Of a stretch of DNA of 64,000 bases, positions 1 through 64,000 are shown piece by piece; positions within the stretch are counted from its first letter, which is position 1, and every line of letters starts with the position of its first letter. This DNA is from an uncultured Chloroflexia bacterium (GTDB lineage: Bacteria; Chloroflexota; Limnocylindria; Limnocylindrales; CSP1-4). Both the position numbers and the translations under genes were made by a program. The DNA is taken from the NCBI GenBank assembly GCA_963712745.1, contig CAVQJC010000011.1, positions 320,001 to 384,000 on the forward strand. The letters are read 5' to 3'. Below the pieces are notes generated by a model that was not told the origin of the DNA, searched no databases, and saw only the letters and a list, made by a program, of their open reading frames with translations.

Positions 1-5
1 TGGAC

Positions 6-1652
6 ATGACCGGTCGGGTCGTTTCGATCCTGTGTGCCGTGATGCTGCTGGCCACCACGCTCACTCCCCCGGCTGCGGGCCAGTCGCCTGAGCCGTCGCC
101 CCAGCCTGAGCCATCGTCTCCGCCCGCGAGTGAGCCGCTCCGGATGCTCGACGGCCGCTACTCGTTCACCGCGACACCGCTGCCCGATGGGTCCGTGCTG
201 GTCATCGGTGGCTCGGATGGATGGAGTGTGCTCGGCTCGGCCGAGACGTTCGATCCGGCCACCCGTCGGTTCAGTGCCGTCGGCGTCCTCGAGCAGCCCC
301 GCTTCGGGCACCAGGCCACCTCGCTCCCGGACGGCCGGGTCCTCGTCACCGGTGGTGCCTTGGAGTACTCGCAAGGCCTGTCTCTTGTCGAGGTCTACGA
401 TCCCGAGACCGCGTCTTTCACTGCGCTCGGTCGGCTCGCCGAGCAGCGTTTCCTGCACACGGCGACCGCGCTCGACGACGGCCAGGTCCTCATCACCGGT
501 GGCTTCGTCGACCTTGAGGACGGACGCCCAACCTCCTCGGCAGAGCTGTTCGACCCGGCAACAGGCACCTCCTCCGTGGTCGGTGAGATGCACGCGGCTC
601 GCGTGGGGCACGCAGCTGTGCGCCTGGACGACGGCCGCGTGGTGGCCATCGGCAGCCTGGCGGGCACTCCCGGAGAGGGCACGATGGAGGTCTACGATCC
701 GGACCTGCAGCGCTTCCTTGCCCCGCGCGAGCTGGCCGCAGCGGTCAGCGGTCCCCAAGCCGTCCGCCTGGACGACGGCCGGGTCCTCGCGGTTTCGGCT
801 CGATCGGTCGTCATCGCCGCAGATGCCGAGACCAGCGAGCCCATCGAGCGTCCGGACACCGGGGGCATGATGACCGCGACCTCGCTCGACGACGGCCGCG
901 TGGTCGTCATCGGCAGCGGGCGCGACGAGGGGCCGGCGCTAGTCGAGGTCTTCGATCCGTCGAACGATACGTTCAGCCCGGCCGACCCGATGCGACTGAC
1001 GCGCCAGGGCCACGTCGCCGTCAAGCTCGACGATGGAAACGTCCTCGTCCTCGGCGGCCTGGGCTGCATGCAGGTGCTCGACACCGCCGAGATCTGGGAT
1101 CCGGACCAGATGTCGGCGGTGGCCGGCGGCTCGGAGTCCGACTGCGACCCGTACGCCGAGTCGACACCGCCTCCGCTCCCGAAGCTGGGCGCCACTACCT
1201 CGGGCGGTCGTATCGAGATGCCCGCTTCGGCCTTCGCCATCACGGTCCCCGATGACTGGACCGTCGAGATCGCCGACCCGGACACCGACGTCTTCACCGC
1301 GGAGCCCGGCTCGGCGTGGGAGGCGCTGCGCGCGACGTCACCCGACCGGACGATGGCCTGCTCGGTCGCGGTCGGTGTAGCCGAAGTCGCGCTGGAAGAA
1401 CAATCAGGGACGGGATCGGGCGGGGTCGGGACCCCGATGTGGGACCCGAACGAGCCGGGCCTCCTGCGGGTGCCGTCCCCGGTCGTCGAGGAGGGCGAGT
1501 CGTCCATCTCGATGTCCATGCCCATGGAGCGGCTGCAGCGTGAGCACGAGGGGCTCGAGCACGATGCCATGTACTCGATCCACTGCGTCGGGGACTCAGA
1601 GAGCGCGATAGAACGCCTCGGTCTTTCGCTGGAGTTCCTGCCCCAGCAGTAG
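6..1652 (+). CDS. Secreted Kelch-repeat (galactose-oxidase-like beta-propeller) protein with a C-terminal domain of unknown function
   Basis: N-terminal signal peptide (hydrophobic stretch, PAAG cleavage), a Pro-rich linker, then repeated R.xH.AT.L.DG.VL..GG....E.(F/Y)DP Kelch motifs. Confidence 0.85.
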   Translation: MTGRVVSILCAVMLLATTLTPPAAGQSPEPSPQPEPSSPPASEPLRMLDGRYSFTATPLPDGSVLVIGGSDGWSVLGSAETFDPATRRFSAVGVLEQPRFGHQATSLPDGRVLVTGGALEYSQGLSLVEVYDPETASFTALGRLAEQRFLHTATALDDGQVLITGGFVDLEDGRPTSSAELFDPATGTSSVVGEMHAARVGHAAVRLDDGRVVAIGSLAGTPGEGTMEVYDPDLQRFLAPRELAAAVSGPQAVRLDDGRVLAVSARSVVIAADAETSEPIERPDTGGMMTATSLDDGRVVVIGSGRDEGPALVEVFDPSNDTFSPADPMRLTRQGHVAVKLDDGNVLVLGGLGCMQVLDTAEIWDPDQMSAVAGGSESDCDPYAESTPPPLPKLGATTSGGRIEMPASAFAITVPDDWTVEIADPDTDVFTAEPGSAWEALRATSPDRTMACSVAVGVAEVALEEQSGTGSGGVGTPMWDPNEPGLLRVPSPVVEEGESSISMSMPMERLQREHEGLEHDAMYSIHCVGDSESAIERLGLSLEFLPQQ

Positions 1653-1761
1653 TGTGAATGGCGGATGCCCGGCGCGGCCGCGGTCCCCTCATGACCGGTG
1701 CGGCTGCGGTCACCTCAAGATCGGTATCCGGTCGCGCGGTCGCAGGGCTGAGGGTCTGCCG

Positions 1762-2535
1762 TCAGCGAGCGGTCCAGCCGCCGTCGACCATCAGCGTGGT
1801 GCCGCTCACCAGTGCCGAGGCCGGCGAGGCCAGGAAGACGACCGCCCCGGCCACGTCCACCGGTTCGCCGATGCGGTGCAGGGCCGCGATGCGCTCCTCC
1901 ACGTCTGCCTTGAAGGCCTCATCGGCCAGTGCCGGTGCCGTGCCCGGCGTGCGGATGAACGTGGGTGCGATGGCGTTGACGTTGATGCCGTAGCGACCCC
2001 ACTCCACGGCATGACACTTGGTCAGGTGCGACACCGCCGCCTTGGAGGCGCAGTAGATGGCCTCACCCGGGAGCGCGATGAAGCCGGCCTGCGAGCTGAG
2101 GTTGACGATGCGTCCGCCGCCCTGCTCGATCATCACTCGGCCGACTGCCTGGCTGACGAAGAAGAGCCCCTTCACGTTGAGGTCGAAGGTGGCATCGAAG
2201 TCAGCCTCGGTCCAATCCTCCGCGGCAGCCTCCGCGGGGCCGATGCCGGCGTTGTTGACGAGGATGTCGATGCGGCCGAAGGTAGACCGCACGCTCTCGA
2301 CCGCGGTCGAGATCTGTCCCAGGTCGAGCAGATCCATCTGCACCCGAACCGCACGCCGTCCCATGGCCTCGATCTCGGCCGCCAGATCCTCCGCATCGGT
2401 GCCCACCCGCAAGCCCAGCGCCACATCGGCCCCGGCATCTGCCAGCGCCAGGGAGATCGCCCGGCCCAGACCGCGCGCGGCGCCGGTCACCAGTGCGGTC
2501 CGGCCGTCGAGTCGGAAGTCGGGATAGTCGGTCAT
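1762..2535 (-). CDS. SDR family NAD(P)-dependent oxidoreductase (KduD/gluconate-5-dehydrogenase-like)
   Basis: TGAARGLG, NNAG, YCASK and C-terminal VDGG motifs. Start moved to ATG 2535 (MTDYPDF), preceded by AGGAGA. Confidence 0.92.
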   Translation of the reverse strand: MTDYPDFRLDGRTALVTGAARGLGRAISLALADAGADVALGLRVGTDAEDLAAEIEAMGRRAVRVQMDLLDLGQISTAVESVRSTFGRIDILVNNAGIGPAEAAAEDWTEADFDATFDLNVKGLFFVSQAVGRVMIEQGGGRIVNLSSQAGFIALPGEAIYCASKAAVSHLTKCHAVEWGRYGINVNAIAPTFIRTPGTAPALADEAFKADVEERIAALHRIGEPVDVAGAVVFLASPASALVSGTTLMVDGGWTAR

Positions 2536-2789
2536 CGGTCTTCTCCTGCGTTGCTCTCGGACGCGGACGAGCGCGACAGCGCCATCTTCGCCAGGCCGAT
2601 CGCACCTGGCGGCGCAGCACATGCCCCCGCGCTCCTCGCCAAGCGGTAACGTTAGGCCTCAGCGGCAAGGTCCGTACGCCGAGCCACGCAGCCCCGTCGG
2701 TCACGGACGTGCGGCCCGTCACCGACGAGCTCATCGCCAGCGTCCGCGACCGCATCGTCGAGACGTACGGATCCGGAGGAGGACGGCTG

Positions 2790-3675
2790 ATGAAGCTGGG
2801 GATCAACCCTGCCACAGGGCTGTGACCGCGAGTACGTGGGCCTCGAGCCTCGCGAGGCGTGGCGGCGAACCGTCGACATCGCGAGGCAGTGCGAGGCAGC
2901 TGGCTTTGATTCGCTCTGGCTGTACGACCACTTCCAGGTCGACCCGCCGGTCATCGAGGCGCCCATCTTCGAGCCTCTGGTGGAGCTGGCGGCGCTGGCG
3001 ACCGTGACGGAGCGGGCTCGTCTTGGCCATCTCGTCCTGGCCGCCGGCTATCGCAACCCCGCGCTCACGGCCAAGGCCATCTCGAGCGTGGATGTCATCA
3101 GCGGCGGACGGGCCGTGCTTGGCATCGGCGCGGGCTGGAAGGAGGACGAGTGGATCGCCTATGGCTACGGCTTCCCCGACCTCAAGACACGCCTGGCCAT
3201 GTTGCGCGACTCCCTTGAGGTCATCAGTCGGATGCTCGGTCCCGGGCGAGCCACGTATGCAGGTGAGCACGCGCACGTCATCGACGCGGTCCACGAGCCG
3301 GTCGGTGCGGACGGCCCCGTGCCCATCCTCATCGGCGGCAATGGCCCCAACGTCACCTGGCGACTCGCGGCGCGCTTCGCCGATGAGCTCAACCTCGACG
3401 GCATGACACCGGCCCAGGTCACCGCCGCGCTGCCCGTCATCCACCAGCGCTGCGAGGAGATCGGACGCCAGCCCGAGAGCCTCAGGGTCTCAGCCCACAT
3501 GTGGGGCCCGGCGGCTGACGTACGACCGGGTCGGGAGCGCACCGACCGCCTCCTCGAGTTCGACGACACCGGCCTGGACATGGTCGTCGTCCAGGGTTTC
3601 GTGGGCACGACCGATCCGGCGGCCCTCGACTCGCTCATCGAGGACTGTCAAGCGACCGGGTTCCTGTCGGCCTGA
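2790..3675 (+). CDS. LLM-class (luciferase-like, probably F420-dependent) oxidoreductase; one extra base near 2807
   Basis: GFDSLWLYDHF, YRNPALTAK, GIGAGW and IGGNG motifs. GGAGGAGG RBS precedes ATG 2790; removing one base gives MKLGINLPQGCDREYVGLEP joined to ORF 2836..3675. Confidence 0.85.
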
Positions 3676-3688
3676 CCCTGTCTACCTG

Positions 3689-3740
3689 GAATCGTCCATG
3701 GGGTCGATAGCGTCGAATCATCCATGGGGTCGATAGCGTC
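3689..3740. repeat. 26-bp tandem duplication GAATC(G/A)TCCATGGGGTCGATAGCGTC x2
   Basis: Read directly: 3689-3714 and 3715-3740, one mismatch, between convergent genes. Confidence 0.85.
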
Positions 3741-3894
3741 GCTGCCGGCGACGCCTGGCTACGAAGGATCGGCACCATCCCGGTCTGAGACGGCGGCGAG
3801 CAAGACGGCCCGAAGCGGCGACCGGCGGCCGAGCTCTGTGCTCGACCGCCGGTCAGAGGAGGAGGACGAAAGGGGAGGGCCGCAGCCCGGCTGG

Positions 3895-5190
3895 CTAGCC
3901 GAGCGGGACCTGGTTTCGGAAGCCGTCGGCGTCCTCGAGGCGACGCTTGACGGCGTTGACGAAGTCGGCGCCTATCGCGCCATCGACGATGCGGTGGTCG
4001 GCGGTGAGTGTGATGCGCATCATCTGGCGGATGGCCATGCCGCCCCCATGGGGGCGGACCTCCGGCGTCACGCTGGACACGGCCAGGATGCCCGACTCAC
4101 CGGGGTTGATGATGGCCGTGAACTGCTCCACGCCGAACATGCCCATGTTGCTGACCGAGAAGGTCGAACCGCTGAGGGCGTCCGGGGCCAGCGCGCCGTC
4201 ACGAGCCGCGGTCACCGTCTCGACGGTCTTGTCGTGCAGGCCCTTGACGCTGAGCATGTCCGCATCGCGAACGACCGGCACGAGCAGGCCCGCGGGCACC
4301 GACACGGCCACGCCCAGGTGGACGTGCTCGTGCTTCCACACGCTCACACCATCGGTCGAGGCATTGAGCATGGGGAACTCGCCCAGCGCCTGGACCACGG
4401 CCACGTGGACGAAGTCGGTGACACTGATCTTGGAGCCGGCCGCCTTGAGCTGCGCCCGATAGACCAGCAGGTCAGTCATGTCGACCGCCACGGTGACCGT
4501 GAAGGTGGGCACCGAGCTGTTCTCGGTGAGCCGGCGCGCGATGGTCTGGCGCATGCGGCTGAGCGTCTCGCCCTCGCTCGCCACGTTCGTCGGTGCCGGC
4601 GGAGCGGCGAGTGGAGCCGCTTGGGCAGGGGAGGCCGCAGCGGGCGCGACCGCGGGTGCGCCCTCGGTGGCGGCACGCACGTCTCGTTCGACGATGCGAC
4701 CGCCGGGGCCAGTGCCGGTGACCGAGCGGGGATCGACGCCGAGCTCGGCCGCCACACGGCTGGCGCGCGGGCTGATCTTGAGCTTGCCAACGGCGGGCGG
4801 AGCTAGCGGGGCAGGGGAGGCAGCCGGCGCACCTGCGAGTACCGGCGCCACGGGAGCGGGCGCCGTCGCGGGGGCCGGCGGGGCTGCCCCTTCCGCCTCA
4901 GCCGCCGCAGGGGCAGCCCCGCCGGCCGGCTCCGCCTCGGGCAGGTCCTCGCCGGGCTGGCCGATCCAGGCCACGATGGACTCCACCGGCACCGTCGCCC
5001 CCTCGGGTGCGTCGATGCGCAGCAGCGTGCCCTCGTCGAAAGCCTCGATCTCCATGTTCGACTTGTCGGTCTCGATCTCGAAGAGCGGGTCGCCCTTGGC
5101 GATGGTGTCACCCTCGGCCTTGTACCACTGGAGCACGGTGCACTCCTCGGTCATCTGGCCGGGCATCGGCATGCGGATGGGGATGGCCAT
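3895..5190 (-). CDS. Dihydrolipoamide acyltransferase (E2) of a 2-oxoacid/acetoin dehydrogenase complex
   Basis: Lipoyl domain (ETDKSNME), Ala/Pro linker, E3-binding domain (ISPRA..GTGPGGRI) and catalytic DHRIVDG. Confidence 0.95.
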   Translation of the reverse strand: MAIPIRMPMPGQMTEECTVLQWYKAEGDTIAKGDPLFEIETDKSNMEIEAFDEGTLLRIDAPEGATVPVESIVAWIGQPGEDLPEAEPAGGAAPAAAEAEGAAPPAPATAPAPVAPVLAGAPAASPAPLAPPAVGKLKISPRASRVAAELGVDPRSVTGTGPGGRIVERDVRAATEGAPAVAPAAASPAQAAPLAAPPAPTNVASEGETLSRMRQTIARRLTENSSVPTFTVTVAVDMTDLLVYRAQLKAAGSKISVTDFVHVAVVQALGEFPMLNASTDGVSVWKHEHVHLGVAVSVPAGLLVPVVRDADMLSVKGLHDKTVETVTAARDGALAPDALSGSTFSVSNMGMFGVEQFTAIINPGESGILAVSSVTPEVRPHGGGMAIRQMMRITLTADHRIVDGAIGADFVNAVKRRLEDADGFRNQVPLG

Positions 5191-7491
5191 CAGATCAGCC
5201 CCTGCACGGCCGAGGCGATGTCGCTGGCGTTGGGCAGGAAGGCCGCCTCGAGCCCCTCGGCCTGCGGGCTGATGCCGTTGGCGGCACCGATGCGCGCGAC
5301 CGGGGCGTCGAGATCGTCGAAGGCCTCAGCCACCACGCGGGCCACGATCTCGTTGACGTAGCTGCCCGAGAGGATGGCCTGGGCCGCGACGACGCAGCGG
5401 CCGGTCTTGGCCACCGAGGCCAGCACCGGCTCCATGTCCAGCGGCACCAGCGTGCGCAGGTCGATGACGTCGCACTCGATGCCCTCGCCGGCCAGCGTAT
5501 CGGCCGCCTTGAGCGCATCGGGCACAGCGGGACCCCAGGCCACGATGGTGGCGTCGCCACCCTCGCGCACCAGCTTGGACTTGCCCAGCGGCACGGTGTA
5601 CTCACCCTCCGGCACCGGGCCGCGCGCCGCGTACAGGCCCTGGCTCTCACAGAAGAGCACCGGGTCGTCGGAGCGGATGGCGGACTTGAGCATGCCCTTG
5701 GCATCCTCGGCCGACGAGGGGTACACGACCACGAGCCCGGGCAGATGGGTGAAGAGCGACTCGAGCGATTGCGAGTGCTGGCCGCCGTAGCCCTTGCCTG
5801 CACCGACCGAGGCGCGGATGACCATGGGCACGGTCGTCTGGCCGCCGCTCATGAAGTGCCACTTGCCGGCCTGGTTGGCGATCTGGTCGCTGGCCATGAG
5901 CGCGAAGTCCATGTACATCAGCTCGACCACCGGACGCAGCCCGGCCATGGCCGCGCCCACGCCGGTGCCGATGATGGCGGCCTCGGAGATGGGGGTGTTG
6001 AAGACGCGGTCTCGGCCGAAGCGCTCCATCAGGCCCTTGCTGGCCTTGAAAGCACCGCCGTAGTCGGCCACGTCCTCGCCGTAGAAGATGACGCGCTCGT
6101 CGCGCTCCATCTCCTCGATCATGGCCTCACGCAGGGCGTCCTTCTGGAGCATGCCCGCCTCGGTGACCTTGGGCACGGGCGCGTCATCGTAGAGCGTGGG
6201 CTTAGCGTACTGCCCGGGCACCGACGTCGGTGGAGGTGCCGGCGTACATGAACTTGAGCACGTCCTCGGGCGCGGGGTCGGTGGCCTCCGAGGCGCGTTT
6301 GGCAGCCTTGGCGTTTCGCTCGGCGGCGGCCTTCCTGACCTTGGCCAGGCCCTCCTCATCGAGGATCTTGGTGTCAACCAGCTGGCGGCCCAGGTTCTCG
6401 ATGGGGTCGACTGCTTTCCAGGCCTCTTCCTCCTCCTTGGTCCGGTATTCGTTGCGCGGGTCGGAGAGGGAGTGGCCGTAGTAGCGGTAGGTGGAGGCTT
6501 CGATGAGCACCGGGCCCTCGCCGTTGCGGCACATCTCCGCCGCCCGCGTGACGGCGTCGCGCACGGCCAGAACGTCCATGCCGTTGACGACCTCAGCGTG
6601 CATGCCATCGTCGGCGAAGCCGGCCCCTCGCTGGGCCAGGGTGCGCACGCCCATGACCTCGTCGTCGGTGCGGTGGGTCATGCCGTAATGGTTGTTCTGG
6701 ATGACGTAGATGACGGGCAGGCCGTAGGTCTTGTCGCCGGCGAGGAAGTTCTTCCACTGGTACTGGCTGGCCCAGTTGAGCAATTCGAGTACCACGCCAT
6801 TGGCGTAGGCGCCGTCACCGGCGAAGCAGACGACGACGTCGTCGGTCTGCAGGTAGCGCTGGGCCATGGCGGCACCAGTAGCGATGGGCACCGAGCCACC
6901 CACGATGGCATTGGCGCCGAGATGGCCGGTCGACCAGTCACCGATGTGCATGCCGCCGCCGCGGCCGGCGCAGTAGCCCTCGTCCTTGCCGAAGAGCTCG
7001 GCGATGACGCGGTAGATGTGCTCCTCGAGCGCATCGGCCAGCAGGCCGGCGCGGTCCTTGGCCTTCGACCAGGGCGCACGCTCCCTGAGCTGCTCGTCGG
7101 TCATCTGGCGGATGGCGCTGAAGCCCTTGGCGATGGCGTCGCCGTGCCCGCGGTGAGACGAGCTGATGCGGTCGGTGATGCCCAGCACCGATGAGGCGCC
7201 GACGGCCGTGCCCTCCTGGCCGATGGACACATGCGTGGGTCCGCGATAGGCGAAGCCCTGCAGCGGCTCGTAGCCGCCCGAGCGCAGCCGGACGATCATC
7301 TCCTCCAGCTCGCGGATGGCGAGCATGTCGTCGAGCAGGTCGACTGCCGACTTGCCGTCGAGGTGATGGCCGCGCAGCTCGTAGGCCAGGTCGCCGCTGT
7401 ACTGGAAGGCCTTGACGGCCGGCGGCTGCACCGCGAACGGTTCGAACTCCGGACGCATGTCCGACTTGTAGAGCGTGCGGGTATCGGTCAT
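5190..7491 (-). CDS. ThDP-dependent dehydrogenase E1, alpha and beta subunits, most likely one fused gene split by a +1 base near 6229 (track ORFs 6202..7491 and 5190..6608)
   Basis: Alpha part has HRGHG, GDGA..NN ThDP motif and YRYYGHS. Beta part has GEDVA, NTPISE and QHSQ. Removing one G joins ...TSTDV to VPGQYAKP...; no obvious separate beta start or RBS. Confidence 0.85.
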
Positions 7492-7500
7492 CGATCCTCC

Positions 7501-8319
7501 TCAGGCGACCAGGACGCGGACGCCGGCGTTTGCGAACGTGCTCAGGGCTTCGTCGTCCAGCTCGGCGTCGGTGATGACGACGTCGACCTGATCGAGTCGG
7601 CCTGCATGGGCGAATGAACGGGTGCCGAGCTTGGTGCCGTCCACCAGGAGCACGACCTCACGCGCTCTGGTGAGCGCTCGCTCCTTGGTGAAGGCCTCGG
7701 CGGGGTCGGTCGTGGTCAGTCCAGCATCGAGCGAGAGGCTGAACGTACCCACGAAGGCGTGGTCGACGTAGAGCTCGTCGAGCACCGGGGTGCTCAACGG
7801 GCCCACCAGCGCCTGGGAGAGGGGTCGCAGCTCACCGCCGATGACGATGAGCCGGGGGCCCTGTCCGGCCAGCTCGACGATGGCTGGCAGGCTGTTGGTG
7901 ACGACGGTGATGTCGGTGCGCGACGCGAGCAGCCTGGCCAGCTCCAGACAGGTCGAGCCGGCGTCGATGTAGACGGTCGCGTCGGGGGCCACCAGCTCCG
8001 CGGCGCGCTCCGCGATGCGCTGCTTCTCGGCGGCGTGCCTGGCAGCCTTGGCCTCGAAACGCGCCTCGATGGGGCGGGTGTCCACGCTGATGGCACCGCC
8101 GTGGACGCGCCGCAGCTCGCCCTCCTCCTCCAACTCGTGGAGGTCACGGCGGATGGTGGCGGTCGACACGCCCAGCTCTGCCTTGAGGTCCTCGACGCGC
8201 ACGGCATGGCGCGACCTGACGATCTGCTTGACGCGCTCACGCCGTTCGGGCGCGAACGCCACGACGTTGCTGGGGGGAGGGGGTGGAGCGCCGTGGCGCT
8301 CATAATCGCTCATGAACAT
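7501..8319 (-). CDS. DeoR/GlpR family transcriptional regulator
   Basis: HTH VSTATIRRDL..L...G...RVHGGA and sensor motifs IDAGST and VVTNS. The start is uncertain (8313-8334). Confidence 0.93.
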   Translation of the reverse strand: MFMSDYERHGAPPPPPSNVVAFAPERRERVKQIVRSRHAVRVEDLKAELGVSTATIRRDLHELEEEGELRRVHGGAISVDTRPIEARFEAKAARHAAEKQRIAERAAELVAPDATVYIDAGSTCLELARLLASRTDITVVTNSLPAIVELAGQGPRLIVIGGELRPLSQALVGPLSTPVLDELYVDHAFVGTFSLSLDAGLTTTDPAEAFTKERALTRAREVVLLVDGTKLGTRSFAHAGRLDQVDVVITDAELDDEALSTFANAGVRVLVA

Positions 8320-8324
8320 CCTAT

Positions 8325-8354
8325 ATTCGAGCACAAACGAGCATGTTCTGTCAA
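8325..8354 (-). promoter_or_regulatory. Putative sigma70 promoter for the deoR-E1-E2 operon
   Basis: Perfect TTGACA (8354-8349), 18-nt spacer ending in TGc, then TCGAAT. It lies in an AT-richer patch with CGAGCA and ATGAGCG direct repeats that could be DeoR operators. Confidence 0.45.
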
Positions 8355-8497
8355 CCTGCCGAGTGACAGGGACCCGAATGCCGCAAACGAGAACGGGCCA
8401 TCGGTTACTTGCCGTGGTCGAGAGCGTAGTCGAGGATTTCCGCGAGACCCCGATGCCACTAGACCACGTGGCAGGATCTCCGGTCTGGGGGGCCGTG

Positions 8498-9343
8498 ATG
8501 TCGGATGCGCCCAGCGGACAACCAGTGATCCCTCGCGCGCGCCCAGCCTCGGGGAGACCGGATGCTGCCGACGGGGCAAGCGCGGGCGACTACCGACGGG
8601 TGGTCCTCGTTCCTCGCCGACCATCACTCCTGCGCGAGTACGAAGCGGCCGAGCAGCGGCAGCGCGATGAGCTCGACGATTTCATCGACGAGCTGTTTGG
8701 CGGCACGACCGATGAGCCGCCTGGTCGCTTCGACGCGATCCTCGTCGTGGTCGGACTCGTCCTTGTCGCATGGGCCGGCATCCTGGGCGGCCCTGCCCTC
8801 GCTGCGTGGGTCGGCATCGCCGGGATCGTGCTGGGTCTGGCGCTCCCGATACGGGCCGCTCTGCGCAAGTACGGTTCCTTGAGGACCGGGGTGAAGCGAG
8901 GGCGCCTCTTCGGCGGCGGGCAGATGCTTGACGCTTCGCATCCGGCCACGGTCGCCCTGATCGACGCCTACGCGCACCTCATCCAGATGTCATGCCTTCA
9001 AGGCACCGGCGAGCCCAAACGAGCGGTGGCGGCCGGCCACATGGCCGTGACGGAGGTTGCCAACTACCTCGATGGCAAGCCCCCCGAGGGCCCGGCCAAG
9101 ACTCGCTTCGTGACCATGCGCACGGAGGCCATCGAGGCTCTCTCGCGACAGATGATGCGGTCGCACGATCGCTGGGCGGCGAAGACGGCTGCCGAGCAGT
9201 CGCTGGGCACCGAGACTGGCCTCGAGCCGGCTGGGGCATCGCAGTTCGAGTCGCTGAACGCACTGGCACGCAGCGGTGCCGTCGCAGAGTTGGAGGCATT
9301 GAACCACCAGCTCCGGCGAGAGACCGCCGATGAACCGCACTGA
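8498..9343 (+). CDS. Hypothetical membrane protein (two adjacent TM helices, helical C-terminus)
   Basis: Long ORF with a hydrophobic hairpin AILVVVGLVLVAWAG...WVGIAGIVLGLAL, overlapping the next gene's start. The start is uncertain (8312-8498). Confidence 0.65.
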   Translation: MSDAPSGQPVIPRARPASGRPDAADGASAGDYRRVVLVPRRPSLLREYEAAEQRQRDELDDFIDELFGGTTDEPPGRFDAILVVVGLVLVAWAGILGGPALAAWVGIAGIVLGLALPIRAALRKYGSLRTGVKRGRLFGGGQMLDASHPATVALIDAYAHLIQMSCLQGTGEPKRAVAAGHMAVTEVANYLDGKPPEGPAKTRFVTMRTEAIEALSRQMMRSHDRWAAKTAAEQSLGTETGLEPAGASQFESLNALARSGAVAELEALNHQLRRETADEPH

Positions 9344-10988
9344 TGATCCCCGGCCCTCGGTCTCTCTAGCAGTCAGGGCCCTGACCTGGGTCGCACTGCC
9401 ATTCGTCCTCGCCTGGATGACCGTCAAGGCGACCTTCTCCACCCTGCGCCGCGGGGGGCGCTTCGCACTCTCCGTGCTACGGGTCGCGGCCCAGGAGTTC
9501 GCAGCCACGGTGCGGCGGCTGGGCACGCGCCTCGCGGCCGTCTTGCGCGCGGCGGCCCAGGCCCTCGCGGCCATGGCCCGCCGGGTCGGTCACGCCATCC
9601 GCATCGTGCTGGCCACGATGGCCGACGGCCTGCGCCGCATCGGCACCCGCCTGCGCGTGTTCGCCCGGGCCGTGGCCGAGCTGGTGGCACGGCCGCTGCG
9701 CCTGGCCCTGGCCACGGTGCGCCGGCTGGGCACGCGCCTCGCGGCCGTCTTGCGCGCGGCGGCCCAGGCCCTCGCGGCCATGGCCCGCCGGGTCGGTCAC
9801 GCCATCCGCATCGTGCTGGCCACGATGGCCGACGGCCTGCGCCGCATCGGCACCCGCCTGCGCGTGTTCGCCCGGGCCGTGGCCGAGCTGGTGGCACGGC
9901 CGCTGCGCCTGGCCCTGGCCACGGTGCGCCGGCTGGGCACGCGCCTCGCGGCCGTCTTGCGCGCGGCGGCCCAGGCCCTCGCGGCCATGGCCCGCCGGGT
10001 CGGTCACGCCATCCGCATCGTGCTGGCCACGATGGCCGACGGCCTGCGCCGCATCGGCACCCGCCTGCGCGTGTTCGCCCGGGCCGTGGCCGAGCTGGTG
10101 GCACGGCCGCTGCGCCTGGCCCTGGCCACGGTGCGCCGGCTGGGCAGAGGCGTACTCGGTCGCGCCATGGTCCTGTTCTTCGACGTCATCGGGCTGATCT
10201 CGGTCTTGGTCTTCTGGCTCCACGAGGTCACGCGCCGCTCGACTGGCGCCATCTGGCCTCGGGTCACGGCTGCAGTGAGCCTGGCCGCAGGTCTGGGGCG
10301 AACGGTCATCCGATCCGTTCACACCTTGGTAGCCAAGATCTGGACGCTCGCGTCCGCCGCTATCGGGCGCGCTGCCAGGGCCATCGTCGCGACCGCCGCA
10401 ACGGCGTGGCGACCCCTCCGCGAGGGTATCGTCGCGGCGTCGCGCGTGGTGAGCAGGATCGCGCTCGCGGCATGGAGCCTGTTGCGAGCCGCCGCCGGCG
10501 CAGTCATGCGGGCCATCCGGCGCGCGCTCGCTGGAGCAGGCGCCTGGGCTCGTCGCGCCTTCGGGGCCGTGCGCACCGCTGCCTCCAGCGCCCGGGACGC
10601 GGTCGTCCGTACCCTCGCTCCGGTAGCGCGGCTCGTCACGCTGAGTGTCGGGGCCGTGGCCCTGGTGACCATCCGGGCGCTCGCCAGGACGCGCTCACTG
10701 GTGGCCTCGTTGGGGCGGGTCATCGCTGCCGCCGCCCGCCGTGCCGCGCAGCGCGTCCGGGCTGCCGTGTCAGCCGTACGGGTAGCGATGATGCAGTCGG
10801 CTCGCCGGGCGGCCACAGCGGTCCGAGGTTCGGCGGCCTCCCTGAGAGAAGCCGTCGGGCGCGCCAAGGGGTCGATCGTGGCCTCGGGCAGCGCCGCACG
10901 CGAGACGGCTCGCGAGATCCTGGGTCGCCTGCGGCACGAGCGCCCACCCGAAGGCCACGATGCCCCCCGGCGCCATGGGCCGCACTGA
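9330..10988 (+). CDS. Hypothetical very basic Arg/Ala-rich amphipathic-helix membrane protein with three 69-aa repeats
   Basis: 552-aa ORF overlapping the upstream gene, with N-terminal and central hydrophobic segments and in-frame repeats. Confidence 0.55.
   Translation: MNRTDDPRPSVSLAVRALTWVALPFVLAWMTVKATFSTLRRGGRFALSVLRVAAQEFAATVRRLGTRLAAVLRAAAQALAAMARRVGHAIRIVLATMADGLRRIGTRLRVFARAVAELVARPLRLALATVRRLGTRLAAVLRAAAQALAAMARRVGHAIRIVLATMADGLRRIGTRLRVFARAVAELVARPLRLALATVRRLGTRLAAVLRAAAQALAAMARRVGHAIRIVLATMADGLRRIGTRLRVFARAVAELVARPLRLALATVRRLGRGVLGRAMVLFFDVIGLISVLVFWLHEVTRRSTGAIWPRVTAAVSLAAGLGRTVIRSVHTLVAKIWTLASAAIGRAARAIVATAATAWRPLREGIVAASRVVSRIALAAWSLLRAAAGAVMRAIRRALAGAGAWARRAFGAVRTAASSARDAVVRTLAPVARLVTLSVGAVALVTIRALARTRSLVASLGRVIAAAARRAAQRVRAAVSAVRVAMMQSARRAATAVRGSAASLREAVGRAKGSIVASGSAARETAREILGRLRHERPPEGHDAPRRHGPH
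9504..10146 (+). repeat. 207-bp near-perfect coding tandem repeat, about 3.1 copies
   Basis: Units start at 9504, 9711, 9918 and 10125 (GCCACGGTGCG.CGGCTGGGCA...); the translations are identical. Confidence 0.95.
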
Positions 10989-11002
10989 GCGGCTCCGCCG
11001 AC

Positions 11003-11398
11003 TCAGGGACGCAGGACGATCACGCGCCAGTCCACCAGCCCCTCGGTCGGGCACGATGCGCTCGTGGTGATGAGGATGCGTTCGTCGGACTCCCCGGCCT
11101 CCACATGGTCGTTGATGCCTGCAAAGCCACACGGTGCATATGGGGCCGGCGCGCGCAAGGTGAGCGAGTCCTGCCACGAGTGGACCAACCCCTTCTCGGT
11201 GGCCAGCGCGTACTCGGCGTAACCCTCGTTCTCGAGCTCGTCAAGTACGCCTGGTACCTGGCTCCAGAGACCACGCATCGGGAACGAGTCGTCGACCACG
11301 ACGAACACACGTTCTGTGGGGCGTGAAAGCACGATCAGCGCCGCGACAAGGCCGAAGGCGACGAGCACACCGATGAGGAAGATGGCGAGCGGACGCAC
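11003..11398 (-). CDS. Small membrane-anchored protein with a vWA-like N-terminal strand (VVVDDSFPM)
   Basis: N-terminal TM followed by a degenerate DxSxS-like motif; last gene of the telA operon (6-bp gap). Confidence 0.65.
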   Translation of the reverse strand: MRPLAIFLIGVLVAFGLVAALIVLSRPTERVFVVVDDSFPMRGLWSQVPGVLDELENEGYAEYALATEKGLVHSWQDSLTLRAPAPYAPCGFAGINDHVEAGESDERILITTSASCPTEGLVDWRVIVLRP

Positions 11399-11404
11399 CC
11401 GGAG

Positions 11405-13099
11405 CTAGACCCCGGCGTTGAAGAGCGCCGAGAGTTTGAACTCGACGTCACCTTCGCCCGCGTTGATGGTCGCTGCCTCCACGAGCGACGCCAGCTGTCC
11501 AAGCTCCTCGAGGTCCGCCTCGAAGCCGACCGTGACCACCGGGATGCGTAGCCCCTCGATGACCTCGTCGACGTCCCCGTACGTGAGCCCTTCGTTGGTC
11601 TCGCCGTCGGTCAGCACGATCAGCATGTACTTGCCTCGTGGGTCGATGGCACGCTGTTCAGCGAGCATGGACAGACCCAGCATGACGCCGTCATACATCG
11701 CGGTGCCTCCCACCGGATCCATGTCCTGAACAGCCGCCGCGAAGCGTGCCTGCTGATTGAGGTCGAACGGAGCGATGTCCAGGCGCTTCCTGGCCTGGTC
11801 GCCGAACTCGACCATGCCCACCGAGGCTTCGGGGTTGATGAACTGGCGTGAGGACTCGAGCGCCCGTTGAACGGCGTTGATACGCGACCCGGACATCGAC
11901 CCGCTCGTGTCGGTCACGAAGACGGCGTAGACCGGGCGGCCGGCGTCCTTCTTGTCCTTCCACAGTTGCTGCGCCGCGATGAGCGTCTGCCCTGACGGGA
12001 TGGCCACATCGGAGACGTAGTCCGGGGGGTCGAAGCCGAACTCTGCGGCCTCGCCTCGCAGCTCATCGTCGTCGAGATGGTCGGCGAACAGCTCGAGCAC
12101 CTCACGCTCCTGGGGCGTCGCCGAGTCGAAGGCGTAGAGCGGATTGTCGTGACGGACGCCGAAGGGGATGAACTCGAACCCGGAGCGCAGTGAGTCGGTA
12201 TTGATGAACGTCTGCCACTCCATGACGAAGGCGTCCAGCGATCCGTTGTCCTTTTCTACCGACTCGCGCATCTGCAGTGTCGTGAAAGCCACGAACGGGA
12301 CCTGCTCCTGGAATGTCTCGAAGACGCTGGCCACGTCGGGTGCAACGAGTCTGGCCTCATCGCCCTCGGCGAACGAATCGAGGACCGTGAGCAGGAAGTT
12401 GAGTCCCGTGGACGACGCGAACGGATCCGTGTAGCCCATCACCAGCTCGCCGGCGATCACCGCCTGCAGTAGTACCTTGGCATCGAGCTCGCCGTACTGC
12501 TCGCGCAACTGGTCAGCGGTCTCGTCCTTCATCACGATGCCGGCCACGTTGGGGACCGTCCGGTCCGTAACCACGGACATGGGACTGTGCACCCGCGCCA
12601 TCTCGATCCACAGATGGTTCGAGGGGCTGAAGCCTGCCGGGATGGCATCGCCGGCAGCGATGAACTGGTATCCGGTCCCTGAGGGGATCCTGCGGATGGC
12701 TACCTTGGCAGCGGACCCGTCAGCGAGCGTCGCGCCCGAGCGGTTGAACGACTCCGCCGCCTCGACCATCCAGCCGTCGGTGCCTGCTCCGGACTTCTCG
12801 GTGGAGGCGAAGACTTCGGCGACCACCTCACCGGCGCCGATACCGGGGTCCACCGAGAGCGCGAACTCGCTGATGTCCGGCAGCGTATCCGCTAGAGTCC
12901 GGTCTCCGCCCGGCTCCACGCTGGCCTTGCGGTCGATGAGCTCATCAGCCCAATCCAGCTGGCCGGCGATCTCCGCGACGCGCTGTTCCGCCTCGGCCTG
13001 ACCGAGTGGTTCGCTACCGCCCAGGTCCTCCGTACAGGCCGCGGCCACGAAGACGATACTGACCAGGGCGGCAAGGAGCGCCGACCGATGCTGTCCCAC
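11405..13099 (-). CDS. Lipoprotein: solute-binding-protein-like domain plus C-terminal vWA domain
   Basis: Lipobox-like AAAC; SBP-like motifs (FSPSN, TDPFASSTG); vWA MIDAS DTSGSM, GGTAMYD and LTDGE. Confidence 0.88.
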   Translation of the reverse strand: MGQHRSALLAALVSIVFVAAACTEDLGGSEPLGQAEAEQRVAEIAGQLDWADELIDRKASVEPGGDRTLADTLPDISEFALSVDPGIGAGEVVAEVFASTEKSGAGTDGWMVEAAESFNRSGATLADGSAAKVAIRRIPSGTGYQFIAAGDAIPAGFSPSNHLWIEMARVHSPMSVVTDRTVPNVAGIVMKDETADQLREQYGELDAKVLLQAVIAGELVMGYTDPFASSTGLNFLLTVLDSFAEGDEARLVAPDVASVFETFQEQVPFVAFTTLQMRESVEKDNGSLDAFVMEWQTFINTDSLRSGFEFIPFGVRHDNPLYAFDSATPQEREVLELFADHLDDDELRGEAAEFGFDPPDYVSDVAIPSGQTLIAAQQLWKDKKDAGRPVYAVFVTDTSGSMSGSRINAVQRALESSRQFINPEASVGMVEFGDQARKRLDIAPFDLNQQARFAAAVQDMDPVGGTAMYDGVMLGLSMLAEQRAIDPRGKYMLIVLTDGETNEGLTYGDVDEVIEGLRIPVVTVGFEADLEELGQLASLVEAATINAGEGDVEFKLSALFNAGV

Positions 13100-13129
13100 G
13101 TGTCGTTCTCCCTCCGCTGCCGTGCCTGA

Positions 13130-14362
13130 CTACTCTGTCGTTGGGTCGGCCCCAGGGCCGACCTCGAGGTCGAGCATGCCCGTGCTGGCCGCGCTCCGCT
13201 CATGCCTCTCGATCGCCTTCTCCGCTTCGATCGTGAGCTTGTCCATCTCGACGATGGAGCTGGCCATCTCCGGCAGTGCTTCACGGCGGTAGCGTGAGAT
13301 CTCGTCGAGCGCGATGTTGATGTCGCGGAAGGCCGACTGCAGGGCGTCCATGTCGAGCATCGCGCTCGATGCCTGCTGGTGGATCTGGCTGCCTTGCGAC
13401 TTGAGTCGCGCGGCAGTACCGGCGATCATGTCCGACGTCGTCCGGTTGAGCGCCTCGACCTTGTCCAGCACCACCTTCTGGTGGGCTACGGCCATGGCCA
13501 CCGACACGGCCACCTGGAGGGCACTGATGGTGACGTCCAGGGCGCGGTTGACGCCACGGACGAGTTCACGGTTGTTGCGCACGATGATGGCGGTCGCGAG
13601 CACGCCCTGCTGATTCACCGCCAGTTGCTGCTGCAGGTCCATCGTCCGCTGTCGCAGCACGAAGAGCAGCTCCTCCTCGATGAACGCCCGTCGAGGGTCG
13701 TCAGGTCCGATCTCGCGGTCGAGCTTGGCGCTGATGGCGGAGTCGAGCGCCTGGGCGAGTGCGACCTGCTCGGTGATCGTGACCGTCAGCTCGCGCATGT
13801 TCTTCTGATCGTCGTTGAGCGTGACGTTGTCGCGTTTCAGTTGGTCACGCCCACTCTCGAGCGAGCGGATGATGGCGTCGATGACGCCTTGCGAGGTCTC
13901 GAACTGCATGAAGTAGCGCTGCAGCGGCGTGCCCACGCCGGGAATCAGCCCAAGCGTGCGATTGAACCAGCCCGGGTCGAGGTTGAGCGAGGTTGGGTCG
14001 AGCTTCTCGACCTCGATGCGCAAGTCCGAGAGCGACTTGGCCACGGGCCCGCCCTCCTCGCTCTCGCGAGCGAGGTCGCGCAACGGCGCCTGCAGCAGCC
14101 GGCTTCGCGTGGCGGCACGTCGTTGCAGGTCCCGGCCCATGCCTTCGACAGCTTCGATCGAGGTGACGCGGGCATCCTGGTCGTCAGGATCGATAGTGAT
14201 GAGCTGGTCAGCCACCGCAAGCGCACGCTCCTGGAGCTCATCGCTGACATCGGGTTCAGGAACGATGACCTCCGCCTTCGTGCCCTCAACGTCAAGGTCC
14301 AACCGCAGGGCCAGAGCCGTCTCGTCGTTGGCGTTGCCGTGCGTATCGCTCGCATCACTCAT
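13130..14362 (-). CDS. telA: Toxic anion resistance protein TelA (YaaN/KlaB family)
   Basis: Coiled-coil protein with QRYF..F......ID.II..LE.G...L..DN and LRQR..DL motifs, in the typical XpaC-TelA-vWA context. Confidence 0.88.
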   Translation of the reverse strand: MSDASDTHGNANDETALALRLDLDVEGTKAEVIVPEPDVSDELQERALAVADQLITIDPDDQDARVTSIEAVEGMGRDLQRRAATRSRLLQAPLRDLARESEEGGPVAKSLSDLRIEVEKLDPTSLNLDPGWFNRTLGLIPGVGTPLQRYFMQFETSQGVIDAIIRSLESGRDQLKRDNVTLNDDQKNMRELTVTITEQVALAQALDSAISAKLDREIGPDDPRRAFIEEELLFVLRQRTMDLQQQLAVNQQGVLATAIIVRNNRELVRGVNRALDVTISALQVAVSVAMAVAHQKVVLDKVEALNRTTSDMIAGTAARLKSQGSQIHQQASSAMLDMDALQSAFRDINIALDEISRYRREALPEMASSIVEMDKLTIEAEKAIERHERSAASTGMLDLEVGPGADPTTE

Positions 14363-14421
14363 CGTTGCTCTCCCTCATGGTCGGGCCTTGGTCGTCTCGG
14401 TAGTGCATCACATCGACGAGG

Positions 14422-15174
14422 TCATGTCGCGGCGTACCTGCCCGCTCGGTCGGCCAGCTCCTTGAGCGCATCCATGGCGGCTTCCGCGTCCTGCGGAGCG
14501 ACGCCGATGGGTGCGTCTGCGAGTGCGGTGGAGGTGCGATCGAGCAGCGTCATGGCCGACTCATTCTGGGCCAGCAAGTAGGTCACCTTGGCCTCCTGTG
14601 CCGTGGCCAGCGCGCGACGATCCTGGAGCGAGGTGATCTCAGCCTGCGCCCCGGATGCGTCGCCGGCGGACAGCTCTGCGAGCCGGACGTCGATGTAGTC
14701 GGTGTCGATGGCACTGACGCTCTTCTTGGCGATGGCGACCTCGCGCAGGTTGGTGACGACTGCCAGGTAGACCTGCTGGGCGGTCGAGCGGTAGCGTGCG
14801 TACGTCAGCTCCCCGGTGTCGAGGCGGCTCCCGAGGATGGCCACCAGGGTGTCGCGCTTCTCGCCGATGGCATGGAGCTGGTAGGCGGGGCGCGGGTCCT
14901 CGAGTCGGTCCAGGTCGTCAGACAGCGCACGCAGCTCGATCGTACTGACCTCAGGCAGCCTCGGCGCCTGGAACTGGAGCCGGCGCAGTGTCCCGGTGGC
15001 GGACAGGGTGATCGGCCACAGGACGATGGCGACCGCGCCGATGCCGATGACGACGATCGCCAGCAACGTGGGCGGTTCGAGGAGCAGCAGGATCAGGACG
15101 ACCGCCACCACGACCGCGGCGACGGCGATCCAGGACGGCGGATATCCGGCGACGGCGCGCCACCACGTTCTCAT
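14422..15174 (-). CDS. XpaC-like (5-bromo-4-chloroindolyl phosphate hydrolysis family-like) membrane protein
   Basis: Two N-terminal TM helices, helical domain with GELTYARY and a C-terminal LADRAGRY; directly upstream of telA. Start at ATG 15174. Confidence 0.65.
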   Translation of the reverse strand: MRTWWRAVAGYPPSWIAVAAVVVAVVLILLLLEPPTLLAIVVIGIGAVAIVLWPITLSATGTLRRLQFQAPRLPEVSTIELRALSDDLDRLEDPRPAYQLHAIGEKRDTLVAILGSRLDTGELTYARYRSTAQQVYLAVVTNLREVAIAKKSVSAIDTDYIDVRLAELSAGDASGAQAEITSLQDRRALATAQEAKVTYLLAQNESAMTLLDRTSTALADAPIGVAPQDAEAAMDALKELADRAGRYAAT

Positions 15175-15412
15175 CTCGATACCCCTTCTGACAATCGAAC
15201 CCAAGTGTGGTGCATGCAAGGGCCTTTCGGCAGGGAACAAGGAAGTGCGACTGCCCGACGGCAACGGCCGGCTGAACCTCCCTCGAGCCGCGCCGGTGCC
15301 GAAGTAGTCCCGGCGACCGCCGGCTGAAGGGCGTGGCCGAGATCGGCGGCCACCCCGAACTCAAGCCGCCGCGCGCGATCGGGAGTGGTTCTCGTCCGTC
15401 CACTCTCTCTCA

Positions 15413-15766
15413 GTGCATGCTGTGCACGAGTCCGACCCAGCGATCGTCCGATCCTGCAGGGGCCTGTGCACCCCGTGCACGAGCCCGTCCCGTCCGCTCT
15501 GGCCGTGCACCCAGTGCACGAGTCCGACCCAGCGATCGTCCGATCCTGCAGGGGCCTGTGCACCCCGTGCACGAGCCCGTCCCGTCCGCTCTGGCCGTGC
15601 ACCCAGTGCACGAGTCCGACCCAGCGATCGTCCGATCCTGCAGGGGCCTGTGCACCCCGTGCACGAGCCCGTCCCGTCCGCTCTGGCCGTGCACCCCGTG
15701 CACGAGTCCGACCCATCCGTCGCCCGATCCTGCAGGGGCCTGTGCACCCCGTGCACGAGCCCGTCC
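15413..15766. repeat. Intergenic 92-bp tandem repeat (about 3.8 units) built from an 18-bp GTGCACCC(C/A)GTGCACGAG element with alternating spacers (REP/BIME-like)
   Basis: Element at 15413 (degenerate), 15466, 15505, 15558, 15597, 15650, 15689 and 15742; spacing alternates 53 and 39 bp. Confidence 0.95.
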
Positions 15767-15961
15767 AGAATGTCCGGTGCCGATCACCCGGCGGGTGGGA
15801 ACCCGCAGCGCGGGGCCACGACGACGGCTGCCCGGTCGAGTTCGGTCACCCGGTGATCGGCTGGTCGGATGTCGTCAACGCAGCCCCATGGGACGCTACC
15901 TACGGGTCGACTGACCTTGGCCCGCCGCCGCACCCGGCGGTCGATCGAGGCCATACGACCC

Positions 15962-15990
15962 TTGAGTGGTGGAGTGCCAGCGGCTAGGCT
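15962..15990 (+). promoter_or_regulatory. Putative sigma70-type promoter TTGAGT-N17-TAGGCT for STAND gene 1
   Basis: 17-bp spacer; the same architecture is conserved upstream of the paralog. Confidence 0.65.
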
Positions 15991-16025
15991 GGCCAGACGC
16001 CAATCATCTAGACGCGAGAGGACGT

Positions 16026-19000
16026 ATGACTCAGCGGCAGCCCTCATCGCGGCGGGGTCAGGCGGACGTACGGCAGACGCGAACGGGCTCCGCCGCCAGC
16101 GGTCGGCGCGCGCCCCGACTGGCCACCTTCATGGTCGTCGACCTGGCCGGATCGGACGCCGTCCTGGCGGGGCTCGGTGAGGGCCGTGCGGAGGCTTCGC
16201 GCCCGGCCTACGTCACGCTCCTGCGCAACGCGGTCGCGGCACACGAGGGGAGCGAGCTGGTGCTGCTGGACGACCGAGCGTTGGTCGCCTTCGCCACCCC
16301 CTCGTCGGCGGTGGCTTCCGCCGTCTCGATCCAGCGAGCGGCCGAGCGGCACAATCGGTCCCACGACGATCGGCTCGATCCCCGCATCGGCATCCAGTTG
16401 GGCGAAGCCACCGAGCCCGTCTTCGCCTCAGGAGGTGGCGAGTACGTCGCACAGCCCGCGATCCAGGCCCGCCAGCTGTGTGAGGCTGCGCTCGCCGGTC
16501 ACATCCTGGTGTCTGAATGGGTCTCCGCCCTGGCTCGGCCGGAGCCATCGCTCTCCTTCGAACGAGCTGGGCTGATCGACCTCTCCGGGGCCCCGGAGCC
16601 AGTACCGACGTTCGAGGTCCGATTCCAGGACGCCCCGGACCGCCGGCCCTCGCTCCCGCCCGAGCTCGCCGCCCGGCCCAGGGGTCGCTGTTCCTTCGTG
16701 GGGCGGTCGTCGGAGCGAGAGCGGTTGCGCGCCGTGTGGAAGGCGGCGGCTGGCGGCAGGCGCCGGCTGGTCTTCGCAGTGGGCGAGCCCGGCATCGGCA
16801 AGAGCCGTCTGGCGGCGGAGTTCGCCATCGAGGCACATGCTGACGGCGCGGTCGTGTTCTCCGGCCGCTCGTTCGAGGAATCGGTCGTCCCGTACCAGCC
16901 GTTCGTCGAGGCGCTGCGCCAGTACGTCAACGACTGCGACCCGGTCGAGCTCGAAGCGCAGCTCGGTGCCGATCCGTCACCGCTGGTCACGCTGCTCCCT
17001 GAGCTGGCGGCACGTCTGCCGGGCCACACGGAGCTGCAGGCTGCGGAGGGCGAGCGTCATCGGCTCTTCGATGCCGTGGCCACACTGCTCTCGACCGTCT
17101 CGACCTCCTCGCCCGTCCTGCTCGTACTCGACGACCTGCAGTGGGCCGATCCGGCCACGCTGCTCCTGCTCAAGCATGTCGTACTCGACCCGCGGCCGGC
17201 CTCGATGCTCATCCTCGGGCTCTATCGCGACACCGAGGTCGGCGAGTCGCATCCACTGGCCCGGCTGCAGGCCGACGTCGAGCGCGACTTCACCGTCGAC
17301 CGAGTCACCCTCACCGGCCTTGCCGACGCCGACGTCGCGAGCATGCTCGACGAGATGTTCGGTTGGTCGCCGCCGGTCACGGTCGCCCACGGCCTGCGCG
17401 AGGAGACCGAGGGCAACCCGTTCTTCCTGCAGGAGGTCATCCATCAGCTCCACGAGACCGGCATCGCGGACGACCGCGAACGCCTGCTGCGGGGGCACCT
17501 CGTCTCGGATGGGATGGGGGTTCCCGAGCGGGTCCGGGACTTCGTGGCCAGGCGCATGCAGCGGCTTTCGACAGGCGCGCTCGAGATCCTCGCGGTCGCG
17601 GCCGTGGTGGGCACGGAGTTCGGCCTCGACATCCTCGCTAGCGTCCTCTCGGCAGACCCCGACCGACTCGTCGACGATCTCGAGGAGGCCGTCGAGGCGC
17701 GGCTCGTGGTAGAGGTTCCCGGTCGGCTCGGCACGTACTCCTTCGCCCATGCATTCTTCCAGGGCGCTCTCCATGAACGTCAGGGCGCCAATCGGCGTGC
17801 GCTGCTCCACGCGCGTGTGGCTGAGGCCATCGAGGATCTGCAGCCCGATGACCCCACGACGCTCTCAGAACTCGCGCGCCACTACGCGTTGACCGCCGGT
17901 CGCTACGCGCAGAAGGTCGTCCACTACGGCGCGGCTGCCGGCGATCGTGCGTTCGCGCAGCTAGCCTTCGAGGACGCCATCGCGGAGTACACCCGTGCGC
18001 TCGACGCACTCCCGCTGGTGGCTACTGCCCCCGAGTCGACCCAGGCCAACCTGCTCGTGCGCTTGGGTGAAGCCCAGACGCGTGTCGGTGACGCCGCGGC
18101 GGCCAAGGGATACTTCCTCGCGGCGGCCGATCTCTGCGTCAGGGAGAACTCGTTCGAACCCCTCGCGCGCGCCGCACTGGGCTACGGGGGGACCGGCAAG
18201 TTCGGAGCGATCTTCGACCCATTCGGAGTCGTCAACGAGACGCTGGTCGATCTGCTCGAGCACGCCATCGCGGCTTGCCCGAGTGGCCAGGAACACGACC
18301 GCGTCCGACTGCTGGGCTGGCTGGCCCAGGCGCTCTACTGGTCGGACCAGGACGAGCGCCGGCATGTGCTGAGCCAGGAGGCGCTCGACACCGCACGCCG
18401 GATCGGCGAGCCCGCGGTCATCGCCCACGCCCTCCACAGCCGGCATGTCGCGCTGTGGGGGCCCGGCCACCTGCCTGAGCTTCGGGCGGCCGCCGAGGAG
18501 ATGCTCGCGCTAGGCCGGTCCCTGGGCGATCGCGACATCCAGCTGAAGGCCTACACCTGGCTCATCACCGACGCCCTGCAGACAGATCCCATCGAGGTCG
18601 TGGACGGGTACATCGCGGACTATGCGGGCCTCGCAGAGGAGTTGCATCGACCGTACTTGCTGGGGTACGCCGAATCGATGCGCGCGGCGCGAGCGCACCT
18701 GGAAGGGCGATTCGACGACATGATGCGGTCGATGTCTGCGCAACTCGCGCACTCCGAGGGTGCCGATGCTGATCGCGCGCAGGAGGCCCATCGCTGGCAG
18801 ATGGGACTGTTCATGCTGGACCTCGATCGTGTCGACGACGCCTTGATAGGCACCCTCGCGGAACAGAGTGCACGCTATCCGGGACTGACCTTCGACGTGA
18901 TGCTGGCGCTGGCCTACGCCATCGTCGACCTCCGCGAGGAAGCCTGGGTGAAGCTGGCCCGGCTGGCGCCCGAGGATCTGGCCTCGATCCCCAGGGACTG

Positions 19001-19457
19001 CATGTGGGCCGGCACGATGGCCATGCTCTCGAGGGTCGTCTACAAGCTTGGGGCGGTCGAGTACGCGCGACCCCTCTACGACCTCTTGGCCCCCTACGCT
19101 GAGCGCAACAGCATCTGGGGTTCAGGATTCATCGTCTTTGGCCCCACCAGTCGGTTCCTGGGCCTGCTCGCGACCACCTTCGGCGAACCGGACCTGGCCA
19201 TCCCTCGCCTCGAACACGCGATCCAGCGCTGCCAGGACCTCCACTCGCCCCCACTGGCGGCACGAGTGAGGACCGACATGGCGAGAGCGTTCCTGGCACG
19301 TGGCGCCGACGGCGACGTGGAGCGGGCCCGTCGGTCGCTCGAGGACGCCCGGCTCACCGCTGCGGAGCTTGGCTTGTCCGGCCTGGGACAGGAGGTAGTC
19401 GACCTCCTGTCGACTGCCACGCTGCCGGGCGCGCGCACGGCCTCGGATGCCACTTGA
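16026..19457 (+). CDS. Degenerate class III cyclase + STAND/AAA ATPase + TPR-like protein, paralog 1
   Basis: Cyclase-like VDLAGS...RIGIQLGE...GHILVS; Walker A GEPGIGKS; Walker B LVLDDLQWAD; GNPFFLQE; helical TPR-like C-terminus with no LuxR HTH. ATG 16026 follows GAGAGG. Confidence 0.88.
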   Translation: MTQRQPSSRRGQADVRQTRTGSAASGRRAPRLATFMVVDLAGSDAVLAGLGEGRAEASRPAYVTLLRNAVAAHEGSELVLLDDRALVAFATPSSAVASAVSIQRAAERHNRSHDDRLDPRIGIQLGEATEPVFASGGGEYVAQPAIQARQLCEAALAGHILVSEWVSALARPEPSLSFERAGLIDLSGAPEPVPTFEVRFQDAPDRRPSLPPELAARPRGRCSFVGRSSERERLRAVWKAAAGGRRRLVFAVGEPGIGKSRLAAEFAIEAHADGAVVFSGRSFEESVVPYQPFVEALRQYVNDCDPVELEAQLGADPSPLVTLLPELAARLPGHTELQAAEGERHRLFDAVATLLSTVSTSSPVLLVLDDLQWADPATLLLLKHVVLDPRPASMLILGLYRDTEVGESHPLARLQADVERDFTVDRVTLTGLADADVASMLDEMFGWSPPVTVAHGLREETEGNPFFLQEVIHQLHETGIADDRERLLRGHLVSDGMGVPERVRDFVARRMQRLSTGALEILAVAAVVGTEFGLDILASVLSADPDRLVDDLEEAVEARLVVEVPGRLGTYSFAHAFFQGALHERQGANRRALLHARVAEAIEDLQPDDPTTLSELARHYALTAGRYAQKVVHYGAAAGDRAFAQLAFEDAIAEYTRALDALPLVATAPESTQANLLVRLGEAQTRVGDAAAAKGYFLAAADLCVRENSFEPLARAALGYGGTGKFGAIFDPFGVVNETLVDLLEHAIAACPSGQEHDRVRLLGWLAQALYWSDQDERRHVLSQEALDTARRIGEPAVIAHALHSRHVALWGPGHLPELRAAAEEMLALGRSLGDRDIQLKAYTWLITDALQTDPIEVVDGYIADYAGLAEELHRPYLLGYAESMRAARAHLEGRFDDMMRSMSAQLAHSEGADADRAQEAHRWQMGLFMLDLDRVDDALIGTLAEQSARYPGLTFDVMLALAYAIVDLREEAWVKLARLAPEDLASIPRDCMWAGTMAMLSRVVYKLGAVEYARPLYDLLAPYAERNSIWGSGFIVFGPTSRFLGLLATTFGEPDLAIPRLEHAIQRCQDLHSPPLAARVRTDMARAFLARGADGDVERARRSLEDARLTAAELGLSGLGQEVVDLLSTATLPGARTASDAT

Positions 19458-19482
19458 GCGGCGACGAGGAGCGGGCTAGGCT
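19454..19482 (+). promoter_or_regulatory. Putative sigma70-type promoter TTGAGC-N17-TAGGCT for STAND gene 2
   Basis: Same -35, -10 and spacing as 15962-15990; the -35 overlaps the paralog 1 stop codon. Confidence 0.65.
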
Positions 19483-19519
19483 GGCACTCACGCGGGACGC
19501 TACGTGCGAGGGAGGGCGG

Positions 19520-22500
19520 ATGACGCCGAGGCAGCCCCGGTTCGATGTCGATGAGGCCGATCTACCGTCGGCTGAACCTGCATCCCTGGGCGACGGTCAC
19601 GGGCCATCCCAGCTGGTCACCTGCCTGGTCATCGACCTCGCCGAGTCGAACGCGGTCCTTGAGCGGCTCGGCGAGGGGCGTGGGGATGCCTCGCGTAGCG
19701 CATACCCGACGCTTCTGCGCAACGCTCTTGTCGCTCAGCATGGCCGGGAGCTTTCACGCCGCGACGATCGCGTGCTGGCTGCGTTCGACGTGCCTACGGA
19801 GGCCGTGGCCTGTGCCGTGGCCGTGGTGCGCTCAGCCGAGCGGCACAACCGGCGGCAGGCTGGCAGGCTCGACGTCCGCGTCGGGATCCAGATCGGCGAA
19901 GCTGACGAAGCGGCGTTGACCTCCGAGCGCGGCGACCTCATCGCTCGTCCCGCGATACAAGCAGCGCAATTGTGCGCTGCAGCCGCCGACGGCCAGATCC
20001 TGGTCTCCGATCTGGTGGCGGTCCTGACCCGCGCCGACTTGTCCATCCGCTTCGAGCGCGCCGGCCTCCTCGACATCGCCGAGGCGACCGATCCGTTGCC
20101 CACCTTCGAGGTGGTCCACCGCGAGCTTCCCAGCGACCGCCCGCCGTTGCCGCCGGGGCTGGCTGCGCGGCCCTCCGGCCGCTGTTCGTTCGTGGGCCGC
20201 GGAGCGGAGCGCGAACACCTGTTGAGGCTGTGGGCCGCGGCCGCCGACGGCGAGCGCCGCCTGGTCTTCGCGCTGGGCGAGCCCGGCATCGGCAAGAGCC
20301 GTCTGGCGGCCGAGTTCGCGGCCGAAGCGCACGCCGACGGGGCCGTCGTACTCTCCGGCCGCTCGTTCGAGGAGTCGATCGTCCCCTACCAGCCATTCGT
20401 CGAGGCCCTGCGTCAGTACGTCGCCGACTGCGATCCTGCCGGGCTCGAGGCACAGCTGAGCCCCGACCCGACCGCGCTCCTGACGCTCGTGCCGGAGCTC
20501 GCGGCTCGCATCCCGTCGCCCGCGACCCGCGAAACGAACGAGGGCGATCGCTACCGGCTATTCGATGCGGTCGCCGCCTTGCTCTCGACCATCTCCGTCA
20601 GTTCGCCGGTGCTGCTCGTGCTCGACGACCTGCAGTGGGCCGATCCGGCCACACTGCTCCTGCTCAAGCACATCGCGCTCGATCCACGCCCCGCCTCGAT
20701 GCTCATCCTTGGGCTCTACCGCGACACCGAGGTCGGGATGTCGCACCCGCTGACCCAGCTGCAGGCCGACGTCGAGCGGGATCTCGCCATCGACCGCGTC
20801 TCGCTGGCCGGCCTTGCCGACGCCGACGTCGCCAGCATGCTCGACGAGATGATCGGCTGGTCACCACCATCAGCCGTGGCCCGTGGGCTACGCGAAGAGA
20901 CCGAGGGCAATCCGTTCTTCCTGCAGGAGGTCATCCACCAGCTCGACGAGTCGGGTATCACGACCGACCGCGAACGCCTGCTTCGCGGGCACCTCGTCTC
21001 GGGGGGGCTCGAGGTACCCGATCGCGTCCGGGACTTCGTCGCCCGGCGCCTGCAGCGTCTTGCGCCCGCTGCGCTCGAGATCCTCGGCGCGGCCGCGATT
21101 GTGGGCACGGAGTTCAGCCTCGACGTCCTTGCACGGGTGCTGGTGGCCGATCCGAGCCGACTCGTCGACGACCTCGAGGAGGCCGTGGAGGCACGCCTGG
21201 TCATCGAGATCCCCGGTCGCGCCGGCACGTACGCCTTCACGCATGCGCTCTTCCAGCAGACGCTCCACGACCGGCACGGCAGCAACCGACGGGCCTCGCT
21301 CCATGCGCGCGTGGCCGATGCCATCGAGACGCTGCACCCGGACGATCCATCGGCGCTGTCGGACCTGGCCCGGCACTACGCACTGACCGCCGGACGCTAC
21401 GCGGAGAAGGTCGTCCTCTACGGTGCAGCGGCTGGTGACCGCGCCTTCGCGCAGCTGGCGTACGAAGATGCGCTACAGGAGTACGGCCGGGCGCTCGACG
21501 CGCTTCCGCTGGTGGCTTCGGCCGACGAGCTGACAAAGGCTGACCTGCTGGTGCGTCTGGGTGAGGCCCAGACGCGTGTCGGCGACGCGGCAGCTGCCAA
21601 GCGGTCCTTCCTCGCGGCCGCCGAACACTGCGTCGACGAGGGCTCGTCCAGCATCCTCGCTCGGGCTGCACTGGGCTACGGGGGCACCGGCAAGTTCGGC
21701 GGCATCTTCGATTCCTTCCAGGTGGTCAACGAGACCCTGGTGGGTCTGCTCGAGCGTGCCATCGAGGCCTGTCCGCACGACGAGCAAGCCACACGCGTCC
21801 GACTGCTGGGACGCCTGGCACAGGCGCTGTACTGGTCGGACGACCGGGAGCGCATGCTCACGCTGAGCCAGGAGGCACTCGACTCCGCTCGCTGCATCGG
21901 CGACCCTACGGTCATCGCTCATGCCCTCCACAGCCGCCATGTCGCGCTGTGGCATCCCGACCACCTCCCGCAGATCCGCGCGGCTGCCGAGGAGATGCTC
22001 GCGCTGGGCGAGTCGGAGGGCGACCGGGACATCCAGCTGAAGGCCTACACCTGGCTCATCACCGACGCCTTGGAGACCGATCCATTCGAGGTCGTGGACC
22101 AGTACGTCGCGGGCTATGTCGGGCTTGCCGAGGAGCTCCACCGGCCCTACCTGCTTGGATACGCGGACGCCATCCGCGCAGCACGCGCACATCTCGAGGG
22201 TCGTTTCGACGAGATGGCCCGGCTGATGGGCGCCCAGCTCGCCCATACCGATGGGGCCTACGCGCGCCGCGCGAAGGAGGCGCACCGCTGGCAGCTGGGG
22301 TTGCTCCTGCTGGACATCGGTCGTGTCGACGATGCCCTGATCGTCGAGCTCTCCGAGCGTGCGGCCCGTCACCCGGGGCCCACGTTCAGGGCGATGCTGG
22401 CGTTGGCCTACGCTACAGTGGACCGCCGGGACGAAGCCGCCGCGGAGCTGGCCGGGTTGGCCAACGGAGACCTTGGCTCGATCGCGAGGGATTGCATGTG

Positions 22501-22945
22501 GGCAGCCACGCTGGCCATGCTTGCGCGGGTCGTCTCTAGGCTCGAGGCGGTCGAGCACGCCCGTTCCCTGTACGACCTGCTTGCGCCCTATGCCGACCGC
22601 AACTGCCTGTGGGGCTCCGGGTTCATGATCCTGGGACCCATCAGCCGCTATCTGGGCAGGCTGGCCACGACATTCGGCGAGCCCGACCAGGCTCTGGCGC
22701 ACCTCGAGCATGCACTTGGACGCTGCCACGAACTGGGCTCGCCTCCGCTGATCGCGAGGACGAAGGTCTCGATGGCGCGGGCGCTGTCACGACGCGGCCT
22801 CGAAGGCGATGAGGCGCGCGCGCGCATCCTGCTCGCGGAAGCGAGCCGTAGTGCTTCCGAGATGGGGATGCCCGGGCTGGCCGATAGTTGCAGGCAAGTG
22901 TTCGCGGAGATCGGACCCCGCGTGAGCGAGGCCCCAGCCCGATGA
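19520..22945 (+). CDS. Degenerate class III cyclase + STAND/AAA ATPase + TPR-like protein, paralog 2
   Basis: Colinear with paralog 1 and carries the same Walker motifs; ATG 19520 follows GGAGGG. Confidence 0.88.
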   Translation: MTPRQPRFDVDEADLPSAEPASLGDGHGPSQLVTCLVIDLAESNAVLERLGEGRGDASRSAYPTLLRNALVAQHGRELSRRDDRVLAAFDVPTEAVACAVAVVRSAERHNRRQAGRLDVRVGIQIGEADEAALTSERGDLIARPAIQAAQLCAAAADGQILVSDLVAVLTRADLSIRFERAGLLDIAEATDPLPTFEVVHRELPSDRPPLPPGLAARPSGRCSFVGRGAEREHLLRLWAAAADGERRLVFALGEPGIGKSRLAAEFAAEAHADGAVVLSGRSFEESIVPYQPFVEALRQYVADCDPAGLEAQLSPDPTALLTLVPELAARIPSPATRETNEGDRYRLFDAVAALLSTISVSSPVLLVLDDLQWADPATLLLLKHIALDPRPASMLILGLYRDTEVGMSHPLTQLQADVERDLAIDRVSLAGLADADVASMLDEMIGWSPPSAVARGLREETEGNPFFLQEVIHQLDESGITTDRERLLRGHLVSGGLEVPDRVRDFVARRLQRLAPAALEILGAAAIVGTEFSLDVLARVLVADPSRLVDDLEEAVEARLVIEIPGRAGTYAFTHALFQQTLHDRHGSNRRASLHARVADAIETLHPDDPSALSDLARHYALTAGRYAEKVVLYGAAAGDRAFAQLAYEDALQEYGRALDALPLVASADELTKADLLVRLGEAQTRVGDAAAAKRSFLAAAEHCVDEGSSSILARAALGYGGTGKFGGIFDSFQVVNETLVGLLERAIEACPHDEQATRVRLLGRLAQALYWSDDRERMLTLSQEALDSARCIGDPTVIAHALHSRHVALWHPDHLPQIRAAAEEMLALGESEGDRDIQLKAYTWLITDALETDPFEVVDQYVAGYVGLAEELHRPYLLGYADAIRAARAHLEGRFDEMARLMGAQLAHTDGAYARRAKEAHRWQLGLLLLDIGRVDDALIVELSERAARHPGPTFRAMLALAYATVDRRDEAAAELAGLANGDLGSIARDCMWAATLAMLARVVSRLEAVEHARSLYDLLAPYADRNCLWGSGFMILGPISRYLGRLATTFGEPDQALAHLEHALGRCHELGSPPLIARTKVSMARALSRRGLEGDEARARILLAEASRSASEMGMPGLADSCRQVFAEIGPRVSEAPAR

Positions 22946-24552
22946 GCGAGTCTGGAGCGGCGGGCGCCGCACTCACCATCGCGGACGAGGTGGAGCGCAT
23001 CGCACCAGGCGCGACCTGGCGGGAGCTGTGCCGATGGCCGCCCGACGTCTTCGCAGCCACCGGTTCGATCCTGGCGGACTCGGGCGCCTACCGCAGCGTT
23101 GTCTGCCCACCGGAGGGGAGGTCTTGGCCGCCGCCGATCGATGGCGATGGCGAGACGGAGTGGGAGCGGGCGATCCCGCGCGCGGGTGGCGAGTGGGCCG
23201 AGTGGTCCTCGGCGTCGGAGCTCATCGGCGATCCGCCGGCGCCTGTGGACCGGTTCGTCACTGCCCTTGACGCGGCCGGCGACACGCCCATCACTGAGCT
23301 CGACGAGCCGCCCAGCTGGGAGACGGTGACGGCGCTGTTCGGTCTCCATGCCATGGCCGACGAGGCCAGTGCCGGGGCTGGTCTCGACTCGGCCACGAAG
23401 TTCCAAAGAGTGGCCCTCGAGACGCTCGAGGCGACCGGCTCGCTCTCGCGCCTGCCCACCGATCGCGTGCGCGTGCTGCCCAAGCTCAGGCCCCCCGAAT
23501 CCGGGATCACGCTGCGCTCGATCTCTCACAACCTTGCGCTCGATCGTTCGGAGGTGCGCACTACCTGGCTGCGGGCACCGGCACCACGGTCCAACGCTCC
23601 GGCCTCACAACGTGGTCGTCTGACGCTCCTGCTCGTGCCTTTCCCGTCCAACGTGCATGCCAATGACTTCCGTCCCGTCCGCGGTCCGCTGCTGAACATG
23701 GACAGCAGCCGCTACGGCTTCTTCGAGTACGCTCCCACCGAGCCGCTCGACCTCGAACGCATCATCGCTCTGGTGAGGTCCGCGCAGCTGCGTGTCGGTG
23801 CCATCGACGCGGTCGTGCTGCCGGAGGCCGCCCTCGACGAATCGGTCGTGGCGGATCTCCAGGAGCTCGTGTGCGGGGTCGGAGTCCCATATCTCATCGC
23901 CGGCGTCCGCCGGGCGGCGACCGAGGACGAGCCGTTCGCCACGAACTACGCCTACTTTGGTGGCGCCGGCTGGCACGCGGCCCAGCACAAGCACCACCGC
24001 TGGTGCCTGGACCCGACCCAGGTGCACCAGTACCACCTTGGCGCGGCGCTCGAGCCGAACCACCGCTGGTGGGAGGCCATCCGCATCCAGCGGCGGAGTC
24101 TCAACTTCATCACCACCGCCGAGCCTGAGGGCCTGACCATCTGCCCGCTCGTGTGCGAGGACCTCGCGCGGCCGGACCCGGTAACCGACGTCATCCGGGC
24201 AGTGGCGCCGACGCTGGTGGTCGGGCTCCTGCTCGATGGGCCGCAGCTGGTGGCTCGCTGGCCGGCACGCTACGCCAGCGTGCTCGCGGACGACCCGGGC
24301 AGCTCAGTGCTGACGCTGACCGCGCTGGGCATGGCCTGGCGCAGCCAGCCGTCGGGCTTCGACGCATCCCGCGTCATCGCCCTGTGGAAGGACCCGCACC
24401 GCGGCCTCCAGCAGATCGCCCTCGCTCGGGATGCGCGAGCGGTAGCGTTGACCGCGCACCGCCGTGAGGTGGAGGTGGTCTCGGCCGACGGACGTACGAG
24501 CTCGCATCCGGTCTCCGAGCTGGTCCTGTCGGGGCTGGAGCAGATCGATTGA
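22942..24552 (+). CDS. Carbon-nitrogen hydrolase (nitrilase-fold) protein with an uncharacterised N-terminal domain
   Basis: E-K-C triad motifs VVLPEAAL, QHKHHRW and LVCEDLARPDP; ATGA overlap with the upstream stop. Confidence 0.75.
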   Translation: MSESGAAGAALTIADEVERIAPGATWRELCRWPPDVFAATGSILADSGAYRSVVCPPEGRSWPPPIDGDGETEWERAIPRAGGEWAEWSSASELIGDPPAPVDRFVTALDAAGDTPITELDEPPSWETVTALFGLHAMADEASAGAGLDSATKFQRVALETLEATGSLSRLPTDRVRVLPKLRPPESGITLRSISHNLALDRSEVRTTWLRAPAPRSNAPASQRGRLTLLLVPFPSNVHANDFRPVRGPLLNMDSSRYGFFEYAPTEPLDLERIIALVRSAQLRVGAIDAVVLPEAALDESVVADLQELVCGVGVPYLIAGVRRAATEDEPFATNYAYFGGAGWHAAQHKHHRWCLDPTQVHQYHLGAALEPNHRWWEAIRIQRRSLNFITTAEPEGLTICPLVCEDLARPDPVTDVIRAVAPTLVVGLLLDGPQLVARWPARYASVLADDPGSSVLTLTALGMAWRSQPSGFDASRVIALWKDPHRGLQQIALARDARAVALTAHRREVEVVSADGRTSSHPVSELVLSGLEQID

Positions 24553-24718
24553 CTGCCCGCAGGCCAGTCGAGTTCGGACACCCGGTGACCGGCTGGTCGG
24601 GCGACCGGCCACGTGCCCTGAGAAGACTCCCCGCGTCCGAGACAGGGAGGGGCGGCGCCCGTGGGTCCGGGAGCCGCCTGGAGGAGGTCGCATAGGGGCG
24701 TTGGCGCCCCGGCATGCC

Positions 24719-26031
24719 CTACGCCAGCAGCTCTTGGGCCACGGTAGCGGCCGTGGCGGCGTCCTTGGCGAAGCCGTCGGCCCTGATCTCGGCCGCGAAC
24801 TCGTCGGTCACCGGGACGCCACCGACCATGACCTTGGCCGCGGGCGCCGCCGCGCGCATGGCGCTGACCGCGTCCTTCATGCCCATCATCGTGGTGGTCA
24901 GGAGGGCGCTGATGCCGACGATGTCGGCGCCGTGCTCCACCGCGCTGTCGGCGAAGGCCGCGGGCCAGCCGTTGGTGACGAGATCGACGATCTCGTGCAC
25001 GGTTTCATACAACTCGATGGTGTTCTCGATGGGCGTTTCGGGCAGAACGTAGTCGTGGCTGGGGGAGGCGACATAGCCGCCACCGGGCATCATGACCTCC
25101 AGGACCTCGCGAGTCCTGCTCCTCACGAGGTCGGGAGTGCCCTCGAGGACGAACTTGGTATCGATGCAGCCGTTCATCAGGATCCGGTCGCCGAACGCCG
25201 CCTTCAGTTCAGACGGCTCCATGCCCCCGGCGGATGGCTGCAGTGCCTGCAAGCCATCCAGGCCGATCTCGATCATCGTGGGGATGAGGGGCGCAAAGCC
25301 GCCGTAGCAATGCATCATCACCTTCAGGCCGTAGTCATGACCGAGCTCCACCAGGCGCTTCAGGTGCGGGGCGAAGAAGCGACGGAAGGTGGCTTCGCTC
25401 ATCAGCGGCCCGTTCATGCCGCCGAAATCGTTGCCGATGAAGAAGATGTCGATGAGATCGGCCGCCGCGTCGAAGATGCGCTCGCTGACCCCGAAGTAGT
25501 AGTCCACGATGTCCTCGTGGAGGGCTTCCACCAGCTCGGGTTCCTCGTACATCTTGACGAGGAGGTTCTCCATGTCGAGCAGGTCGATGGCGTCGCGCCA
25601 GAAGGGGGACCAGTCCCCCCAGGATCGCGTACTCCCCCTGCCAGTCTCCGATCTCCGCCCGGATGCCAGCGGCACTCATCCAGGCCGGATCGGGCCAGGG
25701 ATAGTCGTGCACCTCTCGTAGCGTGGCGCCGGCTAGCGGGTGACTCCGGGGCATGCCACAGCCGTAACCGTGCCGCTCCACGCCGAAGGGCAAGCGCTAC
25801 GTGAAGCCCGGGGCCAGGTTCGCATCGGGGCCGGATCCGATAGGCCCCGCGTAGGTCGCGTGCACGCGCCTGAAGTCATCTCCCAGGAAGACCGACAGGG
25901 CTTCGTCATCCGGCAACCCCAGGTGGTCGAACATCGCCTGCCTGGTCTCAGGGGCAGCGCCGAACCATGCTGGCACCGCGGTCCGGTTCCTCGAAGGCGA
26001 AGGCTGCCAACACGCGGTCCCTGGATGTCAT
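24719..26031 (-). pseudogene. UroD/MtaA-family methyltransferase-like gene with two frameshifts and an in-frame TAG, fused to the C-terminal half of a cobalamin-binding domain
   Basis: Starts MTSRDRVLAAF..EPDR; shift near 25980; TAG at 25797-25799; shift near 25612; then GNDFG, MHCYG and PGGGYVASPSH; then GISALLTTTM..VMVGG without DxHxxG. Confidence 0.7.
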
Positions 26032-26078
26032 GGTGCCCCATCAGCCACGTCAGTCCCCCTCGCTGCGCCCCGTATCCA

Positions 26079-27792
26079 CGCTAGAACAGGCCGACCGGGC
26101 GTCCCTGCTCGTCGATGTCGACGTTCTCACCGGCAGGACGGCTGGGCAGGCCCGGCATCGTGCGCATGTCGCCCGCGAGCGGGTAGATGAAGCCCGCGCC
26201 CGCGGCCAGCTTGACCTCGCGGATGGGCACCCGGAAGCCGGACGGCCGGCCCAGCAGCGCCGGATCGTGCGACATCGAGAGGTGGGTCTTGGCCATGCAC
26301 ACCGGCAGGTGGCTGTAGCCCAGCCGGTCGTACTCGGCCAGGGCCTTGGCCGCGGCCGGCGCGAGGTCGATGCCGTCGGCCCCATAGACCTTCGTGGCGA
26401 TGGTCTCGATCTTCTCGAGCAGCGGCATCGCGTCGGGGTAGAGCAGCCTGAACTCGGACGGCTCGGACGCCGCCTCCCACACCGCCGCGGCCAGCGCTTC
26501 TGACCCGGCCCCGCCGTCGGCCCAGTGGGTGGTCACGACCGCATCGCGGGCGCCGGCTGCCAGCGCCACCTCGCGGATGACCTCGAACTCCGAGGCGGCG
26601 TCACCCGGGAAGGCGTTGATGGCCACCACCACCGGCACGCCGTACTGGCGCACCAGCTCGATCTGGGCGGCGAGGTTCTGGCCACCCGCGCGCACCGCCT
26701 CGGGGTCCTCCGCCAGCAGCGCCGGGTCGAGCGGCTTGCCGGCCACGATGCGACCCACGCCACCGTGCATCTTCAGGGCCCGCACCGTGGCCACCACCAC
26801 CGCGGCATCGGGCGCCATGCCCGAGGCGCGGCACTTGATGTCGAAGAACTTCTCTGCCCCCATGTCCGCGCCGAAGCCGGCCTCGGTGACGACGATGTCG
26901 CTGGTCGCCAGGGCGACCCGGTCGGCGAGGATGGAGCTGTTGCCATGGGCGATGTTGGCGAAGGGCCCGGCATGGACGAAGGCCGGCCCGCCCTCGAGGG
27001 TCTGCAGCAGGTTGGGCTTGATGGCATCGAGCAGGAGCACGGTCATGGCCCCGGCCACGCCCAGGTCCTCGGTCGTGACCGCTTTCCCCGACCGGTCGGT
27101 GGCGAGCACGATGCGACCCAGCCGCGCGCGCAGGTCGAAGACGTCGGTGGCGAGGGCCAGGATGGCCATGACCTCGCTGGCCACGGTGATGACGAACTCG
27201 CTCTCGCGCGGCACCCCGTTGACCTTGCCGCCGAGGCCGATGTTGACCTTGCGCAGGGCGCGGTCGCTGATGTCGACCACCCGCGGCCAGGTGATCGAAT
27301 AGGGGTCGATGTCGAGCGGATCGCCATGGTGGAGGCTGTTGTCGAGGAAGGCGCTCGCGAGGTTGTGCGCGGCGCCGATGGCGTGCACGTCACCGGTGAG
27401 GTGGAGGTTGAAGTCCTCCATGGGGATGATCTGCGAATAGCCGCCGCCGGCGGCCCCGCCCTTGATGCCGAAGACCGGGCCCAGCGAGGGCTGGCGGATG
27501 GCGACCGCGGCCGTGTGGCCGATGCGGTTGAGACCCTGCACCACACCGACGGTGGTGGTGGTCTTGCCCTCGCCCAGCGGGGTCGGCGTGATGGCGGTCA
27601 TGACCACGTACCGGCCGCGCGGGTTCTCGCGCTCGACACGTCTGAGCCCCTCGAGCGTGACCTTGGCCTTGGTCGCGCCGTAGGGTTCGATCTCATCGGG
27701 CCGCAGCCCGAGCTCGGCAGCGATGTCGGTGATGGGCCGGGGGGTGACCGAGCGGGCGATGTCGAGGTCGGTCAGGGCGGTCATGGATGGTC
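26079..27792. repeat. About 1.71-kb direct repeat, copy 1 (partner 55938..57651, offset 29,859 bp)
   Basis: The Fhs proteins and the off-frame ORF translations are identical between copies; identity ends 8 nt upstream of the ATG and 2 nt past the stop. Confidence 0.95.
26081..27784 (-). CDS. fhs: Formate-tetrahydrofolate ligase, copy 1
   Basis: TPTPLGEGKTT, GIKGGAAGGGY, HAGPFANIAHG, VATVRALKMHGG and TMPGL motifs. Confidence 0.98.
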   Translation of the reverse strand: MTALTDLDIARSVTPRPITDIAAELGLRPDEIEPYGATKAKVTLEGLRRVERENPRGRYVVMTAITPTPLGEGKTTTTVGVVQGLNRIGHTAAVAIRQPSLGPVFGIKGGAAGGGYSQIIPMEDFNLHLTGDVHAIGAAHNLASAFLDNSLHHGDPLDIDPYSITWPRVVDISDRALRKVNIGLGGKVNGVPRESEFVITVASEVMAILALATDVFDLRARLGRIVLATDRSGKAVTTEDLGVAGAMTVLLLDAIKPNLLQTLEGGPAFVHAGPFANIAHGNSSILADRVALATSDIVVTEAGFGADMGAEKFFDIKCRASGMAPDAAVVVATVRALKMHGGVGRIVAGKPLDPALLAEDPEAVRAGGQNLAAQIELVRQYGVPVVVAINAFPGDAASEFEVIREVALAAGARDAVVTTHWADGGAGSEALAAAVWEAASEPSEFRLLYPDAMPLLEKIETIATKVYGADGIDLAPAAAKALAEYDRLGYSHLPVCMAKTHLSMSHDPALLGRPSGFRVPIREVKLAAGAGFIYPLAGDMRTMPGLPSRPAGENVDIDEQGRPVGLF

Positions 27793-27821
27793 GTCCTCCT
27801 CGTCGTGTGATGGCGCCGGGC

Positions 27822-30614
27822 CTATGGGCCCGTCACCTTCGTGCTCACCGGCTTGTCATCACCATCGAGCTCGGCGGTGACGGACTCTGGCGGAGCAGCC
27901 GCCTTGGTGACCCGGGCAGCACACACCTTGTACTCCGCGGTCCGGGTGACGTCGTCGAAGACGTCGTTCGTGATGCGGTTCGTGGGCTGGTCGACGAAGT
28001 GGAATGGCATCCACAGCGCTCCGGGTCGGGTGCGTCGACCGACCTTGGCCCGCACTGTCACCTCCCCGCGGCGGGTCGCCACGGTGACGGCGTCAGCATC
28101 GGCCACGCCCAGCTCGGCGGCGTCATGCTCGTGCATCTCGACGAAGTTGCGACGCTGCTTCTGGCGGATCGCTCCTACCTTCTGAGTCATGTTCCCGATG
28201 TTGTAGTTGTAGAGCGTCCGCCCGGTGGAGAGGATGTATGGGTACTCGTCGTCAGGCAGCTCCGCCGCGGGCCGGAAGCCGATCTCGTGGAATGCTCCGA
28301 GGCCCCGGGTGAAGGTGCCTTCATGGAGGAACGGTGTCCCGGCATGGTCGGCGGTCGGGCAGGGCCACTGCAGGCCGACCTCGTCGATGCGCTCGTAGCT
28401 CATGCCGGCGTAGCTCGGGGTCAAGCTCGCCATCTCATCGAAGATCTCGCCGGCGTGCCCGTATGACATGGGGTAGCCCATCGCCGTCGACATGAGGCAG
28501 AGGATCTCCCAGTCCGGCTTCGCCTGGCCCGGCGGGTCGACGGCCTTGCGTACCCGCTGCACCCGCCGCTCGGTGTTGGTGAACGTCCCGTCCTTCTCGG
28601 CGAAGCTGGTCGCCGGGAAGACCACATCAGCCAACTTCGCGGTCTCGGTCATGAAGATCTCCTGGCACACCAGGAAGTCCAGTCTCTCGAGGTCGGCGAT
28701 GACCTTCGCCTGATTGGGCTCCGACAGCACGGGATCCTCGCCGAACACGTAGAAGCCTCGCAGCACACCGTCGCCTGCGGCCTCGATGAAGTCAGGGATG
28801 CGGCCGCCTCTGTTGGTGGGAATCTCCACGCCCCACGCCTCTGCGAACTTGAGCCGCGCCACCTCGTCGGTGACCTTCTGGTAGCCGGGGAAGTCGCCGT
28901 GCATGGCGCCCATGTCACAGCCGCCCTGCACGTTGTTCTGCCCTCGCAGCGGGTTCACGCCGCTGGAAGGCTTGCCGATCTGGCCACACAGCATCGCTAG
29001 GTTCGCCAGGTTCTGCACGTTCTCGGTGCCGCAGGTGTGCTCGGTGATGCCGAGCGTGTAGAAGATGGCCGAGGGCTGTCCTTGTGCGTACGTCTCGGCG
29101 GCCCGCCTGATCAGATCGGCATCGACGTCGCACACCCTGGCCGCCTGCTCGACGCTATAGCCGTCGAGGTTGCCGCGGAAGGCGTCGAAGCCCTCGCAGC
29201 GGGACGCGATGAACTCGACGTCGTGCAGGCCCCGGTCGAGGATGTGGCGCATCATCGCGTTGACCAGCATGTTGTCGGTGCCGGGCTTGTGCTGGATGTG
29301 GATGGCGGCGTGCTCGGCCACCCAGGTGCGGCGCGGGTCACACACGATCATCTTCGCCCCGCGCTTGAGTGCCTTCTTCATCTCGAGACCGATGATGGGA
29401 TGCGCCTCGGTCGGATTCGACCCGATGATGAGCATCGTGTCGACATCCTTGATCTCGCCGATGGGATTGGTCATCGCCCCCGACCCGAACGAGCTGGCCA
29501 GCCCGGCCACGGACGGGGCGTGGCAGGTGGTGGCGCATTGGTCGACGTTGTTGGTAGCGCCGGCGGATCGGGCCATCTTCTGCAGGAGGTAGTTCTCCTC
29601 GTTGGTGCAGCGGCACGAGCTGAGGAAGGCCACGGCGTCCGGGCCATGTTCCCGGCGGATCTCCCGCAGCCGCCGGCCCGCCAGCTTCAGTGCCTCATCC
29701 CAGCTCGCTTCACGGAACTCACCGTTCTCCTTGATGAGCGGCGTCGTCAGCCGCTCGGGTGAGTGGATGTATTCGAACCCGAACTTGCCCTTGACGCATA
29801 GGTTGCCGTCGTTGGGCACACAGCCGACCGGGGAGGTCACCCGCACGACACGGTTGGCCGACCTGTCGACATTCAGGTCCAGGACGCAGCCGACGCCACA
29901 GTACGGGCAGACCGTGCGAACCGACTCGAGGTCCTTGCACTGACCCTTGCCCAGCGCTGCCCGCTCGTACATGGCCCCGGTCGGGCAGGTCGAGATGCAC
30001 ATGCCGCAGAGCACGCACGAGGTGTCATTCAAGGCCATGTCGAACGGCGTAGTCACCGCCGCCTGCGCGGCTCTCTGCGTGAACGTCAGCGCGCTGGCCA
30101 TCACCACCTCGTCACAGATGCGCACGCAGCGGCCGCAAGTGATGCACAGCTGAGGGTCGAAGGCGATGGCTTCGTTGCCGGTGGTGAAGTTCGGGACGGC
30201 CGGATCTGGCTGGTACGATCCGAATGCGAACTGGTCGACCCCGTAGCGGTACGCGTAGTCCATCAGGGCGCACTCGCCGTTCTTGTCACACGTGGGGCAG
30301 CTGACCCGGTGGTCGCCGAGTATCAGCTCCAGCACCGACTCGCGCATCGACGCCAGTTCGTCGCTCTCGGTGCGAATGACCATGCCCTCCTCGATCTGGG
30401 TGGTACATGCCGTCGGCAGGCCGGGGTGACCATCGACCTCCACGATGCACAGCCGGCACGCCCCCACCGGCTTCAGTCGGGGATCGAAGCACAGGCGGGG
30501 TACGTCGATGCCGGCCGCAAGGGCGGCTTCCAGCACCGTCTCGCCTTCGGCGGCAGAGACCGGCTGGCCGTCGATGGTGAGGGTCACCGTACCCGGCGCT
30601 GTCGCTACGGCCAT
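27822..30614 (-). CDS. fdhA: Mo/W-bis-PGD formate dehydrogenase alpha subunit (Cys ligand) with N-terminal 2Fe-2S/4Fe-4S domains
   Basis: GACRLC, CITCGRC, CVLCGMCISTCP, CPYCGVGC, TCHAPS, LRGQNNVQG and FTNTERRVQ motifs. Confidence 0.95.
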   Translation of the reverse strand: MAVATAPGTVTLTIDGQPVSAAEGETVLEAALAAGIDVPRLCFDPRLKPVGACRLCIVEVDGHPGLPTACTTQIEEGMVIRTESDELASMRESVLELILGDHRVSCPTCDKNGECALMDYAYRYGVDQFAFGSYQPDPAVPNFTTGNEAIAFDPQLCITCGRCVRICDEVVMASALTFTQRAAQAAVTTPFDMALNDTSCVLCGMCISTCPTGAMYERAALGKGQCKDLESVRTVCPYCGVGCVLDLNVDRSANRVVRVTSPVGCVPNDGNLCVKGKFGFEYIHSPERLTTPLIKENGEFREASWDEALKLAGRRLREIRREHGPDAVAFLSSCRCTNEENYLLQKMARSAGATNNVDQCATTCHAPSVAGLASSFGSGAMTNPIGEIKDVDTMLIIGSNPTEAHPIIGLEMKKALKRGAKMIVCDPRRTWVAEHAAIHIQHKPGTDNMLVNAMMRHILDRGLHDVEFIASRCEGFDAFRGNLDGYSVEQAARVCDVDADLIRRAAETYAQGQPSAIFYTLGITEHTCGTENVQNLANLAMLCGQIGKPSSGVNPLRGQNNVQGGCDMGAMHGDFPGYQKVTDEVARLKFAEAWGVEIPTNRGGRIPDFIEAAGDGVLRGFYVFGEDPVLSEPNQAKVIADLERLDFLVCQEIFMTETAKLADVVFPATSFAEKDGTFTNTERRVQRVRKAVDPPGQAKPDWEILCLMSTAMGYPMSYGHAGEIFDEMASLTPSYAGMSYERIDEVGLQWPCPTADHAGTPFLHEGTFTRGLGAFHEIGFRPAAELPDDEYPYILSTGRTLYNYNIGNMTQKVGAIRQKQRRNFVEMHEHDAAELGVADADAVTVATRRGEVTVRAKVGRRTRPGALWMPFHFVDQPTNRITNDVFDDVTRTAEYKVCAARVTKAAAPPESVTAELDGDDKPVSTKVTGP

Positions 30615-32315
30615 CTATGCCTGACCTCCCGCCAGCGCAGGCTCGCGCGGACCCAGCGCCTTGCAGACCCCAGCCGGACAGGTCCCCTCGACCACGTGCG
30701 CCAGGTATTCGTCGCGGAAGTGGCGCAGCGTAGAGAGCACCGGGTTGGGCGCGGTCTGCCCCAGGCCGCACAGTGACGTGCGGCGTACCACGTCGCTGAG
30801 CTGTTCCAGCCTGTCCAGGTCGGCGGCCGTGCCCTCGCCACCGCAGATGCGGTCGAGGATCTCCTGCAGTCGCACCGTACCCAATCGACACGGCGCGCAA
30901 AGCCCACAGCTCTCGGCAGCGCAGAAGCTGATGAAGTAGCGGGCGATGTCCACGATGCAGGTCGTGTCGTCCATCACGATCATGCCGCCGGATCCCATGA
31001 TCGCCCCGACCTCGCGCAGCGAGTCGTAGTCGATGGGCAGGTCGAGATGGGCTGCCGGCACGCAGCCGCCTGAGGGCCCGCCCATCTGCACCGCCTTGAA
31101 CTCCCGGTCGCGGGGCAGGCCGCCACCGACCCCGAACACGATGTCGCGGATCGTCGCCCCCATCGGCACCTCCACCAGGCCGGTGTTCTTCACCTGGCCC
31201 GCGAGGGCGAAGATCTTGGTGCCCTTCGACCCTTGCGTCCCGCGCTCGGCGAAGGCGGCGCCGCCTTCGGCCACGATCAGCGGGATGTTCGCGAACGTCT
31301 CGACGTTGTTGATGATCGTCGGCTGGCCCAGGTAGCCCCTCGCTGCGGGGTACGGCGGCTTGGGTCGGGCGATGCCTCGATGTCCCTCCAGCGAGGCGAT
31401 CATGGCAGTCTCCTCACCGCACACGAACGCCCCGGCGCCCTCACGCACCTCGATGTCCAGCGAGAACCCACTGCCCAGGATGTCGTCGCCCAGCAGACCC
31501 CATTCTCTCGCCTGGTCGATGGCCAGCCGCACGTGATGCACGGCGATGGGATACTCGGCCCGGACGTAGATGAAGCCCCTGGTGGCCCCGACTGCGAAGG
31601 CGGCGATGATCATGCCCTCGATGACGCTGTGCGGGTCGCCCTCCAGCAGGGCCCGATCCATGAAGGCGCCCGGGTCACCCTCGTCGGCGTTGCAGATGAG
31701 GTACCGATCCCCGGCGAAGAAGCGCTTGCAGATCTCCCACTTGAGCCCGGTCGGGAAGCCACCACCACCGCGGCCGCGGATGGCGCTCGCCTTCACCTCC
31801 TCGACGACCTCATCGGGCTGCATATCGAGGAAGGCCTTGGCGGCTGCCTGGTAGACGTCGCGCCCGATGGCGTCTTCGATGCGCTGCGGATCGACCCGGC
31901 CGACGTTGCGCAGCACCCGCTTGGTCTGGTGCTGGTAGAAGGGGATGTCATGCATGTGCGCCATGGTCTCGTCGCGCTCGTAGCACAAGCGGGCGACGAC
32001 CTCGCCTTTCTGCACGGTCTGGGAGATGACGTCGGGCACGAACTTCACCCGGTTGCGGCCGTAGAGGACATCGCCGGGTTCGATGACGGCTACTGGGGCC
32101 ATGGCGCACAGGCCGTGGCAGCCAGTGGCGACGATGTCGACCTCCTCTTCAAGGCCGGCGAGAGCGACCTCCTCTCGGAACGCCGCCTCGATCTCCCGGG
32201 CTCCGATGGCGAGGCATCCGGTGGAGCACACCAGCACCCGCTTCCTTCCCTCCGCGGCAGCGACCAGCCTGTCGCGGAGCGCGGTCAGCTCGTCCGAAGA
32301 CCCGATCCTGGTCAT
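30615..32315 (-). CDS. nuoF: NuoF/HylB-like NAD(H)- and FMN-binding subunit of the formate dehydrogenase complex
   Basis: N-terminal thioredoxin-like 2Fe-2S domain (CSTGC..GCHGLC), GRGGGGFPTG, NADEGDPGAFMD, GAFVCGEET, GGPSGG and ESCGLCAPCR. ATG 32315 overlaps the nuoE stop. Confidence 0.93.
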   Translation of the reverse strand: MTRIGSSDELTALRDRLVAAAEGRKRVLVCSTGCLAIGAREIEAAFREEVALAGLEEEVDIVATGCHGLCAMAPVAVIEPGDVLYGRNRVKFVPDVISQTVQKGEVVARLCYERDETMAHMHDIPFYQHQTKRVLRNVGRVDPQRIEDAIGRDVYQAAAKAFLDMQPDEVVEEVKASAIRGRGGGGFPTGLKWEICKRFFAGDRYLICNADEGDPGAFMDRALLEGDPHSVIEGMIIAAFAVGATRGFIYVRAEYPIAVHHVRLAIDQAREWGLLGDDILGSGFSLDIEVREGAGAFVCGEETAMIASLEGHRGIARPKPPYPAARGYLGQPTIINNVETFANIPLIVAEGGAAFAERGTQGSKGTKIFALAGQVKNTGLVEVPMGATIRDIVFGVGGGLPRDREFKAVQMGGPSGGCVPAAHLDLPIDYDSLREVGAIMGSGGMIVMDDTTCIVDIARYFISFCAAESCGLCAPCRLGTVRLQEILDRICGGEGTAADLDRLEQLSDVVRRTSLCGLGQTAPNPVLSTLRHFRDEYLAHVVEGTCPAGVCKALGPREPALAGGQA

Positions 32316-32794
32316 CGGTACCGCTCCAGGATCCCCGTGACCTTGTCCGCGGTCACGCTGCCGAAGTAGTCGTGGCCGATCATCACTACCGGCGCCAGGA
32401 AGCATGTGCCCAGGCAGGCCACGGTCTCGATGCCGTAGCGGCCATCTTCGGTGATCTCCCCTTCGTGGATGCCAAGGCGAGACTCCACGGCATCCTGGAT
32501 CGCTTGGCGGCCCCGCACGTGGCAAGCCGTACCACGGCACACCCGGACGGTATTGCGGGCGTGTGGCTCGAGATAGAACTGCGCGTAGAAGGTCGCGACC
32601 CCGTACAGATGGCTGAGTGGGACACCCGCAACGGCGCTCGCCTCGAGCAGCACCTCTTCCGGCAAATAGCCGTAGGTGCCCTGGATCGCCTGGAGCAGCG
32701 GTACGACGTGCCCATGACCGATGGGCGCCATCTCATCGAGGACGCGCCGTGCCGGAGCCAGGTCTACCGTGTCGGCGACCGAAGATCCGACCAT
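32312..32794 (-). CDS. nuoE: NuoE/HylC-like 2Fe-2S subunit
   Basis: GVATFY, VCRGTACH and ACLGTC motifs. The start is estimated; the track ORF extends to 33073. Confidence 0.9.
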   Translation of the reverse strand: MVGSSVADTVDLAPARRVLDEMAPIGHGHVVPLLQAIQGTYGYLPEEVLLEASAVAGVPLSHLYGVATFYAQFYLEPHARNTVRVCRGTACHVRGRQAIQDAVESRLGIHEGEITEDGRYGIETVACLGTCFLAPVVMIGHDYFGSVTADKVTGILERYR

Positions 32795-33109
32795 CGAGGG
32801 GCAGCGTATCTCGAGGCTCTGACCTCGGGGCGTGGCAAAGGTCCCGAGTCCTCGGGATATGAGGCACCATTCCGCTCGTAGCGTCTGGGAACCAGGGCTG
32901 GATGGGACGCTCCGGTCGACCATCGCGTGGACCCGTCGGAGGTCGACGCCCGCTGCCCGTCGCCACACGAGGGGCAGGTTCGACCGTCGCGCGAGGTGGG
33001 CCGAACGGCCCTGCGATTCGGGCCCGCGCAGCCTAGCCAGCCTAACCGTTTGCCTGACACTCTGGGTCGACAAGCCTTCTGATCAGCGCTCTGCACGAGG
33101 TAGGCTCGG

Positions 33110-33475
33110 ATGGGGTCGTCGACTGAGGCGTCGATGCTCGCTGCGCTCGAGCAGGCCGAGATGGCCGCTCGCGAGCGCCGGCTTGCCGCGTCCAGTGAGG
33201 CGGAGGCGGTCCTGTCCGCAGCGCAGGCGCGTGCGTCTGAGATCGGCGCGAGCGCGGGTCGACGTGTGGACGATGCCCTGGCCGACTTACGCCACTCGGC
33301 GGAAGCTGCGGCTGACGCGGCGATCGTGGATCTCGAACGGGTCGCGGCCAAGCGTGCAGGTGCGAGCACGAGCCGCGCACGGGACGATCGGGTCGTCGGG
33401 AGCGCTGTGGCCATGGTCGTCGCCCGCGTCCTTGGCGAATTGTCCTCCGACCCCGACGACGGGGATCGAGCCTGA
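33110..33475 (+). CDS. A/V-type ATPase peripheral-stalk subunit H/G
   Basis: Ala/Glu/Arg coiled coil; first gene of the operon, coupled to subunit I. Confidence 0.65.
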   Translation: MGSSTEASMLAALEQAEMAARERRLAASSEAEAVLSAAQARASEIGASAGRRVDDALADLRHSAEAAADAAIVDLERVAAKRAGASTSRARDDRVVGSAVAMVVARVLGELSSDPDDGDRA

Positions 33476-35425
33476 TGCTCGTCCCCATGCGCCGCGTCGA
33501 GATCGTCGTCCCGCGCTCGACCGCGAGCGCCGCGCTGAAGCTGATACACCGCGCGGGCGCTGTGCACCTCGAGACCTTCGACCAGCTGGACGGGGCGCAC
33601 CCAGGTATGTTCGTCATCCCGCACCTCGAAGACGGCAGCGAGGCATCCATCGAAGGCGACGGTCGCTTCAAGGAGCCGCTCGAGGAGGTCGCCAGACTGG
33701 GTGCGCTCATCGGCACCGTACCGGTGGGCCGTGATCGACTCGAGGTGGCGTGGGCGCTCGATGACGAGGCCCTGATCGCGGCCGCCGACCGATTGCGGCC
33801 CGTCCAGTCAGCGGCGGACAGGCTTACCGGCGAGCGAGTCCGTGCCGTCGCCGACCTCGAACGGATCGATTCCTACCGCCATATCATCGATGGCCTCTCG
33901 GGTGCCGTGGGCCACCTGCCGAGGCTCCGCGGCTACGCCGCGACCGGAATCATCGTGAGCACGCGACACCGCGCGCTCGTGGGGCTCATCAGCGAGGAGC
34001 TCGAAGCCATCACCGACGGTCGCTGCGAGGTCGATCTCGGCCGACCTCCTGGACCAGCGCACCGCCGCCGTCCTGCTCTATCCGGCTGCCAGGGCCGGTG
34101 AGGTCTCCGATGTCCTGGGCGGGCGGGAACTCGAGGAGGTCAGCCTGCCGGCCGATCTCCAGGGTGTGCCCTTCGACGAGCTAGGGCCCCGGATGGCGGT
34201 CGAGGTCGAGCGGCTCCGGGCGCTCATCGCCAAGCTCGAGGACCAGTTCGAGCATCTCGCGATCGAGCACCGGACCAACGTGTCGGCGCTGCGACTCGTC
34301 CTCAGTGACCGTGTGGCCGAGCACCACGAGCTGCACCGTGCCACGCACTCGGACCATCTCACCGTGTTCACCGGCTGGGTACCGGCCGCCGAGCTCGACG
34401 ACCTCAGGAGGGAGCTGGCCGACGGCCTCGGGGAGCGCATCCTCGTCATCGACCACGGGAAGGCGTCGGCGCCCGGGCAGGAACCGCCGGTGGCCGTCAC
34501 CAACGGACCCATCTCACGAGCGTTCGAGCCGCTCTCGCGTTTCGCGGCCGTGCCGCGCTACGGGACCATCGACCCGACGCCGCTGCTGGCGCTGACCTTC
34601 CCGGCCTTCGTGGGCCTGATGATCGGCGACGCCGGCTACGGCCTGGTCATGCTGGCGCTCCTCGTCATCTTCCGGAGGCGCATGATGCGCTCACCACTGC
34701 TGCGCAAGGTCTGGCCCATCGGCCTCACGATGGCCCTCTCGACGATCTTCTTCGGTGTGCTCTTCGCAGAGGCCTTCGGCGAGACCGCCCGTCACGTCCT
34801 GCACGTCGAGCCCATCCTCTTCGACCGCGCCGAGCCCGAGTCGGCGATCATCATCATGCTCGTGATCGCCATCACCATCGGATTCGTCCAGGTCGGGCTG
34901 GGATTGGCGCTGGGCGTATGGAACGCCGCCCAGGTGGATCACCGGCGTGAGGCTGTCGGGCGCGCGTCGCTCCTGCTCGGGCTCGTGACGGTCGTCATCA
35001 TGATCGCCGCGACCGCCGGGCTCCTGCCGGGCGAGGTGATCTTGATCGCCGTCGCAGCGCTCGTCGCCGCGGTCGTGATCGCGGGGCTGTCGATGGGTAT
35101 CGCCGGGCCCGTCGAGATGCTGGGCGTCATGGGCAACGTGCTCTCGTACGCGCGGTTGATGGCCGTCGCCTTCGCGGGGGTCATGCTCGCGCTCGTTGCC
35201 GACGAGCTGGGTAGCCTCATGCCCAGCCTCATCTTCGGGATCCTCGTGGCCATCGTGCTGCACTCGCTCAACCTGGCTCTGGGCGTCTTCGACGCCTCCG
35301 TCCAGGGGCTGCGACTGCACCTCGTCGAGTTCTTCACCAAGTTCGTCGAGCCGGGGGGTACGCCGTACGCGCCCTTCACCTCGGCGCTCGGAGTGAGCCA
35401 TAGCGCTCAGGTAGATGGGAGGTAG
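33475..35425 (+). CDS. atpI: A/V-type ATPase subunit I (a); +1 frameshift near 34033
   Basis: MLVPMRRV..; PRYGTIDPT, GDAGYG, SYARLMA (essential Arg) and RLHLVEFFTKF. Removing one base joins ORFs 33475..34101 and 34166..35425. Confidence 0.92.
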
Positions 35426-35437
35426 CCAGAATGCTGG

Positions 35438-35650
35438 ATGAAGGAGCTGCACGAATCGATCGGCGCGGCACTCGCGATCGGGCTGAGCGCGCTGGGAACA
35501 GCCTGGGCTCAGGCCCGCATCGGCGCGGCCGGAGCCGGGGTATTGGCCGAGAAGCCGGAGATGCTCAATAGCATCTTCCTGATCCTGGTGTTGCCGGAGA
35601 CGATCGTCATCCTCGGCTTCGTCGTGGCCGCCATGATCCTGCTCCTGTGA
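35438..35650 (+). CDS. atpK: A/V-type ATPase proteolipid subunit K (c), single hairpin
   Basis: AQARIGAAG..AEKP..LPETIVILGF. Confidence 0.95.
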   Translation: MKELHESIGAALAIGLSALGTAWAQARIGAAGAGVLAEKPEMLNSIFLILVLPETIVILGFVVAAMILLL

Positions 35651-35653
35651 CAG

Positions 35654-36289
35654 GTGGTCGAGGACATCCTGATGGGGGTCGAAGGGATCATCGCGATCAT
35701 CGAGCGTGAGGCAGACCAGGAAGCGAAACGGATCGTCGCGGACGCTGAGCGTCAGGCAGGCGAGATGATCGCCGGCGCTGAAGCCGAGGTGCAGGCCCAG
35801 GTCGAGGCGGCCATCGAGCGTCTTGGACCAGAGATCCGCGCCGCGTCCCAGCGCCGCATCAACGCCGTGCGCCTGCGCATCCTGGAGGATCGCGCGCGCG
35901 GCGACGCGGCCCGATTGACCGCGGTTTTCGACGCCGCGGAGGAGCAGGTCACGGCGATCGCGGGTGGGGCCGAACCAGCGCGCTGGTCATCCGCGCTGTC
36001 AGCGCTGTGCGTCGAATCGCTGCGCTCGATCGGCGAAGGTGCCTCGGTGAAGGTGCGCGCCCGAGACATCGATGTGGTCTCGAGCGTAGCCGCTACCTGG
36101 CACGCCGACGTCATGGCTCTCCCTGATGGCGACGAGCCGGGTCTCGTGGTCAGCTCGAGCGACGGTCGTATCGAGGTGGACGCGCGCCTGTCGGTCCGGC
36201 TGGGTCGGGCGCGGTCGCTGCTGGCCGAAGCGGTCGCGCAGCTGCTGCGCCTCGAGGTGGCGGACCAGGAGCAGGCATCGGCGGGGTAG
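35654..36289 (+). CDS. atpE: A/V-type ATPase subunit E
   Basis: N-terminal coiled coil, C-terminal G.VV.S.DGRIEVD motif and operon position (alternative ATG at 35672). Confidence 0.85.
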   Translation: MVEDILMGVEGIIAIIEREADQEAKRIVADAERQAGEMIAGAEAEVQAQVEAAIERLGPEIRAASQRRINAVRLRILEDRARGDAARLTAVFDAAEEQVTAIAGGAEPARWSSALSALCVESLRSIGEGASVKVRARDIDVVSSVAATWHADVMALPDGDEPGLVVSSSDGRIEVDARLSVRLGRARSLLAEAVAQLLRLEVADQEQASAG

Positions 36290-36292
36290 ACG

Positions 36293-37201
36293 ATGGGCTA
36301 CGACTACGGCAACGCCCGGATCGCGGCCAGGCGGGGCCAGCTGCTCGATCGGGCTGCCATCTCACGCCTCGGCGACTCCGCGACGGCCTCGGCGATGGTG
36401 GCGCAGCTGGAGCGTTCGGCGGACTGGGCGCCGATCCTGCGGCGGGTGGCGCCGCTCGGGACCGACGCCACCGCGGCCTTGGAGACCGCCATCGAGTTCC
36501 ATCGCTCAGCCCGCCTCGGAGCGCTGCCACCGTTCTACGACGGCCAGGACCGCCGCTTCGTCGAGACGCTCGTGCTGCCCCTGGACGCTGAGCGGGCGGT
36601 GGCCGTGCTGCGACGCCGACGTGCGGGAGAACCAGCCGAGGCGATCGCGACCAGCTCCGTGCCAGGCGCCCTGCTCGACGCATCCGCGCTCGCCGCGATG
36701 GCTCGCGCACCCGGCCCGGCAGCGGCCCTTCGCCCGCTCGTGGACCGGGGAGTCATCGCGCGTGCCGACGCGCTGCCGATCATCGCGGCCGAGGCTCGCG
36801 GGGCCCGCAGCGCCGAGGTGGAGTCGCTGTTGCTGGCGGCCATCGATCGCGCGCGCTGGGAACGAGTCAGCGTCGGCGGCGGCGAGGCCGCGGCGCTGCG
36901 TCGGCTGCTCGAGCACGAACAGGAAGCCCGGGAGGCGACCGTCGTCGAGCTCGGGAAGGCCGGTCCGACGCTGGCCACGATGCTGGACCGCACGACCCGC
37001 CTGGCCCGACTGGACACGCTTGGCGCGCTCGGTCGGCGCGACCTCCTGGGCATCGGGGCCGTGGCGGGGTACGTGGCTGCGGTCGAGGCCCAGGCGATCC
37101 GCCTGCGCGCCATGGTCGCCAAGGTCCGGGCGCGCTGGACGGCCGAGGACGCCACACCGTACCTGGCCCGGAACGAGAGGTCGACATGGCTCGTGTGGTG
37201 A
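36293..37201 (+). CDS. atpC: A/V-type ATPase subunit C (d)
   Basis: YDYGNARI.ARR..LL N-terminus and operon position. Confidence 0.85.
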   Translation: MGYDYGNARIAARRGQLLDRAAISRLGDSATASAMVAQLERSADWAPILRRVAPLGTDATAALETAIEFHRSARLGALPPFYDGQDRRFVETLVLPLDAERAVAVLRRRRAGEPAEAIATSSVPGALLDASALAAMARAPGPAAALRPLVDRGVIARADALPIIAAEARGARSAEVESLLLAAIDRARWERVSVGGGEAAALRRLLEHEQEAREATVVELGKAGPTLATMLDRTTRLARLDTLGALGRRDLLGIGAVAGYVAAVEAQAIRLRAMVAKVRARWTAEDATPYLARNERSTWLVW

Positions 37202-37518
37202 TCCTCAGCGCCCCGGGTCAAGCCGACGGCTATCGCCTCGCCGGTTGCTCCACCGTCGTCGCGTCGCCCGGAGCTCAAGCTGCCGCGTCCCTGCGCCACC
37301 TTGCCGCAACCTCTGACATCGGCGTGCTGCTCGTCAGCGCCGACCTCTGGGCGAGCCTCGACGACCGCCTGCGAGGTGACGTCGAGCAGCTGGCCCGACC
37401 GGTGGTCATGCCCATCCCGGAGGGCGAACGCACGCCCGGGGCGGCTCGAGTGCAGCTGCTCGGCGAGATGTTCCAGCGGGCGATCGGCTTTCGCATCCAG
37501 ATCAGCGGCGGAGAATGA
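37186..37518 (+). CDS. atpF: A/V-type ATPase subunit F
   Basis: GYRLAG, P.VM.IP and RAIGF motifs. Confidence 0.88.
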   Translation: MARVVILSAPGQADGYRLAGCSTVVASPGAQAAASLRHLAATSDIGVLLVSADLWASLDDRLRGDVEQLARPVVMPIPEGERTPGAARVQLLGEMFQRAIGFRIQISGGE

Positions 37519-40500
37519 TGAGCGACGAGCGTGCTCGCGGGACGGACGGAGCGGCGATCGTCGCCGCCAGCGGCCCGGTAGTGCGCGCGCGCATCCCGGC
37601 CTCGGCGGTCATCGGCGAGGTCGCGCGCGTGGGTCCGCAGCGACTGCTTGCCGAGGTCATCCATGTCGACGGCGAGGTCGGCACGCTCCAGGTCTACGAG
37701 GAGACCCAGGGGTTGCGCATCGGGGATCCGGTGTACCTGAGCGGCGCGCCCCTCGTCGCGTGGCTGGGTCCCGGCATGCTGGGACGGGTCTACGACGGGC
37801 TGCAGCGACCTCTCGATGCCTTCGCCGCGGCGGGCATCTGGCTGCTCCTGCCGGGAGCCACCGCGGATCCCGCGCGTGACGGCGCGTCGGGCAGGGACGC
37901 CACGCCCGCCGCGGTCGCTCTCGGCGACGCTCGCTGGGACTTCCGTCCGACCGCGCAGCCGGGCCAGACCGTCGGTCCCGGCGACATCATCGGCGAGGTG
38001 ACCGAGGGCGGCCTGCGTCACGCGGTGACCGTGCCGCCGGGGGTCGGCCCCGGCCGCTTGAGCGCGCTCGATGCGGGCGCCTACACCGTGCACGATGAGA
38101 TCGGCAGCCTCGATGGGTCCTCGGGTCCGGTCGCGCTTCGGCTGGCCCATCCGTGGCCGCTCCGGTCGGCCCGCCCGGTAGCACGACACCTGCCCCTGGA
38201 CCGTCCGCTGGTGACCGGCCAGCGCGTGATCGACATGCTGTATCCGGTCGCGCGCGGCGGCACGGCCGTCATCCCGGGCGGGTTCGGCACCGGCAAGACC
38301 GTCGTGGAACAGCAGCTCGCCCGCTGGTCCGACGCCGACGTCGTCGTGTATGTCGGCTGCGGAGAGCGTGGCAACGAGATGGCCGAGCTCCTCACGACGT
38401 TCCCAGAGCTCCAGGATCCACGCTCGGGCGTGCCCCTGCTCGAGCGAACTGTCCTGATCGCCAACACCTCGAACATGCCTGTGGCCGCACGCGAGGCCTC
38501 GGTCCAGCTGGGCATGACGATCGCTGAGTACTTCCGTGACCAGGGACTGCACGTCGCGTTGCTCACCGACTCCACCTCGCGCTGGGCTGAGGCGCTGCGA
38601 GAGATCAGCGGACGGCTCGAGGAGCTGCCGGGAGAGGAGGGCTTCCCGGCCTACCTGGGCAGCCGGCTGGCGAGATTCTACGAGCGCACCGGTCAGGTCG
38701 AAACGCTCGGCGAGCCTGCACGCACGGGTTCGGTGACACTCGTCGCCGCGGTCTCGCCACCGGGCGGCGACTTCTCCGAGCCTGTGACCCAGGCGAGCCT
38801 GCGCCTGGCGGGCACGTTCTGGGCGCTAGACCCGGAGCTGGCACACGCACGTCACTTCCCTGCCATCGGCTGGGACCGGTCCTACTCGCTGTACGTCGAT
38901 GCACTCGCGGCCTGGTATGCCGATACGCTGGACCTCGGTTGGTGGGAACTCCGCTCGACCGCGGTGGAGCTGCTGGCGCGTGAGAAGGGGCTGCTCGATA
39001 TCGTTGCGCTCGTCGGCGCCGACGCCTTGCCCGACCATGATCGTGCGCTGTTGGAGGTTGCGCGCCTGCTGCGTGAGTCGTTCCTCCAGCAGGGCGCATT
39101 CGATCCGGTCGATTCGGCCCGCCCGCTCGACGAGCAGGTGCTTCTGCTGGACGCGGTGCTCGCGGCTCAGGGGTACCTGGATCGTGCCCTCGACGCCGGC
39201 GAGACCCTCGAAGCTGCCCTCTCGTCCAAGGCCATCGCCGATCTGCGGCGCGCCAAGGAGCTCAGTGGCCTTGACGTCGCGGGGCGACTCGCCGCCCTCG
39301 CCGCCCGCCTGCGCGAAGACGGGAACGCGGCGACCCAAGACCTCGCCAGTGACGGAGGGGAGGGTGGCGCTGCGGCTGGCGAGGATGCCGATGTCACGAC
39401 GCAGCCCGAGCCCCCGGCTCCGGCCGACGGCGCCGCTCCGGGCACCGAGCACCCAGCGGATGTACCGGAGCCAGAGCCTACGCATCGGGGTGAAGCGCGT
39501 GCCGACGCGATGCCTCGGCAGCTGTCAGCCCGAAGTGGTCCCGCGTCCGCCGTCAGGTCACTCTCGGAGCACCGCCTGACCGGGGCTGATCGTCTCGTAG
39601 GCCCACTGCTCGTGCTGCGCCGGTCGCCACGCATGGCACTCGGCGAGGACGTCACCGTGCGCGCCGGTGACGGCACGCTTCGGCATGGGCAGATCGCCGA
39701 GCTCGACGAGGACGTCGCCGTCATCCAGGTCTACGAGGGTACCGCTGGGCTGGACCTCGAGTCTGCCCAGGTGCAGCTCTCCGGCGACACGTTCCGGCTG
39801 GGCGTCTCGGGCGCCATGCTCGGCCGGGTGCTCGACGGGCGTGGCCGCCCCATCGACGACGGCCCGTCGATCGTGCCGCTGCGGCTCGCGGACGTGAACG
39901 GCGGCGCCATCAACCCGGCGTCGCGCGATCACCCGGAGGACTTCATCGAAACCGGCATCAGCACGATCGACCTGATGGCCTCGCTCGTGTGCGGTCAGAA
40001 GCTGCCGATCTTCACCGGCTCCGGCTTGCCGGCCAACGAGCTGGCCGCCCGCATCGCGACCGGTGCGCGCATGCTGGGCGAAGAGCGCTTCGTGACGGTC
40101 TTCGCGGCCATGGGCATCACGCGCCGTGAAGCGGACGGGTTCCGTGACGCCTTCGCCAGCTCCGGCGTGCTCGACCGCATCGCGGTGTTCCTCAATCTCG
40201 CTGACGACCCGGCCATCGAGCGACTCCTGACACCCCGCTGTGCCCTGACGCTTGCCGAGCATCTCGCCTTCGAGCTCGGGCTCAATGTCCTCGTCGTGAT
40301 GACCGATGTGCTCGCCTACGGCGAGGCGCTGCGCGAACTGTCGACCGCGCGCGAGGAGATCCCCGGTCGCCGAGGCTACCCGGGCTACCTGTATACCGAT
40401 CTCGCGACGTTGTTCGAGCGTGCCGGCCGCGTCCGTGGCCTGCCGGGCTCGGTCACAGTGCTACCGATCGTGACGCTCCCCGACGATGACATCACCCACC

Positions 40501-40985
40501 CCATCCCCGACCTCACCGGGTACATCACCGAGGGCCAGATCGTGCTCTCACGTGAGCTGTGGGGCCGATCGATCGCACCGCCTGTCGACGTCCTGCCCTG
40601 CCTCTCGCGCGTCATGAACGCGGGCATCGGCGAAGGCCAGACGCGTCCGGAGCATCGGATCGTAGCGGATCAGCTCTACGCTGCCTATGCGCACGGCCGC
40701 TCGCTGCGGCAGCTCGTGACGGTCATCGGAGAGGCTGCGCTGAGCGACAGCGAGCGCGGCGTTCTGGCGTTCGCAGATGCCTTCGAGCATCGACTCGTCA
40801 GCCAGGGACGTGAGCGACGAACCCTCGACGAGTCATTCGACGCCGCCTGGGCCATCCTGCTTGAGTTGCCCGACGAGCAGCTCACCCGCATCCCGGCCAA
40901 CGTCCTTGCCCGCCGCCGGGCCAGCCGAGCACGCAGCGCTGCGAGCGAGGACCATACCGATCCGCCAGCGAGTCCGGCGCCGTGA
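37515..40985 (+). CDS. atpA: A/V-type ATPase catalytic subunit A read in frame into subunit B (A-B fusion, 1156 aa)
   Basis: A: QVYEET, GGFGTGKT, GCGERGNE, DSTSRWAEA, SPPGGDFSEP. Then an acidic, Pro-rich linker of about 80 aa. B: GQKLPIF, PGRRGYPGY, HPIPDLTGYITEG. No in-frame stop between them. Confidence 0.9.
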   Translation: MMSDERARGTDGAAIVAASGPVVRARIPASAVIGEVARVGPQRLLAEVIHVDGEVGTLQVYEETQGLRIGDPVYLSGAPLVAWLGPGMLGRVYDGLQRPLDAFAAAGIWLLLPGATADPARDGASGRDATPAAVALGDARWDFRPTAQPGQTVGPGDIIGEVTEGGLRHAVTVPPGVGPGRLSALDAGAYTVHDEIGSLDGSSGPVALRLAHPWPLRSARPVARHLPLDRPLVTGQRVIDMLYPVARGGTAVIPGGFGTGKTVVEQQLARWSDADVVVYVGCGERGNEMAELLTTFPELQDPRSGVPLLERTVLIANTSNMPVAAREASVQLGMTIAEYFRDQGLHVALLTDSTSRWAEALREISGRLEELPGEEGFPAYLGSRLARFYERTGQVETLGEPARTGSVTLVAAVSPPGGDFSEPVTQASLRLAGTFWALDPELAHARHFPAIGWDRSYSLYVDALAAWYADTLDLGWWELRSTAVELLAREKGLLDIVALVGADALPDHDRALLEVARLLRESFLQQGAFDPVDSARPLDEQVLLLDAVLAAQGYLDRALDAGETLEAALSSKAIADLRRAKELSGLDVAGRLAALAARLREDGNAATQDLASDGGEGGAAAGEDADVTTQPEPPAPADGAAPGTEHPADVPEPEPTHRGEARADAMPRQLSARSGPASAVRSLSEHRLTGADRLVGPLLVLRRSPRMALGEDVTVRAGDGTLRHGQIAELDEDVAVIQVYEGTAGLDLESAQVQLSGDTFRLGVSGAMLGRVLDGRGRPIDDGPSIVPLRLADVNGGAINPASRDHPEDFIETGISTIDLMASLVCGQKLPIFTGSGLPANELAARIATGARMLGEERFVTVFAAMGITRREADGFRDAFASSGVLDRIAVFLNLADDPAIERLLTPRCALTLAEHLAFELGLNVLVVMTDVLAYGEALRELSTAREEIPGRRGYPGYLYTDLATLFERAGRVRGLPGSVTVLPIVTLPDDDITHPIPDLTGYITEGQIVLSRELWGRSIAPPVDVLPCLSRVMNAGIGEGQTRPEHRIVADQLYAAYAHGRSLRQLVTVIGEAALSDSERGVLAFADAFEHRLVSQGRERRTLDESFDAAWAILLELPDEQLTRIPANVLARRRASRARSAASEDHTDPPASPAP
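39510..40985 (+). CDS. atpB: Subunit B moiety of the A-B ORF (possible internal ATG at 39510)
   Basis: Full set of subunit B motifs; ATG 39510 is in frame but lacks a strong RBS. Confidence 0.8.
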   Translation: MPRQLSARSGPASAVRSLSEHRLTGADRLVGPLLVLRRSPRMALGEDVTVRAGDGTLRHGQIAELDEDVAVIQVYEGTAGLDLESAQVQLSGDTFRLGVSGAMLGRVLDGRGRPIDDGPSIVPLRLADVNGGAINPASRDHPEDFIETGISTIDLMASLVCGQKLPIFTGSGLPANELAARIATGARMLGEERFVTVFAAMGITRREADGFRDAFASSGVLDRIAVFLNLADDPAIERLLTPRCALTLAEHLAFELGLNVLVVMTDVLAYGEALRELSTAREEIPGRRGYPGYLYTDLATLFERAGRVRGLPGSVTVLPIVTLPDDDITHPIPDLTGYITEGQIVLSRELWGRSIAPPVDVLPCLSRVMNAGIGEGQTRPEHRIVADQLYAAYAHGRSLRQLVTVIGEAALSDSERGVLAFADAFEHRLVSQGRERRTLDESFDAAWAILLELPDEQLTRIPANVLARRRASRARSAASEDHTDPPASPAP

Positions 40986-41620
40986 CACGCCCGCGGACGC
41001 GGATGGAGTTGCTCGCGGTGCGATCACGCCTCGACCTGGCGAGGCAGGGCCGGGATCTCCTGGAGCAGAAGCGAGACGCGCTCATGCACGAGTTCTATCG
41101 TGAGGTGCGGACCGTCTACGCAGCCCACGAGGAGCTCGAGGTGGCCGCTGGCGCAGCCCGGCACGCGCTCGAAGAGGCGCGCGTGCTCCTGGGCACGGAC
41201 ACCATCTCTGCGGCCGCGACCGAGGCAGTCGGCGAGATCAACGTGGATGTACAGCTGGTGACGGTGATGGGCGTGCATGTCCCGGCCGTCAGTTCGCGCG
41301 ACCTGGTGCGCACCCCGGCCGATCGCGGCCGTGCGCCGGCGGTGTCCGGCCCGGCGCTCGAGATGGCGGCGGAGGCGCACGAGCACGAGATCACCGTCGC
41401 GATCAAGGTGGCCTCGCTGGAGGCGCGCGCGCGTCGGCTGGCTCGCGAGATCCGGCGCACTTCCAGCCGTGTCAATGCCCTCCGAACGAGGGTCATCCCA
41501 CACCTCGAGGCGGAGATGAGGGCGATCTCGCTGGCACTCGAGCAACACGAGCGTGACGACCGCTTCCGGCTGAAGCGGGTGAAGTCGCGGCGCGATCCGA
41601 CCAAGGCCAAGATCCGGTAG
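40982..41620 (+). CDS. atpD: A/V-type ATPase subunit D
   Basis: TRMELL, LLEQKRDAL, RRVNAL-like and FRLKRVK motifs; GTGA overlap. Confidence 0.93.
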   Translation: MTRPRTRMELLAVRSRLDLARQGRDLLEQKRDALMHEFYREVRTVYAAHEELEVAAGAARHALEEARVLLGTDTISAAATEAVGEINVDVQLVTVMGVHVPAVSSRDLVRTPADRGRAPAVSGPALEMAAEAHEHEITVAIKVASLEARARRLAREIRRTSSRVNALRTRVIPHLEAEMRAISLALEQHERDDRFRLKRVKSRRDPTKAKIR

Positions 41621-41940
41621 CCGGAGTGGGTCATGGCCGCCGTGCCGATGGCGTAGAGCGCCGCGACGACCGGCTCCGGTCCGGATCGGGAATCGCCGGG
41701 CGATATCTCGGCTCTACGTGGCCGACGCCGCCAAGGACCGGTCGCGACAGCGGCCGGTCACCGCCCACCCACGGATGTGCGCGGGCGGCCGGGGACGGGC
41801 ACCGTGACGGCGGTCTTTCCTACCACGGCCCGACATATGGGAGGGCTCGAAGCGCGTGCGCACACCGCTGTCGCCGTCTTTCGATCTCGTATCGCTGCCC
41901 TGTCCCTGACTTCGGCACAGCCCCTACCGTCAGGGCGCGG

Positions 41941-42168
41941 CTATGACGGCCAGTTGTGCCTGTTCGCTGTCAGGAACGATCGCACCGATTGCCTCGCCGA
42001 GCCGGCCAGCTCGTCCGCCGAGTCCAATTCCTCCCAGATCGGGTCGTCGAGTGCGGGTGGCCCCTCGAGCTTCCTGAGCCGATCAACGAGGCGCTGGCGC
42101 ACAGCCTCTGCCTCAGTCCACTCCTCGATGAGTTCCGTGTACTCCTCCTCGAGACGCTTCTCAGTCAA
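41941..42168 (-). CDS. Small acidic helical hypothetical protein
   Basis: 75-aa ORF with AGGAGGTGAGG directly upstream; no recognisable family. Confidence 0.35.
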   Translation of the reverse strand: MTEKRLEEEYTELIEEWTEAEAVRQRLVDRLRKLEGPPALDDPIWEELDSADELAGSARQSVRSFLTANRHNWPS

Positions 42169-42515
42169 ACCTCACCTCCTAGGCGGTCTCTCTCGGTAGG
42201 GCAAGAGTCATCGTCGCGACAGCCACGAATGTGGCCCGTCATCATCGGACCTGACGCGAGGGTACCCAGCGACGGGTGGGCCGACCTCACGCCGCGACGC
42301 GCCAGCCCTCCGTCAAGTCCGGCGACCCGCGGATGGCCCGTCCCCATGAGCAAGAACGCTGCAAGCGCACCACGACCATCCGTGCTGCAGTAGACGCTCT
42401 TGGTCGGCGCGAGGCCGATCTCGAGGCTATCGGGCAGTCGACGAGCGCAAGCTGGGTCCGTGACGAGTTCCGAGGCCAGGACCAGCCAGGGAGCCGTCGT
42501 CTCTGTGTCCGTCAT
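42165..42515 (-). pseudogene. Degenerate rhodanese-like domain
   Basis: VYCSTDGRGALAAFLLMGTGHPRVAGLDGG resembles the rhodanese C-x-x-G-x-R loop and LxGG motif; the N-terminal part is not recognisable. Confidence 0.45.
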
Positions 42516-42781
42516 CGGCTGCGTGCCTCCTGCTCCCACATGCCTCGACGCCTACATCAACATCCACCCGATGTCACTCCGCTCTTCCCGATGGGTCAAG
42601 TGCCGGAAGTCATCGCGAGCCCACACCATTGAGTATCGGCCGGGGGCGATCGGTTTCGAACTCTGGGTCCTTTGGGCTGTCCACGCAGGGTCATAGGGTC
42701 CTTGTTCTTCTCGCCAGTCGTGTTTACGTAAGCCTTGGGTCACTGGCGGCTCGGTTCGCTGGCCCGATATCGGAGGCGAAG

Positions 42782-43567
42782 ATGAAGATCGCCGTCTCCG
42801 GCAAAGGTGGTGCCGGAAAGACCACTCTCGCGGCGCTCGCTGTCGCCGAGTTGCTACGGCGCGGTGTCAGCGTGACCGCGATCGACGCGGATCCGAACCC
42901 GTCCCTGGCGCCCTGCCTCGGCATCTCGGCAACGCCCACCCCGCTGCTGGAGATGTCCGACGAGATCGAGGCACGGGTCGGCAGCGGCGTGATCCGCCTC
43001 AACCCCCGTGTCGACGACCTCGTGGAGCGCCTCGCGGTCACCCAGGATGGCCTGCAGCTCATGGTGGCCGGCGGCCCCGTCCGTGGTGGCGCGGGCTGCG
43101 CCTGTCCGCAGAGCGTGCTGCTGCGCCAGCTGCTGGAGCACGTCGTGGTGGGCCTGGAAGAGGCGGTCGTCATCGACCTCGAAGCCGGCCTCGAGCATCT
43201 GGGACGACGAACCGCGCACGCAGCGGACGCGCTTCTCGTCGTCGTCGACCCAACCAACTCCAGCGTCGAGACCGCGCAGCGCATCGCGCGGCTTGCCGCT
43301 GATATCGATCTCCGTCGCGTGGCCCTGGTCGCCAACCGCATCGTCGATCCCAGCGACCTCGCATTCATCAAGGAACGGCTGCCCGGGCTCGAGCTGGTCG
43401 GGGAGATCCCCTTCAGTCAAGAGATCCTGGTGGCCGAGCGAGATCGACGGCCACTCCTCGACCTCGGCGGACCCGCCGCTGCGGCGGTAGCCCAGATGCT
43501 TGATGCCCTGGCTGCCGACGTGCCCATACCAGCTGCAACCGAATCCCCCGAAGAGGTGACATCGTGA
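42782..43567 (+). CDS. cooC: CO dehydrogenase nickel-insertion ATPase CooC
   Basis: MKIAVSGKGGAGKTT, DADPN, GCAC and DLEAGLEHLGR; GGAGG RBS. Confidence 0.95.
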   Translation: MKIAVSGKGGAGKTTLAALAVAELLRRGVSVTAIDADPNPSLAPCLGISATPTPLLEMSDEIEARVGSGVIRLNPRVDDLVERLAVTQDGLQLMVAGGPVRGGAGCACPQSVLLRQLLEHVVVGLEEAVVIDLEAGLEHLGRRTAHAADALLVVVDPTNSSVETAQRIARLAADIDLRRVALVANRIVDPSDLAFIKERLPGLELVGEIPFSQEILVAERDRRPLLDLGGPAAAAVAQMLDALAADVPIPAATESPEEVTS

Positions 43568-45528
43568 ACGAGCCGCAAGCCCCCATTCCGCGCACCGACC
43601 CCGCCAGCGTGGAGATGCGAGAGCGCGCCAAGGCAGAGGGCGTGGAGACGATCTGGGATCGCTACGCCGCCCTCGGCACGCAGTGCAAGGTCGGCGAGCT
43701 GGGTATCTGCTGCACGGTCTGCCACCTGGGGCCCTGCAACCTGGGTCTCCCGGGGAGCAGGCGGCCACAGGTCGGAGTCTGCGGAGCGACGATCCACACC
43801 GTTGCCTCCCGTCGCCTCGCCCGCGACATGGCTGCTGGTTCCGCGGCCCACTCCGATCACGGTCGCTCCGTCGCCTCGCTACTGCTGCAGGCCGCACGTG
43901 GAGAGGCACCGGGCTACGAGATCAAGGATGAGGCCAAGCTGGATTCCCTGGCCGACGAGCTGGGCATCGAGCGCGAGGGCAAGTCGGTCGAGCAGGTCGC
44001 CGAAGCGGTGGCACTGGGTTGCCTCGCCCAGTTCGGGGCGCAGGAGGATGGCGTTACCTTCATCCGACGCGCCCCGCAGAAGCAGCAGGAGGACTGGAAG
44101 AAGCTGGACATCACGCCCCGGGGCATCGACCGTGAGATCGTCGACGTCATGCATCGCACCAACATGGGAGTCGACGCCGACTACAAGTCCATGATCCTCG
44201 GCGGCATGCGCAGTACGCTGGCGGACGGCTGGGGCGGTTCGATGATCGCGACCGACCTTCAGGACGTCCTCTTCGGCACGCCCAAGCCAGTCCGGGCCGA
44301 TGTCAACCTCGGTGTCCTCAGCGAGGACGAGGTCAACATCCTCCTGCACGGGCATGAGCCGGCGCTGGCCGAGGCCATCGTCGACGTGGCCAACGACCCG
44401 GCCATGCAGGAGAAGGCCACGGAAGTGGGCGCCAGCGGCATCAACATCGCAGGCATCTGCTGCACCGCCAACGAGGTCCTGATGCGGCGGGGCCTGCCCA
44501 TCGCCGGCAACTTCCTGCAGCAGGAGCTGGCCATCACCACCGGGGCCGTGGAGTCGATCCTCATCGACGTCCAGTGCATCATGCCCGGGGTAACGCAGGC
44601 TGCCGGCTGCTTCCACACCGACGTCATCGCCACCTCCGAACAGGCCTTCTACCCGGGCACGATCCACATCGGCTTCGAGGCCGAGAGCGCCTACGAGGAC
44701 GCCCGCAAGATCGTAGGTCGAGCCGTCGACAACTTCGTCAACCGCGACAAGAGCCGCGTCAGCATCCCCCATCACACCATGGACGTGGTGGCCGGCTTCA
44801 CGACCGAGTCGATCAACCGGGAGCTGGGCGGTAGGTACCGGGGTGGCTACCGCCCCCTCAACGACGGCATCATGGCCGGGCGCATCCGGGGCGTGGCCGC
44901 GGTGGTCGGGTGCGATTCGCCCAAGATCACCCAGGATCAGGGTCACCTCGACCTCGTCCTCGAGCTCATCCGGCGTGACATCCTGGTGGCCCAGACGGGC
45001 TGCTCGGCCATCGTGTGCGGCAAGGCCGGCCTCCTCCGGCCCGAGGCCGCCATGGAATACGCCGGCCGCGGCCTCCAGGAGATCTGCGAGGCCGTGGGCA
45101 TCCCGCCTGTGCTCCACGTCGGCTCCTGCGTCGACAACAGCCGTCTCCTGACGGTCTGCACGCAGATGGTCAATGAGGGCGGCGTGGGCAAGGACTTCAC
45201 CGAGCTGCCGGTCGCCGCCGCCGCCCCCGGCTGGTGGTCGGAGAAGGCCATCGCCATCGGCTTCTACGCCGTGGCCTCCGGCCTCCTGACCGTGCTGGGG
45301 TCTCCGCTCAACATCCTCGGCAGCGACGCTGTGACGCAGTTCGTGACCAAGGACCTCGAGGATCTTACCGGCGGTCGCTTCGCCTTCGAGCCCGATGCCG
45401 CTGCGGCGGCCGAGCTCATGGCCGCCCACATCGATCGCAAGCGGGAGGCACTCAAGCTGCGTCCCATGATGTACGAGCCCGTGCCGGTCGCCCCCGCTCC
45501 AGTCCAAGCACCCGTCGCAGCCGCCTGA
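43564..45528 (+). CDS. cooS: Anaerobic Ni-CO dehydrogenase catalytic subunit (CooS/AcsA)
   Basis: D/B-cluster C..G..GICC..C..GPC; C-cluster HGHEP, GICCTANE, DVQCI, VGCD, TGCS and GSCVDN; SEKA. Confidence 0.97.
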   Translation: MNEPQAPIPRTDPASVEMRERAKAEGVETIWDRYAALGTQCKVGELGICCTVCHLGPCNLGLPGSRRPQVGVCGATIHTVASRRLARDMAAGSAAHSDHGRSVASLLLQAARGEAPGYEIKDEAKLDSLADELGIEREGKSVEQVAEAVALGCLAQFGAQEDGVTFIRRAPQKQQEDWKKLDITPRGIDREIVDVMHRTNMGVDADYKSMILGGMRSTLADGWGGSMIATDLQDVLFGTPKPVRADVNLGVLSEDEVNILLHGHEPALAEAIVDVANDPAMQEKATEVGASGINIAGICCTANEVLMRRGLPIAGNFLQQELAITTGAVESILIDVQCIMPGVTQAAGCFHTDVIATSEQAFYPGTIHIGFEAESAYEDARKIVGRAVDNFVNRDKSRVSIPHHTMDVVAGFTTESINRELGGRYRGGYRPLNDGIMAGRIRGVAAVVGCDSPKITQDQGHLDLVLELIRRDILVAQTGCSAIVCGKAGLLRPEAAMEYAGRGLQEICEAVGIPPVLHVGSCVDNSRLLTVCTQMVNEGGVGKDFTELPVAAAAPGWWSEKAIAIGFYAVASGLLTVLGSPLNILGSDAVTQFVTKDLEDLTGGRFAFEPDAAAAAELMAAHIDRKREALKLRPMMYEPVPVAPAPVQAPVAAA

Positions 45529-45560
45529 GCAGAGGTAGCGCCTGAGGAGAGGCAGGAGAG

Positions 45561-47745
45561 ATGTCTAGGATCATCGCCAGCGCCGCCATCCGCGGGGCGC
45601 ATGAGTACGTCCAGGAGGCTGAAGACAGCCTTAACGCCACCCTCGAATCGAGCGGCGGAGCGACGAAGCTGGAGTTCCCCAACACCGCCTTCTACCTGCC
45701 GCTGACCTATGCCCTGACCGGGCTGGACGTCAAGACCGTCGAGGAGGCCCGGGTTCCCCTGGGGATCGCCAGGGACCTGCTGGCGCCGGTCCCCAGCGAT
45801 GAGACGTGGTTGCCCTATCTGGGTGACACCCTCGACTCAGGGATCGCGGCTCTCATCGCCGAAGAGATCATCGAGGCGCTGCGCTATGCCAACGGCTCGC
45901 CACCCAACGGCATCTACCTGGGCTTCACGGACGACTCCATCCTGCGCACCCAGGGCATCAAGCTCGTTGATGGTCGGATGCCCGGGTTCGCGGCCTGTGT
46001 GGGCGCGATGCCCACCAATGAGGCGGCCGTGAAGCTGGCTCGCGAGCTGCAGGAGCGCAACATCCTGGCCTTCATCTCGAGCAGCAGCGATGGTCGCAGC
46101 ATGGCCGAGCAGCTCGACGAGGAAGGCGTCGAGATGAGCTGGGACACCTACCTGGTGCCCTACGGCAAGGAGACCAGCACCACGGTCCACGCGCTCAACT
46201 TCGCGGCCCGCGCGGCCATGACGTTCGGCGGGCTGGCTCCGGGCGATCTGGCCAAGGCCCGCCGCATCCTGCTCTACAACAAGGAACGCGTCTTCGCCTT
46301 CGTGCTTGCGCTGGGCGAGGTCGACGACCGCAAGTACGCGACTGCCGCGGGAGCCATCAACTTCGGGTTCCCGGTCATCGCGGACACGGACATCCCGGAG
46401 ATCCTGCCCAGCGGCATCTGCACCTATGAGCACGTCGTCAGCAACGTCCCCGACGACCGGCTCGTCAACAAGGCCATCGAGGTCCGTGGCCTCAAGCTCA
46501 AGATCACCAAGATCCCCATCCCGGTCTCCTATAGCGCCGCCTTCGAGGGCGAGCGCGTCCGCAAGGAACAACTGCAGGTCGAGTTCGGCCGTGGCACACA
46601 GGCCTTCGAGTACCTGCGCGCTCGCGAGCTCGATGAGATCGAGGACGGGCATGTCGAGCTCATCGGACCCGACCTCGACACCGCGGAGCCGGGTGGAGCG
46701 ATGCCGCTGGGCATCCTCATCGAGGTCGCCGGGCGCAAGCTGCAGAAGGACTTCGAGCCCATCCTCGAGCGCAACGTCCACCGTTTCATCAACGGCGCCA
46801 TGGGCGTGATGCACATCGGCCAGCGCGACCAGCCCTGGATCCGCATGTCGGACGAAGCCTTCAAGGCCGGCCTCCGGCTCCGCGACTTCGGGACCATCCT
46901 CCATGCCAAGTATCTCGAGGAGTTCCCGGCCATCGTCGACAAGGTCTCGGTCACGCTCATCACGGAGCCCAGCCGCATCGATGAGGTTCTCGAGGGCGCG
47001 CGGGTGGTCTGGAACGAGCGCGATGCCCGTGTCGCCGGCATGACCGACGAGACCATCGACATCTTCTACTCCTGCACGCTGTGCCAGTCATATGCACCCA
47101 ACCACGTCTGCATCATCTCGCCCGAGCGCCTCGGACTGTGCGGCGCCTACAACTGGCTCGACGGCAAGGTCAGCCACGAGATCAACCCCAGCGGCCCCAA
47201 CCAGCCGATCGAGAAGGGCGCCGTCCTCGACGAATCGCTGGGCATCTTCAAGAACATCAACGACTTCGTCTACGCCACCTCCAACAAGACGGTCGAGCAG
47301 GTCAGCCTCTACTCGATGATGACCGCGCCGATGACCTCATGCGGCTGCTTCGAGTGCATCATGGGTGTCGCTCCCGAGGCCAATGGCGTGGTCGTGGTCA
47401 ATCGCGAGTATCCCGACATCACGCCCCTGGGCATGTCGCTTCAGCACCCTGGCCGGGCTGGTCGGCGGTGGCATCCAGACCCCGGGCTTCCTGGGTGTCG
47501 GGCGGCTCTACCTGGCGAGTCACAAGTTCATTCCCGCCGACGGCGGGCTGGAACGCCTCGTCTGGATGCCCAAGGAGCTCAAGGACGACCTGCGCGACAA
47601 GCTCGAGGAGCGCGCGGTCGAGATCGGCGACGAGGCCTTCGTCGACAAGATCGGCGATGAGACCGTCGCTACCACGGCCGAGGAGCTGGTGGCGTTCCTC
47701 GAGAAGGTCGGACATCCGGCCCTCAAGATGCCATCGATCCTCTGA
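45561..47745 (+). CDS. acsB: Acetyl-CoA synthase (bacterial type, with N-terminal domain); +1 frameshift near 47439
   Basis: FPNTAFYLP, CTLCQSYAPNHVC, LGLCGAY and MTSCGCFEC. The C-terminus FSTLAG..GGG.QTPGF..R.VWMPK continues in ORF 47365..47745. Confidence 0.95.
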
Positions 47746-47762
47746 GCAAGGAGAGCCACACC

Positions 47763-49121
47763 ATGCCCATGACGGCCCTCGATATCTACAAGGTCCTTCC
47801 GCAGACCAACTGCGGCGATTGCGGTGTGCCGACCTGCCTTGCCTTCGCCATGCAGCTGGCCACGAAGAAGGCAGGTATCGATGACTGCCCCCATGCGACC
47901 GACGAGGCCAAGGCAGCACTGGCCGGTGCCGAGGCCCCGCCCATCCGCTTGGTCAGCGTGGGTCCTGAAGCGCAGTGCATCGTCATGGGCAAGGAGACGG
48001 TGTTCTTCCGCCACGAGGAGACCTTCTACCACCCCACGGCGCTGGCCGTCCGCGTCCGCTCCGACAAGCCCGAGGATGAGCTGCGAACCGCCCTCGAGCG
48101 GGTCAAGGCCCTGGTCTTCGACCGCGTCGGCCAGTACGTCCGCGTGGAACTGGTGGCCATCGAAGACGCCGACGGCAACGCCGACCGCTTCGCCGCCGCC
48201 GCGGCCATGGCCAGCGAGATGGAGCTGGGCCTGGTGCTCGTCAGCCCCTCGCCGGCCGTCATCGAGGCGGCCCTCCCCGGGCTCGCCGGACAGCGGCCCT
48301 TGCTGGACGCGGCCACGACCGAGTCCTGGGAGGCCATGACGGCGCTGGCCAAGGCCCACGGCTGCCCCTTGGTCGTCCGTGGACAGGACATGGACGATCT
48401 GGCCGAGTTGACCGCGAAGGTCGCCGGCCTGGGCGTGACCGACCTGGTCATCGACAGCGGCGCCCGTGGCCTGGCGCCCACCCTGCGCGATCTCACCCAG
48501 ATCCGGCGCCTGGCCCTTCGTCGCCGGTTCAAGCCGATGGGCTATCCGGCTCTGGCGGTCGTGACCGCCGAGGATGCCATCGACCAGGTCACCCAGGCAG
48601 CCGCCTACATCAGCAAGTACGCGGCGCTGGTCTACGTCGATGAGCTGGAGCCGTGGCAGGCGCTGGCCATGGTCACGGTCCGCCAGAACATCTACACCGA
48701 TCCGCAGAAGCCCATCCAGGTCGAGCCTGGTCTGACCACCATCGGCACGCCCGACGCGTCGTCACCCGTGCTGGTCACCACCAACTTCTCGCTCACCTAC
48801 TTCACCGTCGAGGCCGATGTCGAGAGCAGTCACGTCCCCGCCTGGGTCGTGGTCGTCGACACCGAGGGCCAATCGGTGATGACGGCCTGGGCAGCCGACA
48901 GGTTCAGTGCTGAGACCATCGCCAAGGCCCTGGAAACCTCGGCCGTGGCCGAGAAGGTCGACCACAAGCGCTGCATCATTCCCGGCGGCGTGGCCGCGAT
49001 CAGCGGCAAGCTCGAGGAAGCCAGCGGCTGGGAGGTCACGGTCGGACCGCGCGAATCGGCTGGTATCCCGGCGTTCATGCGCACGAAGTGGCGCCAGCCG
49101 GAGCCGGTCGTCAGCAGCTGA
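47763..49121 (+). CDS. acsC: Corrinoid Fe-S protein large (gamma) subunit
   Basis: LPQTNCGDCGVPTCLAFA, FRHEETF, IYTDPQKP and TTNFSLTYF. Confidence 0.97.
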   Translation: MPMTALDIYKVLPQTNCGDCGVPTCLAFAMQLATKKAGIDDCPHATDEAKAALAGAEAPPIRLVSVGPEAQCIVMGKETVFFRHEETFYHPTALAVRVRSDKPEDELRTALERVKALVFDRVGQYVRVELVAIEDADGNADRFAAAAAMASEMELGLVLVSPSPAVIEAALPGLAGQRPLLDAATTESWEAMTALAKAHGCPLVVRGQDMDDLAELTAKVAGLGVTDLVIDSGARGLAPTLRDLTQIRRLALRRRFKPMGYPALAVVTAEDAIDQVTQAAAYISKYAALVYVDELEPWQALAMVTVRQNIYTDPQKPIQVEPGLTTIGTPDASSPVLVTTNFSLTYFTVEADVESSHVPAWVVVVDTEGQSVMTAWAADRFSAETIAKALETSAVAEKVDHKRCIIPGGVAAISGKLEEASGWEVTVGPRESAGIPAFMRTKWRQPEPVVSS

Positions 49122-51052
49122 GCGACCAGCTGTGGCCACGCGCGCATGTCACCTTCCTGCCCGATGCGGAGACAGCGGATGTAGAGCCAGGCACGACGCT
49201 CTTGGATGCGGCCGTCGCCTCCGGCCTGCCCCTGGACGGGGAATGCGGCGGACAGGGCATCTGTCACCGCTGCGCGGTGACCGTGTTGGGTGGCCATGTC
49301 GAGGCCTTGGAGGGCGGTCCCCCGAGCATCGTCAACGACCGTGTCCTGGCGTGCCGCACGGTCGTCCGTGGGGACGTCACAGTGGACGTGCCGCCGACCT
49401 CGCGCATCGAAGGACTGGAGATCCTCACTGGTGCCGATCGAGCCGCCGGGATCCTGGCTGCGTCCGGCGAACTGCCCGAAGTCCCCGCACTCGACTTCGA
49501 GGACTACCCGCTCGACCCGCTCGCGGTGGCCCTGCCGATGACCCTGCCGCGACCGACCATCGACGATGCGTCGAGTGACCTGGGGCTGCTCCGCCGCGAG
49601 CTGCGCCGCGATCACGGCATCGGCGAGCTGGCCGTCCCGCTGTCGGTGCTGCGCAGGCTGCCACATCGGATCCGGGCCTCGGGCCGGCTGGTCACGGCGG
49701 TCCTGGCGCGTTGCGACGGGAACCACGAGCTCTTGGACCTGATGGTCGGGCGCGAGGGCCATCCCATCTTCGGCCTGGCCGTGGATATCGGCACGACCAC
49801 GGTCGTGGTCCACCTCGTCGATCTGGCCTCGGGCAAGAGCGTCGGTGTCGCCGCGGCCCTCAACAGCCAGGTGGCCCACGGCGAGGACGTCATCACGCGC
49901 ATCATCCACGCTGGCGAGCCCGGAGGCCTTGACCAGCTCCGCTCCGGCATCGTCGACGAGATCAACGTGCTCGTGGGCAGCCTGGCCCTGGCGCACCACG
50001 TGAACCGCCACGAGATCGTCGCTGCGGTCGTGGCTGGAAACACCACGATGATCCACCTCTTCCTGGGCCTGCCGCCGGCCGAGATCCGACGTGAGCCCTA
50101 CGTCCCGGTGGCCACGGCGCCGCTCATCTACCACGCCGGCGACATCGGCCTGCGCATCCATGCTCGCGCCGTGGTCGCCTGCATGCCCGGCAGCGGCAGC
50201 TACGTGGGCGGCGACATCAGCGCGGACGTGCTCGCCTCCGGCATGGACCGGCGGCCGGAGCTGGCCATGCTCATCGACGCGGGCACCAACGGCGAGACGG
50301 TCATCGGAAACCGCGACTTCCTCGTCTGTTGTGCCTGTTCGGCCGGACCTGCCTTCGAGGGTGGCGGGACGTCATGCGGCATGCGCGCGGCACAGGGTGC
50401 CATCTCCCACTTCGAGCTGGCCCCCGGCGGGAGCCTCGCCTACCAGACCATCGGCGGGGTGCCGCCGCGCGGCATCTGCGGCTCGGGCCTCGTCGAGCTG
50501 CTGGCCGAGCTGCTCCGCGCTGGTGTGCTCGATCGCTCGGGTCGTCTGCGAGCCGGTGCTCACGCCGTCCGCGACGGCGAGGCCGGGTTGGAGGCGCTCG
50601 TGGCCCCGGGGCCCGACACGGCGACAGGAGAGGACATCGTCCTGTCCGAGACCGACCTCGAGACTCTCCTGCGCTCCAAGGCGGCGGTATACGCGGGAGC
50701 CTCGGTCCTGGTCCGCCGGCTGGGTATCGATATGGCTGAGATCGAGCGCATCTACGTGGCCGGTGGTTTCGGCACCTCGCTCGACGTCGAGAAGGCCATG
50801 CTCATCGGACTGCTACCCGACGTGCCTGTCGAGCGCGTGACCTTCATCGGCAACGGATCGGTGACCGGGGCGCGCATGGCACTCCTCTCCCGCGAGGCCT
50901 GGCGGCGGGCGGCCGACGTGGCCGAGATGATGACGTATCGCGATCTCTCCGCCGACGGCTCCTTCATGGACGAGTACGTGGGGGCGCTGTTCCTGCCACA
51001 CACCGACAGCGACCGGTTCCCGCGAGCGCACGCCGCGCTCGGGATCGGATGA
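49088..51052 (+). CDS. acsV: Reductive activator of corrinoid proteins (RACo, 2Fe-2S + ASKHA ATPase)
   Basis: CGGQGIC.RC..C, DIGTTT, GEDVITRI, D.GTNGE, SAGPAFEG and GICGSG. The start is uncertain (49088 to about 49150). Confidence 0.93.
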   Translation: MAPAGAGRQQLSDQLWPRAHVTFLPDAETADVEPGTTLLDAAVASGLPLDGECGGQGICHRCAVTVLGGHVEALEGGPPSIVNDRVLACRTVVRGDVTVDVPPTSRIEGLEILTGADRAAGILAASGELPEVPALDFEDYPLDPLAVALPMTLPRPTIDDASSDLGLLRRELRRDHGIGELAVPLSVLRRLPHRIRASGRLVTAVLARCDGNHELLDLMVGREGHPIFGLAVDIGTTTVVVHLVDLASGKSVGVAAALNSQVAHGEDVITRIIHAGEPGGLDQLRSGIVDEINVLVGSLALAHHVNRHEIVAAVVAGNTTMIHLFLGLPPAEIRREPYVPVATAPLIYHAGDIGLRIHARAVVACMPGSGSYVGGDISADVLASGMDRRPELAMLIDAGTNGETVIGNRDFLVCCACSAGPAFEGGGTSCGMRAAQGAISHFELAPGGSLAYQTIGGVPPRGICGSGLVELLAELLRAGVLDRSGRLRAGAHAVRDGEAGLEALVAPGPDTATGEDIVLSETDLETLLRSKAAVYAGASVLVRRLGIDMAEIERIYVAGGFGTSLDVEKAMLIGLLPDVPVERVTFIGNGSVTGARMALLSREAWRRAADVAEMMTYRDLSADGSFMDEYVGALFLPHTDSDRFPRAHAALGIG

Positions 51053-51062
51053 GGAGGATGGG

Positions 51063-51824
51063 ATGGCCCGAGTGATCGCACTGGCAGGCAAGGGAGGCAC
51101 CGGCAAGACGACCATCGCCGGGCTCATCGTGCGGGCACTGCGCCGGAACGGTCACGGTCCGGTCCTGGCTGTCGACGCCGATCCCAACAGCTGCCTCGAC
51201 GTGGCCATCGGCCTCACCGCGGACAAGACCGTGTCGGACGTGCTCGACCAGACGCGCGGCTTGCGGGACGTGCCCGGGAACATGCCCAAGCCGACGTACG
51301 TCGAGTACCAGCTCGAGCACTGCCTGGCGGAGGGTCGTGGCGTGGACCTCATCGTCATGGGCCGCCCCGAGGGAGCCGAGTGCTACTGCTCGGCCAACCA
51401 GATGCTGCGCACGTTCCTGGACCGCATGATCGACAGCTACCCCACCGTGGTCGTGGACAACGAGGCAGGCATGGAGCACCTCAGCCGGCGGACGACCCGG
51501 GACGTCGACCTGCTGTTGGTCGTCAGTGACGCCACGCTGGCCGGTGCCCGGGCCTCGCGTCGCATCGCCGATCTGGTGGGCGAGCTCGAGCTGCCCGTCA
51601 AACGCATCGCCGTCGTCGTCGACGGAGCTGAGGAGCTGGCCGATCCCGTGGCCGAGATCCTGACCGACGACGGCCTGCGACTGGCCGGCTTCGTGCCCCA
51701 CGACCCGCTCATCGTCGAGAGGGAGCTGGCCGCCGCGTCGCTTCTCGAGCTACCTGATGACGCGCCGGCGGTCCAGGCCGTCGAGGAGATGCTGGTCCGA
51801 GAGCTGACAGACGAGCCGTCATGA
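51063..51824 (+). CDS. acsF: Second CooC-type maturation ATPase (AcsF/CooC2)
   Basis: GKGGTGKTT, DADPN, GRPEG..CYC and DNEAGMEHLSR. Confidence 0.9.
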   Translation: MARVIALAGKGGTGKTTIAGLIVRALRRNGHGPVLAVDADPNSCLDVAIGLTADKTVSDVLDQTRGLRDVPGNMPKPTYVEYQLEHCLAEGRGVDLIVMGRPEGAECYCSANQMLRTFLDRMIDSYPTVVVDNEAGMEHLSRRTTRDVDLLLVVSDATLAGARASRRIADLVGELELPVKRIAVVVDGAEELADPVAEILTDDGLRLAGFVPHDPLIVERELAAASLLELPDDAPAVQAVEEMLVRELTDEPS

Positions 51825-52432
51825 CGACCTACGGCCCCGCGATCGAGCGGCTCGTCGATGAGCTGGGCCGGCACGACCACGACGAGCTGGTGGAGCGGAG
51901 CGGTGCCGGTTCGCCGGCTCCGGATCGCATCGCCGTTCGCTGCCTGGGCCAGGACTACCTGATCACCTACCCCGAGGGTGAGGTATCGACCGCCTCCGGT
52001 GAGCCGGTAGACGAGCATCTTGCCATCCTCCTCCTGCTCTATCTCACCGAGGCCGGCGGCCGTCTGCTTGAGGGTCGCTGGATCGCTTTCGAGCAGATAT
52101 CGGGAGGTGCCGGCTACGTCGGCTCGTTCCGTGGTCGCGTCATGGGTCCGCTCCTGCGTACCTTCGGCCAGCGGCCCGAGGCGCTCCGGCAGGCCGCGGC
52201 AGGGCTGGACGGCTCGTCACTGGACATGGGTGACGCCGCCGTGGCCCTCGCGGCGCTCCCCCGGGTGCCCATCGCCTTCGTCCTCTGGCGCGGCGACGAC
52301 GAATTCGCACCGAGCGCATCGGTGGTCTTTGACGCCTCGGTGGAAGGCTACCTCGATGCCGAGGCCGTGACCGTCCTCGCCGAGCTGGCTACCCGTCGCA
52401 TGATCGAGGCCGCAGGGAGCGGCACCAGTTAG
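51821..52432 (+). CDS. DUF3786-family protein
   Basis: ILLLLYL..A, W..F....GG..Y..F, LPRVP....W.GDDEF motifs; a family often found in acs clusters. Confidence 0.8.
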   Translation: MTTYGPAIERLVDELGRHDHDELVERSGAGSPAPDRIAVRCLGQDYLITYPEGEVSTASGEPVDEHLAILLLLYLTEAGGRLLEGRWIAFEQISGGAGYVGSFRGRVMGPLLRTFGQRPEALRQAAAGLDGSSLDMGDAAVALAALPRVPIAFVLWRGDDEFAPSASVVFDASVEGYLDAEAVTVLAELATRRMIEAAGSGTS

Positions 52433-52443
52433 GGAGGACTCGC

Positions 52444-53415
52444 ATGACCGTCGAGCTGATGCACGAGACCTGGCCAGGTGTGATCGGCACCGTCACCATC
52501 GGCGCCACGCCCGACGATGGCGGTACCCGCGGATCCACCGTCACGGTGGGCGGGCATGCCGCGCTGCCCTTCCGAGACGAGGATGCCCCCAGTCTCCATC
52601 CACCCGTGGTCGCACTCCAGGTCTTCGATAGAGAACCGGACTGGCCGGATCATCTGAAGGGACCACTGGCCGACGTGCTCGGCTCGCCGGCCGATTGGGC
52701 GCGTATGGGCGTGGAGACGCTGGGCGTCGACCTTGTCTTCCTGCGGCTCATGTCGGTCCATCCCGAATGGGGCGCCGGGTCCGTCGACGACGCGGTCAGC
52801 ACGGTGCGCTCGGTGCTGGAAGCCGTCGACGTACCCCTCATCATCGCGGGCTGTGGCGACGCCGATGCGGACAACGACCTCTGGCCGCGTGTCACCGAGG
52901 CGACCCGGGGCGAGAACTGCCTGGTGGGTGTGGGAGATCCCGACAACTACAAGACGCTGGTGGTCGCCTGCATGGCCGACGGGCACAGCGTCCTCGCCTA
53001 CGCGCCGATCGACGTCAACATCCAGAAGCAACTGACGATCTTGATGACCGAGATGGGACTGCCAGCGGAGCGCATCGTCATGTTTCCCGGCGACGCCTCG
53101 CTCGGCTACGGCATCGAGTACGAGTACTCGATCATGGAGCGTATCCGCCTCGCTGCGCTGCAGGGCGACGCGATGCTGTCACGGCCGGTCATCGCCGTGG
53201 TCGGTGAACAGGCCTGGAAGGCCAAGGAGGCTCGCCTCGCCGAGGACGAAATGCCCGAGTGGGGCGACGCTTCGAAGCGCGGCCCTGCGTGGGAGGCGGC
53301 CACGGCCGCCCTGTACCTGCAGTCGGGGGCGGACATCGTGGCCCTGCTCCACCCGGACGCGGTCAGGAGCACCCAGCGAACCATCGCCGAGCTGGTCGGG
53401 ACACCGGCCGAATAG
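52444..53415 (+). CDS. acsD: Corrinoid Fe-S protein small (delta) subunit
   Basis: VTVGG..ALPF, PIDVN..KQL, LGYGIEY.YS.MERIRLAAL.GD and W.AKEA motifs. Confidence 0.96.
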   Translation: MTVELMHETWPGVIGTVTIGATPDDGGTRGSTVTVGGHAALPFRDEDAPSLHPPVVALQVFDREPDWPDHLKGPLADVLGSPADWARMGVETLGVDLVFLRLMSVHPEWGAGSVDDAVSTVRSVLEAVDVPLIIAGCGDADADNDLWPRVTEATRGENCLVGVGDPDNYKTLVVACMADGHSVLAYAPIDVNIQKQLTILMTEMGLPAERIVMFPGDASLGYGIEYEYSIMERIRLAALQGDAMLSRPVIAVVGEQAWKAKEARLAEDEMPEWGDASKRGPAWEAATAALYLQSGADIVALLHPDAVRSTQRTIAELVGTPAE

Positions 53416-53426
53416 GGGGGAATGCC

Positions 53427-54239
53427 ATGTTCATCATCGGAGAACGCATCAACGGCATGTTCAAGGTGGTGGCCAAGGCCATCGCCGAGCATGACGCCGA
53501 GACGATCGCGGACCTGGCCCGGCGACAGGTGGCGGCCGGCGCGCGGGCGCTTGACATCAACACCGGCCCCACCGAGGGCGATCCGGTCGAGGTCATGCGC
53601 TGGCTGGTCGAGACCGTCGAGGACGCCGTGGAGGTTCCCGTGGCCATCGACACGCCCAAGCAGGCCGTGCTGGAGTCGGGCCTGAAGGCCGCCCGCCGGC
53701 CGCCCATCATCAACTCCACGACCGGGGCCAAGGAGCGGCTCGACGCCCAGTTGCCCCTGGCCGTGGAGTACAACGCCGGCCTCATCGGCTTGAGCATCGA
53801 CGAGCGGGGTATCCCGCGCAACGCGGAGGCACGGGCGGAGATCGCCCTGACCATCGTCGCTCGCGCTATGGAGGCCGGCCTGCCGACCGACCGGCTCTAC
53901 CTCGATCCCATCGTGCTGCCCGTCAGCGCAGCACAGGATCAGTGCGCTGCCGCGCTCACGGCCATCGGGACCTTCCGCCAGCTGAGCGATCCGCCCCCCA
54001 ACATCGTCATCGGCCTGAGCAACGTCTCGCAGGGAGCGGTGGACCGCAGCCTGGTCAACCGCACCTACCTGGTGATGGCCATGGCCATGGGCGTCAACGC
54101 GGCCATCCTCGACCCCTTCGATCGTGAGCTCATGGCTGCCCAGCGGACAGCCGGCCTCCTGCTCAATCAGGAGATCTACGCGGAGAACTACCTCGAGACG
54201 ACGAGCCCCGCGCTCGCCACCGCCAGCCGTGCTGGCTGA
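53427..54239 (+). CDS. acsE: Methyl-THF:corrinoid Fe-S protein methyltransferase
   Basis: MFIIGERINGMF, LDIN.GP, IINST and GLSNVSQ; ATG at 53427. Confidence 0.95.
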   Translation: MFIIGERINGMFKVVAKAIAEHDAETIADLARRQVAAGARALDINTGPTEGDPVEVMRWLVETVEDAVEVPVAIDTPKQAVLESGLKAARRPPIINSTTGAKERLDAQLPLAVEYNAGLIGLSIDERGIPRNAEARAEIALTIVARAMEAGLPTDRLYLDPIVLPVSAAQDQCAAALTAIGTFRQLSDPPPNIVIGLSNVSQGAVDRSLVNRTYLVMAMAMGVNAAILDPFDRELMAAQRTAGLLLNQEIYAENYLETTSPALATASRAG

Positions 54240-54314
54240 GCGCGTACGTGCTGGAAGCCGTGCCCGGGTGGGGCAGTGCCGGCGACCTTCGCCGCAGGCG
54301 TGTGAGGTGAGGAG

Positions 54315-55943
54315 ATGACGATGGCTACGATCACTGCCCGACCGTCACTGCGGGAACGGATGGCGGACCCCGATACCTTCCTGACCATCGTCGAGCTGGT
54401 GCCCTGGCGAGGCGTGCTCGACGACGACCTTGGCCGTCGTGCGCGCACTGCAGCCGAGTCGCTGGCCGGTGACCCCGCCATCGACGCCATCAGCGTCACC
54501 GACAACGCCGGTGGCCATGCCATGGCCAGCCCGGACGTGCTCGGTCACGAGATCGCGGCACGCGGCAGTGAGGCCATCGTGCATGTCGCCTGCCGCGACC
54601 GCAACCGCAACGAGCTTCTGAGCATCGGCTGGCGGTTGGCTTCCGAGGGTCTGAACAACCTGCTCGTGCTCTCGGGCGACTACCCCACCGAGGGCTACCA
54701 CGGCCTGGCTCAGCCGGTCTTCGACATCGACTCGGTGGTGCTCCTGCAGATGTACTCCGAGGTGGCGCGGGGTCAGTCTCCCATCGAAGACGTCCGCGGC
54801 CAGGGCGGAGGCGCGAGCGATATCGGGTGCCGCCCATTGCCGCTCTTCCTGGGCGCCGTCGTCAGCCCCTTCAAGCGCTTCGAACGAGAACTGGTTCCGC
54901 AGTATCAGAAACTCGAGCTGAAGATCCGTTCGGGCGCGGAGTTCATCATCGGCCAGGTCGGCTACGACGCGCGGCGGCAGGCCGAGCTGCTTCAGTGGAT
55001 GACACTGCGCGGCTTGGAACGGCCGGTCCTGTCCAACATCTACCTGCTCACTCGGACGGTGGCGCGTATCTTCCACGCCGGCAAGGTCCCCGGCGTGTCA
55101 CTGACCGATGAGCTCCTCGAGCTCTGTGAGAAGCAGGGCAGCAGCCCGGACAAGGGCAAGTCCTTCTTCCGGGAGTTCGCGGCCAAGCAGGTGGCGATCG
55201 CACGTGGGCTGGGGTGTGCGGGCGCCTACCTGGGCGGCATCACCCGAGCCGAGGACGTGGGTGCCATCCGTGAGCTTGCTGATAGCTTCGGGCCCGAAGA
55301 CTGGCACGCCTTCGCCCGTGAGATCCAGTTCTCGCCAGCCGACCAGTTCGAGCTCCTGGAGACCGATCCCCGGACCGGCTTGCCAACGGACAGGCTGGAC
55401 CCGGCATACGCCCGATCACTCGAGCTGACGGCGCGTCGAGCCGCACGGCGCCACGTGCCCTGGACGTACAAGGTCAACCGCCTCGCTCACGACGCGGTCT
55501 TCGATCCCGAGGCCGTGCTATACCCTGCGGCCGGTCGCTTCTATTCGGCCGCCGAGCGCTGGCGCCTGGGCTGGCCGCTCCACGTCTTCGAGCAGGCCGT
55601 GAAGATCCCGCTGTACGACTGTCGCGACTGCGGCGACTGCTCGTTGCCGGACGTGGCGTATCTCTGCCCCGAGTCGCACTGCTCCAAGAACCAGCGCAAC
55701 GGGCCCTGTGGCGGCTCGCATGATGGCGAATGCGAGGTCGCCGGGAAGTCATGCGTGTGGGCGCAAGCCTACGATCGTCTCAAGCCATACGGAGAGGAGG
55801 ACGCCATCCTCCACCGTCCGATCGTCGTGGCCGACAACGCGCTGCGCCGGACGAGCGCGTGGGCCAATACATTCCTCGGCCGTGACCATGCGGCCGAGGA
55901 CGGCGTTGCGGCGTCCCAGCCAATGCGGGCAGCTGCTCGCTAG
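54315..55943 (+). CDS. metF: Methylene-THF reductase, MetF fused to a C-terminal MetV-like Cys-rich domain (copy 1)
   Basis: TDNAGG, HVACRDRN, LSGDY and KIRSGA; C-terminal C..CGDC...CP..C.K..RNGPCGG...CE...C.W. Confidence 0.9.
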   Translation: MTMATITARPSLRERMADPDTFLTIVELVPWRGVLDDDLGRRARTAAESLAGDPAIDAISVTDNAGGHAMASPDVLGHEIAARGSEAIVHVACRDRNRNELLSIGWRLASEGLNNLLVLSGDYPTEGYHGLAQPVFDIDSVVLLQMYSEVARGQSPIEDVRGQGGGASDIGCRPLPLFLGAVVSPFKRFERELVPQYQKLELKIRSGAEFIIGQVGYDARRQAELLQWMTLRGLERPVLSNIYLLTRTVARIFHAGKVPGVSLTDELLELCEKQGSSPDKGKSFFREFAAKQVAIARGLGCAGAYLGGITRAEDVGAIRELADSFGPEDWHAFAREIQFSPADQFELLETDPRTGLPTDRLDPAYARSLELTARRAARRHVPWTYKVNRLAHDAVFDPEAVLYPAAGRFYSAAERWRLGWPLHVFEQAVKIPLYDCRDCGDCSLPDVAYLCPESHCSKNQRNGPCGGSHDGECEVAGKSCVWAQAYDRLKPYGEEDAILHRPIVVADNALRRTSAWANTFLGRDHAAEDGVAASQPMRAAAR

Positions 55944-57651
55944 AACAGGCCGACCGGGCGTCCCTGCTCGTCGATGTCGACGTTCTCACCGGCAGGACGG
56001 CTGGGCAGGCCCGGCATCGTGCGCATGTCGCCCGCGAGCGGGTAGATGAAGCCCGCGCCCGCGGCCAGCTTGACCTCGCGGATGGGCACCCGGAAGCCGG
56101 ACGGCCGGCCCAGCAGCGCCGGATCGTGCGACATCGAGAGGTGGGTCTTGGCCATGCACACCGGCAGGTGGCTGTAGCCCAGCCGGTCGTACTCGGCCAG
56201 GGCCTTGGCCGCGGCCGGCGCGAGGTCGATGCCGTCGGCCCCATAGACCTTCGTGGCGATGGTCTCGATCTTCTCGAGCAGCGGCATCGCGTCGGGGTAG
56301 AGCAGCCTGAACTCGGACGGCTCGGACGCCGCCTCCCACACCGCCGCGGCCAGCGCTTCTGACCCGGCCCCGCCGTCGGCCCAGTGGGTGGTCACGACCG
56401 CATCGCGGGCGCCGGCTGCCAGCGCCACCTCGCGGATGACCTCGAACTCCGAGGCGGCGTCACCCGGGAAGGCGTTGATGGCCACCACCACCGGCACGCC
56501 GTACTGGCGCACCAGCTCGATCTGGGCGGCGAGGTTCTGGCCACCCGCGCGCACCGCCTCGGGGTCCTCCGCCAGCAGCGCCGGGTCGAGCGGCTTGCCG
56601 GCCACGATGCGACCCACGCCACCGTGCATCTTCAGGGCCCGCACCGTGGCCACCACCACCGCGGCATCGGGCGCCATGCCCGAGGCGCGGCACTTGATGT
56701 CGAAGAACTTCTCTGCCCCCATGTCCGCGCCGAAGCCGGCCTCGGTGACGACGATGTCGCTGGTCGCCAGGGCGACCCGGTCGGCGAGGATGGAGCTGTT
56801 GCCATGGGCGATGTTGGCGAAGGGCCCGGCATGGACGAAGGCCGGCCCGCCCTCGAGGGTCTGCAGCAGGTTGGGCTTGATGGCATCGAGCAGGAGCACG
56901 GTCATGGCCCCGGCCACGCCCAGGTCCTCGGTCGTGACCGCTTTCCCCGACCGGTCGGTGGCGAGCACGATGCGACCCAGCCGCGCGCGCAGGTCGAAGA
57001 CGTCGGTGGCGAGGGCCAGGATGGCCATGACCTCGCTGGCCACGGTGATGACGAACTCGCTCTCGCGCGGCACCCCGTTGACCTTGCCGCCGAGGCCGAT
57101 GTTGACCTTGCGCAGGGCGCGGTCGCTGATGTCGACCACCCGCGGCCAGGTGATCGAATAGGGGTCGATGTCGAGCGGATCGCCATGGTGGAGGCTGTTG
57201 TCGAGGAAGGCGCTCGCGAGGTTGTGCGCGGCGCCGATGGCGTGCACGTCACCGGTGAGGTGGAGGTTGAAGTCCTCCATGGGGATGATCTGCGAATAGC
57301 CGCCGCCGGCGGCCCCGCCCTTGATGCCGAAGACCGGGCCCAGCGAGGGCTGGCGGATGGCGACCGCGGCCGTGTGGCCGATGCGGTTGAGACCCTGCAC
57401 CACACCGACGGTGGTGGTGGTCTTGCCCTCGCCCAGCGGGGTCGGCGTGATGGCGGTCATGACCACGTACCGGCCGCGCGGGTTCTCGCGCTCGACACGT
57501 CTGAGCCCCTCGAGCGTGACCTTGGCCTTGGTCGCGCCGTAGGGTTCGATCTCATCGGGCCGCAGCCCGAGCTCGGCAGCGATGTCGGTGATGGGCCGGG
57601 GGGTGACCGAGCGGGCGATGTCGAGGTCGGTCAGGGCGGTCATGGATGGTC
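55938..57651. repeat. About 1.71-kb direct repeat, copy 2
   Basis: See 26079..27792. Confidence 0.95.
55940..57643 (-). CDS. fhs: Formate-tetrahydrofolate ligase, copy 2 (identical protein to copy 1)
   Basis: Same motifs and sequence as 26081..27784; its stop shares a CTAG with the convergent metF stop. Confidence 0.98.
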   Translation of the reverse strand: MTALTDLDIARSVTPRPITDIAAELGLRPDEIEPYGATKAKVTLEGLRRVERENPRGRYVVMTAITPTPLGEGKTTTTVGVVQGLNRIGHTAAVAIRQPSLGPVFGIKGGAAGGGYSQIIPMEDFNLHLTGDVHAIGAAHNLASAFLDNSLHHGDPLDIDPYSITWPRVVDISDRALRKVNIGLGGKVNGVPRESEFVITVASEVMAILALATDVFDLRARLGRIVLATDRSGKAVTTEDLGVAGAMTVLLLDAIKPNLLQTLEGGPAFVHAGPFANIAHGNSSILADRVALATSDIVVTEAGFGADMGAEKFFDIKCRASGMAPDAAVVVATVRALKMHGGVGRIVAGKPLDPALLAEDPEAVRAGGQNLAAQIELVRQYGVPVVVAINAFPGDAASEFEVIREVALAAGARDAVVTTHWADGGAGSEALAAAVWEAASEPSEFRLLYPDAMPLLEKIETIATKVYGADGIDLAPAAAKALAEYDRLGYSHLPVCMAKTHLSMSHDPALLGRPSGFRVPIREVKLAAGAGFIYPLAGDMRTMPGLPSRPAGENVDIDEQGRPVGLF

Positions 57652-57667
57652 TCCCGGGTCGGTGTGG

Positions 57668-58561
57668 CTAGCTGGTACGAACGGACGGTGCGCCGACGGC
57701 GATGTGGTGGGTGGCCTGGTCTCGCGCTGCGCGCATGAGGTGGGTCAGGAGGATGGCGCTGGTGAGCGGGCCCACGCCGCCGGGCACGGGCGTGATGGCG
57801 GAAGCGACCTGCGAGACCGACTCGAAGTCGACGTCGCCGACGAGCCCATCGTCGGTCACGTTGATGCCGACGTCGATGACGACCGCGCCTTCCTTCAGCA
57901 TCTCGCCGGTGACGAGTCCGGCCCGGCCTGCGGCCACGACCACCACGTCCGCCTCTCGCAGGACGGCTCCGAGATCGGGCGTGCGCGAGTGACACATCGT
58001 GACCGTGGCGTGCTCACGCAGCAGTAGGAGCGATGCCGGCTTGCCGATGACGTTTGAGCGGCCGACCACAGCGGCACGCGACCCTGCCAGCTCGATGCCC
58101 GAGTGCTTGAGCAGCTCGACCGAGGCGTGTGCGGTGGCCGGCAGGTAGCCCTCGTAGCCGAGCGCGAGCAGCCCGGCGTTGAGGGGGTGGATGCCGTCGA
58201 TGTCCTTGCGCGGGTCGAGCGTGTCGAGTACGACGCGTAGCGGGATGCAATCGGGCAGCGGCTGCTGGACGATGATGCCGGCCACCTCGCGCTCCTGGCC
58301 GAGCGCGCCGATGGCGCGAGCCAGCTCCGTCTCGGAGCAGTCACCTTCGAGCTCCACGAGGCGGCCGGCCAGCCCGACGCGCTCGCAGCCATCGAGGATC
58401 TTGCGCAAGTAGACCAGCGACGGGGCATCGGCGCCTGCGACGACGATGGCGAGCTCCGGCGCGTAGCCGAACTCCGCCTTGAACGCGACCACGTCAGCGG
58501 CCACGGTCTCGCGGATCTCAGCCGCGATGGGACCTCCCTTGAGCAGCTCGGCGGCCATCAA
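57668..58561 (-). CDS. folD: Bifunctional methylene-THF dehydrogenase/cyclohydrolase
   Basis: KDIDG.HP.N, VGRSNVIGKP, IDVG, GDVD and TPVPGGVGP. Confidence 0.96.
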   Translation of the reverse strand: MMAAELLKGGPIAAEIRETVAADVVAFKAEFGYAPELAIVVAGADAPSLVYLRKILDGCERVGLAGRLVELEGDCSETELARAIGALGQEREVAGIIVQQPLPDCIPLRVVLDTLDPRKDIDGIHPLNAGLLALGYEGYLPATAHASVELLKHSGIELAGSRAAVVGRSNVIGKPASLLLLREHATVTMCHSRTPDLGAVLREADVVVVAAGRAGLVTGEMLKEGAVVIDVGINVTDDGLVGDVDFESVSQVASAITPVPGGVGPLTSAILLTHLMRAARDQATHHIAVGAPSVRTS

Positions 58562-58585
58562 CGCTCCTCCCTGTGGACCTTCAGG

Positions 58586-59623
58586 CTACGCGAATCTGCC
58601 CGCGCGGAAGGCCTCGATGAACTGCATACCGAAGGCGTCCTCGCCAGTGAGCATGGCCTTGGCCAGCGTATAGGCCTCCGAATCGCGATCGGGGTCCAGG
58701 GCCGCCTGCACGTCGGCGACCGGGTCGATGATGCCGCTGTCCTGGCCGGCCTGGACGCAGAGGTCGAGGAAGACGTCGCTGATGATGCGGCGGGCCGGCA
58801 GGCCGAAGCTGATGTTGCTGACGCCGCCGGTGATGTGGATCTCTTCGCCGAAGCGCTCGCGGATGGTGCTCACCGCGTCCAGGTAGGCCTGCCCGGCCAG
58901 GGGGTCCACGCCGATGGGGATGACCAGCGGGTCGACGTAGAGGGAGTCGGCCGGCAGCCCCATCTCGTAGGCCAGGCCGATGATCTCCTCGGCCCGTTCG
59001 ATGCGGTCCTGGGTCCCTGACGGCATCGATCGGCCGGTGCACGAGAGCACGACCGGCGTGCCCCGTTCCTTGACCAGGTCCAGCACCTCCGGGCGCTCGA
59101 CATTGGCGGAGTTGACCATGGGCGTGGCGCCGCCGGCCCAGGCCGGGTCGATGGCCTCGAGGCCCGCCTTGAGCACCGCGGCGTCGGACGAGTCGATGGA
59201 GAGTGGGACCGACGAAGCCGGTCCTACGGCTGCCACGAGCCACTTCATGGCGTCGAGCCGGCCGACGACCTCCGGGCTGATCTCGTCCACGTTGAGGTCC
59301 AGATAGTGGGCTCCGCCGGCGATCTGCCGCTCCGCCATCCAGGCCACGTAGCGCGCGGCCACGTCGGCGTCCGGGCCACCGGCCAGGCCATCGCGGACCG
59401 CGGCCATCACATGCTTGATGCGGTCGCTGGTGGTGAACTCCTTGGACTCGAGGATCGACTCCGGCAGCGGCACCCAGGACTCGCCGTCACCGTCGGGGAA
59501 GCGCACGCCGGGGCGGCCGTCGGGCGCCACGCCGCCGCGGATGCCTTCGCGCTTGACGACTCGGCTGCAGTGGATGTTCTCGCCGATGATGATGAAGTCC
59601 TGGGCGCCCACGGCGTCGGTCAC
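58586..59623 (-). CDS. Pterin-binding (DHPS-fold) corrinoid:THF methyltransferase, MT2/AcsE-like, with an N-terminal insertion
   Basis: IIIGENIH, GAHYLDLNVD, LSIDSS, MVNS, YVDPLV and GVSNISFGLP.R. Confidence 0.88.
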   Translation of the reverse strand: MTDAVGAQDFIIIGENIHCSRVVKREGIRGGVAPDGRPGVRFPDGDGESWVPLPESILESKEFTTSDRIKHVMAAVRDGLAGGPDADVAARYVAWMAERQIAGGAHYLDLNVDEISPEVVGRLDAMKWLVAAVGPASSVPLSIDSSDAAVLKAGLEAIDPAWAGGATPMVNSANVERPEVLDLVKERGTPVVLSCTGRSMPSGTQDRIERAEEIIGLAYEMGLPADSLYVDPLVIPIGVDPLAGQAYLDAVSTIRERFGEEIHITGGVSNISFGLPARRIISDVFLDLCVQAGQDSGIIDPVADVQAALDPDRDSEAYTLAKAMLTGEDAFGMQFIEAFRAGRFA

Positions 59624-61116
59624 GAGTCGTCTCCTTCGGTGCTGGCGGTGGAACGGCCGTAGTGGTCGCGGCCGAGGAACGTGTTGGCCCAGGCGCTTGT
59701 GCCGCGAAGGGCGTTGTCCTGGAGTACGGGCTCGCGTTCCAGCATGGTCTCAGCCTCGCCGTAGGGGCGGAGGCGATCGTAGGCGACGGCCCAGACACAG
59801 GGTTTGCCGGGCACCTCGCACTCTCCCTCGAGCGACCCGCCACAGGGGCCGTTGCGCTGGTTCTTGGCACAGGCGCCTTCGGGACACTGGTAGGCGATGT
59901 CCGGGAGCGAGCAGTCGCCGCAGTCCTGGCAGTCGAACATGGGGATCTTGACGGCCTGCTCGAAGACGTGAGCCGGCCACATCAGGTGGGCTGACTCGAG
60001 GCGTTCGTAGGCACCACGGGCCACGGAGAACCCACGCGATCCGGGGTCGAAGGCGAGGTCGTGGACGAGCCGGTTGAAGCGGTACTTGAGCGGTACCCGC
60101 TTGGTCCTGGTCGGCTTGGTGGGCTGACCCGAGGCCAGCTGCGGAACGTCGCCCTGCTCGTAGAGCCGATACGGTGCCGGCTCGGGGAAGTGGATGTCCG
60201 GGAGCAGGGCCTGCCACTCGGACCGGTAGTCGTTAGCCATGCTCAGGACCTTGTCGATCTCGGCCACGTTGCGCTGGCCGGCGATGTAGGCACCGGCGAA
60301 GCCCAGGCCACGCACGACCGCGACCTGCTTAGCCGCGAATTCGAGGAATGCGGCACGGCCCTTGTCGTCCGCGGCCGCCCGCTCATCGGCCCAGGCCTTG
60401 AGTTCGTCACTAAGGCGGATGCCGGGCACGCCGTTGGTGTTGAAGACCCGCGCCACGCCCTTGCTCAGGATGTAGACCGAGGCCATCAGCGGGACCGGCC
60501 TCGGCTGGCTCGTGTTCCAATGCAACAGCTCCGACCAGCTGCGCGTGTCGTAGCCGACTTGCGCGATGGCCAGGTCCGCCCCGGAGCGGACCTTGAGCGC
60601 CAGCTTGAGGTACTGCGGCACGAGGTCCGCTTCGACGGCCTTGAAGGGATTGACCGCGCAGCCGACGGTGAAGCGAGGCCCGGACTTAGAGGCCTCGCGC
60701 ATCATCGAGATGAGCCCCACCGAGTCGATATCGAAGACCGCGCGCGAGCGCCCCTTGAAGCCCTCCCTGGGGTAGTCGCCGCTGAGCGCCAGGGCGTTGG
60801 TCAGGCCCGAGCTGGCCAGTCCGTAGACGGTCGACTGCAGGGCAGCCCGGCTGCGGTCGCGACAGGCCAGGTGGACGACGCACTCGCCACCCATCTGCTG
60901 GATGGCCTGGCCCAGGGTGAGTGGGCCCAGGCGCACGAAGCCGCCGGCATTGTCGGTCACGGTCAGGGCCGTGATGCGGGGATCGGCGGACAGCTCGCGG
61001 GCGGTCTCGCGGTGGCGCTCACCGGCCTCGTCCTGGAGCGGGCCGGCCCAGGGCACCAGCTCCACGAGCGTGGTGCTGCCATCGTTGCGCGCGAGGGAGT
61101 CTGCGAAGGCGGTCAT
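59620..61116 (-). CDS. metF: MetF-MetV fusion methylene-THF reductase (copy 2, diverged paralog)
   Basis: TDNAGG, HLACRDR and SGDYP; C-terminal CQDCGDC..CP..C.KNQRNGPCGG; ATG at 61116. Confidence 0.9.
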   Translation of the reverse strand: MTAFADSLARNDGSTTLVELVPWAGPLQDEAGERHRETARELSADPRITALTVTDNAGGFVRLGPLTLGQAIQQMGGECVVHLACRDRSRAALQSTVYGLASSGLTNALALSGDYPREGFKGRSRAVFDIDSVGLISMMREASKSGPRFTVGCAVNPFKAVEADLVPQYLKLALKVRSGADLAIAQVGYDTRSWSELLHWNTSQPRPVPLMASVYILSKGVARVFNTNGVPGIRLSDELKAWADERAAADDKGRAAFLEFAAKQVAVVRGLGFAGAYIAGQRNVAEIDKVLSMANDYRSEWQALLPDIHFPEPAPYRLYEQGDVPQLASGQPTKPTRTKRVPLKYRFNRLVHDLAFDPGSRGFSVARGAYERLESAHLMWPAHVFEQAVKIPMFDCQDCGDCSLPDIAYQCPEGACAKNQRNGPCGGSLEGECEVPGKPCVWAVAYDRLRPYGEAETMLEREPVLQDNALRGTSAWANTFLGRDHYGRSTASTEGDDS

Positions 61117-61130
61117 CGGTCCTGCGTCCT

Positions 61131-61192
61131 GTGGGAGCTGCACGGCTCGGGGCTGACGGTACACCCTGAGGCTCCCACGTCAACCGGTTGAC
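61131..61192 (-). promoter_or_regulatory. Structured leader upstream of the metF2-MT2-folD-fhs operon: 8-bp stem plus a 14-bp perfect palindrome
   Basis: GTGGGAGC (61131-61138) and GCTCCCAC (61171-61178); GTCAACCGGTTGAC at 61179-61192. Confidence 0.4.
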
Positions 61193-61279
61193 CAACAGGT
61201 CCGAAAGGCCCGCTCCATGCCCCCGAACGGACAGGTGCGGCCCTGCAGACCGCCTTCACGACCTCACGAGAAAGCGCAC

Positions 61280-62537
61280 CTAGCGATACTCGTCGACGGC
61301 CTCGAACATGGCCTCGATGTTCTCCGGCGGGATGTCCGGCAGCATGTTGTGGGCGGTGGCGAAGACGAAGCCGCCGCCTGGCGCGAAGGTCTCGATGTTG
61401 CGCCGGACGTGCTCGCGGACCTCCTCTGGTGTGCCCTTGGGCAGGACCCTGCGGGTGTCCGCGCCGCCGCCCCAGAAGGTGATCTCCGCGCCGAACTCCG
61501 CCTTGAGCCGCTCCGGCTCCATGTTCGCTGCCGAGATCTGGACCGGGTTGAGGATGTCGACGCCCGTCTCGATGATGTCCGGCAGCAGGTCATACAGCGA
61601 GCCGCACGAATGCAGGAACGTCTTCATCGAGCTGCGCTCGTGGACATAGGCGTTGAGCGCTGCGTGCCGCGGCTTGAAGATGGTCCGGTAGGTGTCGGGC
61701 GACATCAGCGGGCCGTTGTCCATGCCCAGGTCGTCGCCGAAGCGGACGATGTCGACGATGTCGCCGACCGACTCGATGACGTGGTCGAGCGTGGCGAAGT
61801 GGAGCTCCAGCAGCGCGTCGAGCAGGCGCTCGACGTTGGCCTGGTCGACGACGAGGTCCATGAGGAAGTTGTCGATGCGCCGCAGGAAGGTGCCCCACTC
61901 GAAGAGGTTGCAGCCGACCACCACCATGAGCGCGCGATCGGTCGACGCTCGCAGCGCCAGCGTCTGCCTGCGCAGTGTCCCCCAGAAGCCGTCGTCGCCG
62001 GCGTGGTCCCAGGGGCTGTGCACGAGGCCTGACCAGAGCACCAGCGGCATGACCTCAGCAAGGCTGGAGAGGTCGTCCGGGTAGCCGTCCACATAGGGGA
62101 AGTAGGTCTGATCGAAGAAGGCCGCACCACGTGGCATCGACGCGATGCGCAGGCCGTCAGCGGTGAAGGCGTCGAGGGCGCCGTTCTCCTGTCGGACCGG
62201 GTCGAACCAGGCCGGGTATCTCGGTCTCGATACCGCTGGGCAGCGTCAGCGGCTTCCAGTCGGCGTCGCTGGTGTCGAAGGTCCGTCCGATGTCCATCAC
62301 GTCGATGCGCAGCCGGTCGAGCAGTTCGTCAGACGGCTGAGCCAGCTGCTGGACCACGTCGTACACCCGTGTGTGCTGGTCGGCCAGGCCCAGGTGCCGC
62401 ACGAAGTTGGCGTGAGCGACCGCGGAGATGCCCGAGCTCGGAGTCGAACCCAGGTCCACCGGCAATCGGTCTGGCTCCCGGTGTTCGATACTCGCGAGGA
62501 CTCGCTGGCGCGGTGTCATCGGATCGATGGTTGACAC
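61280..62537 (-). CDS. UroD/MtaA-CmuA family (uroporphyrinogen decarboxylase-fold) protein; +1 frameshift near 62219
   Basis: MTPRQRVLA...HREPDR.P, GDDLG, HSCG, LNPVQ, FWGGG and PGGGFVF...HN; GGGAGG RBS before GTG 62537. Confidence 0.88.
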
Positions 62538-62787
62538 GGACGACCTCCCTGCTCGATATGGCTGCCAGTATCGTTCGTATCCCGTTCGAGGACAGTGCGG
62601 AGGGCCACGGAGGGCGAGCTCATGACCACCGCCGTCACTCGCCCGGCCGCACGCGACCCTCGCTTCGGACTGGTCGAGCCTGCCGAGGTGGACGGGGGCC
62701 GCCAGCGCGTGCCACAGCGGCCGCGCCATCTCCGATCTGCGATGAGCGTCGATCTCTTCGAGCGTGTCCGCCTGGGGCGGGCCCCGC

Positions 62788-63093
62788 GGCGAACCCGACC
62801 CCGGACGCGAGGTTCCCCTATGCCCCCGCACCGCCGGCCCTGCTGGAGCGGGCGCTCGCCATCAAGGCCATCCGTGTTCGCCACGGCGTGCCCCTTCGTG
62901 CGGCGGCGCTCCGGTTCGTTCTAGGCCACCCGCTGGTGGTCTCGGTGACAGCCGGCGTGCGCTCCATCGCGCACCTCGACGATGCCTTGGCCAACCTGCG
63001 CCACCCCATCCGGCCACGCTCTGGGACGAGTTGCGTGATGAGGGTCCGCTGCCGGACGGCGTGCCGACCCCGGGGAGCCGGCCACAGCCCTGA
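62788..63093 (+). pseudogene. C-terminal remnant of an aldo/keto reductase (D-threo-aldose dehydrogenase-like)
   Basis: F.YAPAP..LLERA.......RHGVPLRAAAL.F.L.HP.V..V..G.RS, then after a shift near 63010 LWDELR.EG.L; the catalytic N-terminal part is absent. Confidence 0.65.
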
Positions 63094-63118
63094 CCGACCC
63101 CAGCCCTGGAGGGCGTGG

Positions 63119-64000
63119 CTACGCCTCCGGCAGGTCCAGCGGGTACTGTCCGAACTCGCGCACGAGCTTGACGATGAGGTCGTAGGTCTGGCCCGAGACG
63201 TCGCTCGAGACCGAGTGGTCCGACATGAAGACGTAGCCGCCGCCGTAGGCGGCGCGGAGCCGGTGCAGCACCTCGCGACGGATCTCGTCAGCGTCGCCGC
63301 GTTCCCACACGCGCATGTCGCTGTTGCCGCAGAACGTGAGCCGGTGGCCCAGGCGTTCCCGCAGCTCGACCACGTCCAGGTCGGCCTTGGCCTCGAGCGG
63401 GTTGTAGCCGTCGAGCCCGATCTCGATCATGTCCTCGAGGTAGCTGTTGGCGTTGCCGCAGCCGTGGAAGATGACCGGCAGGCCGTGCGAGTGGGACAGC
63501 TCGATAATGCGTGCGATGGTGGGCTTGTAGTACTTGCGCCAGTAGGTCGGGCCCATGAACAGGCCCTTCTTGTAGGCCGCATCGCCCCAGATGACCATGC
63601 CGTCAAGGAGTCCTCCGGCGGCCTCGATCTGGGCCTTGGCCACCTCGTAGCTGAACTCGCCGATGCGCAGCAGCTGCTCCCCGAAGCGTTCGGGATACTC
63701 GCCGATCCAGGTCAGCGTGTTGAGCTGGCCGAGCAGGCGGGTAGTGATCTCAGAGGCCTCGGTGATGCTGCCGTAGACGGGGAAGTCGGCATGCAGCGAG
63801 CGGACCGTCTCTACCCACGGCGGGCTGTTGCGCTCGAAGCCGTCACCCACGCCAGCGATCTGGTTGTCGCCGGCCTCGAAGTAGCGCCGGCGATCCGCAC
63901 GGGTCGTCGAACTCGAACGCCTCCATCTTCTCGATGGTCTCGGTGTCCCAGCTGATCTGCTCCGGCATGGGCAGGTCGAATCGCTTGCGGATGGTCGTCT
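63119..64000 (-). CDS. UroD/MtaA family protein, 5' end outside the window; +1 frameshift near 63899
   Basis: IWGD.AY, IFHGCG, NPLEAKA, GGGYVF.SDHSV and SGQTYD motifs. Confidence 0.85.
   Translation of the reverse strand, partial: RRPSASDSTCPCRSRSAGTPRPSRRWRRSSSTTRADRRRYFEAGDNQIAGVGDGFERNSPPWVETVRSLHADFPVYGSITEASEITTRLLGQLNTLTWIGEYPERFGEQLLRIGEFSYEVAKAQIEAAGGLLDGMVIWGDAAYKKGLFMGPTYWRKYYKPTIARIIELSHSHGLPVIFHGCGNANSYLEDMIEIGLDGYNPLEAKADLDVVELRERLGHRLTFCGNSDMRVWERGDADEIRREVLHRLRAAYGGGYVFMSDHSVSSDVSGQTYDLIVKLVREFGQYPLDLPEA

Follow-up and report, generated by a model that had tools for sequence, protein, structure and literature searches.

The two copies of fhs in the window (the whole 64-kb stretch of DNA that was analysed) enclose about 28 kb, which Pfam and NCBIfam models resolve into genes for an FDH, an A/V-type ATPase, CODH/ACS and MetF-MetV. 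The FDH operon (27822..33073, minus strand), assigned with the same two libraries, consists of a NuoE-like gene (about 32312-33073; Pfam, with a match to the NuoE model of NCBIfam), a NuoF-like gene with an N-terminal 2Fe-2S domain (30615 to about 32540; Pfam and NCBIfam nuoF_fam) and fdhA, encoding a 930-aa protein (27822-30614) that scores 825 bits with the NCBIfam model TIGR01591 (Fdh-alpha) against a cut-off of 666. The A/V-type ATP synthase operon (33110..41620, plus strand) was delineated by combining Pfam, NCBIfam, a PDB sequence search, the ORF listing and frame translations, and all of its subunits I, c/K, E, C, F, A, B and D were found: 1) an H/G-like ORF with a weak match (33110-33475); 2) subunit I, split across two frames (33475 to about 34027 and about 34030-35425); 3) a c subunit of 70 aa (35438-35650); 4) subunits E (35654-36289), C (36293-37201) and F (37186-37518); 5) a single ORF of 1156 aa in which A and B are fused (37515-40985), a fusion also present in the relative P0122; and 6) subunit D (40982-41620). 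The CODH/ACS cluster (42629..54239, plus strand; Pfam) comprises a first CooC (42629-43567), AcsA (43564-45528), AcsB (45561-47742), AcsC (47763-49121), RACo (49088-51052), a second CooC (51063-51824), a DUF3786 protein (51821-52432), AcsD (52444-53415) and AcsE (about 53400-54239). The last enclosed gene encodes a MetF-MetV fusion of 542 aa, MetFV1 (54315..55943, plus strand; Pfam MTHFR and DUF5981), which converges on the second fhs copy and ends in a TAG stop (55941-55943) that falls within the repeat, overlapping the fhs stop. The first-pass annotation had listed FdhA-NuoF-NuoE, the ATPase, CODH/ACS and MetF-MetV between the repeats, and the profile searches recover each of them, with the amendments that acsB and atpI are frameshifted and that atpA and atpB form one ORF. 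Together with the flanking genes the Wood-Ljungdahl set detected with Pfam includes AcsA-E (acsB being frameshifted as sequenced), two CooC, RACo, MetF-MetV, FolD, Fhs and FdhA-NuoEF.

Upstream of the second fhs copy is a methyl-transfer/methyl-oxidation locus (57668..64000, minus strand; Pfam and NCBIfam) that encodes FolD (57668-58561), a pterin-binding methyltransferase, MT2 (58586-59623), a second MetF-MetV protein, MetFV2 (59620-61164), and two MtaA/URO-D-like proteins, UroD2 (61283-62522) and UroD3 (63119 to beyond 64000). Beyond the first fhs copy, beginning 405 nt downstream of it, a gene on the minus strand (24719..25675) encodes a 318-aa fusion of half an MtaA/URO-D domain to a B12-binding corrinoid domain (Pfam URO-D and B12-binding; the NCBIfam MtbC/MtgC corrinoid and mtaA_cmuA matches all fall under their cut-offs). 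This UroD/B12 gene is oddly placed at the tail of the FDH-fhs operon, and a pop-out between the fhs copies would reunite it with its methyltransferase operon. When 27793-57651 is removed in silico, the ORF coordinates and Pfam assignments give the coherent minus-strand series UroD-UroD-MetFV2-MT2-FolD-Fhs-UroD/B12, much as the first-pass annotation had described.

Extent and identity of the fhs repeat

The two copies, fhs1 (26079..27792, minus strand, CDS 26081-27784) and fhs2 (55938..57651, minus strand, CDS 55940-57643), are identical over 1714 nt with 0 mismatches, in the same orientation and at an offset of 29,859 bp, in a window that contains no N; a second, independent repeat search recovered the pair as repeat family D3. 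The identical block takes in the CDS together with 8 nt ahead of the ATG and 2 nt beyond the stop; directly outside these limits identity collapses. The nucleotide identity, spacing and shared orientation reported earlier, as well as the claim that identity ends within about 8 nt of the CDS, are hence confirmed by direct measurement. An exact repeat of 1.7 kb cannot have originated by chance. Both ORFs encode 567 aa, align with positions 2-556 of the 556-position Pfam FTHFS profile (E 1e-249) and exceed the cut-off of the NCBIfam fhs equivalog NF010030 (783 against 652 bits). Local alignment of the 120-nt flanks against 300 shuffles revealed similarity not above chance, the scores being reached by 128 of 300 shuffles upstream and by 68 of 300 downstream. 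Because the copies show 0 differences in 1714 nt, the rule of three places their divergence below about 0.18%, as against 86.5% nucleotide identity (13.5% divergence) to the fhs of the closest relative. That the copies resemble each other more than the orthologue of a related genome, and do so over the gene alone, is what paralogues under concerted evolution would show. Just outside the identical block each copy has a distinct ribosome-binding region, that of fhs1 containing GGAGGA. Each copy stands last in an operon of plausible content and has a ribosome-binding region to itself, the layout that a pair of working paralogs should show.

Identity of this kind could also be produced by the assembly, either because near-identical copies were given one consensus twice or because the path through the repeat was wrongly resolved, the true arrangement being a chromosomal folD-fhs-UroD/B12 series with the remainder joined elsewhere. 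The integrated and excised arrangements indeed share the same edges of the assembly graph, and four frameshifts in conserved genes suggest an indel-prone assembly, which makes such an artefact possible: those near 63898 in UroD3 and near 62207 in UroD2 were recognized against intact ORFs of the closest relative, that near 47437 in acsB against relatives of 727 aa, and that near 34027 in atpI from the reading frames alone. However, such indel errors point to long reads, and these normally reach across a 1.7-kb repeat and its flanks; moreover, both junctions connect complete genes in sensible operons. We regard an artefact as improbable; a collapsed consensus would still require two very similar copies, so that the biology would barely be altered.

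Comparison with relatives and origin of the enclosed genes

Among the matches listed, the closest relative is L001 (Fhs 91% identical), a 12.6x MAG contig with one folD-fhs, which was the only close relative compared; with 82-88% nucleotide identity across the shared blocks it represents a different species-level lineage and is therefore not a fresh product of excision. A blastn comparison with the window and inspection of the junction sequences showed that L001 lacks, at the orthologous site, a 40.7-kb stretch (15235..55939) bounded in L001 by the fhs stop and a point about 25 nt upstream of hyp14422. This stretch contains two AAA_16 regulators, a 554-aa ORF, the UroD/B12 gene, fhs1, which closes the nuoE-nuoF-fdhA-fhs1 series, and the entire module. 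The methyl-transfer locus is orthologous to that of L001 except for a second difference of 2.7 kb (58564..61281, minus strand; blastn and junction sequences) comprising MetFV2 and the pterin-binding methyltransferase, at the site of which the UroD2 stop of L001 overlaps the FolD start. The upstream flank of fhs2 is orthologous to the L001 folD-fhs spacer (score 76, reached by 0 of 300 shuffles), and FolD-Fhs adjacency is seen in all 6 of the closest loci among the matches listed (L001-L006). Gene order thus marks folD next to fhs as the ancestral state of the lineage. As L001 has a single folD-fhs and lacks 15235-55939, the folD-linked fhs2 is positionally the ancestral copy and fhs1 lies within a variable segment; the absence of this whole set from a close relative at the same site further marks the locus as a hot spot of gene-content change. 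Linkage of fhs to FDH genes is itself a recurring arrangement, since fhs lies near nuoF-fdhA in other taxa in 2 of the 39 multi-gene loci among those listed (L007 and L078).

Several lines of evidence bear on whether the enclosed genes are native. The distance in codon usage between inside and outside was reached by 235 of 500 gene-label permutations, the tetranucleotide correlation between the two was r = 0.97-0.99, and GC lay at 0.65-0.73 in every 2-kb bin, giving a flat profile; the published class mean GC of 68.9% (PMC10608941) agrees with that of the window. By these measures the module, which the first-pass annotation took for a self-contained cassette, is indistinguishable from its surroundings. 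Over residues 1-628 AcsB shares 94% identity with P0001, its last 100 aa being in another frame, and its relatives form a continuous series from 94% to 74% (P0001-P0066 among 120 matches listed), of which four among the matches listed are named Chloroflexota or Limnocylindr-. With a lineage-typical AcsB and native composition, the earlier idea that an incoming cassette upgraded the locus to a full Wood-Ljungdahl pathway finds no footing. The paralogue pairs with one member inside and one outside are old (MetFV1/MetFV2 48% and AcsE/MT2 29% identical in aa), which implies that the module did not arise recently by copying of the outer locus and that homogenisation was confined to fhs. The approximately 28 kb between the repeats is most likely ordinary chromosome of the lineage rather than a discrete mobile element. 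Consistent with the earlier reading, Pfam found no integrase or recombinase domain in 49 ORFs, nor was one present in the extra ORFs (the largest unassigned gaps being about 1.0, 0.7, 0.4 and 0.4 kb), and the 64-kb window contains 0 tRNA genes and 0 Rfam matches. Reading of the junction sequences of the 40.7-kb stretch revealed no short att-type repeat shared between them. In having no integrase, tRNA target, att repeats or compositional shift, the locus departs from integrase-borne genomic islands and ICEs, which it resembles in that a relative lacks a large set of adaptive genes at the corresponding site.

The same observations permit an appraisal of a Campbell-type origin, in which a 29.9-kb circle bearing fhs and the FDH, ATPase, CODH/ACS and MetFV genes entered a folD-fhs-UroD/B12 operon by a single crossover in fhs and, without any integrase, could exit or amplify again. 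Such an origin would account for a unit bracketed by perfect long direct repeats, for the lack of integrase domains and tRNA genes, for the absence of the module from L001 at the same locus, and for the restoration upon pop-out of a single minus-strand operon with the corrinoid-protein gene back among the methyltransferases; the repeat even supplies the stop codon of MetFV1, as a recombination joint at a gene end could. However, synteny supports this origin only in part: L001 does lack the module at this locus, but its empty site is fhs-hyp14422 rather than the fhs-UroD/B12 expected of a cassette integrated through fhs, and the difference amounts to 40.7 kb including fhs1 instead of the 29.9-kb unit (in a single relative of another species-level lineage), while the second, 2.7-kb difference falls in the same operon. 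The fhs allele is likewise of the resident type, being 81-93% identical to that of L001 in every 150-nt window (mean 86.5%) without any mosaic; an incoming fhs must therefore have been identical beforehand, as a crossover with a foreign fhs would leave a chimera. Further, the native composition and the AcsB typical of the lineage speak against an imported circle, Pfam detected no recognisable replication or transfer genes in the 29.9-kb unit, and AcsB had a match in only 1 of 72,556 PLSDB records, that record being 2.6 Mb long. Were the enclosed ATPase the cell's only ATP synthase, its loss would also be strongly counter-selected. We accordingly give entry through fhs a low probability. A stronger proposal, that the unit acts as a recombinase-free, RecA-driven metabolic switch that is deleted or amplified within populations and transferable through fhs to module-less relatives, is more doubtful still; if true, a housekeeping gene would serve as the attachment site by which a full carbon-fixation and energy module is moved and its copy number varied.

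Proposed homogenisation of two operon-specific fhs genes

The most likely explanation is that the locus carries two operon-specific fhs genes which were homogenised by recombination (gene conversion), or of which one was copied from the resident gene very recently. The former, with two working genes, one per operon, made identical by conversion, has in our estimate about an even chance of being correct. Under this scenario fhs2 serves the methyl-transfer/methyl-oxidation operon that it ends (MtaA-like, MtaA-like, MetFV2, pterin methyltransferase, FolD, Fhs) and fhs1 the FDH operon that it ends (NuoE, NuoF, FdhA, Fhs), where formate from the FDH could pass straight to formyl-THF for the adjoining Wood-Ljungdahl genes. 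Homologous recombination would then have written one fhs over the other, producing identical coding sequences, with the allele in both places being the resident Limnocylindrales fhs; that identity ends at the gene edges would follow from conversion extending no further than homology. The last homogenisation, or the copying event, would be very recent. Certain observations run against conversion. It needs homology for its start and resolution, and zero differences from edge to edge fit a very recent copy equally well or better; the corrinoid gene is more at home in the methyl-transfer operon than in that of the FDH, a circumstance favouring entry of the module at fhs; and the four frameshifts in the window betray imperfect sequence quality.

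With no DNA from elsewhere, the resident fhs could also have been duplicated recently, for example by tandem duplication of fhs with the module and subsequent loss of the second module copy, or by an illegitimate event that put fhs behind fdhA, where it was retained since it was then coupled to FDH expression. The absence of any difference as far as the gene boundaries and the unmosaic, resident-type allele agree with such a duplication, as does, weakly, the single fhs locus per genome among the matches listed for L001-L006. Yet it requires two illegitimate joints no more than 8 nt and 2 nt away from the gene ends, and the flank alignments against shuffles show no trace of a duplicated flank, for which reasons we think duplication unlikely.

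The conversion that we favour finds a close parallel in tufA/tufB of Salmonella and E. coli, which gene conversion keeps alike and which are likewise two housekeeping copies in unrelated contexts with similarity limited to the gene. A few sites distinguish the tuf copies, whereas the fhs copies have 0 differences in 1714 nt, and for the fhs pair conversion is deduced from sequence. Moreover, since the fhs copies lie 30 kb from each other as direct repeats, a crossover between them would, unlike in tuf, delete or amplify the interval. Kilobase-long perfect direct repeats are well-established substrates for RecA-dependent deletion and tandem amplification, and as a by-product of homogenisation the 29.9-kb unit is likely to be liable to both. 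As such repeats should delete readily, their long coexistence would require selection for the enclosed genes. In having a multi-gene interval between repeats of this length the locus resembles known amplifiable or deletable segments, from which it differs in that the repeats are a functional metabolic gene rather than IS elements or rRNA operons, and in being known from one assembled arrangement. Multi-copy amoCAB, hao and psbA, which are near-identical within genomes, are ascribed to recurrent gene conversion in the main text of PMC6053082, where "formate" and "tetrahydrofolate" have 0 occurrences each, so that fhs is apparently not among its 26 genes. The fhs pair is similar in being a key pathway gene in near-identical copies; that class, of prokaryotic genes under long-lasting concerted evolution, is defined by recurrence across species, and the fhs pair comes from one genome. 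If repeat-mediated deletion or amplification occurs in nature, it would offer populations a simple route to vary their autotrophic capacity; if it does not, the fhs pair would be a new case of a metabolic gene under concerted evolution.

Acetogen Wood-Ljungdahl clusters have the same full set (FDH, Fhs, FolD, MetF/MetV, AcsABCDE, CooC, RACo) in one neighbourhood; the present locus differs in its Ca. Limnocylindrales-like Chloroflexota host, in the A-type ATPase operon between the FDH and ACS genes and in having fhs twice. According to a 2021 preprint, the Chloroflexi supergroup outside Dehalococcoidia is without a full Wood-Ljungdahl pathway (bioRxiv 10.1101/2021.08.23.457424). The locus gives Ca. 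Limnocylindrales-like Chloroflexota such a full set, alongside an A-type ATPase. As the standard acetogen marker gene, fhs is the subject of surveys, in which identical copies in separate operons, one with FDH and CODH/ACS and the other for methyl-group oxidation, affect counting; the pair also illustrates how a single enzyme can serve both reductive and oxidative C1 flows.

The fhs pair and the genes around it

The window (68.8% GC, zero N) carries two copies of fhs on the minus strand, fhs1 at 26079-27792 and fhs2 at 55938-57651, which are identical at 1714 of 1714 positions with an offset of 29,859 bp; a second, independent repeat search recovered the same pair. Each copy holds a 567-aa ORF (26081-27784 and 55940-57643, respectively) encoding a full-length formate--tetrahydrofolate ligase, which matches the Pfam FTHFS profile over positions 2-556 of 556 (E 1e-249) and scores 783 bits with the NCBIfam equivalog NF010030 (cut-off 652). 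The identity extends 8 nt 5' of the ATG and 2 nt 3' of the stop codon and is abruptly lost beyond these limits, bearing out the first-pass annotation, which had described two exact same-strand copies whose identity ends near the edges of the coding sequence. Beyond the repeat, the 120 nt adjoining one copy show no likeness to those adjoining the other, the alignment scores being reached by 128 of 300 shuffles upstream and by 68 of 300 downstream, and no leftover duplicated flank was found beside fhs1. The ribosome-binding regions directly outside the repeat likewise differ between the copies. A CTAG palindrome at 55940-55943 serves as stop for two convergent genes, fhs2 on the minus strand and, as TAG, the gene for a MetF-MetV fusion (MetFV1) on the plus strand; the two overlap by 4 nt, and the MetFV1 stop sits within the repeat. 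By the rule of three, zero differences over 1714 nt place the divergence of the two copies below about 0.18%, a ceiling about a hundredth as large as the 13.5% that separates them from fhs of L001, the best of the related loci listed.

Pfam and NCBIfam searches confirmed the gene content first ascribed to the interval between the copies: FdhA and the NuoF-like and NuoE-like proteins (27822-33073, minus strand), an A/V-type ATPase operon (33110-41620, plus strand), a CODH/ACS cluster comprising CooC, AcsA, AcsB, AcsC, RACo, CooC, DUF3786, AcsD and AcsE (42629-54239, plus strand) and MetFV1 (54315-55943, plus strand). From fhs2 to the window end the minus strand encodes fhs2, FolD, a pterin-binding methyltransferase (MT2), a second MetF-MetV fusion (MetFV2) and two MtaA/URO-D-like genes, while on the other side of fhs1 lies a fusion of half an MtaA/URO-D domain to a B12-binding domain (UroD/B12; 24719-25675, minus strand). 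Thus, each copy closes an operon, fhs1 following nuoE-nuoF-fdhA and fhs2 following metFV2-MT2-folD. Between atpD and cooC a gap of some 1 kb (41621-42628) holds no convincing gene, none of its five candidate ORFs giving a significant match to family profiles (the best E-value of one being 0.063), and may be a control region of the CODH/ACS operon.

Within the ATPase operon atpA and atpB form a single 1156-aa ORF (37515-40985, plus strand), in which A occupies approximately residues 1-600 and B approximately residues 686-1156, joined by a linker of some 80 aa that is acidic and rich in proline. To judge from the alignments, this fusion looks real and conserved rather than a sequencing error, because one database protein (P0122; 79% identity, a fragment of 720 aa) aligns without a break across the A-B junction and has a linker of another length. 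Other matches of about 900-1140 aa aligned in two stretches, and these look like intein-bearing A subunits. The c/K subunit (35438-35650, plus strand) consists of 70 aa forming one hairpin, the second helix of which has a P-E-T motif.

Comparison with related fhs loci

A scan with the Fhs protein, taking one genome per species, recovered at least 80 loci, the window's own genome not being among them. The best locus listed, L001, comes from a Ca. Limnocylindrales MAG (contig of 17,238 bp) and has an Fhs 91% identical to that of the window; among the matches listed it is followed by five loci (L002-L006) from Limnocylindrales or "Chloroflexia" MAGs with Fhs identities of 73-76%. The folD gene lies directly upstream of fhs in all six, an adjacency by which the folD-linked fhs2 is judged to be the positionally ancestral copy; L002-L006 have nothing else in common with the window. 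Among the loci listed, those of an Anaerolineales (L007) and a Thauera (L078) also have fhs in the neighbourhood of nuoF-fdhA, and hence an FDH-linked fhs, like fhs1, is not an unusual arrangement.

L001 is collinear with the minus strand of the window, with UroD3, UroD2, FolD, Fhs, the hypothetical gene hyp14422, TelA, VWA, hyp11003, DeoR, E1a and E1b in the same order and 82-88% nucleotide identity in the common blocks. Two stretches of this region are missing from L001. One is 58564-61281 (2.7 kb), which holds MetFV2 and the pterin-binding methyltransferase; at the matching site in L001 (4742-4747) the UroD2 stop overlaps the FolD start (TGATG), a second clean difference in gene content within the same operon. 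The other, 15235-55939 (40.7 kb), reaches from directly after the fhs2 stop to about 25 nt upstream of hyp14422 and holds the whole module together with fhs1, UroD/B12, a 554-aa ORF and two tandem AAA_16 regulators. The first-pass annotation had anticipated a module-less form of the locus, and L001 indeed lacks the module at this position; however, its fhs is followed by hyp14422 and not by UroD/B12, the order that a crossover between the two fhs copies would leave being fhs-UroD/B12, and so the single available "empty site" does not fit a Campbell-type insert. L001 belongs to a different species-level lineage and is not a sister cell.

This gene order bears on the model first put forward, in which a 29.9-kb cassette integrates, excises or amplifies by single crossover through fhs without an integrase. 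One real argument for this model is that the corrinoid-protein gene behind fhs1, a functional partner of the methyltransferases encoded upstream of fhs2, would be reunited with them by pop-out of the interval. Nevertheless, besides the discordant order in L001, the chimera that crossing over with a foreign fhs should have left is not seen: the window fhs is 86.5% identical to that of L001, with 81-93% in all 21 windows of 150 nt and no mosaic structure, and on this evenness along the gene a chimeric fhs was rejected. We accordingly regard integration by crossover as unlikely. Both copies are, on the evidence of their sequence, the resident, vertically inherited allele at full length. The paralogue pairs that straddle the repeat are far more divergent, with 48% protein identity between MetFV1 and MetFV2, 29% between AcsE and MT2 and 29-36% among the URO-D-like genes. 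By these identities the pairs are old and fhs alone is homogenised, which argues against a recent origin of the module by copying of the outer locus.

Several further features of the region missing from, or not aligning to, L001 may be recorded here. The AAA_16 regulators (15966-22945, plus strand) are two tandem 1163-aa paralogues with 70% amino acid identity, in which the AAA_16 domain is accompanied by a partial hit to a model of a kinase/cyclase fusion; the 554-aa ORF that follows them (22888-24552) matches no family, and all three lie within the missing stretch. A 92-nt tandem repeat (15422-15766; 3.8 copies, 98% matching) is located in the intergenic space from which hyp14422 and the first AAA_16 regulator diverge, some 190 nt in from the left boundary of the 40.7-kb stretch. 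A 207-nt tandem repeat (9504-10146; 3.1 copies, 99-100% identical) lies within a 552-aa ORF (9330-10988) that belongs to no known family, in a segment (about 8365-11022) that does not align to L001.

Composition and sequence quality

The module resembles its flanks in every compositional measure: its GC content is 68.4% against 69.1% and 68.5% outside, GC per 2-kb bin stays at 0.65-0.73 throughout, 235 of 500 random partitions of the genes reach the codon-usage distance that separates 14 core genes from 20 module genes, and tetranucleotide correlations among regions are 0.97-0.99. PMC10608941 gives a mean GC of 68.9% for the class Ca. Limnocylindria. The relatives of AcsB form a dense, unbroken series from 94% to 74% identity, four of them carrying the NCBI names Chloroflexota (87%, 82%) or Candidatus Limnocylindr- (82%); Armatimonadota sequences come next, at 77-78%, and after them a group at about 66%. 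On the flank-like GC, GC3, codon usage and tetranucleotides and the lineage-typical AcsB relatives, a foreign origin of the module was rejected, and the proposed comparison of inside with outside thus gave no foreign signal. The accompanying claim that no integrase is involved is supported, with no integrase, transposase or relaxase domain in the 49 ORFs scanned with Pfam. The window has no tRNA, riboswitch or other RNA landmark and no Rfam match, and the interval bracketed by fhs therefore differs from integrase-type islands on all three tests, namely integrase, tRNA/att and composition. A search of PLSDB with AcsB for plasmid-borne ACS matched one of 72,556 records, itself 2.6 Mb in size. 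Scans of 24500-34500 gave 0 sigma-70 promoters and 0 intrinsic terminators, no more than in shuffles, and so tell little in a genome this rich in GC.

Four conserved genes in the 64 kb are frameshifted, two of them outside the module. In acsB (45561-47742) residues 1-628 are in frame and 94% identical to P0001, one of its 727-aa relatives, while the last 100 residues are in another frame (47413-47742), with the shift near 47437 at a site that is not a homopolymer. In atpI (33475-35425) the frame switches near 34027, a position inferred from the frames alone with no homologue aligned; the ORF 34166-35425 covers profile positions 221-638 of 646, and the typical N-terminus lies in the ORF 33475-34101, which had no family match in profile searches. 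UroD2 (at about 62207) and UroD3 (at about 63898) are split, whereas L001 has intact single ORFs (3491-4747 and 2174-3487), relative to which both shift sites have a surplus G next to a short run of C. Since these two shifts sit in core genes intact in L001, decay of the module was set aside as the cause of the acsB and atpI shifts, and indel error of a long-read assembly looks the simpler reading. The suggestion of an indel-prone assembly is what might lead one to ascribe the arrangement, or the perfect identity of the copies, to an assembly artefact; we consider this improbable, as long reads would also account for how the 1.7-kb exact repeat was spanned.

Origin and behaviour of the repeat

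Unrelated contexts, identity limited to the gene and a resident-type sequence are the signature of conversion between paralogues. Hence, with moderate confidence, we propose that the two are operon-specific fhs genes homogenised by gene conversion, a reading preferred also because FDH-linked fhs genes are not unusual; conversion between paralogous copies in the two operons would have rendered their coding sequences identical. Perfect identity up to the gene edges would be explained equally well if the resident fhs had been duplicated very recently by an illegitimate event, but this demands two very precise joints, and we hold it to be doubtful.

In its working the fhs pair, read as a product of conversion, is like the concertedly evolving duplicates of the tuf type, and in its structure the bracketed interval is like repeat-flanked amplifiable units. 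Perfect direct repeats of 1.7 kb allow occasional RecA-dependent deletion or tandem amplification of the interval between them. Hence, whichever history holds, the 29.9-kb unit would now and then be deleted or tandemly amplified through the fhs repeats, and survival of such variants would depend on selection, one case being that the cell may have no ATP synthase besides the enclosed ATPase.

Multi-copy amo, hao and psbA genes are described as staying nearly identical by conversion between copies in PMC6053082, the main text of which contains neither of the terms formate and tetrahydrofolate. The two fhs copies of one published case are about 93.9% similar. Among open-access papers and preprints we found no account of identical fhs duplicates, fhs gene conversion or a repeat-flanked Wood-Ljungdahl module, and the available text of PMC10213532 yielded no Wood-Ljungdahl-linked genomic island comparable to the module. 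Less usual is the setting, in that a Limnocylindrales-like genome has the full Wood-Ljungdahl set alongside a formate dehydrogenase and an A-type ATPase. A 2021 preprint describes the Chloroflexi supergroup outside Dehalococcoidia as lacking the full pathway (bioRxiv 10.1101/2021.08.23.457424). Here the set sits in a segment that is missing at the same site from the close relative L001.

Follow-up and report, generated by a model that had tools for sequence, protein, structure and literature searches.

The fused gene and its operon

In the window (the whole stretch of DNA analysed, 64 000 nt) positions 37515–40985 of the forward strand make up a single ORF of 1156 aa, stop-free throughout (protein P0001), which runs from a complete V/A-type ATPase subunit A (aa 1 to ∼608) through a tether (∼609–681) to a complete subunit B (682–1156). 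The gene belongs to an operon of the order G?-I-K-E-C-F-[AB]-D (Table 1); the stop of F overlaps its start (ATGA), while its own stop overlaps the start of D.

Table 1. Features of the V/A-type ATPase operon in the window
Feature	Position	Strand	Basis
Probable peripheral-stalk G/H subunit, 121 aa (P0295), first gene of the operon	33110..33475	+	position and composition only
I (stator a) gene, 1-nt frameshift at ∼34033	33487..35425	+	tblastn; Pfam V_ATPase_I, NCBIfam subunit I
K/c rotor-ring subunit, 70 aa, single hairpin	35438..35650	+	Pfam ATP-synt_C, 6.6e-17
E subunit (peripheral stalk)	35654..36289	+	Pfam vATP-synt_E, 1e-10
C (d) subunit	36293..37201	+	Pfam vATP-synt_AC39, 1.3e-10
F subunit	37186..37518	+	Pfam ATP-synt_F, 3e-9
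A (catalytic) part of fused gene	37515..39338	+	aa 1–608; NF003220 profile, solved A chains
Variable loop in A	37851..37922	+	aa 113–136; comparison with P. horikoshii A, alignment of relatives
Disordered acidic Pro/Ala/Gly linker	39339..39557	+	aa 609–681; composition, chain mapping, reading frame
In-frame ATG (M666), possible but unsupported internal start	39510..39512	+	within linker
B (non-catalytic) part of fused gene	39558..40985	+	aa 682–1156; NF003235 profile, solved B chains
D subunit (central stalk)	40982..41620	+	Pfam ATP-synt_D, 2e-43

Pfam detected both subunits in the one chain, with four ATPase families in all; the A half has the A-specific barrel-sandwich domain (PF16886, aa 138–217, 8.7e-15) and a nucleotide-binding domain (aa 235–458), and the B half a beta-barrel (695–748) and the V/A C-terminal domain (1037–1131). 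Both NCBIfam subunit profiles scored above their curated cut-offs, NF003220 for subunit A with 808.6 bits against 470 (aa 13–599) and NF003235 for subunit B with 767.8 bits against 349 (aa 688–1135); the stricter archaeal equivalog TIGR01043 gave 792.6 for the A half, below its cut-off of 972.15. Solved A chains are ∼50% identical to the A half across aa 14–584, and solved B chains match the B half (aa 686–1131) at about 1e-154 to 1e-157. Thus the ORF, Pfam and both NCBIfam cut-offs agree with the original prediction, made from this DNA without database searches, that a complete A and a complete B share one frame.

The translated A half carries a Walker A motif, GGFGTGKT (aa ∼255–262), and GCGERGNEM, both invariant across the alignment of fused proteins; the glutamate of GERGNEM is taken to be the catalytic one. 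The B half is without GK[ST] and reads FTGSGLPANE at the presumed site of the P-loop, which would thus be degenerate. Purifying selection was observed in comparison with G006, a genome of the same genus, with dN/dS of 0.155 in A (351 codons) and 0.079 in B (454 codons). The loop of A that had earlier been described as extra is ∼15 residues longer than in Pyrococcus horikoshii A; it has no special link to the fusion, because this stretch varies in length in all relatives, fused and split, stand-alone A proteins (P0016, P0017) among them.

Subunits A, B, C, D, E, F, I and K were identified by family, and G/H by position and likeness to genome G049: P0295, directly upstream of I, is Ala/Glu/Arg-rich and helical-looking, has no Pfam or NCBIfam match and is 67% identical to the ORF in the same position of G049. 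The K/c subunit has one LPET carboxylate motif, and D scores 132.5 bits against the cut-off of 72.25 for NCBIfam TIGR00309. With the intact I proteins of L023 and G006 as tblastn queries, residues 1–182 of I were placed up to 34032 and residues 183–638 from 34034 on, in the next frame; Pfam V_ATPase_I and NCBIfam subunit I both match the C-terminal ORF. The site of this frameshift contains no homopolymer, and the gene occupies a single frame in G006 and G049. A caution that the contig has many indels was not borne out, since among the ∼45 ORFs scanned against Pfam only the I gene is split across frames.

The linker between A and B

By mapping the two halves on solved chains of Thermus thermophilus we delimited the unstructured stretch to ∼aa 608–681/686 (nt 39339–39557/39572), about 73–78 aa, close to the 80 aa or so (39310–39560) first proposed. 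It contains P (15%), A (22%), G (12%), D+E (19%) and hydrophobic residues (8%), has a net charge of −9 and lies in a frame that is stop-free from 39000 to 39800. Its dN/dS, window versus G006, is ∼0.47 with saturated synonymous sites, and its GC3 is 0.62–0.68 against an ORF mean of 0.83; a lowered GC3 is what non-coding DNA would show too. Among the 11 fused sequences measured the linker is 51–84 aa long and almost unconserved in sequence, with the frame always kept. The last linker codon, AGG (39555–39557), stands in the place of the B start codon of split relatives, and R681-S-L-S of the fused protein aligns with M-[TRN]-L-S, the start of B in these relatives.

Independent sequences across the junction

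Short contigs from four runs of four studies tile 39128–39543 and 39545–39695 with no gaps and 0–2 substitutions each; they introduce no stop after A, in support of the genuine fusion that had been proposed. Homologs with both domains in one protein, the search for which had been suggested as a check, numbered 16 besides the window. All of them cross the A–B junction in frame, 10 at full length (P0003, P0006, P0007, P0009, P0010, P0011, P0013, P0015, P0172 and P0173) and six partially (P0004, P0005, P0008, P0012, P0014 and L004, the last from G006); their sources were ENA, JGI, GEM, Logan and a GTDB genome. The gene of G006, 84% identical, is also fused and has a different linker. An open GC-rich spacer of 220 nt could, by itself, be due to chance; as judged from these sequences, a missing A stop that recurs in frame in 16 other cases despite differing linker lengths is not.

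The original prediction had considered that close relatives might carry split genes with the same intervening sequence. The closest relatives proved instead to be fused (G006 and 14 other main-clade sequences), and split relatives, at 62–78% identity, lack such a sequence, having in its place a 4-nt overlap, ATGA or GTGA.

One would still have to ask if two ordinary genes were merged by a false indel that sequencing or assembly introduced near the 3′ end of A. A small frame-restoring indel suffices to fuse ATGA-coupled genes, the same assembly has the 1-nt frameshift in I, 3.5 kb upstream, and frameshifted A/B genes occur in other genomes of the family (L111/G101 and P0024). Such an origin is nevertheless hardly credible for a junction that is gap-free in contigs of four independent studies and is bridged in 16 further sequences from different archives, where a linker of ∼73 aa rather than a 4-nt overlap separates the subunits, where AGG has taken the place of the ancestral ATG, and where the fused genes group in a deep clade whose branches measure 0.05–0.3 substitutions per site. 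We conclude that the A–B fusion is real, inherited and in frame, and that purifying selection has kept it in a clade of V/A operons. This clade comprises operons of high-GC sediment bacteria, with close homologues named Chloroflexota or Candidatus Limnocylindrales.

Split relatives and the origin of the fusion

In split V/A operons of the same family A and B are 62–82% identical to the fused gene. At the seven closest split loci (L104–L110), as well as at the more distant L112 and L113, B lies in frame +2 and overlaps A by ATGA or GTGA. The A proteins of split relatives have a disordered Ala/Gly/Pro-rich C-tail, which extends past the common anchor by 0–14 aa in five split loci and by 44 aa in L110. 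The N-terminus of split B, M-x-LS-x-RR..G.ERL.GPL, matches RSLSEHRLTGADRLVGPL of the fused protein, while the N-terminal signature of the fused clade was found in none of the best 120 stand-alone B proteins (P0175–P0294), some of which bear the name Chloroflexota or Candidatus Limnocylindrales.

In a tree of 11 fused rows, 10 formed a clade (support 98/100). When 53 split B rows were added, 15 of the 16 fused rows, the window included, fell into one clade (SH-aLRT 86), with none of the added rows inside it; P0015 grouped with the split P0180/P0181/P0185 (99). A single grouping of all fused rows was rejected (p-AU 0.000476), and P0014 and P0015 are 87% identical over their own junction. The P0014/P0015 lineage fused independently, such a fusion having occurred at least twice. 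No further A–B fusion was found among 1.84 billion representative proteins and 125 ordinary complete loci.

The ancestral state was that of the sister lineages: an A with a disordered C-tail, whose TGA stop overlapped the ATG or GTG of a B in frame +2. An indel upstream of the overlap (e.g. +1 or −2 nt) would restore the frame, bypass the stop and join the tail to B; the B start codon, now obsolete, later mutated to AGG. Only a small frame-restoring indel would be needed, because split A and B overlap, B is in +2 and the tail of A is already disordered. The comparison with split loci shows, at the level of sequence, this passage from ATGA-coupled split genes with a disordered A tail to an in-frame fusion.

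Fate of the chain and proposed assembly of the head

A and B are normally separate proteins that alternate in a six-membered A3B3 head. In the fused gene no stop lies between A and B, and separate chains as in the canonical head are not encoded; we class the gene as a variant that would work like an A3B3 head rather than as a canonical six-chain head. Translation would yield one polypeptide of ∼120 kDa, and most likely three such chains come together as an (AB)3 head, the counterpart of A3B3.

The ORF might be truly fused and the mature A and B still be separate, by proteolysis of the linker or by an internal start of B, and assemble into an ordinary A3B3. The linker is long, exposed and fast-evolving, with low GC3, and separation is tolerated in all relatives; moreover, the in-frame ATG at 39510, pointed out originally along with an out-of-frame TGA at 39350 (both present, the TGA in relative frame +2), could yield some free B, the aligned codon of G006 being GTG. 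Against this, no cleavage motif is conserved among the compared linkers, B no longer has its ancestral start codon, and no other fused protein has M in the alignment column of M666; no Shine–Dalgarno-like stretch was found at the usual distance from ATG 39510, the nearest purine-rich stretch being ∼16 nt upstream. In addition, all 16 of the other junction-spanning sequences keep the frame despite varied linker length, which would be needless had B an efficient start of its own. We regard separate mature subunits as unlikely, though deserving of attention. The account that we favour, a selected A–B fusion derived from coupled genes, made as one chain and forming an (AB)3 head, has in our estimate a probability of roughly three in four.

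In such an (AB)3 head the tether, of at least 50 residues, would leave the C-terminal helices of A near the membrane and run outside the head to the N-terminus of B at the crown end, beside which the EG stalks would dock. It would fix a 1:1 stoichiometry of A and B and their co-assembly, for which split relatives would rely on translational coupling alone. According to a review (PMC6131620), the EG stalk binds B at its N-terminal end and A bears extra C-terminal helices; the head geometry assumed here (height and positions of termini) is drawn from this one review and general structural knowledge.

Metabolic setting and state of the operon

Wood–Ljungdahl genes flank the operon on both sides, and genes like those of F-type alpha and beta are found elsewhere in the genome. 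The V/A enzyme is probably an ion-driven ATP synthase/ATPase of a Wood–Ljungdahl-type anaerobic metabolism, working beside an F-type enzyme. Among 49 genomes of the genus, A/B were found in two, and in a third the operon is truncated by the end of its contig. With the operon so scarce in the genus, the fusion sits in an accessory, possibly dispensable, enzyme.

The 1-nt frameshift in I may be a base error of the assembly, or else it may have left this strain without an active operon. It is thus conceivable that the operon is a decaying remnant in the window genome, where the fusion is tolerated since the enzyme is no longer used; the intact I genes of G006 and G049, the F-type enzyme and the patchy occurrence of the operon within the genus would fit such decay. 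We find it improbable: the fused gene is open over its 1156 codons, as are the remaining ORFs of the operon, dN/dS of 0.08–0.16 against G006 indicates selection through most of the divergence, the fusion is far older than the window genome, and a lone frameshift could be an assembly error.

A fuller version of the favoured account may be offered tentatively, with slightly less than an even chance of being right as a whole: a single-chain A–B protomer, forming the (AB)3 head of a synthase linked to the Wood–Ljungdahl pathway, was fused at least twice after the A tail had become long, and its tether is constrained in length. Never below ∼50 residues, the tether would have to span the whole height of the head, rising from the base of A to the crown end of B; there it would occupy the same region as the EG peripheral stalks, and might so modulate their docking or the assembly.

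Significance

Few architectures in biology are as conserved as the alternating A3B3 (alpha3beta3) head of six separate chains. A selected covalent A–B protomer would mean that the head tolerates a tether linking the lower end of one subunit to the upper end of the next. The split and fused loci document an evolutionary route, taken twice, in which translational coupling by ATGA and a pre-existing disordered tail lead to gene fusion by a small indel. The fused protein may also serve as a ready-made scaffold for defined A–B pairs, otherwise obtained by engineering, in asymmetric mutants and assembly studies. What is known of the catalytic mechanism is unchanged by the fusion. Annotation pipelines label the fused proteins ‘subunit A’ or ‘subunit B’, and thereby hide the fusion.

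Comparison with known systems

Proteins with an intein in A or B (e.g. P0026, P0035, P0059, P0068) are also single ORFs of ∼1000–1140 aa with V/A-type domains, and screens based on length would catch them along with the A–B fusion. They differ in holding just one subunit, into which intein splicing and LAGLIDADG domains are inserted; P0001 has neither, and, with two full subunit sets by Pfam, was rejected as an intein-containing subunit.

Fusions reported for rotary ATPases include b–delta in N-type and delta–alpha in some F-type enzymes (PMC11738941; bioRxiv 10.64898/2026.10.01.756066), and duplicated or fused c subunits (PMC9171764). Like the A–B fusion, those described in these sources merged neighbouring operon genes into one polypeptide; they concern stalk or rotor-ring subunits, and none joins a catalytic to a non-catalytic head subunit. 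In the available portions of PMC11738941 and bioRxiv 10.64898/2026.10.01.756066 no A–B or alpha–beta fusion is mentioned. The original prediction knew of no characterised natural prokaryotic A–B fusion; in agreement with it, we found none described in open-access papers and bioRxiv, and the natural A–B fusion that this small group of sediment Chloroflexota carries has apparently gone unreported.

The nearest solved structures are those of T. thermophilus, in which residues 8–555 of the 578 of A (e.g. 3a5c_A; 3w3a, 5gar) align with aa 17–584 of the fused protein and residues 6–459 of the 478 of B (e.g. 3a5c_D) with aa 686–1131. The likeness extends to Walker A and GERGNEM, kept in the A half, and to the single-hairpin c subunit; I-K-E-C-F-A-B-D is presumably the gene order of Thermus as well. 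In Thermus, as in all 58 PDB sequences matched (E ≤ 1e-50), A and B are separate chains, whereas here they make one chain with a tether of ∼73 aa. Split operons of the same family likewise have two genes, in different frames and overlapping by ATGA or GTGA, in place of the one frame of the fused gene.

Fused gene and its linker

We found in the fused gene two complete rotary-ATPase head domain sets (Pfam), the first with the barrel-sandwich insert exclusive to A subunits. NCBIfam assigned aa 13-599 of the protein to 'V-type ATP synthase subunit A' (808.6 bits, cut-off 470) and aa 688-1135 to 'subunit B' (767.8 bits, cut-off 349), which confirms, for a 1156-codon frame, the original prediction that a complete A and a complete B (the catalytic and non-catalytic head subunits, normally separate chains) share one uninterrupted frame. 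Ala, Pro, Gly, Asp and Glu are abundant in the linker; hydrophobic residues make up just 8% and the net charge is -9.

Table. Positions of the fused A-B gene and of other features of the window
Feature	Position (nt)	Strand	Remarks
Adjacent open frames	15966-19454; 19103-22942	+	about 1160-1280 aa
Formate-tetrahydrofolate ligase gene, two copies	26079-27792; 55938-57651		same orientation, 30 kb apart
Acetyl-CoA pathway genes, both sides of operon	26084-33082; 42629-62245		
I (stator a) subunit gene	33487-35425	+	two frames; one extra base at about 34033 (site 34025-34040)
Fused A-B gene	37515-40985	+	single open reading frame, 1156 codons
Linker between A and B halves	39339-39557	+	aa 609-681, about 73 residues
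In-frame ATG of the linker	39510-39512		
AGG in place of the former B start codon	39555-39557		
Open reading frame directly after subunit D	41626-41946		106 aa

Several properties of the window could be taken to mean that the junction was created by an error of assembly or sequencing: the DNA is ∼70% G+C, so that open frames come cheaply; GC3 goes down to 0.62-0.68 across the linker; and the I gene, 3.5 kb upstream of the fused gene, is frameshifted by 1 nt when compared with its intact counterparts in two same-genus genomes. However, three independent lines of evidence exclude an artefact at the junction. Short contigs from four public runs, each from a different study of estuary or sediment metagenomes, cover 39128-39543 and 39545-39695 without gaps, with 0-2 substitutions per piece, base 39544 lying outside the listed pieces. 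Sixteen other sequences keep the frame through the junction. Finally, the linkers vary in sequence and length, with the flanking domains under strong purifying selection. Two checks of the kinds suggested along with the original prediction, inspection of the junction in other read data and a search for homologues with both domains in one protein, gave support to a genuine A-B fusion.

The 16 sequences comprise 13 fused-family proteins beyond the window's own (P0003-P0015), found in a search limited to proteins of 635-2023 aa, as well as two cluster members (P0172 and P0173) and a locus (L004) in the same-genus genome G006, 84% identical. The junction query was covered 92-100% by 11 of the 13 proteins, and linker length, measured from common anchors, varied from 51 to 84 aa (n = 11). 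One of the proteins, P0015, bears the name 'subunit A'; at the nearest named genome locus, L023 from a Chloroflexi MAG, the contig ends before the junction. Between the window and G006, A had a dN/dS of 0.155 and B one of 0.079, so that both domains are under strong purifying selection; the linker evolves fast, with a value of ∼0.47 and synonymous sites saturated.

Number of origins

In a tree built from the A core and B (20 rows, linker left out) one clade with 98/100 support took in 10 of the 11 fused rows. In a tree of B domains (53 split and 16 fused rows) 15 of the 16 fused rows fell into one clade without any split B (SH-aLRT 86), while P0015 was placed among split proteins with 99% support. 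The constraint that all fused rows group together was rejected (log-likelihood lower by 93.9, p-AU 0.000476). Moreover, P0014 (from ENA) is 87% identical to P0015 (from JGI) over 796 aa, aligned straight through their own Ala/Pro/Gln-rich junction. As P0015 sits apart, monophyly is rejected and P0014 backs P0015, the fusion arose at least twice. An alignment with stand-alone A and B proteins added was dropped; MAFFT had aligned the rows that contain A alone with the paralogous B half.

To offset the length bias of the 635-2023 aa search we also listed stand-alone B proteins; the signature that marks the N-terminus of B in the main fused clade was absent from all of the best 120 (69-82% identical). 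Names of close stand-alone B homologues were Chloroflexota, 'Chloroflexi bacterium GWC2_73_18' and Candidatus Limnocylindrales.

Origin of the fusion from split genes

We sampled 401 genomes of the window's class, 137 from the window's family and the others from four other families. Close homologues were present in 10 of the 137 same-family genomes and in none of the four other families, these counts being floors because the search used a stricter first look. In the seven closest loci of the family sample (L104-L110, 62-78% identity) A and B each have a gene of their own. In these loci and in the more distant L112 and L113, B is in the +2 frame and the stop codon of A overlaps the start codon of B (ATGA or GTGA). 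The N-terminus of split B, M-[T/R/N]-L-S-x-R-R, aligns with R681-S-L-S-E-H-R of the window protein; thus, the old start codon is AGG in the window. Split A subunits carry a disordered Ala/Gly/Pro-rich C-terminal tail, which reaches past the common anchor by 0-14 aa in five loci and by 44 aa in L110.

With these features the evolutionary origin of the fusion is clear. Given the ATGA/GTGA overlap and the pre-existing A tail, the simplest history would be a small frame-restoring indel in the tail (e.g. +1 or -2 nt) that moved the TGA out of frame and so welded the A tail to B; later, the unused ATG would have decayed and the tail length would have drifted.

In a same-family genome of two contigs (locus L111, G101:C1) A and B are each spread over several frames, and protein P0024 loses its frame beyond residue ∼460; these breaks reflect either decay of the operon or indel errors in long reads.

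Operon and genomic neighbourhood

The operon has the order G/H?-I-K-E-C-F-(A-B)-D, with overlaps of start and stop codons at both ends of the fused gene; the K/c subunit is a single hairpin with LPET. The I gene is in one frame in the same-genus genomes G006 and G049, and is possibly broken in the window genome; since the site of the extra base is not a homopolymer, the break may reflect true inactivation by mutation or a mistake of the assembly. Neither Pfam nor NCBIfam matched the frame directly after subunit D; this frame may be an additional gene of the operon, or no gene.

The window genome (4.2 Mb, 20 contigs, 84.6% complete) also contains F-type alpha/beta-like genes. A/B was present in 2 of 49 genomes of the genus. 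In a third genome, G049, a contig end cuts the operon after G-I-K-E-C-F and 194 aa of A; the upstream flank of the operon also occurs in G022, where no ATPase genes lie within 14 kb.

On either side of the operon are genes of the Wood-Ljungdahl (acetyl-CoA) pathway: upstream, formate-tetrahydrofolate ligase (FTHFS), a formate-dehydrogenase-like (FdhA-like) gene and NuoF/NuoE-like genes; downstream, CooC, CooS, AcsB, AcsC, RACo, AcsD, AcsE and MTHFR; the flanking set, which has two MTHFR, also includes FolD and URO-D-like methyltransferases. This neighbourhood suggests that the ATPase serves chemiosmotic ATP synthesis in anaerobic acetyl-CoA-pathway metabolism. The two ligase copies show 100% identity over 1714 nt; the duplication either is very recent or was introduced by the assembly. 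Elsewhere in the window, two adjacent open frames resemble paralogous regulators of the STAND type; an AAA_16 ATPase domain is the single domain recognised in each.

Possible working of the fused chain

As there is no stop codon after A, ribosomes would make A-linker-B as one chain. All lineages have preserved the frame in spite of indels in the linker, and the former start codon has disappeared; these observations speak for a dependence of B on read-through and against initiation at a start of its own. The in-frame ATG of the window linker aligns with a GTG in L004 (G006:C139), and a GGGG(A)TGA stretch is located ∼16-19 nt before both codons, which hints weakly at an internal start within the linker that the two genes have in common.

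Three fused chains could form a closed (AB)3 ring that corresponds to A3B3; both this assembly and a benefit of the fusion we infer. The crown of a rotary-ATPase head, on the side away from the membrane, consists of the N-terminal barrels, and the helical C-terminal domains point towards the membrane. Passages of the review PMC6131620 describe extra C-terminal helices in A and binding of the globular end of the EG stalk to the N-terminal end of B. With the C-terminus of A on the membrane side and the N-terminus of B on the crown side, the tether would have to climb the outside of the head. The height to be spanned is roughly 80-100 Å, a distance easily covered by a Pro-rich, acidic chain of at least 50 residues. 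The shortest linker among the fused sequences has 51 aa, while most split A tails have <15 aa, which fits a putative lower limit on linker length. An AlphaFold2 model from the 16-row fused alignment (mean pLDDT 47.2, pTM 0.28, nucleotide-binding domains <50) was uninformative on linker disorder or geometry.

The benefit is likely to be fixed 1:1 stoichiometry and co-assembly, which would go one step past the translational coupling by ATGA; it is also possible that the fusion is a neutral ratchet.

Rarity and comparison with known rotary ATPases

A full-length query against 1.84 billion representative proteins found no A-B fusion besides P0008, a fragment from the main fused clade and the sole match above the single-subunit level (1214 bits; all others ≤641 bits). 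When 12 representative-library matches were scanned with Pfam, inteins were seen in two A-type and two B-type proteins of ∼990-1140 aa, and four matches had odd architectures: P0069 (tubulin-cofactor-D and B, 993 aa), P0085 (E and B, 710 aa) and P0025 (E-like/A-like mix, 659 aa) are probably gene-model or assembly chimeras, and P0023, with its N-terminal barrel ∼180 residues from its own nucleotide-binding domain, looks like one.

Among 160 ordinary V/A loci from genomes and metagenomes (the metagenome contigs among the matches listed, 42-58% identity) none was fused: A and B were split in 125 complete loci, 34 loci were incomplete and one had A and B on different strands. Two background loci first scored as 'fused-like', L128 and L152, are interrupted by an in-frame stop within the aligned B region and were classified as split.

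According to the original prediction no characterised natural prokaryotic A-B fusion was known; in agreement, no natural A-B or alpha-beta fusion appeared in the main texts of the open-access papers and bioRxiv preprints searched, and the words 'fused' and 'fusion' are absent from a 2023 phylogenomic paper. The rotary-ATPase fusions reported in the relevant passages of a 2025 database paper (PMC11738941) and a 2026 preprint on the evolution of rotary ATPases (bioRxiv 10.64898/2026.10.01.756066) are b-delta and delta-alpha only. None of the 58 matched PDB sequences spanned both halves of the fused protein; in solved structures, residues 8-555 of 578 of Thermus thermophilus A align with its A half and residues 6-459 of 478 of T. 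thermophilus B with its B half. The A-B fusion is real, conserved and, as far as our searches reach, undescribed, a variant of a very well known machine.
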